From NCBI GenBank assembly GCA_963714015.1, contig OY970223.1, positions 32,001-96,000 on the forward strand: a stretch of 64,000 nt of DNA. The letters run 5' to 3'. The DNA comes from Vulcanimicrobiota bacterium (GTDB lineage: Bacteria > Vulcanimicrobiota > Vulcanimicrobiia > Vulcanimicrobiales > Vulcanimicrobiaceae). The notes under the pieces are model-generated. The model was not told where the DNA came from. It saw only the letters and a list, made by a program, of their open reading frames with translations, and searched no databases. Of the stretch, positions 1-64,000 are shown piece by piece. The first letter of the stretch is position 1. Every line of letters begins with the position of its first letter. The translations under genes and the position numbers were made by a program.

Positions 1-433
1 CGCTGACGGTCGTTTTGGCGACGATGTTCTTACCCAGGCGGATCTCGACGGGGTAGGTTCCCAGCGCTTTGATGGAGTTTTTCACTTCGATCTTGTGTTT
101 GTCGACCGACACGGCGAAGGCTTGTGTGATGGCGTCCGCGATGTCGGCGTTGGTGACGGCGCCGAACAACTTGCCGTTGCCGCCGGCTTTTGCGCGCACC
201 GCTACCGGCTTACTCTCCAACAGTTTGGCGAGTTCGTGGGTTTCGGCCAATACCTGCGCCTCGCGTTTTGCATGCGCTTTCTTCTGCTCGTCGAGCATCG
301 TAATCGCGCCTTTACTCGCCTCGGTGGCAAGGTTTCGAGGCAGCAAAAAGTTCCGGGCGTAGCCCTCGGCGACTTCGACGATCTGCCCTTTTTTGCCGAG
401 CGCCTTGACGTCGTTCAGAAGGATGACTTTCAC
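1..433 (-). CDS. rplI: 50S ribosomal protein L9 (3' end runs off window)
   Basis: Manual translation from GTG at 433: MKVILLNDVKALGKKGQIVEVAEGYARNFLLPRNLA...KLFGAVTNADIA...IKALGTYPVEIRL; L9 signature; follows rpsR. Confidence 0.97.
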   Translation of the reverse strand, partial: MKVILLNDVKALGKKGQIVEVAEGYARNFLLPRNLATEASKGAITMLDEQKKAHAKREAQVLAETHELAKLLESKPVAVRAKAGGNGKLFGAVTNADIADAITQAFAVSVDKHKIEVKNSIKALGTYPVEIRLGKNIVAKTTVS

Positions 434-445
434 GGCTTGGGACCG

Positions 446-691
446 CTATTCGGTAACGAAGGGAAGGAAAGCGATAACGCGCGCGCGCTTGACCGCTACG
501 GTAAGCAGGCGTTGATGACGCGCACAGTTTCCTGAAATTCGGCGGGGGAGAATCTTTCCGCGTTCCGAGACGAATTTCTTCAGCCGGCCGACGTCCTTGT
601 AATTGATGTCCAGGGCCTTGTCGGCGCAGAAATTGCACGGCTTGCGCTTGGGGCGCCGGTCTTTGACGGCGCGCTTCGTTTTGGTGGCCAC
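446..691 (-). CDS. rpsR: 30S ribosomal protein S18 (Cys-containing, Zn-binding type)
   Basis: CNFC...[33 protein letters not shown]...AVKRAR..LPF. Confidence 0.98.
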
Positions 692-808
692 TCTATTGTC
701 CTTTCACTAGGTGGTTGACGGTCGTGCCGCATACGTGCGCGACCCTAGCGAAGTGACGCGCCTGACGCGCGCCACTACCAGCCGGAGGGCTGGATTTGAC
801 CGAGGACG

Positions 809-837
809 AGTATAGCCGCTGGCGAGCCTCTTGGCTA
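809..837 (-). promoter_or_regulatory. Putative sigma70 promoter of rpsR-rplI
   Basis: Minus strand TAGCCA-N17-TATACT about 120 bp upstream of rpsR. Confidence 0.55.
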
Positions 838-848
838 GTACGTAGGTA

Positions 849-876
849 GAGGGGCCCGCCCGCGAGCGGGACCCTC
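849..876 (-). terminator. GC-rich hairpin after the 882-2846 gene
   Basis: GAGGG(G)CCCGC/GCGGG(A)CCCTC stem, no clear U-tract. Confidence 0.35.
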
Positions 877-881
877 ACCCG

Positions 882-2846
882 CTACTGGCAGCCGTTGCTC
901 GTCAAGAGTACGTAGCCGTCGTTGGAGTCGATTGTCAGCGGATTGGACACCGGCCGGCCCAGCACGTCGGAGTACGAGTGGTTGGCCGGCAGGTGAGCGA
1001 CTTCGTTATTCGATCCCGAACCTGCATTCACGACGACGATGGCGTTCGCAAAGCGCCGGTAGTAGATCGCCGGGTTGCTCGGGTCGTTCGCCGAGTAGTA
1101 GTCGCCGCACGGCGCGCCCACGGCGGTCGCATACTGGCTGTGATACTGCTCGAGCCCGTAGCCGTTGCCTTGCGAGGCGAAGAGCGACTCCCCTTGCTCG
1201 TTCCCCATCAGATACGTGGCGATCGAGTACTCGAGCTGCGGCGTTCCAAGTTGCGTATTGCCCCAGTTGTCGTTCATCAGTACGGCGGTACCGCGATCCT
1301 GGGCATACTTCGCCCAGTTCGTCGTTTCGGTGAAGTTCGACGTGTTGCCCGTCTTGTAGCTGCCGTAGTCGCTATAGCCCGTCTCGTCAAGATCGGCGTC
1401 GACGTTGCCGAGCAGCGTCTCCTCATTCGCAGTCAAGTTGTCCGCGGGATGGTTGACCATGAACTTCAGGTGATACGTCGAGAGTACCGGATCTTGCGTC
1501 AACAGCTGGTGCGCCGCTTGAACCCACGCCACGACGTCGTTCTCCCAATTGGGATCGTTTGTTCCCGTGTAGCGTCGAACGAACTGGCCGTTTTCGTAAA
1601 TGCCGCATCCGTATCCGCCGGGCACGCCCTCATCGGCTTGCCAGAAAGTGACTTCGTCCACCGAGAGCGACGTGTAACCGACCTGATGCGCGAACGTGGC
1701 CCACAGGTTAAGCTGGTACTGCACGACTTGCGGGTTATGGACGTCGAGCGGAATGCTGTCCAAACCTGGAACGTACGCCGGCGTATTGGTCGGCTGACCT
1801 GACGAATTGCACGCGTACAGGATCCAGTCCGGATGGTTCTGCTGCCACCACGCTAGGGTATGGCCGATTGCGCCCCATGCGGTAGGACTCGCATCGGTTT
1901 CCATCGCTGAGTAGTATCCCATGCGCAACGACGGATTGCTTTGCAACCAAGACGTTCCGATGTTGTCGCGCGCTCCCCAAACCCCGGAGTACCGGTAGCC
2001 GTCGGCCTGCGCGGCGGCCTCGCTGATATAACCGTTGCCGGTGTCGTCGAAGACCTGGAACGCGCTGATCTTGCCCCACGTCGACGGCATAAAGTTGGTC
2101 GTCGGAGGCGGCGTGAAATTCGGATTCGACGAGGGTGTCGGTGACGGGACCGGTGTCCCTGCCGGCGTTCCCGTCGGTGCAGGTGTGGGCGATGGCGCCG
2201 GCGATCCCGAAGGCGATGGAGAAGGTGACGGCGATCCGTCAATCTCGTTGACGACGACCGCGTTCAGCGACGCCTGCAGCGATCCGGTGCCCCAAACTTG
2301 GACCTGCTCGCCGACGTAAGGCTTCGGACCGTTGACGGTCGTGTAATACCCCAGCCAAATATTGATGAAGCCGATGTGCGGGCCGCCCTGCATTTGAAAG
2401 CCCGCGTCGTTCAGCAGAACGATGGGCCCCGTGACCGACCAAATCGGAACTTGCTCTATCTGTGAGGTGGTGCTCATAACCGAAGCGGGATTGCCCGTTC
2501 CGGTCGCTTGAATGTACTCACCGACGAACGGCGCCGGTCCGACGATTTGCGTCGAAGAACTCGTGTAAACGTCGAAGTACCCGACGCCGCGTCCGGCCTG
2601 AATCTGCACGCCGTTCGACATCAATCGAACGACCGTTCCGCTAATCACCAGCGCGCCGTTGTTCGGCTGGTAAGAAATGACGGCCATCGGAAGAACTTTG
2701 CCTTTCGGCGAAGGCGTCGAACTCTGCGTAGGGCTTTGTTCTGGGGCCGGAAGAGCTCCGCCGGCGCCGGATCCGCCGCCGCAAGCTGCTAGCGTCAGTG
2801 AAATTGCGAGAGCGGTGATCGCTCCAAAAATCGTCTTAGTGCTCAC
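882..2846 (-). CDS. Secreted lipoprotein: two short beta-rich repeats, Pro/Ser/Thr linker, putative glycoside-hydrolase-like (GHL15-like) C-terminal domain
   Basis: Lipobox LAAC-GGG; duplicated 'Q.G...G...V.....T.V.GP.P.VGE..Q..GTG' unit; SPSPTPAP linker; C-terminal 'YYRRFANAIVVVN'. Confidence 0.6.
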   Translation of the reverse strand: MSTKTIFGAITALAISLTLAACGGGSGAGGALPAPEQSPTQSSTPSPKGKVLPMAVISYQPNNGALVISGTVVRLMSNGVQIQAGRGVGYFDVYTSSSTQIVGPAPFVGEYIQATGTGNPASVMSTTSQIEQVPIWSVTGPIVLLNDAGFQMQGGPHIGFINIWLGYYTTVNGPKPYVGEQVQVWGTGSLQASLNAVVVNEIDGSPSPSPSPSGSPAPSPTPAPTGTPAGTPVPSPTPSSNPNFTPPPTTNFMPSTWGKISAFQVFDDTGNGYISEAAAQADGYRYSGVWGARDNIGTSWLQSNPSLRMGYYSAMETDASPTAWGAIGHTLAWWQQNHPDWILYACNSSGQPTNTPAYVPGLDSIPLDVHNPQVVQYQLNLWATFAHQVGYTSLSVDEVTFWQADEGVPGGYGCGIYENGQFVRRYTGTNDPNWENDVVAWVQAAHQLLTQDPVLSTYHLKFMVNHPADNLTANEETLLGNVDADLDETGYSDYGSYKTGNTSNFTETTNWAKYAQDRGTAVLMNDNWGNTQLGTPQLEYSIATYLMGNEQGESLFASQGNGYGLEQYHSQYATAVGAPCGDYYSANDPSNPAIYYRRFANAIVVVNAGSGSNNEVAHLPANHSYSDVLGRPVSNPLTIDSNDGYVLLTSNGCQ

Positions 2847-2990
2847 GATTTTGGAGTCGGGTCCCGCGCCGACTATCTTAAGCGGTCCAGCGTAAAAAGT
2901 TCACAAACTGATAATCAGATGAGCGAGTAAGCGTGCGTCCGACGTTACGCTAGGCATGAGACCAAGGAAACGCCGAACGCGCGTACTTTT

Positions 2991-4208
2991 TTATTCGAAT
3001 CGCAGCGCCTGAATCGGCCGCAAATTTGCTGCTTTGCGCGCGGGATAGTATCCGAAGAACACGCCCACGATCGCCGAGAACAGTACCGAAAGCGCGATCC
3101 ACATCGGCGGAATCAGCATCGGCCAGTGCGCCAGCAATGCGACGACCAGGGTGCCAGTCAGTCCGAAGACCACGCCCGCGAGTCCCCCGCAAGTGGCCAG
3201 CACGATGGATTCCGTGAGGAATTGATTGAGGATCACTTTGGCGCGGGCGCCGACGGCCATGCGCAATCCGATCTCCCGCGTACGCTCGGTTACGGAGACC
3301 ATCATGATGTTCATAATTCCGATTCCACCCACGATGAGGGAGACCGCGGCGACGCCGGCGAGCAGGAATTCCATCACCGCACCCGTCGACGATGCCGCAG
3401 CTGCGATATCTTGCAAATTGCGCACGGAGAAGTCGTCCGTCTGCGGCGGAACGATGTGATGCCGCTGCTCAAGCAACGCCGTGATTGCGCTCTGCGCCGC
3501 GGTAACGTGCTGCGCGTCGACCGCGGATACGAGCAGCGTGCCCACCGTCGTTTGTCCGGTGAGGCGCTGCATCGCCGAGCTGTACGGTACCAAAATTGTA
3601 TCGTCCTGATCTTGTCCGACGCCGCTTTGGCCCAGCGGGCTGAGCGTTCCAACCACCGTGAACGGCACGCCTTTGATCAAGACGGTTTGCCCAAGCGCAG
3701 ACGTTCCGTCCGGAAAGAGGTTTTCTACGACGGTTTGTCCGAGCACGCATACTTTCGCCGCGGACGCCACGTCGTTCTGCGTAAAGAACGTGCCCGATGC
3801 GAGCGGCCAGCTCCGAATGAACGTGAAGGTCGGCGCGACGCCGGTGATGCTCGTCTGCCAGTTGTTGTCGCCTGCGACGGCCTGCGCACGCACAGTGACG
3901 CTCGGCGACACCGCCGCGACTCCCGGAAGCTGAGCAATAGCGATTCCGTCGTCCGGCGTGAGCGTCGATGCTCCGCCGTATCCGCTTTTTGCGCCGCCCG
4001 CTGTGACGCTTCCGGGAAGAACGACCAGCATGTTGCTGCCCAAACTGTCGATCTGCTGCTGAACCGACTGGCGAGCGCCGGCGCCGATTGCGACGGTGAC
4101 GATCACCGCCGCCACGCCGATGATGACTCCCAGCATGGTCATGAGCGACCGCGCTCGATTACGGAGCAGTGCGTCGATTGCAAGACGCAGCGTAGCTTTC
4201 AAGTTCAT
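2991..4208 (-). CDS. ABC transporter permease, MacB/FtsX family
   Basis: RSLMTMLGVIIGVAAVI; GGIGIMNIMMVSVTERTREIGLRMAVGA; YPARKAANLRPIQALRFE. Confidence 0.95.
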   Translation of the reverse strand: MNLKATLRLAIDALLRNRARSLMTMLGVIIGVAAVIVTVAIGAGARQSVQQQIDSLGSNMLVVLPGSVTAGGAKSGYGGASTLTPDDGIAIAQLPGVAAVSPSVTVRAQAVAGDNNWQTSITGVAPTFTFIRSWPLASGTFFTQNDVASAAKVCVLGQTVVENLFPDGTSALGQTVLIKGVPFTVVGTLSPLGQSGVGQDQDDTILVPYSSAMQRLTGQTTVGTLLVSAVDAQHVTAAQSAITALLEQRHHIVPPQTDDFSVRNLQDIAAAASSTGAVMEFLLAGVAAVSLIVGGIGIMNIMMVSVTERTREIGLRMAVGARAKVILNQFLTESIVLATCGGLAGVVFGLTGTLVVALLAHWPMLIPPMWIALSVLFSAIVGVFFGYYPARKAANLRPIQALRFE

Positions 4209-4906
4209 GCCGCAACCTCGGCCTTCTTGGTATCGGACAGAATCCGTCCGTCGCGGAACGTAACGACGCGTTTGGCGTACGCGGCGACGTCGGGTTCGTG
4301 GGTGACCAGCAGGATGGTGCGGCCCTGTTCTTCGTTCAGACGCACGAACAGCTCCATCACGTCACGCGAGCTCTTCGTATCGAGTGCGCCCGTCGGCTCG
4401 TCTGCGAGGATCAATCCGGGATCGTTGACCAAGGAGCGGGCAATAGCGACGCGCTGCTGCTGACCGCCGGAGAGCTGGTTGGAGCGATGCTCGCGCAAAT
4501 GCGCTACGCCGACGAGCTCCATCTTCTCGAGCGCGATGCTTTCACGCTCGGCTGGCGGAATGCCGGAGTAGATCATGGGCAGTTCAACGTTCTCGAGTGC
4601 GCTCGTGCGCGAAAGCAGGTTGTACGCTTGGAAGACGAAGCCCAAGCGGCGGCTGCGAATGTCGGCGCGGTCATCCGCGCTGAGCGTTGCAATGTCCACG
4701 CCTTCGAATAAATAGCGTCCGGATGTGGGTTCGTCGAGCAGTCCGGCGATGTGCATGAACGTCGACTTACCTGAGCCGGAAGGACCCATTACGGCAACGA
4801 ACTCGCCCGGTTCGATCGTCAGATCGACTGCTGCCAGGCCTACGACGAACTCAGTGCCAAGCTCGTCGAGCTTCTGCAGATTCTGAGCGCTTACGACCGG
4901 CGTCAT
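4205..4906 (-). CDS. ABC transporter ATP-binding protein, MacB/LolD-like
   Basis: GPSGSGKST, LSGGQQQRVAIAR, ILADEPTGALD, VTHE. Confidence 0.95.
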   Translation of the reverse strand: MTPVVSAQNLQKLDELGTEFVVGLAAVDLTIEPGEFVAVMGPSGSGKSTFMHIAGLLDEPTSGRYLFEGVDIATLSADDRADIRSRRLGFVFQAYNLLSRTSALENVELPMIYSGIPPAERESIALEKMELVGVAHLREHRSNQLSGGQQQRVAIARSLVNDPGLILADEPTGALDTKSSRDVMELFVRLNEEQGRTILLVTHEPDVAAYAKRVVTFRDGRILSDTKKAEVAA

Positions 4907-6438
4907 CGTATTGCTCTCCCGATGCTGCCCATGGCGCTGGGACCGCCCGGGCCGCCGCTTTGCGCGGTGCGAGTCCGCGTGGTGCTTTGCGAGGAGTCGC
5001 CGGTGATGACGTCGTCTCCGGCTTGGAGCGAGCCGCGCAGCGGCGTTACTGCAACCTGCGTTCCGCTCGTCAAATCGATCTTGACGCGGACGGGCACCGG
5101 TTTGCCATTACGCTCGACGAACACTATGCCGCCGGATCCGCTCGTGGTGTTCGCGCCGGCGCCGGCAGCCGTCTGACCCCAAGGCGAGCCGTTCGAGGCC
5201 GTTGCGTTGTGCGTGCGATGCTTAGTTCCGCCGCTCGCGGGACGCCATGCCAGCGCAGCTTGCGGCACGACGAGCGCATTGTGCGCCGTTGCTACGGCGA
5301 TCGAAGCGTTCGCGGTCATGCCCGGAAGAAGCTGGTCGTTGGGATTGTTCACGAGCGTGACGACGTCGTACGTTACGACGTTGTTGACCGTGGTCGGATC
5401 GACGCGCACTTGCGAAACCACGCCGTTGAACGTTTGATTCGGATAGGCCAGAACGCTGAAGTTTACTTTGTCGCCCGGCTTGACGTTGCCGATGTCCGGC
5501 TCGCCGACGGAGATGTCGACTTCCATCTTCTTCAGGTCTTGAGCGATCGTGAAGAGCGTCGGCGTCTGGAAGCTCGAGGCGACGGTTTCGCCGACCGCGA
5601 TATTGCGGCCGATAACGGTACCGTCGACGGGCGAGGTAATGACGCCGCGGCTCAGGTTATACTGATCCTGCGCTACCTGCGCTTGCGCGGCTTGAACCGC
5701 CGCATCTTGTGCCTGCGCCGTGTCCTGTGAACCGGCAGCCTGTGCACTGCTCTGGCTGGTCTGCGCTTTTGCTTGCAGCGCTGCCGCCTGCGCGGAAGCT
5801 AGAGCGCTCTGCGCAGCAACGGCACTGCTCTGGTCGGAGTCATATTGGCTCTGCGCGATATAGCCTTGTGAAAGCAGGCTCTTGTCGCGGCTGACGGTCT
5901 GCTCGGCCAACTGATACGCGCTCTGCGCCTTCGCCACGCTGGCCTGCGCCGTCGCGATACCGGCTTGCGAGACCGTCACTCCCGACTGAGCCCCCGCAGC
6001 GTTTTCGACTTGAGCTTGAGCCTGCGCCTGTGCCTGTGCCAACTGCGCTTGCGCTTGATCGAGCTGAGCTTGCATTTGACTCGGATCGATCCGTGCAAGA
6101 ACCTGACCTTTGACCACGCGGCTGTTGTAGTCGACATAGACGGCCGAGATCGTTCCGGAGGCTTGCGAGCCGACCGTAACCGTATTTTGCGGATTTACGG
6201 TTCCCGAAGCAGTGACGGACTGCGTTAGATCTTGCTGAGCCACCGGCGCCGATGCATACGAGGTCGCTGCGTGCGAACGCGCGACCGCCGCCCCGCCGGT
6301 AACCGCACCTGCGAGAGCGAGCCCGCCGAGCGTGAAGCCCAGCCAGCGCTGCCGCAGTTTGGAGCCGATGCCGGCTGCGCCGGGGAGAGATCCGGCTAAA
6401 GAGTTGCCGTCGAGAGGTGCTTGAAGTTTGCCTATCAT
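4903..6438 (-). CDS. Efflux periplasmic adaptor (MacA-like membrane fusion protein)
   Basis: N-terminal TM, VGSQASG lipoyl half, Ala/Gln coiled coil, ITSPVDGTV, LLPGMTA. Confidence 0.92.
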   Translation of the reverse strand: MIGKLQAPLDGNSLAGSLPGAAGIGSKLRQRWLGFTLGGLALAGAVTGGAAVARSHAATSYASAPVAQQDLTQSVTASGTVNPQNTVTVGSQASGTISAVYVDYNSRVVKGQVLARIDPSQMQAQLDQAQAQLAQAQAQAQAQVENAAGAQSGVTVSQAGIATAQASVAKAQSAYQLAEQTVSRDKSLLSQGYIAQSQYDSDQSSAVAAQSALASAQAAALQAKAQTSQSSAQAAGSQDTAQAQDAAVQAAQAQVAQDQYNLSRGVITSPVDGTVIGRNIAVGETVASSFQTPTLFTIAQDLKKMEVDISVGEPDIGNVKPGDKVNFSVLAYPNQTFNGVVSQVRVDPTTVNNVVTYDVVTLVNNPNDQLLPGMTANASIAVATAHNALVVPQAALAWRPASGGTKHRTHNATASNGSPWGQTAAGAGANTTSGSGGIVFVERNGKPVPVRVKIDLTSGTQVAVTPLRGSLQAGDDVITGDSSQSTTRTRTAQSGGPGGPSAMGSIGRAIR

Positions 6439-6561
6439 TTGTACCGATGATAGGCGCGTTTCCTGAAAGCGGGCCGAGAGCCGAATTAAGCGGCGGTGAG
6501 AAACGCGGGGTTTGCATTTGCTTTACGGTAGACGGCCGCCCCGCGATTCGAGACACCGCGT

Positions 6562-7992
6562 CTAAAACAGGTTCCAAAGATACTGGTTGTAGACCTCATG
6601 GTGATACTGCACTTCCGGCGGCTTCACGAACGTACCGAGGAGCCGCGGGCACCGGTCGGCGCTTGCCTTTTTGAGATCGGCATAACGCGCCTTCACATCC
6701 GAAGCGAGAAGCTCGGTGGTCCATGCCGACTCACGAAAGCTTGCGAGCGCGTCGTAAATATTGTCGGGCAGGTAGCGCTCGGCTTGACGCAGATTCTGCT
6801 CGCCGCTGATGCTGCCTTGGAGCCCCGTCTTGAAGACTGCCAGCATCACCATGTACGGGTTGGCATCCGGCGCGACCGATCGCACTTCGACGCGAGAACT
6901 GCGTTCGTTGCCGATCGGAATGCGGACCATAGATCCGCGATCCACTGCAGAGGCCTTGATTTGGTTCGGTGCCTCGAAGTGCGGATCCAAGCGGCGGTAC
7001 GCATTGACGCTGGAGTTGAGCATCAAGCACAGCTCGTTGCCGTGGGTAAGAATGCGATCCACGAACTGCCAAGCGAACGCGCTCAAACTTTCGTCGCCGG
7101 ACGGATCCCAAAACAGGTTCTTGTCGTTCTTGCTGACAGAAACGTTCGTGTGCATACCGCTGCCGTTGACGCCCACGACGGGTTTAGGCAAGAACGAAGC
7201 CGTGAGTCCCATCCTCGTCGCAACTTGCCTGCAGATGAGCTTGTAGAGCTGAATCTGATCGGCAGCCGCGACCGCGTCCCCGTAACTGTAGTTGATTTCG
7301 AATTGCGAAGGGGCCACTTCCGGATGATCTTTCTCGTTCTGAAAACCCATCGCTCGCTGCACTTCGGCCACCGTATCGATGAACGTGCGCAGCGGATCGC
7401 CCGGAAGCGAATGATAATAACCGCCGGTGTTGACGTACTCGAAACGCTCGGTTTCGTGGAACCGCTGCTCGGCATCCAGGCCCTGAAAGAGAAAGCCCTC
7501 GATCTCGTTTGCAGCATTGAGCGTATAGCCGTCGCTCTTGAAGTACTGTTCGCAGAGCTTCTTCAGCAGCCCGCGCACATCCGCAGAAAACGGCGCGCCT
7601 TGACGATCCAGCACGTCGGCGAAGACGAGCACTTTACCGGGGCCGAAAATATCGGCGGGCGCCCAGTAAAAAGATGCCCAATCCAATGCTAAACGCAGGT
7701 CGCTCTCGCGCTGCGCGGTGAACCCGCGAATCGAGGAGCCATCGAAGGTGAGATTATCGTAGGACTTGAGCAAGAACTTCTTGTCGTAGTCCAGCATGTG
7801 CAGCCGGCCTTCCAGGTCGCTGAACAGCACCGTCACGGCCTTGATCCGGCGTTCGTCGGTCAGATACTTGAGGCGCTCTTCCTCAACCTTGCCGGCGGCC
7901 GTACGTTGGCCGCGATGTTGTTTGGCCTTCAGGTTCAAATCCTCGAGCTCGGAATACGGCAGCATCAGAAAATCACGCATCTCGATCGCCAT
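6562..7992 (-). CDS. glnA: Glutamine synthetase family protein
   Basis: FDGSSIRGF, HPEVAPSQFE, PKPVVGVNGSGMHTN, NAYRRL.P.FEAP, RVEVRSVAPDANPY. Confidence 0.9.
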   Translation of the reverse strand: MAIEMRDFLMLPYSELEDLNLKAKQHRGQRTAAGKVEEERLKYLTDERRIKAVTVLFSDLEGRLHMLDYDKKFLLKSYDNLTFDGSSIRGFTAQRESDLRLALDWASFYWAPADIFGPGKVLVFADVLDRQGAPFSADVRGLLKKLCEQYFKSDGYTLNAANEIEGFLFQGLDAEQRFHETERFEYVNTGGYYHSLPGDPLRTFIDTVAEVQRAMGFQNEKDHPEVAPSQFEINYSYGDAVAAADQIQLYKLICRQVATRMGLTASFLPKPVVGVNGSGMHTNVSVSKNDKNLFWDPSGDESLSAFAWQFVDRILTHGNELCLMLNSSVNAYRRLDPHFEAPNQIKASAVDRGSMVRIPIGNERSSRVEVRSVAPDANPYMVMLAVFKTGLQGSISGEQNLRQAERYLPDNIYDALASFRESAWTTELLASDVKARYADLKKASADRCPRLLGTFVKPPEVQYHHEVYNQYLWNLF

Positions 7993-8099
7993 CGTCGTCT
8001 CGCCTCCATAGTTGGCCGGAAGTTGCTTGAGCGGTTACACAACGCGCCCGAGGGGCCTTTGTGCATTTGGCTAAGATGAATGGCACGCAAGGATAGCCA

Positions 8100-10277
8100 A
8101 TGCAGCGGCGTCCGCAGACAGGAGGCACGTTCACGTTGCTCGGGTTGATCTTTGCCTTGACGCTCGGCGCACCGGTGGCCGTTCACGTCGACGCGACGCA
8201 TCGCATCCAAACGTTCCGTCCGATCCGGACCTTCGGCACGGCCGTCGACTCCGACCCCAAGGACAAAGTCTCGCTGCTCTATTCGCCGTCACGCACAAGG
8301 TTGATGCTGAGCACCGGCTTGGGTATGCTCACGTACCGGCTGTACACGGAACTTTCGATACAAGACTGGCATTGGAATCCGGCGGGCGCGTACTCCGACG
8401 CCCGGCATAAGCAGGGTTACTGGACGAGCAGCGCAATGCCCGCAGCGGCGCAAATCGGCGATTCATTCGGCTACCGGCTGCCGCACCGCGGGGACTCGCG
8501 CGATCAGGGTGACGATGACGGCTACTCGCGTATCGACGACGGCGATCCGTCGACATATTGGAAGAGTAACCCTTACCTGACCCATGTCTTTACCGGAGAG
8601 CCGGACTCGGCCAATCCGCAATGGGCGGTCGTGCAGTTTCTTAGGCCACAGCCGATCGACGCAATCAGAATCGCATGGGCAAATCCGTTCGCGACTCGGT
8701 ATGCGGTGCAATACTGGGCGGGTAACGGAGACGCGATCGTCCAGCAGGACGCCGGCGTGTGGCGAACTTTTGCAAACGGCAACGTTAGCGCGGGGAAAGG
8801 CAACCGCGCGCTGCTCCGGCTTTCCGGCGCGCCGGTTTCGACCACCGCCGTTCGAGTGCTCATGAGTGCTTCATCCGGTACATGCGATACGCACGGAAAC
8901 AGCGACGTTCGCAACTGCGCCGGCTACGCAATTCAGGACATCGGCGCCGGTACGATCGACGGTTCGGGAAAGTTTCACGACCTGGTCGTTCGAAAGAAGA
9001 ACGGATCGTGTCACGGCGCGCTGTTCTGCACGTTCGATCCGAAGCGCCAGACGCTCATGTGGACTTCTTCGGACGATCCCTGGCACAGCGCAGCGGATGA
9101 GGTAACGGGCGATCAAGATCAAACCGGTCTCGACCGCATTGCGCGAAGCCCCATTACGCGCGGCCTTCCCGCTATCTATCCCGTTCCGGTTTTCTACAGC
9201 ACTCCGCAAAACGCCGCGAACGAAGTGCGGTACTTGGAGAAACGCGGCTACCCGATCTCGTATATCGAGATGGGCGAAGAAGTCGACGGGCAGTACGCGC
9301 TTCCCGAAGATTACGCCGCACTCTACGTGCAGTTCGCGCGAGCGATTCACGCGGTCGATCCTCGAGTTAAACTGGGAGGCCCAATCTTCGAAGGCGTAAG
9401 CAAGGACGTTCCGGCTTGGCGCAATGCCGCGGGTGACGGTTCCTGGCTGCACCGTTTTTTAGTTTATTTACGGCGGCGAGGCCGGCTGGGCGATCTTTCG
9501 TTCATGTCGTGGGAGCACTACCCGTACCACAACTGCGATGCCGGCGCAAAGCGTCAAGCCGATCTGCTGGACGAACCGTCATTCGTGCGCCGCATGGTCG
9601 ATCAGTGGCACGCGGACGGACTGCCGAAAAATCTCCCGCTGCTCGAAACCGAGAACAATTTCTCTCCCGACGGCACCAGCGCCCCGCAGCACGTCTATGG
9701 AGCGCTTTGGACCGGCGACTTTATGGGCGCTTCGCTTGCCTCGGGCATCTCGTACATGACGTACTACCAAGCCGAGCCTGAGCCGGTTGGGCGTAACGAT
9801 CGCTGTAAGACTTGGGGCGCCTATAATCCTTACATCGTCGATCGGGATTTCAACGTGCGTGCAAAAGGGGCCGCCTATTACGCGCTGCAGCTGATCGCGC
9901 AGCAATGGGTGCTGCCGGGAGATCGCGAGCACGGCGTGTACCCCGTAACGTCGAGTTTGGGAAATCACGATGCGGTCGTCACGGCGTACGCCGTTCGGCG
10001 TCCCGACGGTAAGTGGTCCCTCATGCTCGTGAACAAAGACACACTGGCGCATCCGGTTACGATCGACTTTGCGGAAAGAGGCGGCACCGGTCGCTTCACC
10101 GGCAGCGTGCGCACGATAACGTTCGGCAGTGCCCGGTACCGGTGGAGCGGTAACGGCCCGGGCGATCGTCCCAATCCCGACAAAGGCCTGGCGTTCGGCA
10201 GCGCGCCCGGCGGAAAGACGGCCTACGTCGTTCCTGCGCGTTCCCTGATGGTTATTCGTGGCGCAACCGCACGCTGA
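8100..10277 (+). CDS. Secreted glycoside-hydrolase-like protein with F5/8 type C (discoidin) domain
   Basis: Signal peptide; 'RIDDGDPSTYWKS...PQWAVVQF...IDAIRIAWANPFATRYAVQYW' discoidin; 'YIEMGEEVDG', 'LLETENN' clan-A-like Glu motifs; C-terminal 'SLMLVNKD...VPARSL' sandwich. Confidence 0.7.
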   Translation: MQRRPQTGGTFTLLGLIFALTLGAPVAVHVDATHRIQTFRPIRTFGTAVDSDPKDKVSLLYSPSRTRLMLSTGLGMLTYRLYTELSIQDWHWNPAGAYSDARHKQGYWTSSAMPAAAQIGDSFGYRLPHRGDSRDQGDDDGYSRIDDGDPSTYWKSNPYLTHVFTGEPDSANPQWAVVQFLRPQPIDAIRIAWANPFATRYAVQYWAGNGDAIVQQDAGVWRTFANGNVSAGKGNRALLRLSGAPVSTTAVRVLMSASSGTCDTHGNSDVRNCAGYAIQDIGAGTIDGSGKFHDLVVRKKNGSCHGALFCTFDPKRQTLMWTSSDDPWHSAADEVTGDQDQTGLDRIARSPITRGLPAIYPVPVFYSTPQNAANEVRYLEKRGYPISYIEMGEEVDGQYALPEDYAALYVQFARAIHAVDPRVKLGGPIFEGVSKDVPAWRNAAGDGSWLHRFLVYLRRRGRLGDLSFMSWEHYPYHNCDAGAKRQADLLDEPSFVRRMVDQWHADGLPKNLPLLETENNFSPDGTSAPQHVYGALWTGDFMGASLASGISYMTYYQAEPEPVGRNDRCKTWGAYNPYIVDRDFNVRAKGAAYYALQLIAQQWVLPGDREHGVYPVTSSLGNHDAVVTAYAVRRPDGKWSLMLVNKDTLAHPVTIDFAERGGTGRFTGSVRTITFGSARYRWSGNGPGDRPNPDKGLAFGSAPGGKTAYVVPARSLMVIRGATAR

Positions 10278-10367
10278 GCGATGCGTCGCTGGACGCCGCT
10301 TGTCGATCTGCGGCCCCCTCGTTCGACGTGCAGGTAGAACCCTTGCCGACTGAAATGAGGAAGTGCG

Positions 10368-10731
10368 ATGCGATTTATGGTGCTGGTAAAAGCGAACGAG
10401 CAATCCGAGGCCGGAGTGCTGCCCACGCGCGAGCAGACTGGCGGAAATGGGCAGCTTTAATGAAGAGATGATCAAGGCGGGCGTCATGCTGGCCGGAGAT
10501 GGACTTCATCCGTCCTCCAAGGGCGCGCGGATCGCGTGGTCCGGCGGAAAGCGCACGGTGGTCGACGGACCGTTCGCTGAAACGAAGGAGCTTGTCGCCG
10601 GCTACTGGATCATTCAAGTAAAATCCAAAGAAGAAGCGGTTGAATGGATCTCGCGCGCGCCGTTCGAGCATGCTCAGGTGGAGATCCGCCGGATCTTCGA
10701 GGCCGAAGATTTCGGCGACCTTTTAGCGTAA
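10368..10731 (+). CDS. YciI/DGPF family protein, one-base frameshift near 10438
   Basis: ATG 10368 MRFMVLVKANEQSEAGVLP... joins ...EMGSFNEEMIKAGVMLAGDGLHPSS...VDGPFAETKELVAGYW in another frame. Confidence 0.85.
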
Positions 10732-10736
10732 CGCGC

Positions 10737-12014
10737 ATGACCGGGTCGGAAACACACCGCGCGATCGACGCCGTCTGGCGCATCGAATCCGCAAAAGTGA
10801 TCGCCGCGCTCACGCGAATCGTGCGCGACGTCGGCCTGGCTGAGGACCTCGCGCAAGAGGCGCTGGTCGCGGCACTCGAACGCTGGCCGCGCTCCGGCGT
10901 TCCCGACAACCCCGGCGCTTGGCTTACTGCAGTGGCCAAACTGCGCGCGGTCGACGCGTTCCGGCGCGCCAAGCGGCAAAGCGAGAAGCATCAGGCGATA
11001 GCGCAAAATCTTCAAGCGCTGCAAGCTCTGGAAGAACCCGACTTTGCCGCGGCGCTTGATGAAGACGTGGGCGACGATCTGCTCAGGTTGATGTTCATCG
11101 CGTGCCATCCCGTGCTCGCGGCCGATGCGCGCGTTGCGTTGACGCTTCGGCTGCTGGGCGGCCTTACCACCGAAGAGATCGCCCGGGCGTTTCTGACGTC
11201 GGTGCCCACCGTGGCGCAGCGCATCGTGCGCGCAAAACGCACGCTTTCCGAAGCGCGCGTACCGTTCGAAGTGCCTGCGGGTCCCGATCGCGCAGCGCGG
11301 CTCAGTTCGGTTCTGGAAGTCCTTTATCTGATTTTCAACGAGGGATACTCCGCAACGGCCGGTCAGGATTGGATGCGGCCCGCCCTTTGCGAAGACGCAC
11401 TCCGTTTGGGACGCGTCTTAGCGCAGTTGATGCCGCGCGAACCCGAGGTTCACGGCCTCGTCGCGCTGATGGAAATTCAAGCGTCGCGATCGCGCGCGCG
11501 CGTCGATGCCGGCGGAGCACCCGTCCTGCTCTTCGATCAGGACCGCACGCGCTGGGATCGGATCCTGATCAAACGCGGACTGGACGCGCTCGACCGTGCG
11601 GCCGCATTCGGCAGAGCGCTCGGTCCATACGCTTTGCAAGCCTCCATCGCGGCCTGTCACGCGCGCGCGAGAACCGCGGAGGAAACCGATTGGCACCGCA
11701 TCGTCGCGTTGTACGACGCGCTCGCACAATTGACGCCTTCGCCGATTGTCGACCTGAACCGCGCGGTTGCCGTTTCAATGGCTTTCGGTCCGGCAGCCGC
11801 ATTGGAGATCGTCGAGTCGCTCGCTTCCGAACGCGCCCTGCGGACCTATCATTTGCTGCCCAGCGTCCGCGGCGATCTGCTGCGGCAACTGAGCCGTTTT
11901 GAAGAAGCTCGCGCGGAATTCGAGCGGGCCGCAGAGTTGACGCAGAATGCGCGCGAACGGGCGTTGCTCCTGCGCAGAGCCGAAGACAGCGCTCGACTGG
12001 GGAGGCAAACATGA
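10737..12014 (+). CDS. ECF RNA polymerase sigma factor with C-terminal TPR-like extension (ECF42-like)
   Basis: [11 protein letters not shown]...[35 protein letters not shown]; adjacent to DGPF gene. Confidence 0.88.
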
Positions 12015-13126
12015 GTGAGATACGCGTTCTGGCCGGCACGCGCAAAGGCGCGTTCATCTTGACTTCCGACGGAAAACGCCGCGACTGGAAGGTCGACGGG
12101 CCGCATTTCGGCGGTTGGGAAATTTACCACGTTGCGGGTTCGCCGGTGAATCCCGACCGGATCTATGCTTCCCAAACCAGCTCGTGGTTCGGCCAGGTCA
12201 TGCAGCGATCGGATGACGGCGGCAAGACCTGGCAAGCCGTCGGAAATGACTTTTCGTACGAAGGGACCCCCGGAACGCATCAATGGTACGACGGGACTCC
12301 GCATCCGTGGGAATTTGCGCGCGTATGGCATCTCGAACCGTCGCTGACGGATCCCGACACGGTCTATGCCGGCGTCGAAGACGCGGCCCTTTTCAAATCG
12401 ATCGACGGCGGCCAGACATGGAATGAGCTTTCGGGATTGCGCGGCCACGATTCGGGGCCGTCGTGGCAGCCGGGTGCCGGCGGCATGTGCCTGCATACGA
12501 TCGTGCTCGATCCTAGCAATCCGCAGCGCTTGTACGCCGCAATCTCGGCGGCCGGCGCTTTCCGCAGCGACGACGGCGGCGCGGCGTGGAAACCGATCAA
12601 TCGCGGACTTCGCTCTGCGCAAATTCCCGACGAGGATGCGGAAGTCGGCCACTGCGTTCATCGCATCGCCATGCATCCGCAGCGTCCGGGCGTGCTTTTC
12701 ATGCAGAAGCACTGGGACGTGATGCGAAGCGACGATGCCGGAGAAAACTGGCGCGAGGTGAGCGGAAATCTTCCGTCCGACTTCGGCTTTCCCATCGCGA
12801 TGCATGCGCACGAGCCGGAAACGATCTACGTCGTGCCGATCGAGAGCGACAGCCGCCATTTCCCGCCCGAGGGAAAGTTGCGCGTCTACCGCAGCCGCAC
12901 GGGCGGCGAGGAGTGGGAACCGCTCACGAAAGGTTTGCCGCAACGGGACTGCTACGTCAACGTGCTGCGCGATGCAATGGCCGTCGATTCGTTGGACTCA
13001 TGCGGCATTTATTTCGGTACGACGGGCGGACAAGTGTACGTGTCCGCCGATGCGGGCGAAACCTGGAACGCGATCGTGCGCGATTTGCCGGCGGTACTCT
13101 CAGTCGAAGTGCAGACGCTGCATTGA
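12011..13126 (+). CDS. BNR/Asp-box repeat beta-propeller (sialidase-like) protein
   Basis: Multiple S-x-D-G-G-x-T-W repeats ([35 protein letters not shown]). Confidence 0.88.
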
Positions 13127-13419
13127 TTCGCGTCGTACTGCCTGCCCATCTTCGCGTCCTTGCGCGCGTCGGCGGCGAGATAACGGTAGAAGTTTATGGA
13201 GCAGTCACGCAGCGCTCCGTACTCGACGCAGTGGAAGCGCGTTATCCGGTCTTGTGCGGGACGATTCGCGATCGCGCTACTCAAAAGCGCCGGCCGTACG
13301 TACGTTTCTTTGCGTGCGAACGCGACCTTTCGCACGAGGTGCCCGACGCGCCGCTGCCGGACGCCGTCGCCGGCGGAACGGAACCGCTGCTGATCGTCGG
13401 CGCTATGGCCGGCGGTTAG
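13123..13419 (+). CDS. MoaD/ThiS family ubiquitin-like protein
   Basis: TTG overlapping previous stop; [13 protein letters not shown]...RRPYVRFF...IVGAMAGG with C-terminal GG. Confidence 0.85.
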
Positions 13420-13433
13420 CGCGACGTCAATCG

Positions 13434-14165
13434 CTAAGGCGCTGATTCGGCGGCGGCCGAAACGCCGCCCATTTCCATGAGACGCTCGCGATGGATCCAT
13501 CGGATTCGCCCGCGCTCGCGCTTCACCGCGCCCTTTTCTTCGAAGACCGCCACTGCGCGCCCGACGACCTCCTTAACCGTGCCGGCCGCCGCGCCGATCT
13601 GGCTCTGAGTCATCAGCGGCAGCGGATCGAGCGCCGGCGAGAGACCGGGACCCGCCGCGAATTCCAGAAGGTACCGCGCAATGCGCTGTTGCGCCGTCAA
13701 ATTCATCTCGGCGAGCAGCGAAGTGGTGCGGCGGACACGCCGGGCCAGCGTCACGGCGAACGCTAGAGCCAGCGTTCCGTGCTGCTTGCAAAGATCGACG
13801 ACTGCGGAACGGTCGACGAGGGCGTAGACGGCCTTTTGGGAGACGACTACGGTTCGGGCCATCTCGGGTGCGCCGTCGAACATGGAGGAAACGCCGAAGA
13901 AATGCCCCGGGTGAGCGTGGTCGTAGAGCCGCTCCTTGTCTTCTTCACCCGGAACCAGCATCGCGATGCTGCCCTCCACCAGAAAGCCCAAGTGTTCCCA
14001 CCGCTCCCCGGCGGCGTAGATCGTCGTGCCTTTGCGGGCTTCCGCGACCGAGGCGAGTTCGGCCAGCTGCTGTAGAACCCGAGCCGGAACCTCGCCGAAG
14101 GCGTTGTTGTCGGCGAGGCTCTTTATTATGAAGTAGCGGGCGGCGTCCGCAGTTTCTTTTCCCAC
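13434..14165 (-). CDS. Crp/Fnr family transcriptional regulator
   Basis: cNMP-binding-like N-terminus (PGHFFG), C-terminal HTH 'MTQSQIGAAAGTVKEVVGR'. Confidence 0.88.
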   Translation of the reverse strand: MGKETADAARYFIIKSLADNNAFGEVPARVLQQLAELASVAEARKGTTIYAAGERWEHLGFLVEGSIAMLVPGEEDKERLYDHAHPGHFFGVSSMFDGAPEMARTVVVSQKAVYALVDRSAVVDLCKQHGTLALAFAVTLARRVRRTTSLLAEMNLTAQQRIARYLLEFAAGPGLSPALDPLPLMTQSQIGAAAGTVKEVVGRAVAVFEEKGAVKRERGRIRWIHRERLMEMGGVSAAAESAP

Positions 14166-14339
14166 GCGCGCCGCTTCGCTCCGTGCCGTGCCGAGTCAGA
14201 CTCCTCCCTCTAATGCGAGGGCAATTCCGGTACCAAGTCGGCATAGTAATAAAGCCTCACTAAAAAACCCGCCAAATGTCACTCAGAGCAACGTAGCGTC
14301 CCCATGTAAAGTGAACTCAGTCGCTCTTTTTCGTAGGGG

Positions 14340-15140
14340 ATGGCATTAAAAATGACGACGTTCGTCGAGTTAGTATTGGCGGGGCTGGTAATAGGGACAT
14401 TCACGGGCCTTTCCGGCGTAGGAGGCGGCTCGATCATGACGCCGGTGTTGATGCTGCTCCTCGGAGTGAATCCCTTGGTCGCCGTGGGGACCGACCTATT
14501 GTATAGCGTGCCGACAAAAATCTTGGGAGCCGTGGTCCACGCCAAGCAGCGGACTATGGACTGGAGCGCCGCCCGCGGGCTCCTTCTGGGCGGCATTCCC
14601 GGCGTGATTGCCGGCCTCATCGCCCTCTATGCGCTGCGGCACAGCGTCGACGCGCAGCTATTGAACGCCATCGTCAAACGCGCCGTCGGCATCGCGCTCA
14701 TCGTCTCCGCGATCGCACTCGTTTACGGCGCGATCATGTATCGAAAGGCCGACACGCCGGCCGAAGGAGATTCGAGCGATCTAATCCGCCGTCGCACCCC
14801 GGCGCTGGCCGCCTCCGGCGCACTGGTCGGGTTCTTCGTCGCGTTGACTTCGATTGGTTCGGGAGCGATCACGATGCCGCTGCTTCTCCTCATCGTTCCT
14901 TTAATAGGGTTGCGCCGGCTCGTCGGAACCGATATCGCTTTTGCGGCATTCCTGATTCCGGTAGCGGCATTCGGCCATATTACGCTCGGCGACGTCAATT
15001 ACCGCGTAGCACTCTCGCTGCTGATCGGCTCGCTTCCCGGCGTGTTCATCGGGAGCCGCCTATGCAGAAATCTTTCGGAGATTTGGCTTCGTCCGGCCGT
15101 TGCCATGGTCTTAGTTATCGCCGGATCGAGGTTAATCTAG
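14340..15140 (+). CDS. Sulfite exporter TauE/SafE family membrane protein
   Basis: GLSGVGGGSIMTP.L, AVGTDL, TSIGSG, LVGTDIA, LLIGSLPGV.IGS. Confidence 0.9.
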   Translation: MALKMTTFVELVLAGLVIGTFTGLSGVGGGSIMTPVLMLLLGVNPLVAVGTDLLYSVPTKILGAVVHAKQRTMDWSAARGLLLGGIPGVIAGLIALYALRHSVDAQLLNAIVKRAVGIALIVSAIALVYGAIMYRKADTPAEGDSSDLIRRRTPALAASGALVGFFVALTSIGSGAITMPLLLLIVPLIGLRRLVGTDIAFAAFLIPVAAFGHITLGDVNYRVALSLLIGSLPGVFIGSRLCRNLSEIWLRPAVAMVLVIAGSRLI

Positions 15141-15141
15141 C

Positions 15142-16762
15142 GTGAATCGGTCAGCGGCGCTCGCCGCCTTTCTCGTCATTCTCTTCACTGGTACTGCGCT
15201 CGCTGAATCGTCCAAAAATCCACAAATCGTAGCCCAAGCAAATCCTACGCCGGCACCGACCGCTCATCCGCTGACATTGGGCGGATACTTCCGCGGATAC
15301 TATTTCGCGCGTACGAATGCTTCTCCGCAATACGGACTTCCGCAGTCGACCGGCGTGGTCAATCAAGCGACGTTCAACGCTGCGCTGGCGCTGCACGCCG
15401 CGTACAACGTGGACAACTGGACCGTTGCCGGCACCTATCTGTACGCTAATCCGCTCGACAACTGTACGACCGCGGCCGATCAGGTTGAAAGCGGTGGTCC
15501 GTGCAGCGGGAAAACCGCAACGTACAAATCGGGCGGCGTCGAGCTATCCGTACAGTCCGGTGCCTACCAATCCGGACAACACGCTGCCGGGGTTTCAACT
15601 CAGCACTTTGTATGAAGCGTACCTGCAGTACAAGGACGCGACGCTCTACGGAAAGATTGGCGATCAGCTGCTGAACACGCCGTGGGCCAACAGCTCGGAC
15701 ACGCGCCTAAAGCCGGAAGCGTATCAGGGTGGCGATTTCTCGTACAAAGTCAATCGCGGCTGGACGGTGGAAGCGGCGTATATCGATCGCTTCGAGAGCC
15801 GCGTGGATTCAGCGTTCGTGAATTCGACGCTGCTGACCGCGACCAATCAAGCCGACGCACCCGGCCCCGGCGCAAACTTGCTGATTCCTAAATACTCCGC
15901 CGTTACGACGAACGGCTTTGCGTACGGGCGCCTCGGATTTAGTTCGGGACCGTTGGCGGCCAATCTGCACGTCTACGATTTTCTGAACATTGCCGACGTC
16001 GAGTGGCTCGATGCCAAATACTCGCCGGCTGCCGAAACTGCTTACAAACCCTACGTCGCATTTCAAGCCGGCAACGAAGCCAATGCGGGCTCCGGCGTTC
16101 TAGGCAAGATCAACAGTCAAGTCGTGGGCCTTCAGGGCGGCGCGACGGTCGCTCAGAATCTCGACGTGACGCTGGGCTTCGATTTCATCCCGCAGAAGAG
16201 CGATACGCTCGCGCTTCCCGCAGGTATCGCGTGCGCTGCGGTGCCGGCGCAGCCTCCGGTCAAGGCGCCGGCGGGCAATCAGATCGTCGTAACGAACCGA
16301 ACTCCGCTGATGTACTTCCTGCCTACGGGCGGCACCCCGGACTGCATCGACAATGCCAACGGCACGACGACTGTGTATTATGGGGGCTGGGCCAGTCCGT
16401 ACACCGATTCGTATACGAGCGATCCGCTGTTCACCACGAGCATGACTGCCGGTATGATCGAGCGGCGCAGTTCCGGCACCTCAGGTAAGATAGCTGCGAC
16501 GTGGTGGGGCGACAACAAGCAAATTCGCTTGATCACCAGCTTCGCGCTGTACGCGTACGGCAACAACACGACGGGCGTCGCCCCTTCACACGAAGTCGAT
16601 ATCGACGGTACGTATTTCTTCAACCGCGTTACGAAGAACGGTCCGTACAAGGGGCTGCTCCTGCGCCACCGGTACGGCGATCGCGACAACACGTTCGTGC
16701 AGTACTACGGCGGCCTTCCGGTCTTCAAGTACAACCGCACGCAGCTGGAGTACGACTTCTAA
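15142..16762 (+). CDS. Outer-membrane beta-barrel (porin-like) protein, frameshifted near 15540
   Basis: Signal peptide in 15142 frame; barrel-like body (LYEAYLQY, KIGDQLLNTPWAN.SD.RL.P) and C-terminal 'RTQLEYDF' in second frame. Confidence 0.65.
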
Positions 16763-18444
16763 GTCGTAGCGTAAGAGTCGAAGAGTTCGCGATGACAGGT
16801 CACGGGCAGCGTCACGCTGATGTGACTGCCCAGACCAGGCACCCGTTCGACTTCGACATCGCGCGCGAGCATCGAAACCAAGTAAAGGCCCCGGCCGGAC
16901 TCGGCCCACAGATCCTTGGGCAGCGCCGGCTTGTACGAGAAGCCCGGCCCCTTGTCGATGACGTGCAGCATCGCATCCGTTCCGCGAAGCTGCAGTGATA
17001 CGCTCAGCGGCCCGGGAGCGTGCCGCACGGCGTTCCCGATCAATTCGGCGAAGATGACGCCGCAAATCGACATCGTCTCTGCGTCGATCGGACAAAACTG
17101 ACGCAGGCGCGTAAAGAACTCGTCGCGCAGGGTATACGCGGCCCTCGCATCCGCCGCTTCGAATTGCCAGCGCATCTGCGCGCGCTTGAAATTGAAGACG
17201 ATGATTGCGATATCGTCGCGCGGCGCCTCGTAGGCGATCGCGCGTTCGATGAACTCGGCCGGATTCACCGAGTAGAGTACGGCCTCCGAAGCCAGCACCC
17301 GCTCGAGCATCGCCTCTCCGGCAACCACGTCCCGAGTGATTTCGATGACGCCGTCCGTGTACAGGACCAGCATGCTCTCGTCGAGGAATGTTTCGGAATG
17401 CTCCTCGAACTGAGCGTCGCGGAACGCGCCAAGGGGCGGTGAAGGTGCTTCCAGTTTGCGCACGCGCCCGCCCGGCAGCCGAAACATGGGCGGTGCATGG
17501 CCAGCGGAAACGTACCGAAGGCAACGCGTCCGCGGATCCAATATGCCGATGAAAGCGCTCGCCAGCCGTTCGCCGTGCTCGTTCAGCAGCAGCCGATTGC
17601 AGACGTCGGCAATCTTCCGCGGATCGCGCGCGTCGAGCGCCGCGACGCGGATCGCTTGACGCATCAATACCATCAAACGCGCAGCCTCGACGCCCTTACC
17701 GGTGACGTCGCCGATCGTGAGGACGATCTCGCCGGCATCGTTCTCGAAAGCGTCGTACCAGTCGCCGCCGATGTCCGCCTCGGTGGAACCGGGACGATAA
17801 TGCGCGCTGATTTCAATCCCCTCGCAGACCGGAAAGCGCCGCGGCAAAAACGAGCGCTGCAGCGTTTCAGCGACGTACTGCTCGCGATGAAACTGCTTGG
17901 CATTGGCTACCGCCAATCCGGCGCGGCGTCCGAGTTCGAGCGCGAAAAGCAGGTCCGCTTGATCGAACTCGCGGTTTGAGCTGGTGCGGACGAACGTCAG
18001 CGCACCGAAGATGTGATTTTGCGCGACAACGGGCACGACGATCTTCGAGCGATATCCGAAGCGGCGCATGTACTGTTCGTGCTGCCGGCTTGCGGCATGT
18101 GCTGCGATCGCCTCTTCGTCGATGTGTGGAAGGAAAAAGGGCCGGCCCGTGCGTGTCACCTGCACGACGGGATGGACGCCGAACTCTTCGACGTAGAGGA
18201 TCGTTGATACCGTCGCAAGCGCTTCTTCTTTGCGCGGATCGCGATGCGCCGAAGCGGTCACGAAGAGACGCTCGGATCGCTCGTCGATAAGGTCGAAAAG
18301 ACAGATCTCGGCGAATGTTTCGACGGCGAGGCGCGCGACGTTGTCTAAAGTGGCGGTAACGTCAAGAGACCGGTGAAAAATCTCACCGGACCTTACGAGA
18401 AGATCGAGCCGCTCTTGATCGCGGTTCTCGACGACAGTCGCCAA
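16759..18444 (-). CDS. GAF + SpoIIE/PP2C phosphatase + RsbW-like HATPase fusion
   Basis: GGAGG RBS then TTG at 18444; IGGDWYD, IGDVTGKG, SAGHAPP, LYTDGV, RDDIA; ELIGNAVRHA, D.GPG, ESGRGL. Confidence 0.88.
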   Translation of the reverse strand: MATVVENRDQERLDLLVRSGEIFHRSLDVTATLDNVARLAVETFAEICLFDLIDERSERLFVTASAHRDPRKEEALATVSTILYVEEFGVHPVVQVTRTGRPFFLPHIDEEAIAAHAASRQHEQYMRRFGYRSKIVVPVVAQNHIFGALTFVRTSSNREFDQADLLFALELGRRAGLAVANAKQFHREQYVAETLQRSFLPRRFPVCEGIEISAHYRPGSTEADIGGDWYDAFENDAGEIVLTIGDVTGKGVEAARLMVLMRQAIRVAALDARDPRKIADVCNRLLLNEHGERLASAFIGILDPRTRCLRYVSAGHAPPMFRLPGGRVRKLEAPSPPLGAFRDAQFEEHSETFLDESMLVLYTDGVIEITRDVVAGEAMLERVLASEAVLYSVNPAEFIERAIAYEAPRDDIAIIVFNFKRAQMRWQFEAADARAAYTLRDEFFTRLRQFCPIDAETMSICGVIFAELIGNAVRHAPGPLSVSLQLRGTDAMLHVIDKGPGFSYKPALPKDLWAESGRGLYLVSMLARDVEVERVPGLGSHISVTLPVTCHRELFDSYATT

Positions 18445-18460
18445 ACCAGGTCCTCCCGGC

Positions 18461-19963
18461 TTGCTATTCCCAGCGCCGAAGGAAGTTACACGTGCGAGGA
18501 CTGTATTGAACGATACCGGCTCAATAGGAGGCCTTGACGTAGCACATCTGCTCGCCACCCTTCGCATCGACCCGGCAAGGCGAGGGATAGTCGCCGTCGC
18601 CGGTATCGCCGTGTGCTTCGCGGCGGTGCTCACCTGGCTGGGCTTGTGGCGATATGCGATTTACCGTGCCGGCGTCGACACCGGCATTTTTACCCAAGTC
18701 GTCCTCTCGCTCGGATCGTGCTTTTGTGCCACGGCTGAAGGCGGCGTGAATCACCTGCGCGTGCACTGGTCGCCGATTATCGGCGTTGCATACCCTTTCG
18801 CGAAGTTTCTGGGCGGCGCTCCGGGTCTTATCGTCGTTCAAGCGGGCGCGATTGGCGCTACCGCGTTCCCGCTCTATTTTCTCGCGCGTTTGTATTGCGG
18901 CTCGCTGATGTCCGCGGCGTTGACGTGCCTTGCGATGCTGTACCCTGTGCTGTGTGCTCAGGCGTTCACGGATTTTCATGAAAATGCGTTCGTGCCCGCG
19001 CTGAGCGCTATGCTTGCGCTCGCGGTCGCCGCGCATCGTTGGCGACTCCGTGCGATCGCCGTAATAGCGCTGCTGCTGGTCAAAGAGGATCAGTTTGTGC
19101 AGCTGGCGGGCGTCGGAGCAATCATTGCGCTGATGGGCCGGCGCGATTCAAAGCAGCGCACTTTCGGTGCGTGGGTTTTCGTGGCGGCGATTGCCTGTGG
19201 ATTTGTGTATTTTGGATTCGTGCGGCAAGCCCTTGGGGCGGCAACCCCCTATGGACCGCTGCGCTGGTACCTGTGGAATCCGAGTTTAAGCGGCATGGCC
19301 GGTTTCTACGGAATCACATTGCCCGCACGAGTTTACTACCTCTTTTGGGCGCTGTTGCCGCTGCTGTTTCTGCCGCTCGGCTCGCGGCTGTTTTTGCTTG
19401 CGATTCCAGGTTTATTGGAAGTCCTGCTCTCGCACGAGCACATCACGATGGCGTACGATACGCATTACTCCATGATTTGGTCGGGGTACGTTCTTGCAGC
19501 GTTTACAGCGACGGCCGCGCGGATCGTTGCGGCGCGTCCAGTCGCGGGCGGCCTCACTTCTGTATGCGTTGCGGCGGCATGCGTCGGCGTGCTCGCCTTT
19601 CGCGATCCGATGTCGCGCTGGTATTACCTCTACCGGACACCCGATGCGAACGATGCTTTGCTTGGGCGTATAAGCGCTTCCATTCCGCCGGCTTCGGCGA
19701 TTGGCGGAACCGACGTCATTTACGCGCACTTGGCCACGCGGCCGAATGCGATGCCCAGTTTGCGCAGCGACTTTGTCGCCGATTATTACATCGCCGATCC
19801 TGCGCTCGGAGATCCGACCTGGGACGATCGCGACAAAGGGCTGCTCCAGGCCGCCGTACGCAAGGGAACGTATCGAATCTTAATGCGACGCGGAGGAGTC
19901 ATTTTGGCACAGAAGGCCATTCACGATGCACCCTTCCGGCAGAAACATCGGAATGCCGGCTGA
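18461..19963 (+). CDS. DUF2079-like multi-pass membrane protein (GT-C-like); start uncertain
   Basis: DTGIFTQ, HWSPI, DFHENAF, LLVKED, HYS motifs; many TM segments. Confidence 0.75.
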   Translation: MLFPAPKEVTRARTVLNDTGSIGGLDVAHLLATLRIDPARRGIVAVAGIAVCFAAVLTWLGLWRYAIYRAGVDTGIFTQVVLSLGSCFCATAEGGVNHLRVHWSPIIGVAYPFAKFLGGAPGLIVVQAGAIGATAFPLYFLARLYCGSLMSAALTCLAMLYPVLCAQAFTDFHENAFVPALSAMLALAVAAHRWRLRAIAVIALLLVKEDQFVQLAGVGAIIALMGRRDSKQRTFGAWVFVAAIACGFVYFGFVRQALGAATPYGPLRWYLWNPSLSGMAGFYGITLPARVYYLFWALLPLLFLPLGSRLFLLAIPGLLEVLLSHEHITMAYDTHYSMIWSGYVLAAFTATAARIVAARPVAGGLTSVCVAAACVGVLAFRDPMSRWYYLYRTPDANDALLGRISASIPPASAIGGTDVIYAHLATRPNAMPSLRSDFVADYYIADPALGDPTWDDRDKGLLQAAVRKGTYRILMRRGGVILAQKAIHDAPFRQKHRNAG

Positions 19964-20073
19964 AACGGCCCAGAATGGCAGTTTGGTCGCGCCTTCTTCG
20001 TAGGGGCGCGCTCGCTTTGGCCTAAGGTTGCCTCTTTAGATCTTTGCAACGTTTGGAAAGGGGACTTCATCCA

Positions 20074-21100
20074 ATGGTTCGCGGTTTACGTAGAGCGGGG
20101 GCAGGGTTACTCGGCCTAGGGTTTTTGATGACGGCGTGCAGCGGCGGCGGAGGAAGCAGTTCGTCGCAGATTCTTCCGCAGCGCGTTGCGCAAAGGAGTG
20201 CAGCGGTGAGTTCACTTCAAGACGAAGTGAACGCCGCAAACGGATTTCCGTCGGTTTCGCTGCATGCCGCTCTGGGGTTGCGCATGGGCGAAAACAATGC
20301 GGCCGGCGGAGCGGCCCCGGCGTCCAATCTGATCTATTCGGGCGATTTCAACAACAACGACATCACATATTTTTCGGCTAAGGGGATCAATCCGCCGCCG
20401 CTCGGACAGATCACCAACGGTCTGGACAATCCCGAACGGCTTTTCGTGGACAAAAAACTGAACGTGTACGCAACGAATCTCGGAAATTCGACGATCGTCA
20501 AATACGGTCCCGAGGGACCGTCGCCGAAGTTGACCATATCCAACGGCGTGAGCAATCCGACGGGATTAACGGTCAATGCCAACGGTACCATCTTTTGCGC
20601 CAACGTCGGAAACGACACCATTACGGAATATCCCGAAGGCAAAACCTCGCCTTCCATAACGATCAACTTGGGCTCTAATGCAGCGGAGTATCTTTCGATC
20701 GGCCCCAAGGGCGATCTGTTTGCCTCGCTCTTGGGCGGAAACGTCATGCGGTTCAAGCCGGGATCCAAGCAGGGAACGTTACTGAACCTGCAAGTCGGCA
20801 GCGCGGGCGCCATCGAACTGGACAAGGCCGGAAACATTCTGCTGATCGATGCGAATGCATCGACGCTCGACATCTTTCCGCCGGGCCAAAAGAAGCCTTC
20901 CAAGACGTTCCCGATCGGCGGATTCCCGTTCTCGCTTGCAATGAACGGCGCGGAGACGGAACTTTACGTCAGCGAAATCGTTGGAAGCAGACTGGGTAAT
21001 CCAGCAGCTCGCGTATCCGAACGGCAAAGCGTTCACGAACAAAATGACATCCAACGTGAACGGCTGGCCGATTGCCGCAAGCCCGGATAACGTGCTGTAA
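20074..21100 (+). CDS. Secreted NHL-like beta-propeller lipoprotein, frameshift near 20990
   Basis: Lipobox MTAC-SGGG; repeats 'I.NG..NP..L.V...'; alternative frame gives plausible end 'QLAYPNG...IAASPDNVL*' at 21100. Confidence 0.65.
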
Positions 21101-21101
21101 C

Positions 21102-23225
21102 CTACGTCCCCTTCTGACCGCCTGCGTAAAAGATCACTTTGAAGATTGCTTGCGGCACGGTGACGAGCGTATTCGGATCGCCGTACGCAAGATAGAACTC
21201 TTCATTGTCGAGACGCAAGTGGTAGGCAATTGAAATGTTGGAACAGACACCTTCGCAATTGCCGCCGCCGTTGGGCTGGGGCGGGAACCCGATGACCCGC
21301 CTCAGACCCACTGCGAAAGACGAATTAGCGCTGACCTGATACGCGTACGAAGCGCCGTCGAACCATTGGACGTTCGGCGCCGCATCGGGAAAGTATTGCG
21401 CCGTATTGTCCACCGTCAGCGTCACGAACCCGCGATCTCCCAGACGTATCGTCGAATTGCGAAACCACGAATCCAAACGGCCTTCGCCGTACCGTCCGGT
21501 ATTGAACGAAATCGACGTCGGCGTAGCCGAGGACCCGTGCGTCGGGAAGTTGTTGATGTTGTTCTGCATTCCGCTGTGGTAGGTCAGGGAGAATCCGGCG
21601 TTCTGCGAGATCGGTGTGAGCACGCCGTCAAAGGGTGACCCGGGCACAATGCCGGAGCCCGGAAGGCGCGAGCTGAACAGCCAGTAATTCGAACCGGTAG
21701 AGGCCTGGAAATCGAGCGTGCTCTTCGTGAGCAGATCGAGCAGCGCGAAGTTGTCGCTCTGCCCAAAGCCTCCGGGAATGCCGTTGTACGTCGTGCTCTT
21801 GTAGCGATCGACCACGCCGTCAACGCCTACCGACGAAAAGAAGTCGTTGGGCGAGAACGTCCAAATGCGGGCCGAGTAAACGGCGTAGCCCGCTATTCCC
21901 GGATGTGAATCGAAACCGTCGACCGGGTCGAACAGCGCGCCCATCTTGCGCATCGATCCGAATAATGCGAAATGCTGGTTTCCCCAGCCGCCGCCGGTGT
22001 CGATCCACCCTGCTTGGGAGCTGTCGGTGACGAGCGTGCCCGACTCACGCGCATAGTTCAGATAAGCCGAAAGATACTTGCCGTTGTTCCAGCTTATGCC
22101 CGCTTGATTCGTGTCGTCTACGAGACCCGGTATGTCGGCGCTGACGTGCTGAAACGCGCCGTTCCAGCGATTGTCGCTGGACGTGTAATCGAACGCGCTC
22201 GCGTTGTCGTCGCGCCCGTCGCCGATTGCATCGAATGTGGCGAACCCGAAATTACCTTGACGTCCTTCGAATGCGTAGCCTTCGCGCGGCGTCGGAATTG
22301 CGGGCGTGTACAACGTGGTTCGAAAGCCGTTACAGACGTTGCAGTTGAAGTTTCCGTAGTAGGCATTCGCCTGCGTGAAGAAGGGGCGAACTTCGCTGAA
22401 GATCCGTTGATAAACGGTCGGCGAAATCGATTGCTGATCCAGTTCGACGTTCGAATAGTCCGGATGGAGCGTACCGAAGAACGCCGCAGTTTGAGTCACC
22501 GGTATCGAGAAATCGAGTCCCGTGCGCGAGGTAGATCCGCCAACGGATGGCGCGGCGGCGCGGCCCAGCCCGTAGACGCCGACGCGAGGTTTCGGAAGCG
22601 GCGGACGCGCCACCAGCGGGACCTTTACGGTCGCCGCTCGCGCGGCATCGTCGGGATTCGTTTGCGCGCCGTCGTAGGACCAGACGTTCAGTTCTCCAGT
22701 CGATCGCACGTAGCGGACGAACTGCATGCGCCAAGTCCCGGCGTGAGCGCCATGAACGACCGCAAGCGGGATCGCCATCGTCACGGTGTATCCCCCGGCG
22801 CCGATACTGCCGCGCGACTGCCATTGCGGAGCAAAATCGGAATTTTCGGAGGAGGCTTCATTGTGCGCGCCTATTGGGTTGGACTCGAACTCGTATTGAA
22901 AGCCGCCCGGGCCGGTCGGCCAGAGATCGACCCAAACAGCATCGTCCGGCCAAGCGATGCCGCCGTTGGTGTTACTGCCGCCGGCAACTAAGTCGTTGCT
23001 ATGCTGAGACGCAATCACGGGCTCCCGCTGAACGGCATCGAATCGGACGTAGAGATACTTGCCGTCCGTCTCGACGTGAACAGTCGTGGAGTCCGTTGCC
23101 GGATGGCCGTGGGCCACGTCCCAGCTGAGCGCCACCGGCGTATTCTGCCCCCAGCCGGCTGCTGTTGCCCCCGTCGAAAGGGACGGGGCGCTCTGGACGA
23201 CGGGGACGGTCATCGAAGCCAGCAT
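21102..23225 (-). CDS. Outer-membrane protein with N-terminal CBM9/DOMON-like domain (DUF5916-like)
   Basis: DGKYLYVRF, DDAVWVDL, YTVTMAIPL, W..QFVR; 'TLHPDYSNVELDQ...EVRPFF'. Confidence 0.65.
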   Translation of the reverse strand: MLASMTVPVVQSAPSLSTGATAAGWGQNTPVALSWDVAHGHPATDSTTVHVETDGKYLYVRFDAVQREPVIASQHSNDLVAGGSNTNGGIAWPDDAVWVDLWPTGPGGFQYEFESNPIGAHNEASSENSDFAPQWQSRGSIGAGGYTVTMAIPLAVVHGAHAGTWRMQFVRYVRSTGELNVWSYDGAQTNPDDAARAATVKVPLVARPPLPKPRVGVYGLGRAAAPSVGGSTSRTGLDFSIPVTQTAAFFGTLHPDYSNVELDQQSISPTVYQRIFSEVRPFFTQANAYYGNFNCNVCNGFRTTLYTPAIPTPREGYAFEGRQGNFGFATFDAIGDGRDDNASAFDYTSSDNRWNGAFQHVSADIPGLVDDTNQAGISWNNGKYLSAYLNYARESGTLVTDSSQAGWIDTGGGWGNQHFALFGSMRKMGALFDPVDGFDSHPGIAGYAVYSARIWTFSPNDFFSSVGVDGVVDRYKSTTYNGIPGGFGQSDNFALLDLLTKSTLDFQASTGSNYWLFSSRLPGSGIVPGSPFDGVLTPISQNAGFSLTYHSGMQNNINNFPTHGSSATPTSISFNTGRYGEGRLDSWFRNSTIRLGDRGFVTLTVDNTAQYFPDAAPNVQWFDGASYAYQVSANSSFAVGLRRVIGFPPQPNGGGNCEGVCSNISIAYHLRLDNEEFYLAYGDPNTLVTVPQAIFKVIFYAGGQKGT

Positions 23226-23337
23226 CGAGGGCGTTCTCCTAATTCATTAATCCTAATTCTTTAAGAGATACTAGCAGCCGCACACTTTTGTGTCAACTAT
23301 AATATTAGTTTTTGTTCCCGCGTCGAAAGACCGACCC

Positions 23338-25473
23338 ATGCGTCTCTCACTTCTGCTCCTGGCCACGCTTCTGATCGCCCCTGTCGGCGCCACGCCGGTT
23401 CCCCCCGAAGCCGCTAACGTCACAATTGCGCGGGACGACTGGGGCATCGCGCACGTGCACGGAAAGACCGACGCGGACGCGGTGTTCGGGATGATTTACG
23501 CGCAAGCCGAGGACGACTTCAACCGGGTGGAGGTCAATTATCTAACCGCTCTCGGCCGCACGGCGGAAGCGGACGGCGAAACCGCTATCTATCAAGATCT
23601 GCGGCAATGTTTATGGGTCGACGATGCGGATCTGCAGGCTCGCTACCGGCGCAGCCCGCAGTGGCTCCGGCAATTGATGGATGCCTGGGCGGACGGCCTC
23701 AACTATTACCTTCAAACGCATCCGCAAGTGCATCCTCGAGTTCTCACTCATTTTGAACCGTGGATGGCGCTGAGCTTCACCGAAGGCAGCATCGGCGGCG
23801 ACGTCGAGCGCGTCTCGCTGCCCGAGTTGCAGGCATTCTACGGCGGTGGTTCGGTTTCGATGCGAGCACCGTCCGAAGATCCGCGCGCGCCTATTCCGGA
23901 TCCGCAAGGGTCGAACGGTATCGCGATCGCGCCGAAGAACACCGTCGATCGCAATGCGTTGCTGTTGATCAACCCGCACACGTCATTCTATTTCCGCTCC
24001 GAATTGCAGATGTCGAGCGATGAGGGGCTGGATGCGTACGGCGCGGCGACGTGGGGGCAGTTCTTCATCTATCAAGGATTCAATCCGCACATCGGCTGGA
24101 TGCACACGTCGACGGGCGCGGACAACGTCGATCAATTTGCCGAAACGATAGTCCGCAAGGATGGGCGCCTATATTACCGGTACGGGAATGCGCTGCGTCC
24201 CGTCACCGTCTCGACCGTTTCGATTAGGTACCGCACGACGGCGGGCGGATTGGCAACTCGAACCTTCACGGTCTACCATACGCACCACGGACCGATCGTA
24301 CGGTCCGAAAACGGAAAGTGGATCGCCGAAGCGCTGATGTATCGGCCGATTCGCGCCCTCGAACAATCCTATCTGCGCACGAAGGCATCCGACTTTGCGT
24401 CGTATCGCAAAATCGCCGAGCTGGAGGCGAATTCGTCCAACAACACGATCTTCGCCGACGACAAAGGCGAAATCGCGTACATGCATCCGCAATTCATGCC
24501 GCGCCGCGACGATCGCTTCGATTATACCAAGCCGGTGGACGGGTCCGACCCCGCAACCGACTGGCACGGCATTTTGCCGCTGGATCGAGATCCCCACGTT
24601 CTCAATCCCGCTGTGGGGTGGATCTTCAACTCGAACGATTGGCCGTATTCCGCTGCCGGCCCCGACAGCCCGAAGCGCCGGGATTTTCCGCGCTACATGG
24701 ACACCGCAGGTGAAAACGAACGCGGAATCCACGAGACGTTGCTGCTTGGAGGCCGCCATGACTTCACGCTGGAGCGTTTACGGCAAACGGCGTTCGATCC
24801 GAACCTGCCTTTCTTCGCCACGCTCGTTCCAACGCTCGTGCACGCCTATGACAGTGACCCCGCGAACGATCCGCTCAAGTCCAAACTGCGCGATCCGATC
24901 GACATTCTGCGGACGTGGAATGACCGGTGGTCGGCGGATTCCGTTGCAACGTCGCTCGCAATTTTTTGGGCCGACCACCTCGCTAGAACGAACCGCAGCG
25001 TAAAGCGTCAAGTTCTGCTCGCTGCGCCGGCTAGCGAGAAACTCGAAAGCTTGGCATATGCGGTCGATCGCTTGGACGCGGACTTCGGAACTTGGCGAAC
25101 CCCCTGGGGGCAGATCAACCGCTTCCAACGCCTGGACGACAATATCGAAGGCGACTTCGACGACGGCAAACCCAGCATTCCCGTTCCCTTCGTTGCCGGA
25201 ACCTGGGGTTCGCTCGCCGCGTTTTACGCCGATCCGGCGCCAAACACCAAGCGTTGGTACGGCGATGCCGGCAACAGTTTCGTCGCCATCGTAGAGTTCG
25301 GCAAACGAGTTCGGGCGATAGCGGTGACTGCAGGCGGCGAAAGCGGCGATCCGCATTCCCCCCACTTTGACGACGAAGCCCTGCGCTACGCCACCGGAAA
25401 TCTGCGGCCGGTGTACTTCTATCCCGGCGATCTCGTCGGCCATACGGAACGCACGTATCATCCCGGGACGTGA
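23338..25473 (+). CDS. Penicillin/AHL acylase family Ntn-hydrolase (peptidase S45)
   Basis: Signal peptide; IARDDWGIAHV, FGMIYAQAED; nucleophile G-SNG.AIAP; LLINPH. Confidence 0.92.
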   Translation: MRLSLLLLATLLIAPVGATPVPPEAANVTIARDDWGIAHVHGKTDADAVFGMIYAQAEDDFNRVEVNYLTALGRTAEADGETAIYQDLRQCLWVDDADLQARYRRSPQWLRQLMDAWADGLNYYLQTHPQVHPRVLTHFEPWMALSFTEGSIGGDVERVSLPELQAFYGGGSVSMRAPSEDPRAPIPDPQGSNGIAIAPKNTVDRNALLLINPHTSFYFRSELQMSSDEGLDAYGAATWGQFFIYQGFNPHIGWMHTSTGADNVDQFAETIVRKDGRLYYRYGNALRPVTVSTVSIRYRTTAGGLATRTFTVYHTHHGPIVRSENGKWIAEALMYRPIRALEQSYLRTKASDFASYRKIAELEANSSNNTIFADDKGEIAYMHPQFMPRRDDRFDYTKPVDGSDPATDWHGILPLDRDPHVLNPAVGWIFNSNDWPYSAAGPDSPKRRDFPRYMDTAGENERGIHETLLLGGRHDFTLERLRQTAFDPNLPFFATLVPTLVHAYDSDPANDPLKSKLRDPIDILRTWNDRWSADSVATSLAIFWADHLARTNRSVKRQVLLAAPASEKLESLAYAVDRLDADFGTWRTPWGQINRFQRLDDNIEGDFDDGKPSIPVPFVAGTWGSLAAFYADPAPNTKRWYGDAGNSFVAIVEFGKRVRAIAVTAGGESGDPHSPHFDDEALRYATGNLRPVYFYPGDLVGHTERTYHPGT

Positions 25474-25574
25474 TCGACCGGCACCGTCGGACCAACGAAC
25501 CGTAAAGGTCCGGTTCCGCCGGCAGGTACTGCGCACGTGCCGCGGCCAAACCGCATTGACGCGCGGCCGTCCGT

Positions 25575-26858
25575 GTGTCGTTTTGGTGGCCAGGGCGCTC
25601 AGCTTGCGTCCAGGTACGGCCGGTAGTCTTAGCACGGGAAAATCGCTTGTACGAATCACTGACTCGCTCGTTCGTTTGCCATTCGTGGCGAGGCGTCCAT
25701 CGCGTTTGCGTTGCCGCCGCTTCGCTCGCCGCATTCGCGGCCTGCAGCCATCCTAGTCATGAGACAGCCCCCGCACCCTATGTTGCAACGGCGATCGCCT
25801 CTTATGGAACGATCCGCGCGGGCTCGCAGCTTGCGGGCATCATCGCGCCCTACGAGAACGTCGCCATCCAAACGACGCTCGTCGAACCCGCGGACGCGGT
25901 GTACGTTCAAGAGGGCGATCGGGTCTACCGCGGCGAGGTGCTGGCTCGTCTCGATACGGCGGATCTTCAGGCGCAGCTCAACTCCGACGTCGCGAGCGAG
26001 CACCACACCTACGCTCAAGGTGACCTAACGATATCGCAAGGATCCGATGCGCTGCGACAGGCCGAAACGACCCTTCGCGCCGATCGTTTGAATTTGCAGC
26101 GCGATCAAATGCTGCTGCGCCAAGGCTATATCGCCCAGCAGGCGTTCGACGCACAGATGGAAACGGTGCGCAACGACGAGCAGACCGTGGCCGCCGATCA
26201 GGCGACCGTACAACAAAACGGGTCGATCGGCGGTTCCGGCCTGGCCGCATCCGCTGTCGCTCAGGCAGAGGCGCAAGCCGACCAGGTCCGCGTTCAAATC
26301 GCAAAGGCGACCATCGTTTCGCCGATCGACGGCGTCGTGGTGAACCGCAACTTGAACCCCGGCGAATATCCCGGCAACCGGCAGCTTTTTACGCTCCAGC
26401 AGGTCGATCCGATCTATGCAGTAGTTCACGGCTCGGGTGCCGAGGTCGCGGCAATTGCGAAGCGTTCTTCGGCGACAGTCACACTTTCAGATCTGAACGA
26501 ACGCACCGCGGGAACAGTAGTCGGCGTGCTCAATCAGATCGTGCCCGGGTCCACGGATTTCATGGTAAAGATTCTGCTGCAGAATCCGCAAAACAGAATC
26601 AGGCCCGGCATGGCGGTCCAAGCCACCGTCGCGCTGCCGGCGCTGCACGGGGTCCGCGTTCCCCTCACCGCATTTACGGACGAAAACCACTCGCAAATCA
26701 TGGCCGTCAGCCCGCGAGACGTTGTTCGCGTGCGGCAAGTAACCGAGATCGGTGACGACGGAACGACCGCCGTCGTCACCGGAGTGGCCCCGGGGACGCG
26801 GATCGTTACCAACGGTATGGCGAGCGTGGGTAACGGCGAAAAAGTCTCACTGCAGTGA
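25575..26858 (+). CDS. RND efflux periplasmic adaptor subunit (true start probably downstream)
   Basis: Lipobox-like FAAC; VQEGDRV..GEVLARLD; IVSPIDGVV; RIRPGM. Confidence 0.85.
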   Translation: MSFWWPGRSACVQVRPVVLARENRLYESLTRSFVCHSWRGVHRVCVAAASLAAFAACSHPSHETAPAPYVATAIASYGTIRAGSQLAGIIAPYENVAIQTTLVEPADAVYVQEGDRVYRGEVLARLDTADLQAQLNSDVASEHHTYAQGDLTISQGSDALRQAETTLRADRLNLQRDQMLLRQGYIAQQAFDAQMETVRNDEQTVAADQATVQQNGSIGGSGLAASAVAQAEAQADQVRVQIAKATIVSPIDGVVVNRNLNPGEYPGNRQLFTLQQVDPIYAVVHGSGAEVAAIAKRSSATVTLSDLNERTAGTVVGVLNQIVPGSTDFMVKILLQNPQNRIRPGMAVQATVALPALHGVRVPLTAFTDENHSQIMAVSPRDVVRVRQVTEIGDDGTTAVVTGVAPGTRIVTNGMASVGNGEKVSLQ

Positions 26859-29800
26859 ATCTGACTAAACTCTTCCTCGAGCGTCCCCCGCTCGTTTTCG
26901 TCTTGGTCTGCGTGATGATCGTGGCCGGCGCGATATCGCTGGCGACAATCGTCAAAGAACTCTTTCCGAACGTGTCTCAGCCCACGATCACGATCTCCGC
27001 GAACTACAGCGGCGCCTCCGTCACCGAGATGCGCGACAACATCGTCGCGCCTATTGAAGAAAACCTTGCAGGCACGACGGATTTGCAGAACATCAATTCC
27101 GTGGTGCAACAGGGACAGGCGCAGATTTCAGCGACCTTCACCATCACTTCCAGTGAGGCAACGGATCTTGCGCTGACGGAGAAGGCGGTGCAGGCCGCGG
27201 AGCGTCAGTTGCCCGCGAATATGCCGGCACCAACCGTCAACATTCGCGACCCTGCGGAAGAGACGGTCGTAACGCTGGCGATGTACTCGTCGAAGTTGAC
27301 GCCGGGCGAGATGGCCCTGTACGCAAACAACGTCGTCGTCCCGCAGATCCAGCAGATTCCCGGTATTTCGTACGCCAGTGTGGGGGGCGCCGTCACGCCG
27401 GCATACGAGGTCGAGGTCGATCCCGCGAAACTCGCTGCGCGCAATCTCACGCTCAATGACGTCATCAACACGCTAAACGAGCAAAACAACCGCGTCCCCG
27501 GAGGTTACGCGTACCAGCCAGGACGCCAAACGATTATCGACGTGCGCGGCGACATTCAGACGATTCAGCAGGTCAAGGACCTGCCGATCATTGCGAGTTC
27601 CGGCGGGGCGGCGTCCAACGAAACCGCAGGTCAGGTGGAATCGTACACGGGCGGCCTCTCCAGCCTTCCCGGCGGTGTCAACGCGTGGACTGCCGGCAGC
27701 CAGGCAACGCGCATCGGCGACGTTGCGAACGTCATTGAAGGCAACGAGCCGCAGCTGCAGTATGCGCGAATCAACGGCCACCGCGGCTTCTTTCTTTCGG
27801 TCCAAAAGACGGCCGATGCGAGTGAAGTTGATGCTTCAAACAACTTCATGAAACAGCTGCCGCAGCTGGAGCGTGAGTTTCCGGCGATTCATTTTGAGAT
27901 CGTCAACATTGCATCGCGCTTCACGCAGCAGCAGATGAACGCAGTCCTGCACACGCTGCTCGAAGCGATTTTCCTAACGGCACTCGCGATGCTTTTTTTT
28001 CTGCGCTCTTGGCGCAGTGCCATCGTCGTCTGCATCGCCATTCCGACTTCGCTTGCGATTGCGCTCACCGTCATGCGAATGACGGGTATGACAGTCGATA
28101 CGATTTCCATGCTGGCAATGACCCTCGTGATCGGCATTTTGGTGGACGACTCCACGGTGGTCCTGGAAAACATCGAGCGTCACTTTCGCGACTTAAAGCA
28201 AAACCCAAAGGATGCCGCGTACGGAGGCCGCATGGAGATTGGCGCCGCAGCGGTCGTCATCACCCTCGTCGACGTGGTCGTGTTTCTTCCCATAGCGTTC
28301 ATGTCGGGACAAGTGGGGCGATTCTTGGTCGAGTTCGCGCTCATCATCGTCATCTCGACACTAACGTCCCTGTTCATCTCGTTCACCGTCACGCCCACGC
28401 TTGCCGGACTTTGGGCGCTGCAATCACATTGGAAGCCGTGGCGAATCGTCGATGCTTTCGGGCGCGGTTTCGACAAACTTCGTGACTGGTACGCGCATCG
28501 AGCCCTGCTTTGGGCGCTGGAGCATCGGACGGTCGTCCTCCTCGGCTGCATGCTCAGTTTCGTGCTTTCCATCGGGCTCGTCGGCACGGGCGTAGTGGGC
28601 GAAACGTTCATCCCTTCGGTCGATCGCGGCGAAATCTACATCCAATTGCAATATCCGGAAGGGACGCCGATCGCGGCCGTGCGGACCAGCGCGTACAAGC
28701 TCGAGGCGCTCATCGACAAGACTTTGGATCTGCAACATGAAACGACGGTCGCCGGTGCGTACTCGGCTTCGTTCGGCGGTTTCGTCGTTCAACCGGACGT
28801 CGCGCAGATCCACGTGTTTCTGAATGACAATCGCAAGCACTCGACCTATTATTGGGTCGCGCAATTTCAACAAATGCTTCACCGGGTATTACCGAACGTC
28901 ACGGGATCGGTGGTGCCGTCCAGCGGGACCGGCGGCGGCAACGCACAGCCTATCGATTTCCTGGTCTCCGATCTGACCGGCGGCGATCCGACGCCCTACG
29001 CGCAGCGCGCTTTGGCGCTGCTCAAATCGACGCCCGGCGCGACGAGCGTGAACAGCTCCGCTCAAGAGCTCGCGCCCGAAGTTTCCGTAATCTTCAACCG
29101 TCAAAAAGCAGAGGCGTTGGACGTCGATCTGGGGCAGGCGGCGAACGCGGCCGGTGCGGCGTTCGGCGGCGACGTCGCCACTCAGTTCGAAACGGCGTCC
29201 GGCTTGGAGCAGGTACAGGTCATCTACCCGCAGTCGGACCAGACGAGCCTTACGACACTCTCCGCAATTCCCATACGCGCGAACAACGGGCAAATCGTCC
29301 ACCTCGGTGATATTGCGACATTTGCATTGACCCCGACGCCGCCGTTCATTACGCGAACGAACCGCAACACGGTCATCCACGTCGACGCGAACGTCGCGCC
29401 CGGCGACTCCCTCTCGAACGTGGAGAACGCCTTCGAGAAGCGGCTTCCGTCTCTGCACTTGCCCCCGAATGTCGTAGTCCGGCCCGCACCGATGGGCCAG
29501 CAAGACTACATGCATCAGGTGTTGGTCGGAATGGGCATGTCGATGATCTTGTCGATCGTTCTCGTGTTTTTGCTGATGGTCGCCCTTTACAACAGCTACA
29601 GCTCGCCTTTCATCATCATCTTCTCGGTTCCGGTCGCGGCCGTCGGAGCTATCGGCGCTCTGCTAATCACTCGTGAGACGTTGAATCTCTTTTCTCTCAT
29701 CGGCACGATCTTGCTGATCGGCATCGCCACCAAGAACGGCATTCTGCTCGTGGATTATGCGAACACGCTGCGCGCTCGCGGCCGTAATAAGCTTGCGGCG

Positions 29801-30079
29801 ATCAAGGAGAGCGCTTTCACGCGTTTCCGCCCCATCGTCATGACGAGCTGCTCGATCATCGCTGCCATGTTGCCGCTGGCGCTGGCGCTCGAACCGGGAA
29901 CGTCCAGTCACTCGAGCTTGGGTGTCGTCGTCATAGGCGGCGTCGCAAGCTCGCTCGTGCTGACGCTGCTGCTGATACCCGTCGTCTACATGTGGTTCGC
30001 GCCCGACAAGATCACCGTATCAAACGCGCCGGCCGGAACGGGAGAAGCATCGGCGCTCCCGGAGCCCACGACGGTATAA
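26855..30079 (+). CDS. RND efflux permease, AcrB/AcrD/AcrF family
   Basis: 1074 aa; GILVDDSTVVLENIER; GIATKNGILLVDYA; RFRPIVMT. Confidence 0.95.
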   Translation: MNLTKLFLERPPLVFVLVCVMIVAGAISLATIVKELFPNVSQPTITISANYSGASVTEMRDNIVAPIEENLAGTTDLQNINSVVQQGQAQISATFTITSSEATDLALTEKAVQAAERQLPANMPAPTVNIRDPAEETVVTLAMYSSKLTPGEMALYANNVVVPQIQQIPGISYASVGGAVTPAYEVEVDPAKLAARNLTLNDVINTLNEQNNRVPGGYAYQPGRQTIIDVRGDIQTIQQVKDLPIIASSGGAASNETAGQVESYTGGLSSLPGGVNAWTAGSQATRIGDVANVIEGNEPQLQYARINGHRGFFLSVQKTADASEVDASNNFMKQLPQLEREFPAIHFEIVNIASRFTQQQMNAVLHTLLEAIFLTALAMLFFLRSWRSAIVVCIAIPTSLAIALTVMRMTGMTVDTISMLAMTLVIGILVDDSTVVLENIERHFRDLKQNPKDAAYGGRMEIGAAAVVITLVDVVVFLPIAFMSGQVGRFLVEFALIIVISTLTSLFISFTVTPTLAGLWALQSHWKPWRIVDAFGRGFDKLRDWYAHRALLWALEHRTVVLLGCMLSFVLSIGLVGTGVVGETFIPSVDRGEIYIQLQYPEGTPIAAVRTSAYKLEALIDKTLDLQHETTVAGAYSASFGGFVVQPDVAQIHVFLNDNRKHSTYYWVAQFQQMLHRVLPNVTGSVVPSSGTGGGNAQPIDFLVSDLTGGDPTPYAQRALALLKSTPGATSVNSSAQELAPEVSVIFNRQKAEALDVDLGQAANAAGAAFGGDVATQFETASGLEQVQVIYPQSDQTSLTTLSAIPIRANNGQIVHLGDIATFALTPTPPFITRTNRNTVIHVDANVAPGDSLSNVENAFEKRLPSLHLPPNVVVRPAPMGQQDYMHQVLVGMGMSMILSIVLVFLLMVALYNSYSSPFIIIFSVPVAAVGAIGALLITRETLNLFSLIGTILLIGIATKNGILLVDYANTLRARGRNKLAAIKESAFTRFRPIVMTSCSIIAAMLPLALALEPGTSSHSSLGVVVIGGVASSLVLTLLLIPVVYMWFAPDKITVSNAPAGTGEASALPEPTTV

Positions 30080-30099
30080 AGCTACGGATCGCTCCGACT

Positions 30100-30741
30100 T
30101 CACCGAAGCCTCTGTCGATTTTCGGGTTGCTCGATCGTCGCTAACGCTGCTTTCACCAGCGCCGCAGCTGCCCAAACGACAACGTCCTCTTGTTCTCGCG
30201 ACGTTAGCCCTCGAACGTCGGCCAAAACGATCATCGCTTCCCATCCCAGAAAAACGGATAAAGCAGAAACGAGCCGTTCGTATTCTTTCTTTTTCAGCCG
30301 GCCCCGAAGCGGCGCCAGTGCATTCTCTATCCATTCGGTGCGGCGATAACCTCTGAGGGGAGTTGATCGCTTGGCGTTCGGCGCTTCAACGGTAAGGCGA
30401 ATCAACGTGCGGCCCAGTCGAAGCGTTTCGGCGGATCCCTTTATCAAACTACGCGCGAGTGTTTCGACGCGCGTCTGAGCATCGCCGGATTGCTCGATGG
30501 CGATCGGCACAGCGCGAGTGGACGAAAGCGTTCCGAGCGTTGCGTCGATGAGGAGCTGCTCGATCGTCGGGAAGTACATGTAAACGGTGCGGCGCGACAC
30601 GCCCGCAGCCGCGGCGATCTCATTGACCGAAGGCGCCTGCCCCGCCTCGAGCAAGCGCGCCGCCGCCGAAAGAATCGCTTTGCGCGTTCGACCGCGCTGA
30701 GCCGGGCGGCCCTCTTGACTGTCGCTACCCTCGTGTGCCAT
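30100..30741 (-). CDS. TetR family regulator
   Basis: TRKAILSAAARLL...SVNEIAAAAGVSRRTVYMYFPT. Confidence 0.9.
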   Translation of the reverse strand: MAHEGSDSQEGRPAQRGRTRKAILSAAARLLEAGQAPSVNEIAAAAGVSRRTVYMYFPTIEQLLIDATLGTLSSTRAVPIAIEQSGDAQTRVETLARSLIKGSAETLRLGRTLIRLTVEAPNAKRSTPLRGYRRTEWIENALAPLRGRLKKKEYERLVSALSVFLGWEAMIVLADVRGLTSREQEDVVVWAAAALVKAALATIEQPENRQRLR

Positions 30742-30757
30742 ATTATTGCAATCTCGT

Positions 30758-30777
30758 AATTGCACAGGTATGCAATT
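30758..30777. promoter_or_regulatory. Putative TetR operator
   Basis: AATTGCA-N6-TGCAATT inverted repeat between divergent genes. Confidence 0.6.
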
Positions 30778-30799
30778 TGTCCTCGAAGGAGGCAGAACG

Positions 30800-31171
30800 T
30801 TGATCACACTCATCAATTGCTTCGAGGTCGCCGAGGGCCGGGAGGACGCGTTCCTTGCTCTGTGGACCGAAGTGAACCATTACATGCGAAAAAAGCCTGG
30901 TTATCTTCGTCACCGGCTTCACCGCGCCGTTTCGCCACAAGCGCCTTACCGCTTCGTCAACATCGCGGATTGGGAGTCGGCCGAACAATTTGAAGCTGCG
31001 CATGACGAGCAATTTCGCAATTTGGTCGCAAAGCTGGAATGGCGCGAATTCCGCTCGACCCCGCAGACTCTTTCAGGTGGAAGACGAGTTCAGTCGAACG
31101 TTCGGCACCGCTCCAACCCGTTAAAATTGCACGCCGGCACATTGTACGTTCTATTACAGATTCGCGCTTGA
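30800..31171 (+). CDS. Antibiotic biosynthesis monooxygenase (ABM) family protein; 3' end may be frameshifted
   Basis: GGAGG then TTG; ITLINCFEV..GREDAF...W...M...PGY...RLHR...FVNIADWES. Confidence 0.8.
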   Translation: MITLINCFEVAEGREDAFLALWTEVNHYMRKKPGYLRHRLHRAVSPQAPYRFVNIADWESAEQFEAAHDEQFRNLVAKLEWREFRSTPQTLSGGRRVQSNVRHRSNPLKLHAGTLYVLLQIRA

Positions 31172-31228
31172 TTCGGAGGAAATCGCGCGTTTCAGCGGAT
31201 TCTTGTGCACCGGCGAGAAGCATCGCAC

Positions 31229-33976
31229 ATGGGTCCGTTGAGCAGTACGGTAACGTTCCTTTTTTCCGACATCGAGGGCAGCACGCGACGTTGGGAAGCC
31301 TATCCCGATGCGATGGCGCTTGCTTTGGCTCGCCACGATGTATTGATGCGGGATGCAATCGAGAAGCGCGGCGGCCACGTCTTCAAGACGGTTGGCGATG
31401 CATTCTGCGCTGCCTTTTCGCGCGCCGGCGATGCGGTTCACGCCGCTCTCGTGGCGCAACGCGATCTATCGAATGACGACTTCTCCTCGGTCGGCGACAT
31501 TCGCGTTCGAATGGCGCTCCATACGGGCGCGGCACACGAACGCGATCGTGATTACTTCGGACCGGCGGTAAACCGCGTCGCGCGCCTGTTGTCGATCGGC
31601 CACGGCGGACAAGTCTTATTATCGTCGTCAACAGTCGACTTGCTGAATGGCTCGTTGCCTGACGGAATCTCACTGCAGGAGCTCGGCGCACATCGTTTAC
31701 CGGATCTCGGCCAGCCGGAGCTCGTCTACCAACTCGTGGCGCCGGATTTGCCCGAAACCTTCCCGGCGCTCAAATCATTGGGCGGTAAGCCGAACAATCT
31801 TCCGCGTCAACTCACATCGTTCGTCGGACGCGACGATGAATTACACGATATCAAGCAGCTGTCCGCGCGGTCACCGCTGCTGACGCTCGTCGGTACCGGC
31901 GGTTCGGGAAAAACGCGCTGCGGCATTCAGGCAGGGGCCGAACTTCTCGACGAGATGCGCGACGGTGTCTGGATAGCCGAACTGGCGCCATTGACGGATG
32001 CGACGATGGTTTCGAGCGCAATCGCCGCGGCCCTCGGCGTTCGCGAGTCGCCAAATCAACCGCCGCTGCAGACGCTCACGCAATACTTGCAGCGAAAACA
32101 GCTGTTGCTGCTGCTCGACAATTGCGAGCACCTCATTGACGAGGCGCGAGTCATCGCTTCAACTATTCTGCGCGATTGTCCCGGCGTACGAATGGTGGCG
32201 ACCAGCCGCGAAGCGCTGAACGTCGCGGGTGAACGGGTCTATCGCATGCCCTCGCTCGGCTCGGCATCGGCTACGCAGCTGTTTATCGATCGTGCAGCCG
32301 CTCGCGATTCGCAATTTTCGCCGAACGAAAAGCAGCTGCCGTGCATTGCAGAAATCTGCCGGCGCCTCGACGGCTTGCCGCTTGCTATAGAACTCGCCGC
32401 CGCTCGCATCAATATTCTGACTCCGGAGCAACTCGTAAAGAAACTGGACGAACGCTTTCGCGTACTGACGGGGGGAGATCGGAGCGCGCTGCCCCGTCAT
32501 CAGACCATGCGCGCCGTAATCGATTGGAGCTACGAACTGCTCTCCGCGGAAGAACGTGCGGCGTTTCGCAAGCTCTCGGTTTTCGCCGGCACCTTCAATC
32601 TGAAGGCCGCGAGCGCAGTCTGCGGCGACGCGGATTTCGACGAAGTTGCCGTCCTTGACGCCGTCGGATCTCTGGTAGAAAAGTCGTTGGTGCAGGTCGT
32701 CGAGGGCGCCGGCGAAGTGCGCTACCATCTTTTGGAATCGACGCGGGAATATGCGCGTGAGAAGCTCCTCGCTTGCGGTGAATATGAAAGCGCCGCAGCG
32801 GCACATGCAGCGGCGTTTCTCGCACGCGCCTCGGAGTATGAATACCTTTTCGATACTTCCCCTACGACGTCATGGTACGCCGCGGCGAAAGATGACCTCG
32901 ACAATTGGCGCGCTGCATTGGAGTTTACGTTGGTAAACGGCAACGACGTGCTGATGGGGCAACGCCTGGCGGGTACGCTTCGACCGGTGTGGCTCGTGCA
33001 TGGCGCCGTCGAAGGCGGCCGGTGGGCGGCTGCCGCAGTCGCTAAAATTTCCGGCGAGACGCGCGGTGAAATTGCCGCCAAACTCTTTTTCTGCCAAGCG
33101 AGTTTGGAGTACAAGTCGCAGCGCTACGATGTGGCGCGGGTTTCGGCGGAGTTGGCGATCGAAGCGTATCGCCCGCTCGGAGACGACCTCAGACTGGCGT
33201 GGGCTCAAAACTGCGCGGCGTCCGCAACAATGTATACATCGCCGGCTCGTGCAGTAGAACTTGCACGTGCCGCAATTGAAACCGCAGGCGATGCCGCTCC
33301 GAAGCACATGAAGGGACAGTTTAGGCAGAGCCTCGGCATTGCATTGCAAGTACAAGGCGATGCGGCCTCGGCACGACGCGAGTATGAAGAGGCACGCGCC
33401 CTGTACGACGAAGCGGGATGGGAACGCAAATCCGCAACTCTCGCCGCTTCCCTCGCAGAACTGGAATTCTTTGAGGGGCGCATCGATAAGGCGCTGGAAT
33501 TCGCAAACGAATCCGTGGAAGGCTTTCTCAGATTCGACGCACACTTCGATTCCGCGCTGGCGTCGTCAAATTTGTCGGCGTACCTCGTGGCGCTCGACGA
33601 CTACGAAGCCGCTTTGGCAGTTGCCTGGAAAGCAATTGGAGTTCTGCGCGACCTTCAGGCGGCATTACCGATTGTGTTCGCGCTGCAGCACGTCGCAGCT
33701 GCGGCAGCGCTGATGCACCGGAATTCGAGCGACGCGACTGCAAGCGCACAGGCGGCGCGGCTCCTGGGGTTTGTGGATGCGCAATTTTCCGCTCATGACA
33801 TCGCTCGCCAATATACCGAACAGCAAGAATATGAAAGAGCCTTGCATGCGCTAAACGATTCTCTAGACGAAAAGGCGGTGGCCGCAGCCATGAGCGACGG
33901 AAGGACATGGAATCTGGAGAGCGCACTGAACACGGCGGAACAGTGGCTTTTGTGGTCGGCGCCGTCAAGGACGTAG
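31229..33976 (+). CDS. Class III adenylate/guanylate cyclase + NB-ARC/STAND ATPase + TPR-like protein
   Basis: TFLFSDIEGST, KTVGDAF, YFGPAVNRVARL; NNLPRQLTSFVGR, GTGGSGKT, LLLDNCEH, LDGLPLAIELAAAR. Confidence 0.92.
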   Translation: MGPLSSTVTFLFSDIEGSTRRWEAYPDAMALALARHDVLMRDAIEKRGGHVFKTVGDAFCAAFSRAGDAVHAALVAQRDLSNDDFSSVGDIRVRMALHTGAAHERDRDYFGPAVNRVARLLSIGHGGQVLLSSSTVDLLNGSLPDGISLQELGAHRLPDLGQPELVYQLVAPDLPETFPALKSLGGKPNNLPRQLTSFVGRDDELHDIKQLSARSPLLTLVGTGGSGKTRCGIQAGAELLDEMRDGVWIAELAPLTDATMVSSAIAAALGVRESPNQPPLQTLTQYLQRKQLLLLLDNCEHLIDEARVIASTILRDCPGVRMVATSREALNVAGERVYRMPSLGSASATQLFIDRAAARDSQFSPNEKQLPCIAEICRRLDGLPLAIELAAARINILTPEQLVKKLDERFRVLTGGDRSALPRHQTMRAVIDWSYELLSAEERAAFRKLSVFAGTFNLKAASAVCGDADFDEVAVLDAVGSLVEKSLVQVVEGAGEVRYHLLESTREYAREKLLACGEYESAAAAHAAAFLARASEYEYLFDTSPTTSWYAAAKDDLDNWRAALEFTLVNGNDVLMGQRLAGTLRPVWLVHGAVEGGRWAAAAVAKISGETRGEIAAKLFFCQASLEYKSQRYDVARVSAELAIEAYRPLGDDLRLAWAQNCAASATMYTSPARAVELARAAIETAGDAAPKHMKGQFRQSLGIALQVQGDAASARREYEEARALYDEAGWERKSATLAASLAELEFFEGRIDKALEFANESVEGFLRFDAHFDSALASSNLSAYLVALDDYEAALAVAWKAIGVLRDLQAALPIVFALQHVAAAAALMHRNSSDATASAQAARLLGFVDAQFSAHDIARQYTEQQEYERALHALNDSLDEKAVAAAMSDGRTWNLESALNTAEQWLLWSAPSRT

Positions 33977-33978
33977 TG

Positions 33979-34146
33979 ATGTCAAGTCAAACTACTACCA
34001 TCCTGTACATAGTGCTGATGGGAGCCGTTGTCGTCGCGGTCGACATTCTATTTTTCCGGAATCATTTCTGGGAACGGCTGATTGTGAATATAGGAATCGT
34101 TTTGGTATTCGCAGCCTTTTATCTGCGGTTCCTGAAACGTCCATAA
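33979..34146 (+). CDS. Small two-TM hypothetical protein
   Basis: Two hydrophobic helices; VDILFFRNHFWERLIVNIG. Confidence 0.6.
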   Translation: MSSQTTTILYIVLMGAVVVAVDILFFRNHFWERLIVNIGIVLVFAAFYLRFLKRP

Positions 34147-34207
34147 TTCTTTATCCGGCCCATCCGATGAGACACGACGGAGAATGGCCTGTGCGGCTAG
34201 GCGCCTG

Positions 34208-34846
34208 TTAAGGTTGCCTCGGCGGCGTTTCCCATTTCTGCCGGAAGATCGTTTCGCGTAAGTCCGACAAGAGAGCGAAGAACGCTTTGCCTTGAGCGTC
34301 GTCAAGATTGAGTTCTTGTGAGGACGTGACGGAACTAAGCGTTGTGGTTACGCCGCAACGGCTGACTGTAACCGAGTCTTCGGGTCCGTCGAGATACAAC
34401 GATGCTGCCGGCCGCAGCCGCATTGCAAAAGAGCGGTCTCTTTCTAGTGCCTGCACGACGTTCTTGAACGAATCGAGTGGTTTCGTGGAAACAAACGACC
34501 CTATGATCCCAACCGCGCGATGTGCATTTAACGATACGTTGGCATGGTGCCCGGCGATGTAATACGCCGCCTCATACGTGTACCATGGGTGCTGCTGACC
34601 GACCAATGCGTACTGAGAGACTTTGATATATGTAATATCTTCATAGGCCGGCGGGGCAGCCGTATCACAAGACGCGCGCGCCGCTAACGGACAGACCACG
34701 ATAGCTGCTGCAATGAAAAGGCAGCGTACTTGACAAAAACGTGCAGATCCGCGCACGGCGTGACGGCAGCACGTAAGATAACGGGAACGGCTGCGGCCTG
34801 CGTAATTCTTGCCGATTGAGTGTCGGAGCTTCGAGCGGCATTTCAT
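34208..34846 (-). CDS. Hypothetical secreted protein (true start likely near 34730)
   Basis: Signal-like LFIAAAIVVCPLAARA then globular region. Confidence 0.5.
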   Translation of the reverse strand: MKCRSKLRHSIGKNYAGRSRSRYLTCCRHAVRGSARFCQVRCLFIAAAIVVCPLAARASCDTAAPPAYEDITYIKVSQYALVGQQHPWYTYEAAYYIAGHHANVSLNAHRAVGIIGSFVSTKPLDSFKNVVQALERDRSFAMRLRPAASLYLDGPEDSVTVSRCGVTTTLSSVTSSQELNLDDAQGKAFFALLSDLRETIFRQKWETPPRQP

Positions 34847-35463
34847 TCGATATTCGCTGCCGCTGCAATCAGTGCATGGGACGCGGCGAGCAGGACAGGC
34901 ACGGCTTCCTCGGCGGCAATCACCTGCGAGCTGACAAAGGCGCCATTTATCAGCAGCAGCAATTGTGCGGCGAGATGGTCGGGACGGCGCACGCCCAACC
35001 GATCCGCAATTCCTTTTAGCCTGCTACGAAGTTCTTGCTTGTGAGAAACAGCGACGACGCGTGCGGGATGATCTCCCTCCGGAAACTCCGCAGCCATATT
35101 CAACTGCGGACAGCCCCGATAGTTTTTCCGGGCGACGCGCTCTCCAATCCATTGCATGTGCGCGTCGAGTTCAGCATGTGCGTCGGAGCGATGGCGCTCG
35201 GCGACGTTATCCCATTGCTGCCAAAACTGTTCGTCTTCTCGCTCGAGAAAAGCCGCGATCAGATCGTCCTTGGTTCGGAAATGCCGATAAAGGCTTGTCT
35301 TGGCTACGCCGGCTCGCTCGACGACGAGGTCCACGCCCACGGCGCGAGCGCCCTCACGGTAAAACAGTTCCGACGCCGTTCTCAGGATGCGCTCCCTTAC
35401 CTGGTCGGCCACGCCCGCTTCGGGCTCGTGGACCTTCCTTATACGACTTGCCATGCTTGACAT
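34843..35463 (-). CDS. TetR family regulator
   Basis: RERILRTASELFYREG..AVGVD.V...AGVAKTSLYRHF.TKDDLI; RGCP. Confidence 0.92.
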   Translation of the reverse strand: MSSMASRIRKVHEPEAGVADQVRERILRTASELFYREGARAVGVDLVVERAGVAKTSLYRHFRTKDDLIAAFLEREDEQFWQQWDNVAERHRSDAHAELDAHMQWIGERVARKNYRGCPQLNMAAEFPEGDHPARVVAVSHKQELRSRLKGIADRLGVRRPDHLAAQLLLLINGAFVSSQVIAAEEAVPVLLAASHALIAAAANIE

Positions 35464-35466
35464 AAT

Positions 35467-35509
35467 ACAGACCTGTCTGTTTTAATGCAACAATACGTAC
35501 CGGTCTGTA
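35467..35509. promoter_or_regulatory. Putative TetR operator pair
   Basis: ACAGAC-CT-GTCTGT palindrome and related ACGTAC-CG-GTCTGT in the 59-bp divergent gap. Confidence 0.6.
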
Positions 35510-35522
35510 CTGGAGAGCATCT

Positions 35523-36551
35523 ATGAAAATCGCGGTCTATGGAGCATCGGGCCACACGGCGCGCTTCGTCCTGGCGGAGTTGCTCCGGCGCGGCCACACG
35601 CCCATCGCAATCGGAAGGGACGAATCTAAAGTGACCGCGGCGGTTGCCACTCACGATGTGAAGATAGAGACCAGGATTGCCGGTCTCGACTCAGCGGAAT
35701 CACTCGATCGCGCGCTGTGGGGCGTCGATGCGGTCATCCACTGCGCAGGCCCCTTTCTCGATACGGCTCGGCCGGTTATAGAAGCCGCTCTGCGCAGCCG
35801 AGTGCATTACTTCGATCTCACTGCGGAACAGGGGAGTGCTTCTTCGACGTTCGAGCTCTTCGATGCGCCGGCACGCAAGCGCGGCGTTTTCGTGGTTCCC
35901 GCGGCCGGGTTTTATGGCGGCCTGGGCGATCTCTTGGCGACCCACGCGATGAGCGGCTGGGCACGGGCAGACCGGATCGACATTGCCATCGCGCTCGACA
36001 GCTGGTGGCCCACACGCGGCACTCGCCACACTGGGCACAGAAATACCGCACCGCGACTCATTGTTTCGGATGGGAACCTTCAACAAATGCAGCCGTCTAC
36101 GCCTGCGCCATGGAGTTTTCCTCAACCATTCGGAACGCAACAGGTCATCGAGCTGCCGTTCACCGAGACGATCCTTATGGCGCGCCACTTGCATGTACGC
36201 GAGATTCGCAACTACATGAATCAAGCTCCCCTTCGCGACCTTCGGGATCCCTCAACGCCTGCACCCGTCGCAGCGGATGAGCGTGGCCGCTCGAACCAAC
36301 GCTTTCTTATCGACGTCACGGTTCGGAATGCCGACGAAGAGCACCGCGTTACGGCGCAAGGGCGCGACATTTACGCCATCACGGCTCCAATCGTAGTCGA
36401 GGCCGTCGAGCGCATTTGTGAAAATCCGCACCAGAGTGCGGGGGCTTACGCACTTGGTCAACTCGTTGACGCATCCGAGTTCATTCAAACGTTGATACGC
36501 ATGGAAGAACTGGTCGTTGCGACGGATCGCAAAACGAAGGTCTCCTCTTGA
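35523..36551 (+). CDS. Saccharopine dehydrogenase-like NAD(P)-binding oxidoreductase
   Basis: IAVYGASGHT; VIHCAGPF; HYFDLTAEQ; GFYGGLGD. Confidence 0.85.
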   Translation: MKIAVYGASGHTARFVLAELLRRGHTPIAIGRDESKVTAAVATHDVKIETRIAGLDSAESLDRALWGVDAVIHCAGPFLDTARPVIEAALRSRVHYFDLTAEQGSASSTFELFDAPARKRGVFVVPAAGFYGGLGDLLATHAMSGWARADRIDIAIALDSWWPTRGTRHTGHRNTAPRLIVSDGNLQQMQPSTPAPWSFPQPFGTQQVIELPFTETILMARHLHVREIRNYMNQAPLRDLRDPSTPAPVAADERGRSNQRFLIDVTVRNADEEHRVTAQGRDIYAITAPIVVEAVERICENPHQSAGAYALGQLVDASEFIQTLIRMEELVVATDRKTKVSS

Positions 36552-36830
36552 CCGAGCATGATGGTTCACAAGTCAGGCCGGCTCGCAAATCATCGCTATT
36601 AGCGGGGTGCGGAATTAACCGGCTTCGTCATCTCTGGTCCCAAGTGCGATCGCATGCACTATCTGCCGGAAAAGATCGAAGCGCTCGCACTTCTCCCGTA
36701 TCGCGCCGCAGCGCATACGCGCTGCTTACGTTGACGTCACCATTACAGACGCTGCCAAGCGCGTAAATATTTGCCTCTTCGCAAGATTTGGTCGTGCAGG
36801 ACGTTTGCGTAAGGCCGCTAAGAGCGTCTT

Positions 36831-38351
36831 ATGAACGCCGGCGATGCGCTTCCGAGCCGTGCGCGTCCGTTTAATACTGCGAGTCAATGGAGACTCGCTG
36901 CGGTGGTATGCGCTCTTGGCGGGTGCCTTGTGTGGCTGTTCTATGCGGCGGTCGCATCGCGCAGCGAGACGCTGTTCTGGTACGATTGGCTGCGTGTCGG
37001 TGGCCAGTTCTGGACGCTCGGGTTCGGCTTGCTACTTGCCTGGCGCCGGCCGGAATCGTATACCGTTCGGTTACTCTCGGCGGCTTTGCTATTCTATTCG
37101 CTCTTCGATGGTATTCTCGTCGTCGGCGAAGCCGTGCCCGGCGCCCGAGCTCACGGCAGCCTTATTGTTACCCTCGGGGAATTCGGTATCGCCATCAGCT
37201 CATGCCTAGTTATGGCGCAGTTCGCATCGCAGTTTGCGCTGCCCCTCAACGGGCTACGTCGCTGGTCGCTCATACTCGTTTACGCCGCCATCGTGGGCAC
37301 CGTGCTGGCCGCCGGGCTCATGCCGTTTGTTGCGGGTAGCAAATGGCTTTACGCTTTTACCGATCTCGGCCACTACGCGGTGCCGCGGTTTGCCGTACTG
37401 CTCTGTGGGATCCTCGCGATTGCAGCATCGCAGAACGAAGAACGCCAGCGTGTGGGATGGCCATTCGCATCGTTCGGAGTGCTCTACGTGGCATCGATCG
37501 GCGGATTCATCGGCGCGTTGCCCCAGGCCGTTTTCGACGCACTCGTGCGCTTAGCAATCTTCGTCATACCGATCGGCATCACGTATTCCGCGCTGAGCCG
37601 CCGGCTGTATGACGTGGGGTTCATCATCAACCGCGCCGTGGCGTTTTCGACCATTTCCGGCATCGTCATCGGGTCGTTCGTCTTGTTGGAGTGGGCGCTC
37701 GGAAAGTGGTTCGATCAGGCCGGTCGCGAGGCCGGCCTCGCCGCAAATGTTGCGCTTGCGCTCGCGTTCGGCCTCTCGCTACGCTTAATACACCGGCGAG
37801 TCGATCGTTTCGTGGACACGGTGTTTTTTAAAAAGCGTAATGAGGACGTCTCCGCGCTCAAGCGATTCGCGCAAGAAGCCGCGTTTATTACAGATCGTAA
37901 GACTCTTCTGCAGAGAACGCACGCGCAGGTGTTGGAACATTCCGAGGCGTCAAGCGTCTCGATAACGATGCTGGACGGGACCGGAGCAACCGATCCGAAC
38001 GACCCGGCGATCCTCGCGATGCGCACATGGCATGACGCCCTCGAACTGCATCGTTACCATACGGCTCTTGGCGGAGAATATGCTTTCCCCGTGTTTGGGC
38101 GTGGCTCGCTGCTCGGTGTGCTCATGTGCGGCGCGAAAAGGAGCGGTGAGGCCTTTGCACCGGATGAAATTGACGCACTTAAGGCGGTCGCGTACGGGGT
38201 GGGCGTGGCACTTGGCGCTCTCAAAGGCGCGGTCAGCGACCCGATGGAATCGATGCTAGCCGCTTTCGCGTCGCTCCGAAACGACGTCATGACTCGCTTG
38301 GATGCGCTCGTCGGCCAAGGGCGTACGCTCTCAGACGAACCACCCGAATAA
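36831..38351 (+). CDS. Multi-TM + GAF-like membrane protein (paralog 1)
   Basis: About 10 TM; RRLYDVGFIINRAVAF; HRRVDRFVDTVFFKKR; GAKRSGEAFAPDE. Confidence 0.8.
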   Translation: MNAGDALPSRARPFNTASQWRLAAVVCALGGCLVWLFYAAVASRSETLFWYDWLRVGGQFWTLGFGLLLAWRRPESYTVRLLSAALLFYSLFDGILVVGEAVPGARAHGSLIVTLGEFGIAISSCLVMAQFASQFALPLNGLRRWSLILVYAAIVGTVLAAGLMPFVAGSKWLYAFTDLGHYAVPRFAVLLCGILAIAASQNEERQRVGWPFASFGVLYVASIGGFIGALPQAVFDALVRLAIFVIPIGITYSALSRRLYDVGFIINRAVAFSTISGIVIGSFVLLEWALGKWFDQAGREAGLAANVALALAFGLSLRLIHRRVDRFVDTVFFKKRNEDVSALKRFAQEAAFITDRKTLLQRTHAQVLEHSEASSVSITMLDGTGATDPNDPAILAMRTWHDALELHRYHTALGGEYAFPVFGRGSLLGVLMCGAKRSGEAFAPDEIDALKAVAYGVGVALGALKGAVSDPMESMLAAFASLRNDVMTRLDALVGQGRTLSDEPPE

Positions 38352-38483
38352 TGCACTGGCGCTTCGTTGTCCGGCATTTCGAAGCACGGCCTCTCGAGTG
38401 TACGCAGAGCGGACCGCGAAAACTCGCTGGATTCGGGCCATAACGACGTCGTGCCCAACAAATTCGAACGCCGCAATAGGATC

Positions 38484-39068
38484 GTGAAGACATCGCTGGC
38501 GTTAGCGGGAATCGTTGCCGTATTTTGCGCGTGCGCCAGCGGGGTGCGATCCTGGGAAGCGCGCTCCGATGGCGCGCACGTCGAAGCACGCTGTTGGAGC
38601 ATTGCGCGTGGTATGGATCGCAGCTTCCCGTGGGCGTACTTCAACGGTCCCGCATGGATGTACGTGTCCCAACGAACGATTACCGGCCGCTTACGGCTTG
38701 CGCCGGGCGAGAGGATACTCGGAGCGCAGCGTGAGTCCATGGCTCTGTTCTCACGGTTTTTAAATAGAAGGCCGATTTACAGTCCTTGCACGATTCTGCC
38801 GGCGCACCAGGTGTGGGTTGTAACCATACGTTTTTCGCGGCCACGTCAATTCATTTCCGCGCGATTCGCGCACGGAATCGCGACCTATGCGTACGACGCT
38901 ATCACGGGGAATTCGATCCTAGGCGTCATCAGGGGAAAATTCATTTCGGGACCGCCGTTTTTCGGCAAAGGCCGCTTGAGGAAGCCGAGTGAACCCGCGC
39001 CGTTAAGTTTCGGCCGTATTTTCGGTACCGGCATTGCAAGCAATTTTAAAAAAGCGAGCTTGCCGTAG
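38484..39068 (+). CDS. Hypothetical secreted/lipoprotein
   Basis: GTG start with signal-like KTSLALAGIVAVFCAC. Confidence 0.45.
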   Translation: MKTSLALAGIVAVFCACASGVRSWEARSDGAHVEARCWSIARGMDRSFPWAYFNGPAWMYVSQRTITGRLRLAPGERILGAQRESMALFSRFLNRRPIYSPCTILPAHQVWVVTIRFSRPRQFISARFAHGIATYAYDAITGNSILGVIRGKFISGPPFFGKGRLRKPSEPAPLSFGRIFGTGIASNFKKASLP

Positions 39069-39150
39069 ACGACAAGCCCGCTGACGAATATCCACGACGA
39101 TTTCTCGACGTTCGTGAATCGAGATCTATTACATATTTCCACTCAGTCAC

Positions 39151-39212
39151 GCGTCGTCTCGCCTTCAGGCGAACCTCATCCTAACTGGGGGCGTTTTGAT
39201 TTCACGCTAATT
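39151..39212 (+). repeat. Degenerate copy of the intergenic element
   Basis: GCGTCGTCTCGCCTTCAGGCGAACCTCATCCTAACT...ATTTCACGCTAATT aligns to GGCGTTGTCTCACCTTTTAGGNGAATTTCACCCTAACT. Confidence 0.6.
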
Positions 39213-40133
39213 GTGACTTAAGGCCATCATCGCGGGCGGCTGCTCATCTTCGCGAATCCGATCGAGATCGGAAATAAGGTCCGGTCCCGTTGGATCCCAT
39301 CCGAGCCGTTCTCTGGTCAAGGCGCTCGACGCCGGCAGATCCGCTGCGACAAGAGGCGCGAGCCACCCAAAATGCTCTGCCGCTTCTTTATCGGTAATGG
39401 ACTTCGCTGGGACACCGGTACGCCTGCCGATGGCTTCCGCGATGTCACGAAGTTTCACGCCTTCCTCGGCCACGGCGTGATAGCGTGTCCCGGCGTCTGC
39501 ATTTTTCTCCAACGCGAGGTCGGTAAAGATGCGCAACGTTTAAAACGTGTGCGGCCGGCCAGCGATTTGCGCCGTCACCTACAAAGGCAGAGACGCCTTT
39601 CTCTTTTGCCAACCCAATCAGCATCGAGATCAATCCATGTTTGAGCGGATTGTGCACCTGCGGAAGGCGTACGACCGAAACGCGTACGCCGTGAGCCGCA
39701 ACGGCGTCGGCTGCCTCTTCGGACGCATTGCGCGGGAATTGCGCACTGGACGCATGCGGATCGACTTCCGTTGCGCTTCGGCCCTGCGTCAACGTGCCGA
39801 TTCCAGAGGTGACTAAAAACGGACGATTCGAGCCCGCAGAGCTCCCGCGCCCATCGCCTCAATAGCGCGCCGATCGATCTCGCAATTTTCTTGAAACTTC
39901 GAAAACTCATGAATGAACGCGAGATGAATGACGCCGTCGGCTTTTGCAGCGCCGCTGCGCAAGCTTTCTACATCTTCAACCGAACCGCGATGCGCCTCAG
40001 CGCCGGCGGCTGCTAGCGCATCGACCGACGAATCAGAGCGCGCAAGTCCGATTACCTGGTGACCCGCGGCGATAAGTTCCGACGTGACCGGCACGCCGAT
40101 GAATCCGGACGCTCCGGTAATAAAAACACGCAT
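39207..40133 (-). pseudogene. NAD-dependent epimerase/dehydratase (extended SDR) split across three or more frames
   Basis: [13 protein letters not shown]... (39813-40133), ...VVRLPQVH...GDGANRWPAAHV (39445-39792), ...YHAVAEEGV...LGWDPTGP (39207-39536). Confidence 0.8.
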
Positions 40134-40152
40134 TGAAGATGCCTCCTGGTGG

Positions 40153-40206
40153 GGTGATGTCAGTTTCTGTCATCACCATGATACACCTGATGTCAACCAC
40201 TGTCAT
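40153..40206. promoter_or_regulatory. Putative TetR operator pair
   Basis: GGTGATG(T)CA-N5-TG(T)CATCACC imperfect palindrome plus second TGATGTCA-N4-CTGTCAT. Confidence 0.6.
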
Positions 40207-40220
40207 GACCTGCTATACTC

Positions 40221-40793
40221 GTGACTATGGGGAGATGGGAGCCGAATGCGCAAGGGCGCCTGATTGAGGCGGCGCTAGCACTCTATAGGGAGCGCGGGTT
40301 CGAGCAGACGACCGTTGCGGAAATCGCGAACCGGGCCGGACTCACCGAGCGCACATTTTTCCGGTACTTTGCGGACAAGCGGGAGGTGCTCTTTTTTGGA
40401 TCGGAGACGCTTCAAAGCGCTTTGATCGAAAGCCTCGAGCGAGCGCCTGCGGAGCTGCCGCCGATTGATGCCGTCGGCGTGGCGCTGCAAAGCATTTCGA
40501 CGTTTTTTGCAGATCGCCGCCCGCATTCATTGCGGCGCCAAGCGGTGATCGATGCAAATCCGGAGCTTCAAGAACGTGAGCGCAAAAAGCTCGCGTCGCT
40601 TGCTGTTGCGTTTGCAACCGCATTGCAGCAACGGGGCGCAAAAGCGTCAACCGCTACACTCGTTGCAGAAATGGGTGTCGCCGTTTTCAAGATTGCATTC
40701 GAGCGTTGGCTCAGCGATCCGGAAGAGCGCAACATCGCATACCATGTCGGCGAGTCGCTCGACGAACTGAAATCCGCAACCGCTGGACGCTAA
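40221..40793 (+). CDS. TetR family regulator
   Basis: MGRWEPNAQGRL..AAL.LY.ERGFEQTTVAEIA.RAGLTERTFFRYFADKREVLF. Confidence 0.92.
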   Translation: MTMGRWEPNAQGRLIEAALALYRERGFEQTTVAEIANRAGLTERTFFRYFADKREVLFFGSETLQSALIESLERAPAELPPIDAVGVALQSISTFFADRRPHSLRRQAVIDANPELQERERKKLASLAVAFATALQQRGAKASTATLVAEMGVAVFKIAFERWLSDPEERNIAYHVGESLDELKSATAGR

Positions 40794-40840
40794 GGTCGCT
40801 TTTCAAAGCCTTTCACTGTGTTCCTAAACTAAATCAAGCG

Positions 40841-41998
40841 TTATAAGACCTGGTAGAAGGCGAGCATCCCCGCGGCCATGTGGTCGGAATAGTGGCAATG
40901 GAAGAGCCAAATGCCGGGATTGTCGGGAACCATGTCGGCTTCGAGCATCTGCGCCGCGCCGATGTTGAGCACGTCAGTGCGGTGTCCTTGGAAGAGCACG
41001 GTATTCCCGTGCCAGTGCGGCGTGTGGAGGTTGAAACCATTGCCGAGGCTGATCACGTACCATCTAACGTGCTCCCCGCGGCGCATCACCATCTTCGGAC
41101 CCTCGCCATAGAGATAGCCGTTGATCGTGAATTTGAGGTTTCCGTCGGCGAAGCCGTGGCCCGTCAACGACACGCCGCCGCCGTCTTCGTCGAAGGCCAA
41201 CGTTTGGAGTTTGTCTTTCGATGTAAGATTCGGCGTGAATGTTCGCATGTTGCGATCGAGATACCAGCTCTGGTTCTCGTTGAACATCTCGAAATCCGCA
41301 ATGAACTCGCGGTCGACGTCTTTGGGAGTGCCGTCCGGACGCGCCATCCCCCGCCGGGAAATAATCATCGCGCCGACGAGGCCGGCATCGACGTCGCGCT
41401 GATCCTCCGTATGCGAGTGATAGAACCACACGACGGAACTCCCGTCTTCGGGCCCCGGACCGGCGCGTTCGGGCACTTGCCACGTGTAGGTGTAGATATG
41501 TCCTGGCGGAACCGCGCCGCCGATTTTGCTGGCGCCGCTCGAACCGTCGTCGTAGGCGCTGCCTTCATTCGCCTTCGTGTAAAAAACGCCGTGCGGATGA
41601 ACGCTGTACGGATGCGACCCGTTGTTTTTGAATACGACCTTGATGGTGTCGCCGACTTCGGCGTGGATGATCGGCCCAAGGATGCCGAGGTACTGCTGAT
41701 TAGCTGGGCGCGGTTTGAGGTGCTTGAACGTGCCGTCGGTGTACTCGCGATAAACGGCTTTCCAGTACTTGGCGCCGATTTCGTTGCGACTACGCACCGT
41801 ATACGCGTCGCCGATCTTCGTATAGGGCATGTTCATCATGGCGTCTTTGCCGAGGGGCGCGTAATTCCAGACGACTTCGTCGGCAGCGATGTAGTACGTC
41901 CGGACGTGGCCGCTTTGCGGCTTGGGTGCTGCGGCGAGCACGGCCGCTATGATAACGGCCAGGACCAAAAAGGGAAGAAAGAGGCTAATATAACGCAT
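40841..41998 (-). CDS. Secreted two-domain multicopper oxidase
   Basis: Signal peptide; HPHG, YHSH, HTPHWHG, HCHYSDHMAAGM copper ligands. Confidence 0.9.
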   Translation of the reverse strand: MRYISLFLPFLVLAVIIAAVLAAAPKPQSGHVRTYYIAADEVVWNYAPLGKDAMMNMPYTKIGDAYTVRSRNEIGAKYWKAVYREYTDGTFKHLKPRPANQQYLGILGPIIHAEVGDTIKVVFKNNGSHPYSVHPHGVFYTKANEGSAYDDGSSGASKIGGAVPPGHIYTYTWQVPERAGPGPEDGSSVVWFYHSHTEDQRDVDAGLVGAMIISRRGMARPDGTPKDVDREFIADFEMFNENQSWYLDRNMRTFTPNLTSKDKLQTLAFDEDGGGVSLTGHGFADGNLKFTINGYLYGEGPKMVMRRGEHVRWYVISLGNGFNLHTPHWHGNTVLFQGHRTDVLNIGAAQMLEADMVPDNPGIWLFHCHYSDHMAAGMLAFYQVL

Positions 41999-42377
41999 TT
42001 CGCACCTTTCACAGCGCGGCGGCGCCATGCTGTGGTTGGATTTAGCGTGTGCGGACGATAACCTCTGACAATAAACTCACGAAGCGCGGAAGCATAACGC
42101 TACCCGCAGCGACGTCGTCGCTGAGAGCGACCGTTGCCGTTTTCGCGGAGAAACAGCAGCCCAAAGCGCGATTCGGATTTTGCCGGCGTATAGCGATGCT
42201 TGGCGGTTTTAAGCAGAGATGAGTCGCGAGTTTTGCGGCAAGGCGGCGCCCGGCGTACCGGCGGCCAGGGCCGGGTACCTTAGTAGCACGAGGTAACTGC
42301 TATGAGATTCTTTCGTATTGTCGGATTAGTGCGAGCGCAGAGCGACGGTTCAAATGCCGACGTCGAGAAGATGCAGC

Positions 42378-43179
42378 ATGAACACTGGAACGCAAAATTC
42401 ACGCCCAATCGCCGGTGTCACCGGTGCTTCCAGCGGCATCGGACGCGCGCTTGCGGAGCAGTTCGCGAAAAACGGGTTCGATCTAGTCATCGCAGCAGAA
42501 GACGAAAACATCGACGCAGCAGCGGACGAGCTTCGGGCGCTGGGATGCAGCGTCTATCCGGTTCGGGCAGATCTTACGGAAGAAGCGGGCGTGGAAGAGT
42601 TTGCGGCCGCGCTGCGGCAGTACGGTCCGCCATATGCCGTGGCAATCAATGCGGGCATCGGCAGCAGCGGCCGATTCGCCGAGACGGAGCTGGAGCAAGA
42701 GTTACGTTTGGTGGATCTGAACTGCCGCTCCGTCGTGCATTTGGCAAAGCGCGTGGTGCAGATGATGAATGGCAGGGAAGGCCGCATCCTCGTGACCAGT
42801 TCCATAGCCTCACTCGCGCCGGGCCCCTACGAGGCCGTCTATTCCGCCTCCAAGGCCTTTGATTATTCATTTGCGCTTGCATTACGTCACGAGCTTCAAG
42901 AAACCGAAATCAGCGTAACGGCCCTCATGCCCGGTCCTACCGAAACAAATTTTTTCACGCGCGCGCACGCGGAGGATACAAAACTCGGGCAAGAGCCGAA
43001 AGACGATCCGCAGCTCGGTTGCCAAACAAGGCTATGAAGCCCTGATGTCGGGCAAGGACCACGTCATCGCCGGATCGATGAAGACGAAGATCCAGGGCGC
43101 GATTATGGGCGCGCTTCCCGACAAGGCGAGCGCCGCCATGCACGCGCAAGAATCGAAACCGGGATCGGCAAAAAAATGA
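42378..43179 (+). CDS. Short-chain dehydrogenase/reductase, frameshift near 43018
   Basis: TGASSGIG, NAG, YSASK, PGPTET; C-terminus VAKQGYEALMSGKDHVIAGS...* in next frame. Confidence 0.8.
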
Positions 43180-43950
43180 TGGAACGAAAAACATTCGTGG
43201 GCGTGGCCAGCGCTGCCTTAACGGCAGTCTTCAGTCTGGGACGGGCAGATGCCGCAAGTCCGGTCAGCGAGAAAGTCAAACGCAATCCGCAAACGGAGTA
43301 TCCGAAACCGCCATATCCGGAGCAGTCGTAGCCATGGCCCGGTCTTGCGAGCCGCATGACGCCTCGCCCCGATCACGGCGAACTCTCGTATCGCGGCAGC
43401 GGCAGGCTAACGGGCCGCAAAGCACTTATCACCGGCGGTGATTCCGGCATGGGCTCGCGCTGCGGCAGCCTGACGCGGCGGAAGTTCTGCAGTATGTCCG
43501 CTCCGCCGGACGCAGAGCCTTTGCACTGCCCGGCGATATTCGAAGCGAGTCGTTCTGCACGAACCTTGTGGATCGCGCCGCATAGCAGCTGGGCGGACTA
43601 CACATCGTCGTCAATTGCGCTGCGCGCCAGCAATCGCGCCAATCCATTGCCGATCTTACGACGGACGAGTTCGACTGGACGATGAAGACGAATCTGTATG
43701 CGATGTTCTGGCTAACCAAAGCGGCGCTCGAGCACATGGGTCCGGGTTCCGCGATCATCAATACTGCGTCGATTCAGGCCTACGATCCGTCGCCGAACCT
43801 GTTTCATTATTCAATGACCAAGGCCGCTATTGCGAATTTCACCAAAGCGATGGCCAAACAACTCGCATTAGCCGGGCGCGGAATTAGGATCAATGCGGTT
43901 GCTCCCGGCCCGATATGGACGCCGCTTCAAGTCAGTGGAGGACACCCTAC
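43179..43950 (+). pseudogene. YghA-like SDR pseudogene
   Basis: YPKPPYPEQS*PWPGL (in-frame stop), [26 protein letters not shown], internal deletion/frameshifts, YSMTK, NAVAPGPIWTPLQ then homology stops. Confidence 0.8.
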
Positions 43951-44021
43951 CAACCTTTATCAAGGCGGGAAATTCTCCAAACCACGGACTCGCAAAGCGA
44001 GCGCGACGCCGCGGACCCCTC

Positions 44022-44093
44022 GGTGTCTATACACGCAATTTCGCCCTGATTAGTACTTTTTAGGCAGCTCGAATGAGACCGCATTAGAACGCT
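44022..44093 (+). repeat. Very degenerate copy of the intergenic element
   Basis: CACGCAATTTCGCCCTGATTAG..TTTTT resembles CACGCATTTCACCCTAACTAG; one octamer ATTAGAAC. Confidence 0.35.
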
Positions 44094-44095
44094 GC

Positions 44096-44124
44096 TTGAC
44101 AAGGCATACCATGCCATGTATACT
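44096..44124 (+). promoter_or_regulatory. Near-consensus sigma70 promoter of PadR operon
   Basis: TTGACA-N17-TATACT. Confidence 0.75.
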
Positions 44125-44140
44125 GTGCCACACACACTAT

Positions 44141-44503
44141 ATGGTAACCACTACGGCCGTTTCTGCACCAGGGGAATCCGAACGCTTTGAGGCGCTGCGT
44201 CAAGAGCTGCGGCGGGGCTGCCTGGCGCTGGCCGTCCTGGCACAACTGCGCCGAGAGCATTACGGCTACACGTTGCGCAAGGCGCTCGACGATCTCGGTC
44301 TGGAGATCGACGAAGGCACCCTGTACCCGCTGCTGCGCCGACTCGAATCTCAGGGCCTACTCGAGAGCGAGTGGCGGGAGACCGACAAGCGCCGCAAGCG
44401 GTTCTACAAAATTTCATTGAGCGGTGAACGCGTGCTCACCATGCTCGAAGACGAATTCGCTCGCCTCAATGCGGCGCTTGCACGCATCATTCAGGAGGCT
44501 TGA
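44141..44503 (+). CDS. PadR family regulator
   Basis: QELRRG.L.LAVL..L....YGY.L...L....EGTLYPLLRRLE.QGLL.SEW...R.RFY. Confidence 0.92.
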   Translation: MVTTTAVSAPGESERFEALRQELRRGCLALAVLAQLRREHYGYTLRKALDDLGLEIDEGTLYPLLRRLESQGLLESEWRETDKRRKRFYKISLSGERVLTMLEDEFARLNAALARIIQEA

Positions 44504-45435
44504 GTACCGTGACCACGCTTGACCGTTATCTCGCCGCCGTGCAGCAGCATCTTCCCGAATCGCTCGACGATCGGCAGGGTATCGTGGACGAGCTCGCCGA
44601 CGCCATTCATTCCGATCTAGAGGATCGACAAGCGCTACTCGGACGGACGCTTACCGATGACGAGGTCTCGCATTTCATCAAAGGCTTCGGCCATCCGCGA
44701 TCGGTTGCGGCGCGTTATGCAAAGCAGCATGGGCTGGTCGATCGTGAAATCTTCCCTTTTTATGTCGACGTCTTGACGAAAATTCTCTCGTTTGCCATTC
44801 CAGCCGAACTTCTGATTTTCACGGCAATCGCCGTTGCTACGCGTGACATGGCGTGGTTCTGGCAAGGCTTCTCAACGGCGTGGCAATCGCTGCTTCTAAT
44901 CTCGGCGATCGTAACGATCCTCTTCGCGGTCTTCGAGCGCCTTCCTCAATACGAGCACCGGCTCGGCATGCTGGGCTGCGATTGGGACCCGCAGCGTCTT
45001 CCCGCATCCTATTCAGCACATCCGTCCAACGCGCGGGCAGGCGGGTTTGCCGCATTCTTCTTCAACGCAATCGCACTGCTGCTGCTGCTTCAGATTCCGT
45101 CGTTCGGAGTCTCCTGGCTCGCGTTCGTAATGACGCCATCATGGCATCCCCTGTACGTTTTCGCGATCATCGCGACGGGCGCGACGGCGCTTACCGGTTT
45201 GCTGATCCTTGCGCTGCCGAGGGTCGCCCCTGTACGAGATTGGGCGGCCATTGCAGTCAACGCCCTCCTTATCGTCGGATGCGCTATCGCGCTGCACGGC
45301 GTATGGACGACAAGCAGCATCGCGGTCGTCGTCACGCTGGTTGCCGCAATCGCAATACTCGCGTTCTACGGTGCGGCGAGTTTTCGGAGCGTCGCCACGC
45401 CGGCGTGGAACCAAAGGCGCCAACCAGACCTCTAG
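44500..45435 (+). CDS. PadR-associated membrane protein (HAAS-like N-terminus)
   Basis: LDRYLAAV..HLP....IVDEL...I...FGHP..VAARY then multiple TMs; overlaps PadR stop. Confidence 0.75.
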   Translation: MSTVTTLDRYLAAVQQHLPESLDDRQGIVDELADAIHSDLEDRQALLGRTLTDDEVSHFIKGFGHPRSVAARYAKQHGLVDREIFPFYVDVLTKILSFAIPAELLIFTAIAVATRDMAWFWQGFSTAWQSLLLISAIVTILFAVFERLPQYEHRLGMLGCDWDPQRLPASYSAHPSNARAGGFAAFFFNAIALLLLLQIPSFGVSWLAFVMTPSWHPLYVFAIIATGATALTGLLILALPRVAPVRDWAAIAVNALLIVGCAIALHGVWTTSSIAVVVTLVAAIAILAFYGAASFRSVATPAWNQRRQPDL

Positions 45436-45494
45436 AAACAGCGGCAAGGGAGCGTCGACGAGTTAAGCTGCGCCTTTGCGAACGCGTCGTCCGG

Positions 45495-45983
45495 CTACTT
45501 AAGTGCGTCGCGCAACGCGCGTCTCAGATCACCCATGCCTGGATAAACGAAGTTATCGATCTTCAACCCTGAGGAAGTATGAACCACTATAACCCGCACC
45601 ATGGTGCTGCCGTTACCGCCCGAAAGCCGCACGCGCACCTGAACCGCGCTCGTTCCACGATTGGAAGAGCTGCCGATCGCGTAAGAAGCCGGCTCGGCCT
45701 GCGCTCCGCTGAAAGGATCGAAATCGAGCATTTGCGCCTGTTCTTGACGTTCTTTGCTGACGAGTTTCTCGAGCGAAGCATAGAGCGACGGCGTTAAGTA
45801 AGCGCGTGCGCCGGAAATGTTTGTCCAATCTCCATGCGTGGCTAAATACCACGTGTAAAAGGCATTGACGACGCGAACCGCTCCGGAAGTTTGGGCGTAC
45901 GCGATGCGGCCTCCAAAAACGGCAATCGCGATCAACACGAAAGCGGTGAAGAGCGGGTGAATTCGAACGCGCATTTGCTTCAA
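45495..45983 (-). CDS. Secreted DUF3828-like protein
   Basis: Signal peptide; VNAFYTWY, YLTPSL, LDFDPF..AQ, LKIDN. Confidence 0.65.
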   Translation of the reverse strand: MKQMRVRIHPLFTAFVLIAIAVFGGRIAYAQTSGAVRVVNAFYTWYLATHGDWTNISGARAYLTPSLYASLEKLVSKERQEQAQMLDFDPFSGAQAEPASYAIGSSSNRGTSAVQVRVRLSGGNGSTMVRVIVVHTSSGLKIDNFVYPGMGDLRRALRDALK

Positions 45984-46162
45984 CGATAGGCGCCTAAATC
46001 GGTCACGGCAAGGGCCACTTGCACTACGTCGGCGACACGCACGGAACGTTACTCAGGACGCCGCGCGGCCGTTGTAGCGTCCGTGATGTTTATACGGTAC
46101 TCCGAGCTGACTCATGAACGCCTCATAGCGCGTCCACATTCTAGACGGGCATACCCCGCGGT

Positions 46163-47953
46163 TCATATTCCGGCGTGGCGAAGCGAGTCGAGGACTTCGC
46201 GCATTAACGCTGCATCGTGCTTGAGCAGAACGTTTTCCGCGTGCATTTCGCTGAGTTCGCTGGAAAGCGCGGCGGCACGGATATGTTCGTATGCGCCTGC
46301 GGCAGCCTGACAGAGTTGCTCGAGCACGCGTTTCTCGTCACCGTCGATCGCCTCGCCGCCGGCGTGGCCGCCGTACAATACGAAGCCGCAGAGCCGGTGA
46401 CGTACGATGAGCGGTACAGCCAAAAGCGGATGCTCCAGGCCGGCGGGCAGGCTGTCCGTTCGAAGGTCCGCTATCGCGATCGTTTGCAGTTCCGCGCGAA
46501 GCGTGAGTGCGAGACGATCCCCGGATGAAAACGATTGCGCATCGCCGTGCGCCCATCCGCGCGAGCAGACGCGTTCGAACCGTCCGGCCGTAACCTCACG
46601 GAAAACTGCCGCCGATGCGAGCGAGAAAGCGTCCGCGGCCTCATCCACCAGCGTTTGGTCGACGAACGCCGCAGTTTCGGCATGCGAGAGAGCGCGCGCC
46701 TCACGCTGGACGCGCGCTTCGGCTAAGTGCCGCCGGCGGAACAGCACGCGATCGACGAACCGATCGACGCGCGCGTGAAGCGTATTGAGCCAGACACCAA
46801 ACGCGAGCGCCACAACTGCCTCGAGCACCAGTGCGATTTGCAGATGCTCCAAAAATCTGGATGAAAGAAAATCAACGAGCGCAAACGCGCCGACAACGAT
46901 ACCGGTGAGTATCGAGTACACGACTGTCCGACTGACCGCAAACGACACATCAATGACGCGGTGGCGCACGATACCGTAAGCAACTGCCGCAGCGAGTGCG
47001 ATCATAGCTAGCGCCATCATCGCGCACAATGAAAACATCACGGCTTGCTCCGTCACGGCGGCGCGCGTAATCTGATATAGCATGCGAGATGCGACGAAAA
47101 GCGCGTACGCCGCGAGCACCGGAATGATGCGCTGCCGTTCGCTGCCGACGGATGCATACGCTGACATCGCAAGCACGCAAATTGCGACGATCGTCAGCGC
47201 GATGTCAAGGTAGATTTGGTAGACCGCGACGGCTAGCGCAAGCGGCGGGACGGGGCCAAGCAAGGCAAGCGTTACATAAATCGTCTCGAGTGCTACCGCG
47301 GCGCCGATGGCCGGCGCGGCGCGGTCCAGTGCTGCAATCGCGCCGCGCGGCCGGTCGTACGGAAAACGGCAGACGAAGATGATGATTCCGGCCGCGGATA
47401 ATCCGCGAATCAGATCGACGGCAACATTCGCCAGCAAATATGCGCCCACACCGCGGTGTCCGTAATCGAAGGCTGCTGCCTGCGGAAGTGCAAAGACCAG
47501 CGTGGAAAGCAAAAATGCCCACGTCATGCGCGATGGCCGCAAGTACACGAGCGCGAGCGCGAAGAGCGCAAACAGTTGACCGACAAGATGCGAGATGTGC
47601 TGCACCGCGTTTACCGCGGGGTCCCACGCACGCGCCGGAACGGAAATTGTGCGTGTTTCGCTGCCCGGGTGCGCGATACTGAACGTGAGGCGCTGCCCTT
47701 GACGCAGCTGCTGCACGAGCACGGCGTTCGCGCGGCCCATTACCGGCAAACGCAACCAATCGATTTTGTCGCCCGCCCGCACGCCGGCGTCCGCAATTGC
47801 GCCGCGGCGCGTCACATACGAGACGGTCGTGGCATCGCTCCCGACATTCCAGCCGAGCGGGCCGTATGCGACGTTCCAAGTGCCGAGCTCAACGGCAATG
47901 CACAACCCAACGCAGCATGCGAACAGCGCTAAGATTGCCGATCGGATGGCCAT
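46163..47953 (-). CDS. PDZ-like + multi-TM + GAF-like membrane protein (paralog 2)
   Basis: ADAGVRAGDKI; YGIVRHRVIDVSFAVSRTVVY; HARVDRFVDRVLFRRR; LYGGHAGGEAIDGDE. Confidence 0.8.
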   Translation of the reverse strand: MAIRSAILALFACCVGLCIAVELGTWNVAYGPLGWNVGSDATTVSYVTRRGAIADAGVRAGDKIDWLRLPVMGRANAVLVQQLRQGQRLTFSIAHPGSETRTISVPARAWDPAVNAVQHISHLVGQLFALFALALVYLRPSRMTWAFLLSTLVFALPQAAAFDYGHRGVGAYLLANVAVDLIRGLSAAGIIIFVCRFPYDRPRGAIAALDRAAPAIGAAVALETIYVTLALLGPVPPLALAVAVYQIYLDIALTIVAICVLAMSAYASVGSERQRIIPVLAAYALFVASRMLYQITRAAVTEQAVMFSLCAMMALAMIALAAAVAYGIVRHRVIDVSFAVSRTVVYSILTGIVVGAFALVDFLSSRFLEHLQIALVLEAVVALAFGVWLNTLHARVDRFVDRVLFRRRHLAEARVQREARALSHAETAAFVDQTLVDEAADAFSLASAAVFREVTAGRFERVCSRGWAHGDAQSFSSGDRLALTLRAELQTIAIADLRTDSLPAGLEHPLLAVPLIVRHRLCGFVLYGGHAGGEAIDGDEKRVLEQLCQAAAGAYEHIRAAALSSELSEMHAENVLLKHDAALMREVLDSLRHAGI

Positions 47954-48094
47954 ACAGCACGGTATTCGGTTGCACGGGACCTCCGCCCTACGGCCAAAGG
48001 GCGGACCAGCAACCGTGGATGATTGCACCTATTTTTTGTGCTGAATAATGATCGATCTGGATTGATCGATTTGGGAACAGCCCAGTTTACTCTT

Positions 48095-48222
48095 TGAGAC
48101 TACTTCCCTTAACGCACGGTTTTTCGTCAGTTAGGCTAGGCAGCACTAAAAGGGACGTAGTCTCATCTTTTAGGCGCATTTCACACGAACTAGCAGTCTT
48201 GGCGTGGATTTCACCCTAACGA
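48095..48222 (+). repeat. Intergenic element copy with internal 16-bp inverted repeat
   Basis: GACGTAGTCTCATCTTTTAGGCGC, boxes at 48178 and 48208; TGAGACTACTTCCCTT/AAGGGACGTAGTCTCA. Confidence 0.75.
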
Positions 48223-48301
48223 CCGGCGCCCCACCCCGAGGACCTTTGGCCCATGTCAGCCGGCGCGATGAAAGTTCAAACGCCGACGCGAAGGCTACGT
48301 C

Positions 48302-49816
48302 ATGTGGAACCGCATGCTGCCGCTTATTTCGTGGTTCCTGGGTGCTGTGGTCGTCTCGACTCAGATCGCTAATCAGATCGCCCTCTTTGCCTACGATGAC
48401 GGCCACGTCACGCTTGCGCAGAAGTTCCTCGGCTTTTACGGCTTCACTGACGCCTTATTCGCGAGCTGCGCAATCGTGATCGCGGCGTGGCTGGTCACCG
48501 TTCGTCCGGGATGGATGACTTTCTCGCTATTCCTGGCATCGCTCAACGCCGCCGATTCCTTTTTGGGAGGTCTCCCCATATCGCCCGCGGCCAGCGATGC
48601 CATCCATTTCATCTCCACGATTCTGACGCATAACGGCTTCTGGCCGGCTCTAATTATTTTTGCTCTTCGCTTCCCCGATGACAATACGCGAGGATGGCGA
48701 GTTCGTGCGGATCGCTTTGCGTTCGCAGTATCCATTGCCGCTGAAAGCTTTCTCATCGCAAACGAGCTCCACGAGTATCCGAAAACACTCCACGGCAGTT
48801 TTTCGGGCGAGTCCGTGATGGCGTATTTTTCGGCGGCATGGCTGCTGATCGCCGGCGGCATCCTCATCGCCCGTTACCGGGAGGGCGCGGGGCGCACGCA
48901 AATGCAAATCCGGCTCGCTCTTTTTGGCATGGTCGCCGGCCTGTGCTATCTCGTATACGCGATGTTTCTGATCGCCGTTCGCGTCCCGGTCGTCGGCTAT
49001 GGAACCGCATTTGGATTGTGGGCAGGATTCGGGTCGGCAGCCATTGCCATAATTCCGGCGTGCACGGCATATGCGCTCGTCAAAAGCAGTTACATCGATC
49101 CACTATTCGTCCTCAATCGAGCTACGGTATTCGCTGCGACGGCAGTCTCGCTCGGCGCGTCCATCGCCGGCGTCGATTGGCTCATTGAACATTACCTTAC
49201 AGAGACTGGAACGGCACTTGCGCTGCAGGCGATTGCGACAATCGTGCTGGCGCTCATAATGAATACGGTGCACCGGCGCATTGAGACCGTTGTGGAGCGA
49301 ACCTTGTTTCGTTCGAGGTACGACGCAGCTCGATACCTGCGCCGCCTTGGCGCATCGCTGGCCCTGGCTTCGAATGAATCCATAATCGAGGAAGCCCTGG
49401 CGATTCAGGCCTCGGAATCTTTGGGGCTCGCCTCGGCAGCGTTGTTTCGCCGCAACGGCGGCAGTGAATACACCCGCGTAGCCGCCGCCGGTTGGCGTCC
49501 AACAGATGCGGGGTGCCTGGAGGCCGACGACCAGCTCGTGCGCTTTTTGCGCTCCGCGCGCTCGCCGTTGAAGATACGGGAGGCCCGCTGGTCACGCAGC
49601 GATGTTCCCCAGGGAAGCCATGCGCCGGTGATTGCGATCCCGTTGATTGTGCGCGAGCAGATGGCGGGATTTGTGCTCTACGGCGCACATACGGATCACA
49701 GCAAGATCGATTCGGTCGAAGAGCAGCATCTGGTCGATCTCATCGATCGCGCGTGCTCCGCATTCGATCATGTAGAAAATTCGGAGCTCCGTGCATTATT
49801 AGCGACATCGCACTGA
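48302..49816 (+). CDS. Multi-TM + GAF-like membrane protein (paralog 3)
   Basis: FALRFPDD; YALVKSSYIDPLFVLNRATVF; HRRIETVVERTLFRSR; LYGAHTDHSKIDSVE. Confidence 0.8.
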   Translation: MWNRMLPLISWFLGAVVVSTQIANQIALFAYDDGHVTLAQKFLGFYGFTDALFASCAIVIAAWLVTVRPGWMTFSLFLASLNAADSFLGGLPISPAASDAIHFISTILTHNGFWPALIIFALRFPDDNTRGWRVRADRFAFAVSIAAESFLIANELHEYPKTLHGSFSGESVMAYFSAAWLLIAGGILIARYREGAGRTQMQIRLALFGMVAGLCYLVYAMFLIAVRVPVVGYGTAFGLWAGFGSAAIAIIPACTAYALVKSSYIDPLFVLNRATVFAATAVSLGASIAGVDWLIEHYLTETGTALALQAIATIVLALIMNTVHRRIETVVERTLFRSRYDAARYLRRLGASLALASNESIIEEALAIQASESLGLASAALFRRNGGSEYTRVAAAGWRPTDAGCLEADDQLVRFLRSARSPLKIREARWSRSDVPQGSHAPVIAIPLIVREQMAGFVLYGAHTDHSKIDSVEEQHLVDLIDRACSAFDHVENSELRALLATSH

Positions 49817-49842
49817 AACCGTAACCAGTAGGCAATCGAAGC

Positions 49843-49913
49843 GCTGGAATGCCGGAACGCTAGAACGCTAAAACGGCGTTGTCTCACGTTTAGCGCTATT
49901 TCACTTTAACAGC
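49843..49913 (+). repeat. Intergenic element copy (4 octamers + core + one box)
   Basis: GCTGGAAT GCCGGAAC GCTAGAAC GCTAAAAC GGCGTTGTCTCAC GTTTAGCGCT ATTTCACTTTAAC. Confidence 0.85.
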
Positions 49914-49934
49914 CATTCTCTCCCTACCAACCTT

Positions 49935-50490
49935 GTGAGCGCGGCACGGCTCGCGCTTGCCGCTGCAGTGCTCTACGCGGTCCTGAAGCGCCGGGTGTTC
50001 GACCTTTCGTTTGCCGTCAGCAAGACGCTGGTCTACCGATCATCACCTCGCTCGCCGTCGGCGCCTTCGTTCTTATTGCTCGAAGTGTGCGTCGCCTTGG
50101 GCTTCGGGATTTGGCTGAACGCGATGCATAACGGCATCGATCACTTCGTCGACCGCGTACTGTTCCGCCGGCGGCATCTCGCCGAGGTCACGATCGAAAC
50201 GTGCGATGCGCTGGATCTTTCGTCGGCTGCAGTATTCCGCAAAGACGGCGAACGCACTTCAAGCGATTTACTTCACTTGGATGGATTCGCAGCACGCAGT
50301 GGCAACCGCCGGTGAGAACCTTCGTGGTTCGACATGAAGTCGAGGGCTTTTTGCTTTAGGGCGCGCACAACGGCGGCCAAGCCGTCGACCCGGACGAGCA
50401 GCGAGTGCTCGAATGTTTGACGCAAGCCGCTGTCCCGACCGTACGAATATCTGCGCGCGAAAGCATTCCAGGGCGATGCACGCGCACTAC
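49935..50490 (+). pseudogene. Decayed fragment of the TM-GAF family (paralog 4)
   Basis: YAVLKRRVFDLSFAVSKTLVY; HNGIDHFVDRVLFRRRHLAE; GFLL*GAHNGGQAVDPDEQRVLE; deletions, no N-terminus. Confidence 0.8.
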
Positions 50491-50707
50491 GCGCCGAAAT
50501 GCCACAGCACCGCTAGACACGTTCTGATGTAGCGCGACCGACAGATGGTGCAGGATTTGCTTTGGTGCGGTCGAGCGATACGAGCGCACGCGAGAGACTG
50601 GATAAGAAGGGCCGGCCAAAAACGGCCGAGCCTTCAAAAAGCCCCGTGTTGCCAGATAGTTTTGGGTGTCTTGCGCCTCTATCTTGACATTTATAGAATT
50701 ACGAGGT

Positions 50708-50786
50708 CCTAGAACGGCGTTCTCTCACCTTTTAGGAGAATTTCACTCTAACTAGCCGTTTTTGCACGCATTTCACCCTAACTGCG
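50708..50786 (+). repeat. Intergenic element copy (1 octamer + core + two boxes)
   Basis: CCTAGAAC GGCGTTCTCTCAC CTTTTAGG; boxes at 50740 and 50770. Confidence 0.85.
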
Positions 50787-50849
50787 TTTTTTTCACGTTG
50801 CCAGTCAAGAAAATAGGGCTCCCGAACCCGCCACGTCGAAAACCCTTAA

Positions 50850-52528
50850 ATGCGGCCAAGGCATATCGCTGCCGTTTTCTGCGCGGCCATTGCGCTGATT
50901 TTTGTCCTCGCCATAGGGGCGAGTCTTCCCCAGGCGAGCGCCGGTATAAGACTGGGGATTTCACAGCGGGTCGCGCCCGATCATTTCCGCATTTCCCAGC
51001 TTCCACGGGGTAGCACCTCGGGCGCACGAGTAGGCGACGTTCTCGATACGCGGGCGCTCACCGTCGAACAGCGTTCGCGCTATTGGAACGGAGAATCGCG
51101 CGCCGGTGCGACGGTTGCGGTCACGCTGTTCCGCAACGGTAAGCCCGTGACCGTGTACGCCACGGTGCCGGCGCGGGATCCGCAGACGCAGGTCGCAGAC
51201 GACATCTGGTTTGGACTGTTGTGTTTCGGGGTCGTCGCAGGCTTGCTGCTGATGTCCCGCGGCCGCGGCAAGGCGTCGTTCACCGCAGGCCTGATGCTGC
51301 TCACGCTCGGCATAACATTAGCGCCGATCGGTGCATGGATTACGCCGGTTTGGCTAAGCGTCGCGCTATTTGAACTGGAGTCTGGTGCCAACCGGCGTTT
51401 GCGGTTTGCGCGTTCGTACTCGGCATGTTGCTATTGCGCGAGAGCGTCTCGCGTCCTGTTCGGGCATTGCTCATTATTGCGGCGTCTATTGCGATCGGGA
51501 GCGAAACCTTCGTCTGGTCTTTCGACTACGGCCTGTGGATGTTCACCGGCCACACCGAAGGCGGTCAACTGGTTTATCCGTACGCGGCCACTGCGTGGAT
51601 ATCGGTGACCATTCTGACGTTTGCGTTAGCGGCGGCTCGAACGCGAGGAAGTGATGCGGCAGCAGTCCGTACGCTCTTCGTCGCCACACTCATCGGGCTG
51701 GGCGCTATTGCTTGTACGTATTTGGCCGAGTTCCATTTGGTGCCCACGCCGCCGCGGCTGGTGTCGGCCGTATGTCAGCTCGTACTGTTCGTCGGCTACT
51801 TTTATGCCTTTTTTGCGCGCCGCCTGGTTGCACTGGATTTTGTGATCAGCCGCGCGGCGGTGTTTACCATTCTCGCGGGTGTCATTGCCGGCGTACTCGC
51901 CCTTGTTGAGAAATTCGTCGAATCATTCGCGCTCGGGCGTGAATCGATTTTCGTGGTCGAACTCGGTGCGACACTGCTGGTGGCGCTGTCGTTCCGGTGG
52001 CTGGAACGCCGCATCAGCGTCGCCGTGGAGCAGGTGTTTTACCGCGACAAATTGAGGGCCGCCGAGGCGCTGGGCGCTTTGACCGACGATTTCCCCTTTC
52101 ATCGCGATCGGACCGCGCTGGCCAATCATCTCGTCCGCGAAGTACTCCGCCAGCTGCGCGTACCTTCAGCGGTTTTGTATTTCGCGAAAGGGCACGAATA
52201 CGTCGCTGAAGGCGCTGCGGGCGCCGACCTCTTATCCTGCCCGCCCGTTGCGGATACCGATCCCGCTATTCTTCGTTTGCGATCCAAGCATAGCCCGATA
52301 GACTGCCATGATTTTCAAACACAATTGGGATCGAGCGGGTACGCGTTTCCACTCGACGTGTTGGGGCGTGCAATCGGCTGTCTATACGTTGCAGCGCGCG
52401 CAAATGGAGAAGGGCTAGATCCGGACGAACGCACATTGCTTACGCGCCTTGCGCATGAAGCCGCAACGGCATTACTTTGGATGACGGAGCACAAAACAGC
52501 CGCAGCAGATGAGGCTTACAGCACTTAG
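50850..52528 (+). CDS. PDZ-like + multi-TM + GAF-like membrane protein (paralog 5), frameshifted near 51400
   Basis: SGARVGDVL in first ORF; YAFFARRLVALDFVISRAAVF, VEQVFYRDK, NGEGLDPDE in second ORF. Confidence 0.75.
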
Positions 52529-52541
52529 AGCACGCAGCGAA

Positions 52542-52570
52542 GAAAAGCCCTCGGTTATTGCGGGCTTTTC
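52542..52570. terminator. Bidirectional intrinsic terminator-like hairpin
   Basis: GAAAAGCCC-N11-GGGCTTTTC. Confidence 0.7.
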
Positions 52571-52584
52571 AATTTCGCGCAAGA

Positions 52585-52682
52585 TGAGAACGCTAAAACG
52601 CCAGAACGTCAGAATGGCGTTGTCTCACGTTTTAAGCGAATTTCTCCGTAACTAGCGATTTTTGCACGCATTTAACCCAACT
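52585..52682 (+). repeat. Intergenic element copy (about 4 octamers + core + two boxes)
   Basis: GCTAAAAC GCCAGAAC GTCAGAAT GGCGTTGTCTCAC; boxes at 52640 and 52670. Confidence 0.88.
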
Positions 52683-52818
52683 CAACGGTGAAGTGCCTCT
52701 GACCACATAACCGGTTAATGGAGTTTCTCGGTTAGTAGCGCGGTTCCAGGAACGCGGCGTGCGCGCGGCCTACGCCTAGGGGTGGAATTAGGCCGTGCGT
52801 CTAAGATATTACGTTGCC

Positions 52819-54588
52819 ATGAAGACCGAGTCGCCTTCAATCGGCACTTGGAAACGATGCCTCGTAGCATGCGTTGTAATCGGTCTTGCCGCCGTGCTCG
52901 CGTCCGCCTACATTCAACGCGTGCCATTCCCCGATCTCGGTTTTGACCTGCGCGTCGACGCAGCATCACGGAATGTTTTTGTTTCTTCCGTTGACCGGGC
53001 CACCCCGGCCTGGCGTGCTGGCTTGCGTCCCGGCGACGCGCTTGCCGTTAAAGACTTGGATATATCGCAACGCATAATTTTGTCAGGCCCGACACAGCCG
53101 TCCGTAGATCCTTTGCGTGTTGACCTGCCGGTTTTACGCAGCGGCAGTACGCACAGAATTTCGTTCGCCGCCCGTGCCGACGCGGCTACATTAGAGACGC
53201 TGTTCGCCAATTACTTCGTCCTCATCGGCGACCTGCTAATGTTAGCCGTTGCGCTCCTCATCGGCACGCGCAAACCGGAAAACCGCGACGTACGGGATAT
53301 CTGTCTCGTGCTGCTGACCTACGCAGTCGGAAACGGTTTGTACAACCTGAGCCTTAACTGGGCTCCGCTTCTGATTCTGATGAACATCGCGAATTTGGGT
53401 CCGATTCTCTCTGCGGTTTTATTTGGTCTCTTCGCGATGCGTTTCGTCACCAACGTTAAGGCACGCACGCTTGCGACAGGCATCGGCAGCGCGATTTTCC
53501 TTGCGGCCAGCGTGTTGACAGTGCTCTTCCTGATGGGAGCAGCGACGGCCCGTCCCGATCCGTTCTGGCTCTCGCGATGGCCGTGGACGTCTTACTTATT
53601 CGCAGAAAGCTCTCACTATTTCTTTGCACGTCTCTTCGCGCTGATCTGCGGCATTTACGCGATCGCCGCCTCTCGCGGGGCGCAGCGGCAACGTATCGTT
53701 TGGGCGACGGCCGCGGTAGCAGTCCTGTATGGAACAGCGGTGATCGTCCAACCTCTTGTTCGGCTTGGCGTTATACCCGTGTCATTTGACGAACCGATCG
53801 TCGACGTCGGCGTCTTTCTTTTCCCAATCGGGCTTGCGTACGCGGTGCTGAAACGACGAATACTTGACATCGGATTCGTCATCAACCGCGCCGCGGTGTT
53901 TTCCGGCGTGTCGATCATCGTCGTGGGCATCTTCGTACTGGTGGAGTGGCTGCTATCGGAATGGTTCGGAAGCCTGAGCCACACGGCAAATCTGGCTATA
54001 GGCGCTGCTTTGGCACTCTTCTTAGGTTTTTCGGTGCGAGCGATTCACCAACACGTGGACCGCACTCTCGACGCGGTCTTTTTCCGAAAGCGGCATGAAG
54101 ACGAGAAAGCCATCCGAACGTTTGCGCATGAGGCCTCGTACATAACGGACCTTGGAACGCTCATCGCGCGCGCGAAGCAGACGCTCGAAGCTCATGCCGA
54201 CGCCGCGTTCGCCAACCTAGCGTTAGACGACGGCCTTGGGCTTTACGGCGACGTGAGCGAAAACGATCCCGCGATCGTCGCCTTGCAAGCATGGCGCCAG
54301 GTGCTCGATCTTCATACCGTGCAAACCCGGTTGCAAGGCGAATTCGCCTATCCGATGATCGCACGTGGCCGTCTAGTGGGTGCGCTTATCGTCGGGCCGA
54401 AGCGCACCGGTGAGTCGTACGCGCCAGATGAATCCGACGCGATCGCGCAGCTTGCACACGGGGTCGGTGGCGCGCTGGACATCCTGACGCTCAATGCGGG
54501 CGTTTCGTTAGAAACCTTGTCCGAACAACTGCGCGACTTTCGCGATACCATGGTGGCCGAGCTTCGCGCAATGCGTGCTCCGCTGTAA
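52819..54588 (+). CDS. PDZ-like + multi-TM + GAF-like membrane protein (paralog 6)
   Basis: VDRATPAWRAGLRPGD; YAVLKRRILDIGFVINRAAVF; HQHVDRTLDAVFFRKR; GPKRTGESYAPDE. Confidence 0.82.
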   Translation: MKTESPSIGTWKRCLVACVVIGLAAVLASAYIQRVPFPDLGFDLRVDAASRNVFVSSVDRATPAWRAGLRPGDALAVKDLDISQRIILSGPTQPSVDPLRVDLPVLRSGSTHRISFAARADAATLETLFANYFVLIGDLLMLAVALLIGTRKPENRDVRDICLVLLTYAVGNGLYNLSLNWAPLLILMNIANLGPILSAVLFGLFAMRFVTNVKARTLATGIGSAIFLAASVLTVLFLMGAATARPDPFWLSRWPWTSYLFAESSHYFFARLFALICGIYAIAASRGAQRQRIVWATAAVAVLYGTAVIVQPLVRLGVIPVSFDEPIVDVGVFLFPIGLAYAVLKRRILDIGFVINRAAVFSGVSIIVVGIFVLVEWLLSEWFGSLSHTANLAIGAALALFLGFSVRAIHQHVDRTLDAVFFRKRHEDEKAIRTFAHEASYITDLGTLIARAKQTLEAHADAAFANLALDDGLGLYGDVSENDPAIVALQAWRQVLDLHTVQTRLQGEFAYPMIARGRLVGALIVGPKRTGESYAPDESDAIAQLAHGVGGALDILTLNAGVSLETLSEQLRDFRDTMVAELRAMRAPL

Positions 54589-54589
54589 A

Positions 54590-54620
54590 AAAAGCGCAGT
54601 CGAAGAGTCGCCGCGCTTTT
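54590..54620. terminator. Terminator-like hairpin
   Basis: AAAAGCGC-N15-GCGCTTTT right after paralog 6 stop. Confidence 0.6.
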
Positions 54621-54624
54621 AATT

Positions 54625-54710
54625 CGAAACGCTAGAGCGTTAGAACGTCAAAACGCTAAAACGTCAGAACGCTAAAACGGTCAAAACGGCGTTATCTCAC
54701 CTTTTAGGCG
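54625..54710 (+). repeat. Intergenic element copy (7-8 octamers + core, boxes missing)
   Basis: GCTAGAGC GTTAGAAC GTCAAAAC GCTAAAAC GTCAGAAC GCTAAAAC G GTCAAAAC GGCGTTATCTCAC CTTTTAGGCG. Confidence 0.88.
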
Positions 54711-54761
54711 TCCGGCACTTCGTGTCCGCCTGATCGAAGCATTGTGTGGCGCGACTGCGTA

Positions 54762-54789
54762 AAAAAGCCCTGCAAATGCGGGGCTTTTT
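54762..54789. terminator. Bidirectional terminator-like hairpin
   Basis: AAAAAGCCCTGCA-AA-TGCGGGGCTTTTT. Confidence 0.7.
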
Positions 54790-54811
54790 GGTCTTAATCT
54801 TTTGGATCTTC

Positions 54812-54928
54812 ACTAGAACATTAGAACCTAAAACGTCAAAATGCTAGAACGCTAGAACGTCGTTGTCTCACCTCTTACGGGAATTTCACCCTAACTAGCG
54901 CTTTTTGCATAAATTTCGTCCTAACTGC
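54812..54928 (+). repeat. Intergenic element copy (6 octamers + core + two boxes)
   Basis: ACTAGAAC ATTAGAAC CTAAAAC GTCAAAAT GCTAGAAC GCTAGAAC GTCGTTGTCTCAC; boxes at 54883 and 54913. Confidence 0.88.
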
Positions 54929-55210
54929 GCGCGAGGCCGGTTGGTCCTGCGCCATGCGGGATGCTGGCACGAATGAAAGGTCCATTGTCGGCGCGTGTGC
55001 TTGTGGTACGCCGGCCAGCCGCCGGGAGCGTCGATGCACCGCGGATTGTTCGGCGTCGTCGGATACGTGCGCGTTTTGGCACCCGGAAAGTCGTTTATCT
55101 TGGGAACAAACACTCGGTTTATACGCGTCAGTGGAATGGCACCGAAAAGTTCCTAAACGCTTCGGATTGAAAACGAAAAGTGCACGTTTGAATGTGAACG
55201 TGTTCGCGCC

Positions 55211-55711
55211 TCAAACCCTGCCTGCGAGTAACTCATCCAGCTGCGCGAACTGTTCGGGCAGGCCTTCCGCCGAACCGGCGAGGGCTTCGTCGAGGGCCGC
55301 TTCTGTGGGGTAAAGTTCGTGTAGAATGACCAGCGTCTTGCCGGCATTTTCTTCGAACGTCACAGTGGTCACGGCGCCCTGATCGCTTTCTTCGTTCGTC
55401 CAGACGAGACGCTTGTTCGGCGTCACTTCTCGGTACGTGCCGAAGAACGCCATCGGTTGATCGAAGGCCGGATGGCGGAACACGAGGCGATACGCGCCCC
55501 CGGTGCGCACATCCATGTCGCACGAGACCAGCGACATGCCTGCCGACTTCGGAACCCACCAAATCTTGAACAATTCGGATTTGCTCCACGCTTCGAAGAC
55601 GATGTGCGCCCGGGCATTGAACGTTCGCGTCACGACGAGTTCGCGGTCGGACTTGCGTTCCACCACTGTGCGGTTGATGGTGGCGGGACTAGTTTCTTTT
55701 GCTTCAGGCAT
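55211..55711 (-). CDS. SRPBCC/AHSA1 family protein
   Basis: RELVVTRTFNA...VFEAW...WW.P...CDMDVRTGGAYR...GTYREV.P..RLVWT. Confidence 0.9.
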   Translation of the reverse strand: MPEAKETSPATINRTVVERKSDRELVVTRTFNARAHIVFEAWSKSELFKIWWVPKSAGMSLVSCDMDVRTGGAYRLVFRHPAFDQPMAFFGTYREVTPNKRLVWTNEESDQGAVTTVTFEENAGKTLVILHELYPTEAALDEALAGSAEGLPEQFAQLDELLAGRV

Positions 55712-56055
55712 CTGACTTCTCCTTACATTTCAAGTGCTCGACAATCTTGTCCAGCGCGTCGAAGCGTGCGCTCCAGAGCTGGCGGTGCCGCTCGATCCAG
55801 GCGGCCTCTTCTTCCAGCGCGCGCATGCCAAGTCTGCAGGTTCTGACGCGCCCGGTCTTTTCAGTAGTGACGAGCGCTGCCCGCTCCAGCACGGCAACAT
55901 GCTTCTTCATGCCCGTGAGGGTCATCCGGAACTTTCCGGCGAGGTCCGTAATCGAGGCGTCGGAGTGGGCGAAGCTGCTCCAGCACGCCGCGCCGAGTCG
56001 CGTCCGAGAGCGCGGCGAATGAAGCGTCGAGGCGGGGTTCGTTATACTGAACCAT
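55704..56055 (-). CDS. ArsR/SmtB family regulator, frameshift near 55970
   Basis: LDASFAALSDATRRGVLEQL then MTLTGMKKHVAVLERAALVTTEKTGRVRTC in other frame. Confidence 0.82.
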
Positions 56056-56068
56056 ATAGTTCAGTATA
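56043..56068. promoter_or_regulatory. ArsR operator overlapping start codon
   Basis: Perfect TATACTGAAC-N6-GTTCAGTATA inverted repeat. Confidence 0.75.
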
Positions 56069-56367
56069 TAGCAGATCGAATTGCCGCGCAAGAGGCAAGG
56101 TGCTGGCCTACTAAGGGCCGGCGACGAGCCGCTCGGTCAGCAGAAGGCTATCCCCGGCTCGAATTAGCGCTCCCTCACCGCTCGCGTGTTCGGGGCTCAC
56201 GGACAAAATTCGGTGCAGTATAGGCACGTTTCGTGCGCTTACGGTAGCCCTCGAGTATGCGATTTAGCACGCTGGGCAACGCCGGAATACTTGCCAATGC
56301 GCTTGACGACAACGCCGCGGTCCTGCAAGAACTGGATATGAGCGCAGACGCGCACGGATCCCTAAGC

Positions 56368-56401
56368 GCTGGAACGCCCTGTAAACACAGGGCGTTTCAG
56401 C
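56368..56401. other. Long hairpin upstream of element copy
   Basis: GCTGGAACGCCCTGT-N4-ACAGGGCGTTTCAGC. Confidence 0.55.
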
Positions 56402-56432
56402 ATCATCGTATGCGAATGAATTACATTTCTAT

Positions 56433-56552
56433 GTTAAGACGAATTTCGTAACTCGCGATTTTCCGTTAGTTAGGTGAGTCCGCACTAGAACGGTCAAAAA
56501 CGTCAGAACGTCAGAATGTTAAAACGCTAGAACGGCGTTGTCTCTTAACTGC
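56433..56552 (+). repeat. Intergenic element copy (box remnant + AGTTAGG + 6 octamers + truncated core)
   Basis: GAATTTCGTAACT..AGTTAGGTGAG..ACTAGAAC GGTCAAAAAC GTCAGAAC GTCAGAAT GTTAAAAC GCTAGAAC GGCGTTGTCTC TTAACTGC. Confidence 0.85.
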
Positions 56553-56555
56553 AAA

Positions 56556-57116
56556 CTACGGCGCAAGCGACTCCTGCGCCTCGAGGCGCCAAGCCTCGAA
56601 GGCGCTCTCGAATTGAACGCGCTTTCTGAACGGAGCATTGTACTTGCGGACATCGAATGGCCGCCTGTTGAGGGCATCGAAAACGAGGTATTCGAAATCG
56701 GCCCATCGCGGATTACTCGGATGGCGTTCACGCCATGCGTATGCGAGCGGACCGAGTCTCTTCCATACGTCCGGGGACGTCATGATAATTGGAGCGAACA
56801 AATCACGATCTGCGATGCCGTAATTTATCAGCCTTGCTGCCGTTTGATAAAACCCACCGTACATCAGCACTCGGTGATCTATGCCTTCGCGCAGCGTCTT
56901 CTCCAGCAACGCAGCATCGCGAAAGTCGCACGTTTCGACATACTCGCGGGCGGCCACCATCTCTGGAGAGTTCAGGCGCCCCATCAAATCTACGTATGTC
57001 CCGATTTGGTACGTCAGGCGCAAATGTTTGAGTTGCACGATCGCAGCGACGGCTCCGACCAACACGACGAGCGCGCCGGCAATAGCGGCAAGCGCACTGA
57101 TTTCATCCCATCCCAT
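56556..57116 (-). CDS. N-terminal TM hypothetical protein (DUF4760-like)
   Basis: WDEISALAAIAGALVVLVGAVAAIVQL...AREYV...WADFEYL. Confidence 0.65.
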   Translation of the reverse strand: MGWDEISALAAIAGALVVLVGAVAAIVQLKHLRLTYQIGTYVDLMGRLNSPEMVAAREYVETCDFRDAALLEKTLREGIDHRVLMYGGFYQTAARLINYGIADRDLFAPIIMTSPDVWKRLGPLAYAWRERHPSNPRWADFEYLVFDALNRRPFDVRKYNAPFRKRVQFESAFEAWRLEAQESLAP

Positions 57117-57200
57117 GGGTGAACTATTTTGTCGAGGTGCATCCTTCCGCCTGGGAAGCTAAGAAGAAGCCTCGCGATGAGTCGCCAGGCTCTTGATTTG

Positions 57201-57226
57201 ACTAGAACGTCAGAACGTCAGAACGG
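57201..57226 (+). repeat. Octamer array only (3 units)
   Basis: ACTAGAAC GTCAGAAC GTCAGAAC GG. Confidence 0.75.
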
Positions 57227-57324
57227 AAGGGGGAACCAAAATCCGTTAACTTCCGAACAGCATTTTGCGATGATCCTGGTGTGCGACGCGACGTACTGCA
57301 AAAGCACGCCATACGCTTGTTGGT

Positions 57325-57615
57325 CTAGCCCGCGTCCGAATCCCAGCCATAGCGGTGGCCGTCCTTTGCTAGTCCAACAATGTCCGGTATTGGAAGACCG
57401 GTTCGCTTGCGCACTTGGGTGAGCACCTCGTCGTTTGTACGATCGCCCGCAAGGGCGGACAACATCCATTTTGCGCCCCAAAGGCCACCGCGCAGATACT
57501 CCGTTTGCCGACTATCGGGATTTTCCGCAGCGTCTTGATGTAGCATCTTCACAATCTGCTCTACGACGCGGCTCGCAACGACGTTGTCGTCAACGACAAT
57601 TCTTCGCGAATTCAC
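57325..57615 (-). CDS. Hypothetical protein
   Basis: 96-aa ORF with protein-like composition; no family recognised. Confidence 0.5.
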   Translation of the reverse strand: MNSRRIVVDDNVVASRVVEQIVKMLHQDAAENPDSRQTEYLRGGLWGAKWMLSALAGDRTNDEVLTQVRKRTGLPIPDIVGLAKDGHRYGWDSDAG

Positions 57616-57770
57616 CGGGGTGCGCCGGAGTCCGCGGATCGGGACGCCTGCGGAAAGGCGAGCAATAGCGCAGCCGCGAGGATTACCGGCGGAATTTTCA
57701 TGAGGCTATAATACTACGGCATTGCGTCCCATTTGCGCTGGGCGCGACTGGCCGTGAGGTTTTCCGGGGC

Positions 57771-59506
57771 TCAGGATGACAAGTTTAGGGCGGTCGCCGG
57801 TGCGATGGCCTGGTAACGGGAGAGTTCGATTCCGGTGTATGCCTGGGCCGCGGACTCGCATAAATGTTCCAGCGTTTCGATCTCGTCGGGATCGAGTTTC
57901 GTGCCGCTGCGGTGGATGCCGTATAGCACGAATGCCATCAGTGAGTCGCCCTGGAAAATGGGAACTGCGACGGCCGGCGAGCCACCGTGCTCGCGGAACG
58001 GCGCTGCAACGTACGCGCGAAGATCGCCTATAGCCAGTCGCGTTCGCTCGGTCAGTAAGAATCGCACGACATCGTGATCTCGATCGAACGGCGGCGTATC
58101 GATCTCGCTCCATCCGACGACACGTACCGGGACGTAGCTCGCGCCGCGAGGTCGAAACAGCGCTGCGGCCGTGAGGTCGAACTTTTCGTACGGATCGTGA
58201 ACCAGCGCGTTGTCGACGGCTTCCTCGCGCTGGGCAACGCGCAGCGTTTTCGCAAGGCGGCGCAGATAGGACTCGGCTTCGTATTTGTGCCGGAACAGAA
58301 AGAAGTCAACGGCATACTCGAGCCAGCGGTACGTTCGATGCAGAACGAACCCCAGGCCGATCGTTACCAGCGCCTCGATCGCCATCGCGGCGCGAGCTTC
58401 GTGCAGATACGCGCTGGTGGCCCAGTCCACTACCCCGATCAGACCGACGACGATCGTGGTGATCGTCGCGTACACGACGGTGCGGCTAATGACGAACCGC
58501 ACGTCGATCACGTGCCGCCTCAGAATCGCGTACATGAGCGCGACCGGCATGACGACGGTCAGCATTGCGGCGATCGTGCCGGCACTGCCCGGCAACACGG
58601 AGACGCTGCGCAGATTGTTCGTTATAGCTCCCCAGATGATCGCAAACGCGGCCCATCCGAAACGAGCGCGTTCATGGCGCTGCATCGTAGCAAGCCGGGC
58701 GATGACGACGATGACGGTCCCCGCTGCAAAAACGTGACCAACAGTCCCGAACAAAGCGCGCGAGACCCACCAGGCGGTCTGCACATCTGCGAAGGTAAAC
58801 AGCGCCATCAGTGCCGCGGTCGCCGCCCCGGCGATCCAAAGGCCCCATAGTCGCCAAGGCTGTTTGGGACGATCCTCCGGCACGAGTAGTGCAAATAACA
58901 GCAGAAATCCCGACGCACTTGCGCCGAGAACAACGAAAGATGATTCGTACAGTGCGTACACGGCCGGTGGGAGAAGCGTCTCGTTTAAGGAGATGGCGAC
59001 GTTCGGCAGACTGAACAGGCAGTACGCAAAGAACGTCCATGTCATGGTGCCCGGCCGCCCCAACACCAGCGCGATACCACTCAAGAGAAATACCGCGTAT
59101 TCGAGAAGGCGAAGCATGGCAACGATGTCGTTGCCGTAGAACGACGCCGCGGGCGGCCGTACCGCGCCGGCGAATTGCACGTCGCGCACGCCTCGCGGCC
59201 GTTGGACGCATACCCGGATGGGCGTCCCGGCGAGGTATCCGGCGGAAATCCCATCACGTCGCGCGCGAACAGCAACGCGTGGTCCCTCCTGGATAAGCAC
59301 GAGATCACGTCACCCGAACGCAACCCCGCTGCGTACGCGGGAGAACCCCGATCGACGTCGACGACATTACGCTGGAACGCCGCGCCGGTGCGATGAAAAT
59401 GTACGCCCGTGTATACGGTCGGGGGATGGGCGAACATCGGAGAACCTACCAGCAGCAAAAATATCGCCGCCAGCGCTACGACCGTAATTGCCCGAACACC
59501 GGCCAT
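57771..59506 (-). CDS. PDZ-like + multi-TM + GAF-like membrane protein (paralog 7), frameshift near 59255
   Basis: VDRGSPAYAAGLRSGDVI in first frame; YAILRRHVIDVRFVISRTVVY, LYGIHRSGTKLDPDE in second. Confidence 0.8.
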
Positions 59507-59565
59507 CTATACCTCCCGGGACGGCTCGTGCGACGTATTCGGTAGTGCTAGGCTTGAGCCATGCA

Positions 59566-59790
59566 TCATTTCTTGCGTCGTTTCGTCTGAATCGAGGCGG
59601 TGAGAAGCGGCGGCCGCGGTGCTTTGCGCAGCGCCGGCTCCGCTGCCATAGGCTCGACGGGCGTTGGTCGAAAGTTCAAGATCAAGACGCGGATTATTCC
59701 CGCAACGGGCACTGCGAGCAACAAACCCGGAATCCCGGCGAGTTCTCCTCCCGCAAGAAGCGCTAATATGACGGCAAGCGGTGTTCTGGC
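59566..59790 (-). pseudogene. Isolated 3' fragment of an AI-2E family transporter
   Basis: PLAVILALLAGGELAGIPGLLLAVPVAGIIRV matches the AI-2E C-terminal motif; no upstream part. Confidence 0.65.
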
Positions 59791-60066
59791 CTGGGGCGAA
59801 GATGAGATGGAGTGCAATCTGGGCGTGGACATTGACCGCCTGGCTGCGATGATTGAAAACGGTCATTTTCCGGTGTAAGTCTAAGTACGACTACGGCAGA
59901 TTGTGCGGTTCGATTCGCGGACGAGTTGGCCGGCAATCGCTCGAGCTGAGCAATCCCTCGTCCTTACCTAGGCTGCTCGATGTAAGTTCAGCGTCGCGAT
60001 GAGTACATGCAACGTCGTTAGTTTACATGACTTCTAAGCCATGGCGTCAAAGTCTGAAAAGCTCCA

Positions 60067-60429
60067 TCAATTAGACTGGACTTTTTCGTTCTTATCGCAG
60101 CGGTGGTTTTGGGAACTTCGAAATGGCGTTCGGGCGGCTAAGCCATCACCCCAATTAAAGAATTGAGTCTCGGTCGTATTCACGTGAGATCCGTTGAGCG
60201 AAATGTCGTCGGACTCCATCCACGGCGTTTGCTTGCAGGTTTCACCGACATTGTGGTAGTGCGTTTCGAACATCGACCAACCTTGGCCGCCGTTGATTTC
60301 ACCGCTTCCGGAATCGTCATAAATGTCTTCCCAGATTTTTGTCCTGTAGTTACGCTTGGCCTTATTGCGGCGGCTTGACAAAATTGAAGAGCAGCAGCAG
60401 CGGTCCGTCGAGAATGTGCGGGTGATCAT
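60067..60429 (-). pseudogene. Unidentified gene fragment in a visibly less GC-rich segment
   Basis: Protein-like middle (KIWEDIYDDSGSGEINGGQGWSMFETHY) without credible start. Confidence 0.3.
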
Positions 60430-60616
60430 ACGGCGGCTGGGCGAGAGTAAGTTTACAAGGCCGCTCTAGCCTCGGGTTCTTGCCGTAGCCTATCCGCGGT
60501 TTGGATTGTTCTGGAAGTCCCTAAGGTCCCTTCGATCATAGTGGCCGAATCGCTCGCCGATGAGTGGCCAACCTGCATGAGCAGAATCAAAGGCTTAACT
60601 TAACATTCGAACCCAT

Positions 60617-60653
60617 AAAGAAACGGATGCCCCCGATAAACGAGGTGCATCCG
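60617..60653 (-). terminator. Intrinsic terminator after rpsF-ssb
   Basis: CGGATGC...GCATCCG stem followed on minus strand by TTTCTTT. Confidence 0.65.
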
Positions 60654-60728
60654 CTATACAAATGCCTGATGTTGTTTGAGTTTTGCCCGCTTCTCCGCGA
60701 GGAACTTAATTAATGCTTTTGGTTCCCC

Positions 60729-61157
60729 CTAGAAAGGAATTTCGTCGTCCAGATTTTCGTCCATGCGGCCGCCTCCGCCGCCGACGCCGACCGGTGCGCC
60801 GTTGTACGAGTCGCCGGATTCCTGGCGATCGCGCGGCGAATCGAGCATTTGCATCGTGTTCAGCACGACCTCGGTGGCTTTGCGCTTGTTGCCGTCCTTG
60901 TCGTCGTACGAGCGGATCACCAGGCGGCCCTCGACGAGCACGTTCATGCCCTTCTTGAGATACGTGTTGCAGGTTTCTGCCAGCTTCTCCCAAGCTACGA
61001 GGTCCACGAACAGCGTATCCTCGGGTTTGGCGTCGCGTTTGTTCGGGTTTACCGCGATGGAAAACTTGGTCACGCCGGCGCCGGAACCGACGTAGCGGAT
61101 CTCCGGATCGCGAACCAGCCGCCCTACCAAAATTACTTTATTGAACGATCCTGCCAT
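60729..61157 (-). CDS. ssb: Single-stranded DNA-binding protein
   Basis: NKVILVGRLVRDPEIRY...AWEKLAE...YLKKG..VLVEGRL..RSY; C-terminal DDEIPF. Confidence 0.97.
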   Translation of the reverse strand: MAGSFNKVILVGRLVRDPEIRYVGSGAGVTKFSIAVNPNKRDAKPEDTLFVDLVAWEKLAETCNTYLKKGMNVLVEGRLVIRSYDDKDGNKRKATEVVLNTMQMLDSPRDRQESGDSYNGAPVGVGGGGGRMDENLDDEIPF

Positions 61158-61244
61158 GATGCGTCACTCTCTTCTTCGTCTTTGAATCAAACTGCTGTGC
61201 GGGATGCTCTTAGGCTACGGCGTGCCCGTGCCAGGGGTATGGCA

Positions 61245-61583
61245 TTATTGTTGCGGCGCGATTGCCGCGGCGGCCTTTTCGGCCGCGACCGCATGTTTGT
61301 CCAGTTTAATGAGCAGCGCCCGCATCACATCCTCATTCAGGCCGAGCTGACGCTCGAGCTCGTGCGCGGCCGGCGCTTCGCTTCGGAAACGCATGACGGC
61401 GTAAATGCCCTCGCGCAGATCGTTGATCTCGTACGCCAGGCGTTTCTTGCCAAGAACCTCGAGGTTCAGAACCTCGCCGCCGTTGCTCTTTAGGGATTCG
61501 GAGATAGCGGCCGTGCGTTCACCGACCTCGTTCTCTTCGAGGTTCGGACGAAGAATATACGTGACTTCGTAGTCGATAGCCAT
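61245..61583 (-). CDS. rpsF: 30S ribosomal protein S6
   Basis: YEVTYILRPNL...GKKRLAYEI....EG.Y...ELER.L.LNEDVMR. Confidence 0.97.
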   Translation of the reverse strand: MAIDYEVTYILRPNLEENEVGERTAAISESLKSNGGEVLNLEVLGKKRLAYEINDLREGIYAVMRFRSEAPAAHELERQLGLNEDVMRALLIKLDKHAVAAEKAAAAIAPQQ

Positions 61584-61668
61584 GGTAGCCCTCTACGGAC
61601 ACCCCGGTGGGGTGGCCCACCGGACGCGGCGGGCAGCGGGTTGGGGGCTCGCGCCCCGGAACCGCGAT

Positions 61669-61697
61669 AGTCTACCACAGCGCCTAGGCCCCGGCAA
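61669..61697 (-). promoter_or_regulatory. Putative sigma70 promoter of rpsF-ssb
   Basis: Minus strand TTGCCG-N17-TAGACT. Confidence 0.65.
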
Positions 61698-61806
61698 GGA
61701 CAAGTGCCCATCGGCGCTGCCGGGCCGGCGCAAGCGGGCTCTCAGTGACCTTTAATCGCCCCATGGGATGCTTCATGGACCCATGGGAACACTCAAAGGC
61801 CAATAA

Positions 61807-64000
61807 ATGTCAATTGCTCGCTTCGCCGTAAACCGCCGTGTCACCGTAGCGATGATCGCGACCGCGATCATCGTGCTCGGACTTTTCGCCTTTCCGCGCC
61901 TACCGGTGGATCTGCTTCCGAGCTTCACGCCGCCGGTGGTCAACGTAAGCGTCAGCTATACCAACGTTGCGCCCCAGCAAATGGAGACGTTGATCACTCG
62001 CCCCATAGAAAACGCGGTCAGCCGCGTCGCGGGGATTCAGCAGATTAACTCGACGTCCTCCGAAGGCTCCAGCAACGTTACGGCGCAGTTTTACTACGGC
62101 ACCAACATCGACACCGCTGCGGTGGACGTTCAAGAGCAAGTTTCGCGCATCTGGTCCAGCCTGCCGAACGATCCGAACCTCTCGCAACCGACGATTAACA
62201 AGTTCGACCCGAACTCGCTGCCGGTCGTGCGCATGTACGTTACCGATCCGAACATGACGCTGCGCAACCTCGGCGACTTGTGGACGAACACGCTCTCCGA
62301 CGAGTTCTCAAGCGTCGCGGGCGTCGCGTCGGTCGGCATCAGCAACGACCAGCAGCGCGCCATCATGATCCAGCCCGACGCCGGCAAGCTCGCGGGCTAC
62401 GGTCTGACTGTGAGCCAGCTGACCTCGAGAGTAAGCCAGGAAAACCTAAATCTACCGGCCGGCATCGTGCAGATCTCGAACAAAGAGTATCAGATCCAGG
62501 CGAACGAGCTCTTTCAAAATGCGCAGCAGATCGGCAACATCGTCGTCACCACCAAGAACGGCGCGCCCGTGTTTCTGCACGACGTGGCGAGCGTAACGGA
62601 TTCGATTGAAGAGCAGCGTTCGTTCCAGCGCATCAACGGCCAGCCTTCGCTCGGCGTCTCGATCATCGCGCAGCCGAACGCGAACGTCGTTCAAACCGGA
62701 ACCGGCGTCTATAAGAAGATCGCTCAGCTCGAGAAGACTTATCCGGGCATGAAGATGTCGATCGTCTTCGATCAGCGCGGTTTTATCACCGCAGCGGTGA
62801 CCGCACTGGAGCACACGGCAATCTACGGCGCAGTCTTGGCGATTCTGATTATTTTGCTCTTCCTGCACTCCTGGCGTTCGACGCTGATCGTGGGCATCTC
62901 GCTTCCTATTTCGGTGCTGGGAACGCTCTTCGCCGCGTACATGTTCGGCTTTACGCTGAACACGATGACGCTGGGAGGATTGGCACTCGCCGTTGGCCTG
63001 ATTGTCGACGACGCGATCGTCGTCATCGAAAACATCTACCGGCACATGTCGCGCGGTCAACACGTGAAGGAAGCGGCAGAGAGCGCCGTCACCGAAATCT
63101 TCACGGCGGTCCTCGCCTCGTCGATTACCGTCATCACCGTATTCGTGCCGCTGATGCTGATCCCGGGCCTGCAGGGCCTCATCTTCATGCCGTTCGCGCT
63201 GATGGTGATGGTCGCCGTAGCGATCTCGCTGCTCGTCGCCCTGACCACGGTGCCGATGCTCTCGACGATACTGCTGCGCGACGAAAAACCGCATACGAAC
63301 GGCCATCACAAGGGCGGCTACGCGAGATTCGTCGCGAAATTCGACCAAACGTACGAACGATTTGCCGCCTGGTATCGTAAGCGCCTCGCATGGTCCGTCG
63401 ATCATCCCGGCCGGGTCTTGGCAACCGCCGGCATTATCCTGATCGTCACGCTGCTGGCGCTGCGATTGGGAGCGGTGAGCACCGAAATGTTTCCAGCCTC
63501 AAACTCGCGTTACGTGCGATTCAATCTGCAAATGCCGGCCGGTACTGCCCTCAACGTCATGAACGGCGTGGCGCGCGAGGTAGAGAATCGCATCCGGAAG
63601 GATCCGCGCGTTTTGGACGTCGGCGCGCAAGTCGGCAGTCAAGGATACAGCGCGACGGCCGTCTCGAACGTCGCCAATTTGGCAATCACCCTCAAACCCC
63701 TCAGCAGCAGCGCCGTCGCTCAGTTCGTGCAGCAATGGCAAGGCGCGCTCAACGGAAGCTTCGGCGGCGGTAAACGCGGCGCGGGCGCCGCGCCTCGCAA
63801 ACCGAATCCGAAATTCGCGCAGATGCGCAAAATGTTCGGTCCCCCGATTCCGGGTTTGATGGCCTTCGGTCATCCGATCGACATTTTGCAGCAGATCATT
63901 GCTCGCGGCCAGAACGCTTTGGATATCCAGATCTACGGCGGCGACATGAACCAGCTGTACAACATCGCTCAGGATCAGGTAATTCCGAGGCTGCAGCAAG
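61807..64000 (+). CDS. RND efflux permease, AcrB family (runs off window)
   Basis: Manual translation MSIARFAVNRRVTVAM...LPVDLLP...; GLIVDDAIVVIENIYRH. Confidence 0.93.
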   Translation, partial: MSIARFAVNRRVTVAMIATAIIVLGLFAFPRLPVDLLPSFTPPVVNVSVSYTNVAPQQMETLITRPIENAVSRVAGIQQINSTSSEGSSNVTAQFYYGTNIDTAAVDVQEQVSRIWSSLPNDPNLSQPTINKFDPNSLPVVRMYVTDPNMTLRNLGDLWTNTLSDEFSSVAGVASVGISNDQQRAIMIQPDAGKLAGYGLTVSQLTSRVSQENLNLPAGIVQISNKEYQIQANELFQNAQQIGNIVVTTKNGAPVFLHDVASVTDSIEEQRSFQRINGQPSLGVSIIAQPNANVVQTGTGVYKKIAQLEKTYPGMKMSIVFDQRGFITAAVTALEHTAIYGAVLAILIILLFLHSWRSTLIVGISLPISVLGTLFAAYMFGFTLNTMTLGGLALAVGLIVDDAIVVIENIYRHMSRGQHVKEAAESAVTEIFTAVLASSITVITVFVPLMLIPGLQGLIFMPFALMVMVAVAISLLVALTTVPMLSTILLRDEKPHTNGHHKGGYARFVAKFDQTYERFAAWYRKRLAWSVDHPGRVLATAGIILIVTLLALRLGAVSTEMFPASNSRYVRFNLQMPAGTALNVMNGVAREVENRIRKDPRVLDVGAQVGSQGYSATAVSNVANLAITLKPLSSSAVAQFVQQWQGALNGSFGGGKRGAGAAPRKPNPKFAQMRKMFGPPIPGLMAFGHPIDILQQIIARGQNALDIQIYGGDMNQLYNIAQDQVIPRLQQ

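Follow-up and report, generated by a model that had tools for sequence, protein, structure and literature searches.

In staphylococci, SCC elements insert at the 3′ end of rlmH (orfX), and recombinase-less pseudo-SCC units occur in composite islands; the units are moved by large serine recombinases, which some of them carry. Staphylococcal genomic islands near rpsR and guaA are single large units with their own integrases, and the available portions of the literature on them describe no cassette array or repeated ssb terminus. Here we analyse dispersed repeats in a 64-kb window (the whole stretch of DNA studied) of a Vulcanimicrobiota genome. These composite elements are the junctions of non-autonomous cassettes that were inserted serially, in one orientation, and exactly at the stop codon of ssb. 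The insertions have split the ancestral operon rpsF-ssb-rpsR-rplI at ssb. The original prediction had pointed to the ssb-rpsR interval, and rightly. The ancestral adjacency, with rpsR no more than 1.5 kb after ssb, is found in 3 of 30 genomes (G091, G093, and G136).

The element consists, in order, of one or more octamers, a TGTCTCAC core, and a pair of boxes at 30-bp spacing. This End A, made of the core GGCGTTGTCTCAC, an 11-nt gap, and two 14-bp boxes, lies on the ssb-distal side of each cassette. About a third of the cassettes carry an End B on the ssb-proximal side. It combines a TGTCTCAC arm and a half-box, both inverted, with boxes that run parallel to those of End A; 30 of 100 End A copies are preceded by an End B arm. 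The geometry was read from 100 distinct copies, drawn from all the loci retrieved. The gap between the core and box 1 is 11 nt in 92 of them, and the box spacing in the 91 two-box copies is 30 bp in 77 and 29–31 bp in all. Octamer units are 8 or 9 nt long and form tandem arrays of 2–10 in 51 of the 100 copies, one array in G076 having eight identical units. The terminal 11–20 bp are true inverted repeats that start with TG (reading TGCTGTCTCAC and CGTTGTCTCAC, and about 20 bp long in G256), while the full boxes run in the same direction at both ends and are not inverted. The variable half of the boxes is uniform inside one genome and different between genomes.

Features of the window are collected in Table 1. 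Ten copies had originally been listed; eight are real, 57201 is a remnant that keeps nothing but octamers, and 44022 is doubtful, as its parts are misordered and it has no profile match at E ≤ 10. The 30-bp spacing claimed for the four copies with two clear boxes was exact at every one of them. Decay grows with distance from ssb, from the full copies at 50708–54926 to the decayed copy at 39150. The module at 48104 has the layout of End B in relatives. In the copy at 56441, an internal deletion of End A joins core GGCGTTGTCTC to box-2 tail TTAACTGC, and the box-less copy with its core at 54688 is followed by ~100 nt of orphan sequence with a hairpin and a T-run. Tandem Repeats Finder placed period-8 arrays at 49855, 52587, 54644, 54813, 56499, and 57204; that at 54644 has 5.5 copies by the program and about 8 units by eye. 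The octamers at 57201 are a fossil ssb terminus, left when a second type of element inserted between the octamers and the ssb stop codon, touching the stop; this insert carries a GAF-membrane paralog and two small ORFs.

Table 1. Elements and neighbouring genes, in window coordinates.
Feature	Position	Strand	Details
rpsR	464..616	-	PF01084 match; genome 32464-32616; ancestrally follows ssb, here ~60 kb off
Oldest, decayed End A	39150..39212	+	Core-like CGCGTCGTCTCGC; box-like 14-mers at 39173 and 39199, spacing 26 bp; nhmmer E=8.1
Doubtful copy	44022..44070	+	Box-like 14-mer (3 mismatches) before, not after, TTTTTAGG: wrong part order
End B-like module	48104..48144	+	Box tail CCCTTAACGCACG, T-run, inverted half-box CAGTTAGG, then degenerate GTGAGACA-type arm
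One octamer and End A	48145..48226	+	Diverged core 48154-48166; boxes 48178, 48208; nhmmer E=1.8e-17
Four octamers (49843-49874) and End A	49843..49911	+	Core 49875; box 1 at 49898, box 2 lost; nhmmer E=5.4e-12
One octamer and full End A	50708..50783	+	Core 50716; boxes 50740, 50770; nhmmer E=8.5e-21
About four octamers (52585-52615) and full End A	52585..52682	+	Core 52616; boxes 52640, 52670; nhmmer E=5.2e-19
About eight octamers (54625-54687) and core, no boxes	54625..54708	+	Core 54688, then CTTTTAGG; nhmmer E=4.5e-4
Six octamers (54812-54858) and full End A	54812..54926	+	Core 54859; boxes 54883, 54913; nhmmer E=1.3e-19
End B-like module (56441-56483), six octamers (56484-56533), deleted End A	56441..56551	+	nhmmer E=0.13
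DUF4760 cassette	56544..57214	-	Gene 56556-57116, minus strand; Pfam PF15956 E=1.1e-8
Three octamers only	57201..57225	+	Read directly; Tandem Repeats Finder
Second-type insert, 3.5 kb	57229..60728		13-bp inverted ends GGGGGAACCAAAA at 57229-57241 and 60717-60729; Pfam
ssb	60729..61157	-	Pfam SSB E=2.3e-32; last codons CCT TTC TAG (Pro-Phe-stop), the insertion point
rpsF	61245..61583	-	Pfam Ribosomal_S6 E=2.2e-27; operon partner upstream of ssb

An nhmmer profile running from the core to box 2 matches the genome only at 71151–88544, which is window 39151–56544, always on the + strand, and the rest of the 3.56 Mb genome has no match at E ≤ 10. The earlier statements that all copies lie on one strand and that none occur in the first 39 kb are therefore correct. 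Across the whole genome, the core GGCGTTGTCTCAC is found at one mismatch or fewer only at window positions 49875, 50716, 52616, 54688, and 54859, with a two-mismatch copy at 56534, and the clustering of copies is far beyond chance. The bare 13-mer at up to three mismatches gives 16 matches against 7.6 expected, a number reached by 1 of 100 shuffles and weak on its own.

Beyond this genome, the element matched 39 of 151 genomes, G021 and G023 (both unpublished) being included in these counts, and 24 of 78 genera, all in one Eremiobacterota family, that of the source genome. Sampling across the phylum gave matches in 17 of 71 genomes of the same family and in none of the 79 that represented 20 other families. 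Titles of the matching records name Eremiobacterota/Vulcanimicrobiota, including Baltobacteraceae. By a hand tally of the 39 matching genomes, the match shares a contig with ssb, lies no more than 15 kb from it, and converges with it in 25; three are exceptions and 11 are not assessable, so that 25 of 28 assessable genomes have the element just downstream of ssb and pointing at it. The exceptions are G089 (elements and ssb on different contigs), G116 (only a weak match, on another contig), and G168 (element on the rpsF side). The same ssb layout appears in eight further records and 14 metagenome contigs.

When reverse-complemented, the octamer is the final 8 nt of ssb (in some cases the final 9 nt), which code for Pro-Phe-stop; this identity pinpoints the insertion site. 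In relatives, the SSB protein ends ...EIPF-stop, and the tandem copies of the last 8–9 nt start at the stop codon. Among 187 octamer units, from 86 arrays anchored by End A, positions 1, 3, 4, and 6 hold only 22 deviating letters out of 748, as against 225 of 748 non-modal letters at the synonymous positions 2, 5, 7, and 8. A stop codon (TAG, TGA, or TAA) closes 163 of the 187 units, and TGG stands at the octamer end in 3 where 29.9 would be expected. When the resident ssb end was compared with the first fossil, the two were identical in 7 of 23 contexts and different in 16, and 28 of the 32 differences fell at synonymous positions. These synonymous differences fit octamers imported from other hosts better than duplication on the spot. 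The octamers of G022 carry CCT, a codon that is rare but is G022's own.

Gene-content breakpoints between relatives coincide with the element. The DUF4760 cassette (gene plus End A) is 94.8–95.1% identical in nucleotides (blastn) to sequences in three other genera (G111, G104, and G122), while the flanking rpsF/ssb are 67–80% identical. In the alignment, homology stops at box 2 of the cassette's own End A on one side and at the next octamer array on the other, and End A is the only end that this cassette has. With G001, of the same genus, the rpsR-proximal 23 kb is common and the ssb-proximal part is not; the sole ssb-proximal gene in common has an octamer-plus-core remnant of End A in front of it. 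The cargo in general consists of ordinary accessory genes, with 0–3 or more per cassette in either orientation.

On this evidence, the elements are probably att-type junctions, and the non-autonomous cassettes that they delimit were probably integrated at the ssb stop by an enzyme acting in trans. The boxes would serve a recombinase encoded elsewhere as arm-type binding sites, the TGTCTCAC arms would be its core sites, and strand exchange would take place inside or beside the octamer. The incoming, putatively circular cassette would supply its own copy of the ssb end, which would become the working end, and the previous one would be pushed downstream as a fossil. Since each incoming end would displace the previous one, new cassettes would enter beside ssb, and the old ones would drift toward rpsR and decay there. 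The original prediction, that these are protein-bound recombination junctions of an undescribed gene-accretion system whose recombinase acts in trans or has been lost, is supported: copies are not scattered through the genome, breakpoints lie at the element, and no described repeat or RNA family was matched, with 0 Rfam matches at gathering score and the genome's own IS21 ends unrelated in sequence. Of the candidates it had offered, att-like sites are favoured over TGT-type transposon ends because the octamer, as had been missed, is the ssb terminus; res-like sites found no support.

As had been stated earlier for the window, no dedicated recombinase was found among its 63 ORFs, nor among 416 ORFs of relatives. 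The genome's single large serine recombinase does not track the element: it has relatives in 18 of 151 genomes, 6 of which carry the element, compared with 39 of 151 overall. The boxes of the genome's own IS21 ends are unrelated in sequence, though alike in general layout (subterminal and repeated).

The main alternative is that the units are two-ended non-autonomous transposons, comparable to mobile insertion cassettes or gene-stripped Tn7/IS21-type elements, mobilized by a target-specific DDE transposase in trans. A staggered cut of 8–9 nt at the ssb end would duplicate the octamer, and cycles of insertion and excision would leave the arrays as footprints. The arrays themselves, including the eight identical units in G076, speak for such a process, as do the match of the G022 octamers to the local CCT codon and the subterminal boxes, which recall the layout of the genome's IS21-like ends if not their sequence. 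The 8- or 9-nt unit and the TG-starting inverted repeats also fit a transposase and count against the att-type reading. The distance of 15 nt between the two 8-bp arms at single-octamer End B-octamer-End A junctions also counts against that reading, given that known tyrosine recombinases have a narrower overlap of 6–8 nt. Conservative recombination alone, moreover, does not yield arrays of 2–10 octamers; for these, slippage or repeated action of a duplicating enzyme has to be invoked as well. Neither circular junctions nor excision products were observed. Against transposition, however, the full boxes are direct between the ends, an End B arm is present in front of under a third of the End A copies, and End A is the sole end of the DUF4760 cassette, whose transfer was recent. 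The predominantly synonymous differences between resident end and adjacent copy are unexpected for duplication followed by neutral decay, and the 416 ORFs scanned include no transposase located between a pair of ends. We therefore regard the transposon explanation as unlikely and favour a conservative site-specific recombinase over a transposase.

Homologous recombination after DNA uptake could instead swap the cassettes with no dedicated enzyme, the ssb end and End A serving as homology anchors. Both are conserved enough for this role, and no recombinase was found. Yet this leaves unexplained the exact last 8–9 nt of ssb at every junction, the rigid 11-nt and 30-bp geometry, the co-variation of boxes within a genome, and the single orientation, and we judge it very improbable. 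Less credible still, and already largely refuted, is a regulatory module (a promoter plus an operator for a tandem-repeat-binding repressor) copied along with a paralogous gene family. Several copies do lie upstream of + strand genes, in one membrane-protein family with a GAF-like C-terminus, and operators of ribbon-helix-helix repressors resemble tandem 8-bp repeats closed by an inverted one. However, about 20 paralogs elsewhere in the genome have no element, in G007 the element separates the ends of two convergent genes, the genes at its flanks are unrelated and face either way, a sigma-70-like promoter was found in no copy, and the octamer is the ssb terminus. Least plausible of all, with next to no chance in our view, is a structured RNA (leader or small RNA) or a terminator/insulator, with this strand as the one transcribed: it could draw on the inverted repeat GTGAGACA...TGTCTCAC with a short T-run behind it, on some G-T type changes, and on the hairpin of the orphan segment after 54688, but Rfam gave nothing, the End A consensus folds at −1.64 kcal/mol with a covariation term of +0.41 and 1 of 7 pairs compensated, and the loop lengthens with the number of octamers, from 8 to about 80 nt.

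Returning to att-type junctions, the locus can be set beside the described systems. Like Tn7-like and IS21-type ends, it has TGT-starting inverted termini with repeated, binding-site-like subterminal boxes, orientation-specific insertion just past a conserved gene, and remnants that pile up in tandem; unlike them, its full boxes are direct between the two ends rather than inverted, its repeat is 8–9 bp, and its units hold no TnsB, IstA, or IstB genes. The boxes of the genome's own IS21-like copies differ from those of the element in sequence. With lambda-type att sites of heterobivalent tyrosine integrases, it has in common inverted core-type arms that flank a short stretch also present in the bacterial site, multiple arm-type repeats on each side that set direction, and an element-supplied replacement 3′ end of the target gene. 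It differs in having no integrase beside the site and in the wider separation of its arms, and lambda-type sites are not known to contain the shared stretch in tandem arrays. SCC elements are alike in inserting with a single orientation at the extreme end of a conserved housekeeping gene, in leaving the gene terminus in direct repeats at each junction, and in the tandem accretion of units, some without a recombinase; here, in contrast, no array has a large serine recombinase, and the repeated boxes have no SCC counterpart. Compared with integrons and CALINs, this locus has no integrase gene beside the entry point, its site is a TGTCTCAC core with two direct 14-bp boxes rather than a folded imperfect palindrome, the entry is the stop codon of an essential gene, and a cassette may hold 0–3 or more genes in either orientation. 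As in integrons and CALINs, however, one-direction site arrays separate promoter-independent cargo, cassettes lack a recombinase of their own, one fixed entry point places the newest cassette nearest, and one site per cassette suffices, as in the DUF4760 cassette. Though integron-like or SCC-like in arrangement, the locus belongs to neither family, and the repeats suggest that one family of uncultured soil bacteria has a gene-capture system not described before.

Direct reading of the copies shows the full form of the element to be a run of 8-bp units (octamers) followed by GGCGTTGTCTCAC, C/G-TTTTAGG and two 14-bp boxes (ATTTCACCCTAACT). This is the order of octamers, core and two boxes given in the original prediction, and its 30-bp box spacing is exact at 48178/48208, 50740/50770, 52640/52670 and 54883/54913. 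The window represents bases 32001–96000 of one 3.56 Mb contig with a G+C content of 60.9%, and the region is not set apart from its surroundings by composition, and contains no tRNA genes. The period-8 arrays in the window were called by Tandem Repeats Finder. An nhmmer profile of the element, built on five window copies and two from relatives, matched only within genome positions 71151–88544, with every match on the + strand and no other at E ≤ 10 in the 3.56 Mb genome. Genome-wide scatter, which the original prediction had named as evidence against recombination junctions, was therefore not seen, the matches being confined to one 17-kb locus. Its list of copies needs some revision at the distal side: the copy at 39151 is on the + strand as listed but decayed (E = 8.1), and the one at 44022 was missed by the profile at E ≤ 10 and is doubtful.

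Positions of operon genes, End B-like modules and GAF-membrane paralogs (window coordinates)
Feature	Position	Strand	Remark
rpsR	464-616		
GAF-membrane paralog	36831-38351		
GAF-membrane paralog	46163-48028		
End B-like module	48104-48144		read in sequence
GAF-membrane paralog	48302-49816		
GAF-membrane paralog	51425-52528		
GAF-membrane paralog	52795-54588		
End B-like module	56441-56483		read in sequence
GAF-membrane paralog	57771-59300		
ssb	60729-61157	-	just beyond last copy
rpsF	61245-61583	-	just beyond last copy

Across all loci, the unit made of the core and the two boxes (End A) has a core-to-box-1 gap of 11 nt in 92 of 100 distinct copies, and a box spacing of 30 bp in 77/91 and of 29–31 bp in 91/91. 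One octamer precedes End A in 44/100 copies, 2–10 in 51/100, and none in 5/100; the pool behind the 100-copy and octamer counts includes the unpublished genomes G021 and G023, and the End A of G023 (locus L030) is among the listed copies. The box has an invariant first half, ATTTCAC, and a second half that takes forms such as CCTAACT, AGTATCT, ATTGAAT and others across genomes while being uniform within any one genome, as would be expected for a site co-evolving with a putative binding protein. A second, ssb-proximal module (End B) stands before the octamers in 30/100 copies, and is found immediately after ssb or a few octamers later in 18/56 ssb contexts. It consists of same-direction boxes, then an inverted half-box that pairs with the nearest box as an inverted repeat, and then GTGAGACA, the inverse of End A’s TGTCTCAC; at junctions with inverted core-type arms, the arm spacing is 15 nt. 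Read from the ssb side, a two-ended unit consists of an octamer, TGCTGTCTCAC..., cargo, ...GTGAGACAACG and an octamer, and its termini are true inverted repeats of 11–20 bp, with the full boxes all direct. At one locus in a relative (L028, G080:C2:868342-868495), two End A copies stand head to head over four octamers and form a large palindrome, and such a pair may be the origin of the End B-type inverted arm.

A box-less End A core is separated from the octamer array that follows it by ~100 nt of orphan sequence (window 54709–54811), which ends in a hairpin and T-run and may represent either a very small cassette remnant or a small RNA. A reading of End A itself as RNA was rejected, as Rfam gave 0 matches (for the whole window at gathering score), and the consensus fold is weak (−1.64 kcal/mol) without supporting covariation. 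A scan of 47900–57400 gave 2 promoter-like sites vs. 3.8 expected, none of them inside elements, and 17 terminator-like sites vs. 12.7 expected; the hairpins seen by eye ahead of several octamer arrays were mostly uncalled in the terminator scan.

The octamer itself can be traced to ssb. In most bacteria, rpsR is found directly after ssb, yet rpsR lies at the other edge of this window (see table), which places the two genes ~60 kb apart; across 30 genomes, rpsR follows ssb within 1.5 kb in only three, all with the most distant SSB. With dnaA at 712 kb, the locus is also away from the origin. In relatives, the SSB C-terminus is ...EIPF-stop, with the codons ATC CCG TTC TAA/TAG/TGA, and directly after the stop are tandem CGTTCTAA, CGTTCTGA, CGTTTTAG and similar units. 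Because the originally described octamer, GYYARAAC, is the exact reverse complement of this ssb-terminal unit, the octamers are copies of the ssb terminus, comprising its final 8 nt or in some cases 9. Among 187 units from 86 End A-anchored arrays, taken at ≤2 mismatches to the degenerate pattern with the diverged tail trimmed, 22/748 letters deviate at positions 1, 3, 4, and 6, as opposed to 225/748 non-modal letters at positions 2, 5, 7, and 8, which are the Pro and Phe wobble bases and the two variable stop bases. This ascertainment cannot produce the between-position contrast, with which a more biased count made earlier also agrees. In addition, a stop codon ends 163/187 units, TGG was observed 3 times vs. 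29.9 expected under independent variation of the two purines, and the octamer copies of one relative (G022) share that genome’s unusual CCT proline codon. From the sequences compared, the coding pattern, the stop retention, and the shared CCT codon argue that the match between octamer and ssb is more than resemblance. The working ssb end is the same as the adjacent fossil octamer in just 7/23 contexts, and 28/32 differences between the two are at synonymous positions; the G021 flank and End A are among these contexts and among the listings of End A and ssb termini.

Other sequences also enter at the ssb stop. A second insert type (window 57229–60728, 3.5 kb) has 13-bp inverted ends, GGGGGAACCAAAA, and abuts the ssb stop codon; its far side keeps the old terminus TT-CCG-TTC-TGA, and ssb now ends in ATT-CCT-TTC-TAG. 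TTAAGTTAACTTAG-like sequence, similar to this insert, follows the ssb stop in two further genomes (G153 and G149). A third end type (…GAGTAATTCTGTAACTGTCAAGATAGA…) starts right at the ssb stop at L089, L090, and L087 (in G145, G112, and G164), and thus at least three sequence families have one common insertion point. A short recurring element with a TTGTCATCCTGAGCG start and a GTCGAAGGAC end, found after octamers at L083 (G007), L045 (G133), L056 (G148), L062, L066, and L067, looks like a small dispersed repeat.

The element was identified with a sequence-only model (R1) in 39/151 genomes and 24/78 genera of the host family; the 39/151 tally includes the unpublished G021 and G023, and the 127/151 tally includes the unpublished G021, G125, G030, G165, G134, G010, and G077. 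In a phylum-wide sample, it was present in 17/71 genomes of the host family vs. 0/79 from 20 other families, and a full copy was absent from two same-genus genomes. Public records with the exact End A pattern carry Eremiobacterota/Vulcanimicrobiota titles, including Baltobacteraceae, Candidatus Rubrimentiphilum, and Candidatus Lustribacter; two short contigs with the pattern have other taxon labels, and viral contigs gave 0 matches. By hand tally, the element is on the ssb contig, <15 kb away, and directed at the ssb 3′ end in 25/39 genomes, with 11/39 not assessable (fragmented or ssb not found) and 3/39 exceptions (G089, G116, G168). G116 has a weak match alone, on a contig other than that of ssb, and in G168 the element is on the rpsF side, yet End B is right after its ssb. 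In G089, ssb and element are on separate contigs, and at L047 (G089:C2:594501-614500) two End A copies were seen away from ssb, among McrBC, reverse transcriptase, and RecQ-like helicase genes, which would mean that the array, wholly or partly, has moved or that a second site exists. The ssb-element layout is repeated in 8 further records and 14 metagenome contigs, and 36 metagenome stretches have the chromosomal context unchanged and no recombinase. In multi-copy genomes, the copies are clustered on a single strand (7 in G076, 7 in a fen-derived record, and 9 in G256), and one-strand copies were found in this genome, G076, G104, G123, the fen_1528 record, and G256.

The genes between the window copies are ordinary accessory genes by Pfam, such as TetR and PadR regulators, dehydrogenases, a multicopper oxidase, and a DUF4760 protein. 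Six paralogs of a multi-pass membrane protein with a weak C-terminal GAF-like domain are also found in the window, with 19–37% identity among them. Because ~20 further members of this family around the genome are without the element, it is not merely an upstream region copied with the paralog; the family is found again as cargo in relatives. Several ORF pairs overlap or abut like single genes broken by a frameshift, namely a GAF-membrane paralog (50850–52528), a short-chain dehydrogenase (43356–44053), and a NAD-binding protein (39207–40133). In relatives, the cargo includes ECF sigma/anti-sigma pairs, beta-lactamase-fold and S13 peptidases, TonB receptors, ABC transporters, KatG with Fur, and McrBC, Fic, RES, and Abi genes.

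Movement of a cassette, the cargo unit between junctions, is seen for the DUF4760 gene and its flanks (56544–57214, 671 bp), which are 94.8–95.1% identical to copies in three genomes of other genera (G111, G104, G122), while the neighbouring rpsF and ssb are merely 67–80% identical. The homology begins in End A box 2 and ends at the next octamer array, and beyond the octamers, upstream, the genomes are unrelated. This cassette has End A and no End B, and its rank varies between arrays. In comparison with G001, from the same genus, the rpsR-proximal 23 kb are common and the ssb-proximal part is not; in G001, an octamer and TGCTGTCTCAC with deleted boxes stand before the only ssb-proximal gene in common (window 48260–49816, 82.5% identical). 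Full copies are close to ssb and the most decayed copy is farthest off, a gradient that fits entry at the ssb end. The read data comprised contigs of a single soil study (3 runs, with 0.33 of the sampled words present in the best run); against the window these are short low-depth pieces, in which no circular junctions were seen. One contig from run X2 (151 nt, depth 2.2) would skip one cassette, running from the octamers at 52591 straight into the End A at 54854, with 25 nt on one side and 12 mismatches on the longer side, and may come from a related strain; three joints from run X3 have 21–22 nt on one side.

Given these observations, we favour conservative site-specific exchange over transposition. 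On both arms the full boxes are in direct orientation, an arrangement that is possible for arm-type sites, whereas transposase sites are inverted, and one-ended cassettes move. It seems unlikely that a duplicating transposase moves the units, even though tandem octamer arrays, a unit of 8 or 9 nt, and TG-initiated inverted termini would all be simpler under such an enzyme. An on-the-spot duplication would be identical at the start and then decay at random, while here the ssb end differs from the adjacent fossil in most contexts and mainly at synonymous sites, and the insert at 57229–60728 parts a fossil terminus from a different working one while its own 13-bp ends are identical. Under conservative exchange, cassettes from other hosts would bring octamers once used as real gene ends, leading to such synonymous-site differences.

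As originally stated, the window has no recombinase: none was found by Pfam among its 63 ORFs, and none recurs in or beside arrays among 416 ORFs from relatives, where the mobile genes are just scattered IS3, IS21, IS4, TnpB, group II intron, and reverse transcriptases. PF00589 matched neither of these sets; its matches in the genome are at 1.21, 2.40, 2.56, 3.09, and 3.43 Mb, and those of PF00239 at 2.70 and 3.26 Mb only. The large serine recombinase at 2.70 Mb was rejected as the enzyme, with relatives in 18/151 genomes and the element in only 6 of these 18, as was a frameshifted tyrosine recombinase beside nrdJ, with relatives in only 6/151 genomes. At genome 2556945–2558376 (L111), a frameshifted tyrosine recombinase and a Cro/C1-type regulator are found right after the 3′ end of the class II ribonucleotide reductase gene, probably another integrated element with a gene end as its site. 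Xer/dif was dismissed because the core does not resemble the dif-like site next to xer. This palindrome, ATGCGACATAA-TAACAG-TTTTATCGCAT, is at genome 2402506, directly upstream of the sole clear xer-type recombinase gene and at the GC-skew maximum (~2.40 Mb), and the dif search found no GTGAGACA..TGTCTCAC pair elsewhere. A match to known IS ends would have counted against the original prediction, and the genome’s three IS21-like copies, with ends of TGTTAGCGCC and two AAAATTGACCCACC repeats, are unrelated to End A and were discarded as its source. Matches to rve across the genome are of IS3 and IS21 type and lie away from the element, with none between any end pair; an rve-containing ORF at 3.336 Mb is amid defence-type genes. 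Among G098, G076, and G133, the ORFs closest to ssb show no homology to one another. A 5′–3′ exonuclease gene, in the interval at five loci (G164, G133, L062, L066, L067) but at 2.70 Mb in this genome, was taken as synteny, and ECF sigma/anti-sigma pairs, of varying position and orientation in seven arrays, as cargo.

We tentatively propose that one Eremiobacterota family may have its own integron-like capture platform, with the ssb stop as fixed entry, spare SSB C-terminal codons on each cassette, and joints held in coding shape by selection whenever they terminate an essential gene. Its recombinase would be encoded off-array and be of a kind not yet tied to cassette capture, possibly a new family. 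If true, bacteria would have a second means, of independent origin, of accumulating captured genes at a single address, beside integrons and staphylococcal cassette chromosomes (SCC), in what is, to our knowledge, a phylum without any genetics. Because bacteria cannot do without the C-terminal tip of SSB, its final codons hardly vary among them, and the insertion site is thus unable to mutate away. The fossil octamers are a legible record of past insertions, and the cargo (sigma/anti-sigma, beta-lactamase-fold, transporters, and defence genes) suggests that the locus is, in these abundant soil bacteria, one of the main places where accessory genes turn over. A site of 80–130 bp with strict geometry is a direct handle on the enzyme search, and an enzyme acting in trans on small sites and a universal target could be a possible integration tool.

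In the literature searched, we found no account of insertion at the ssb stop or of such mobile elements in Eremiobacterota. REP/BIME or MITE sequences have many dispersed copies, unlike the one locus recovered here by profile search of the whole genome. Xer-dependent IMEX use a dif-like site and insert at dif near the terminus, whereas the core is unlike the genome’s dif-like palindrome. The IS21 family has istA and istB between ends, which are absent here, and the ends are unrelated to the genome’s IS21 copies. Tn7-like elements contain a TnsB-type transposase (rve), TnsA/TnsC, and a target selector, and have transposase-binding repeats inverted between left and right ends and a 5-bp target duplication; in contrast, no rve is found here between ends, the full boxes of the two ends share one direction, and the repeat unit is 8–9 bp. 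In lambda-type att sites, arm-type repeats flank inverted core-type sites around a target-matching segment, and such a layout may be read at 30/100 junctions, with arms 15 nt apart; no candidate for a cognate lambda-type integrase was found among the G000 (this genome) candidates and the ORFs of the window and relatives. Functionally, the locus resembles an integron array or an SCC island, yet departs from both in their defining features. Integrons have an integrase gene (tyrosine recombinase) beside the primary insertion site, with none here in the window or in relatives’ arrays, and their attC sites form hairpins from imperfect inverted repeats in which the 7-bp core and inverse-core motifs are conserved, as opposed to the core, two direct boxes, and weak fold of End A. 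Still, a one-way array of cassettes without their own recombinase is present in both. SCC elements have Ccr-type large serine recombinase genes, of which none was found in the arrays here. The rpsR neighbourhood in staphylococci is described in one published account as a genomic-island hot spot. As in SCC, insertion is at a conserved gene’s 3′ end and direct repeats hold its terminus, with ssb here in place of rlmH.
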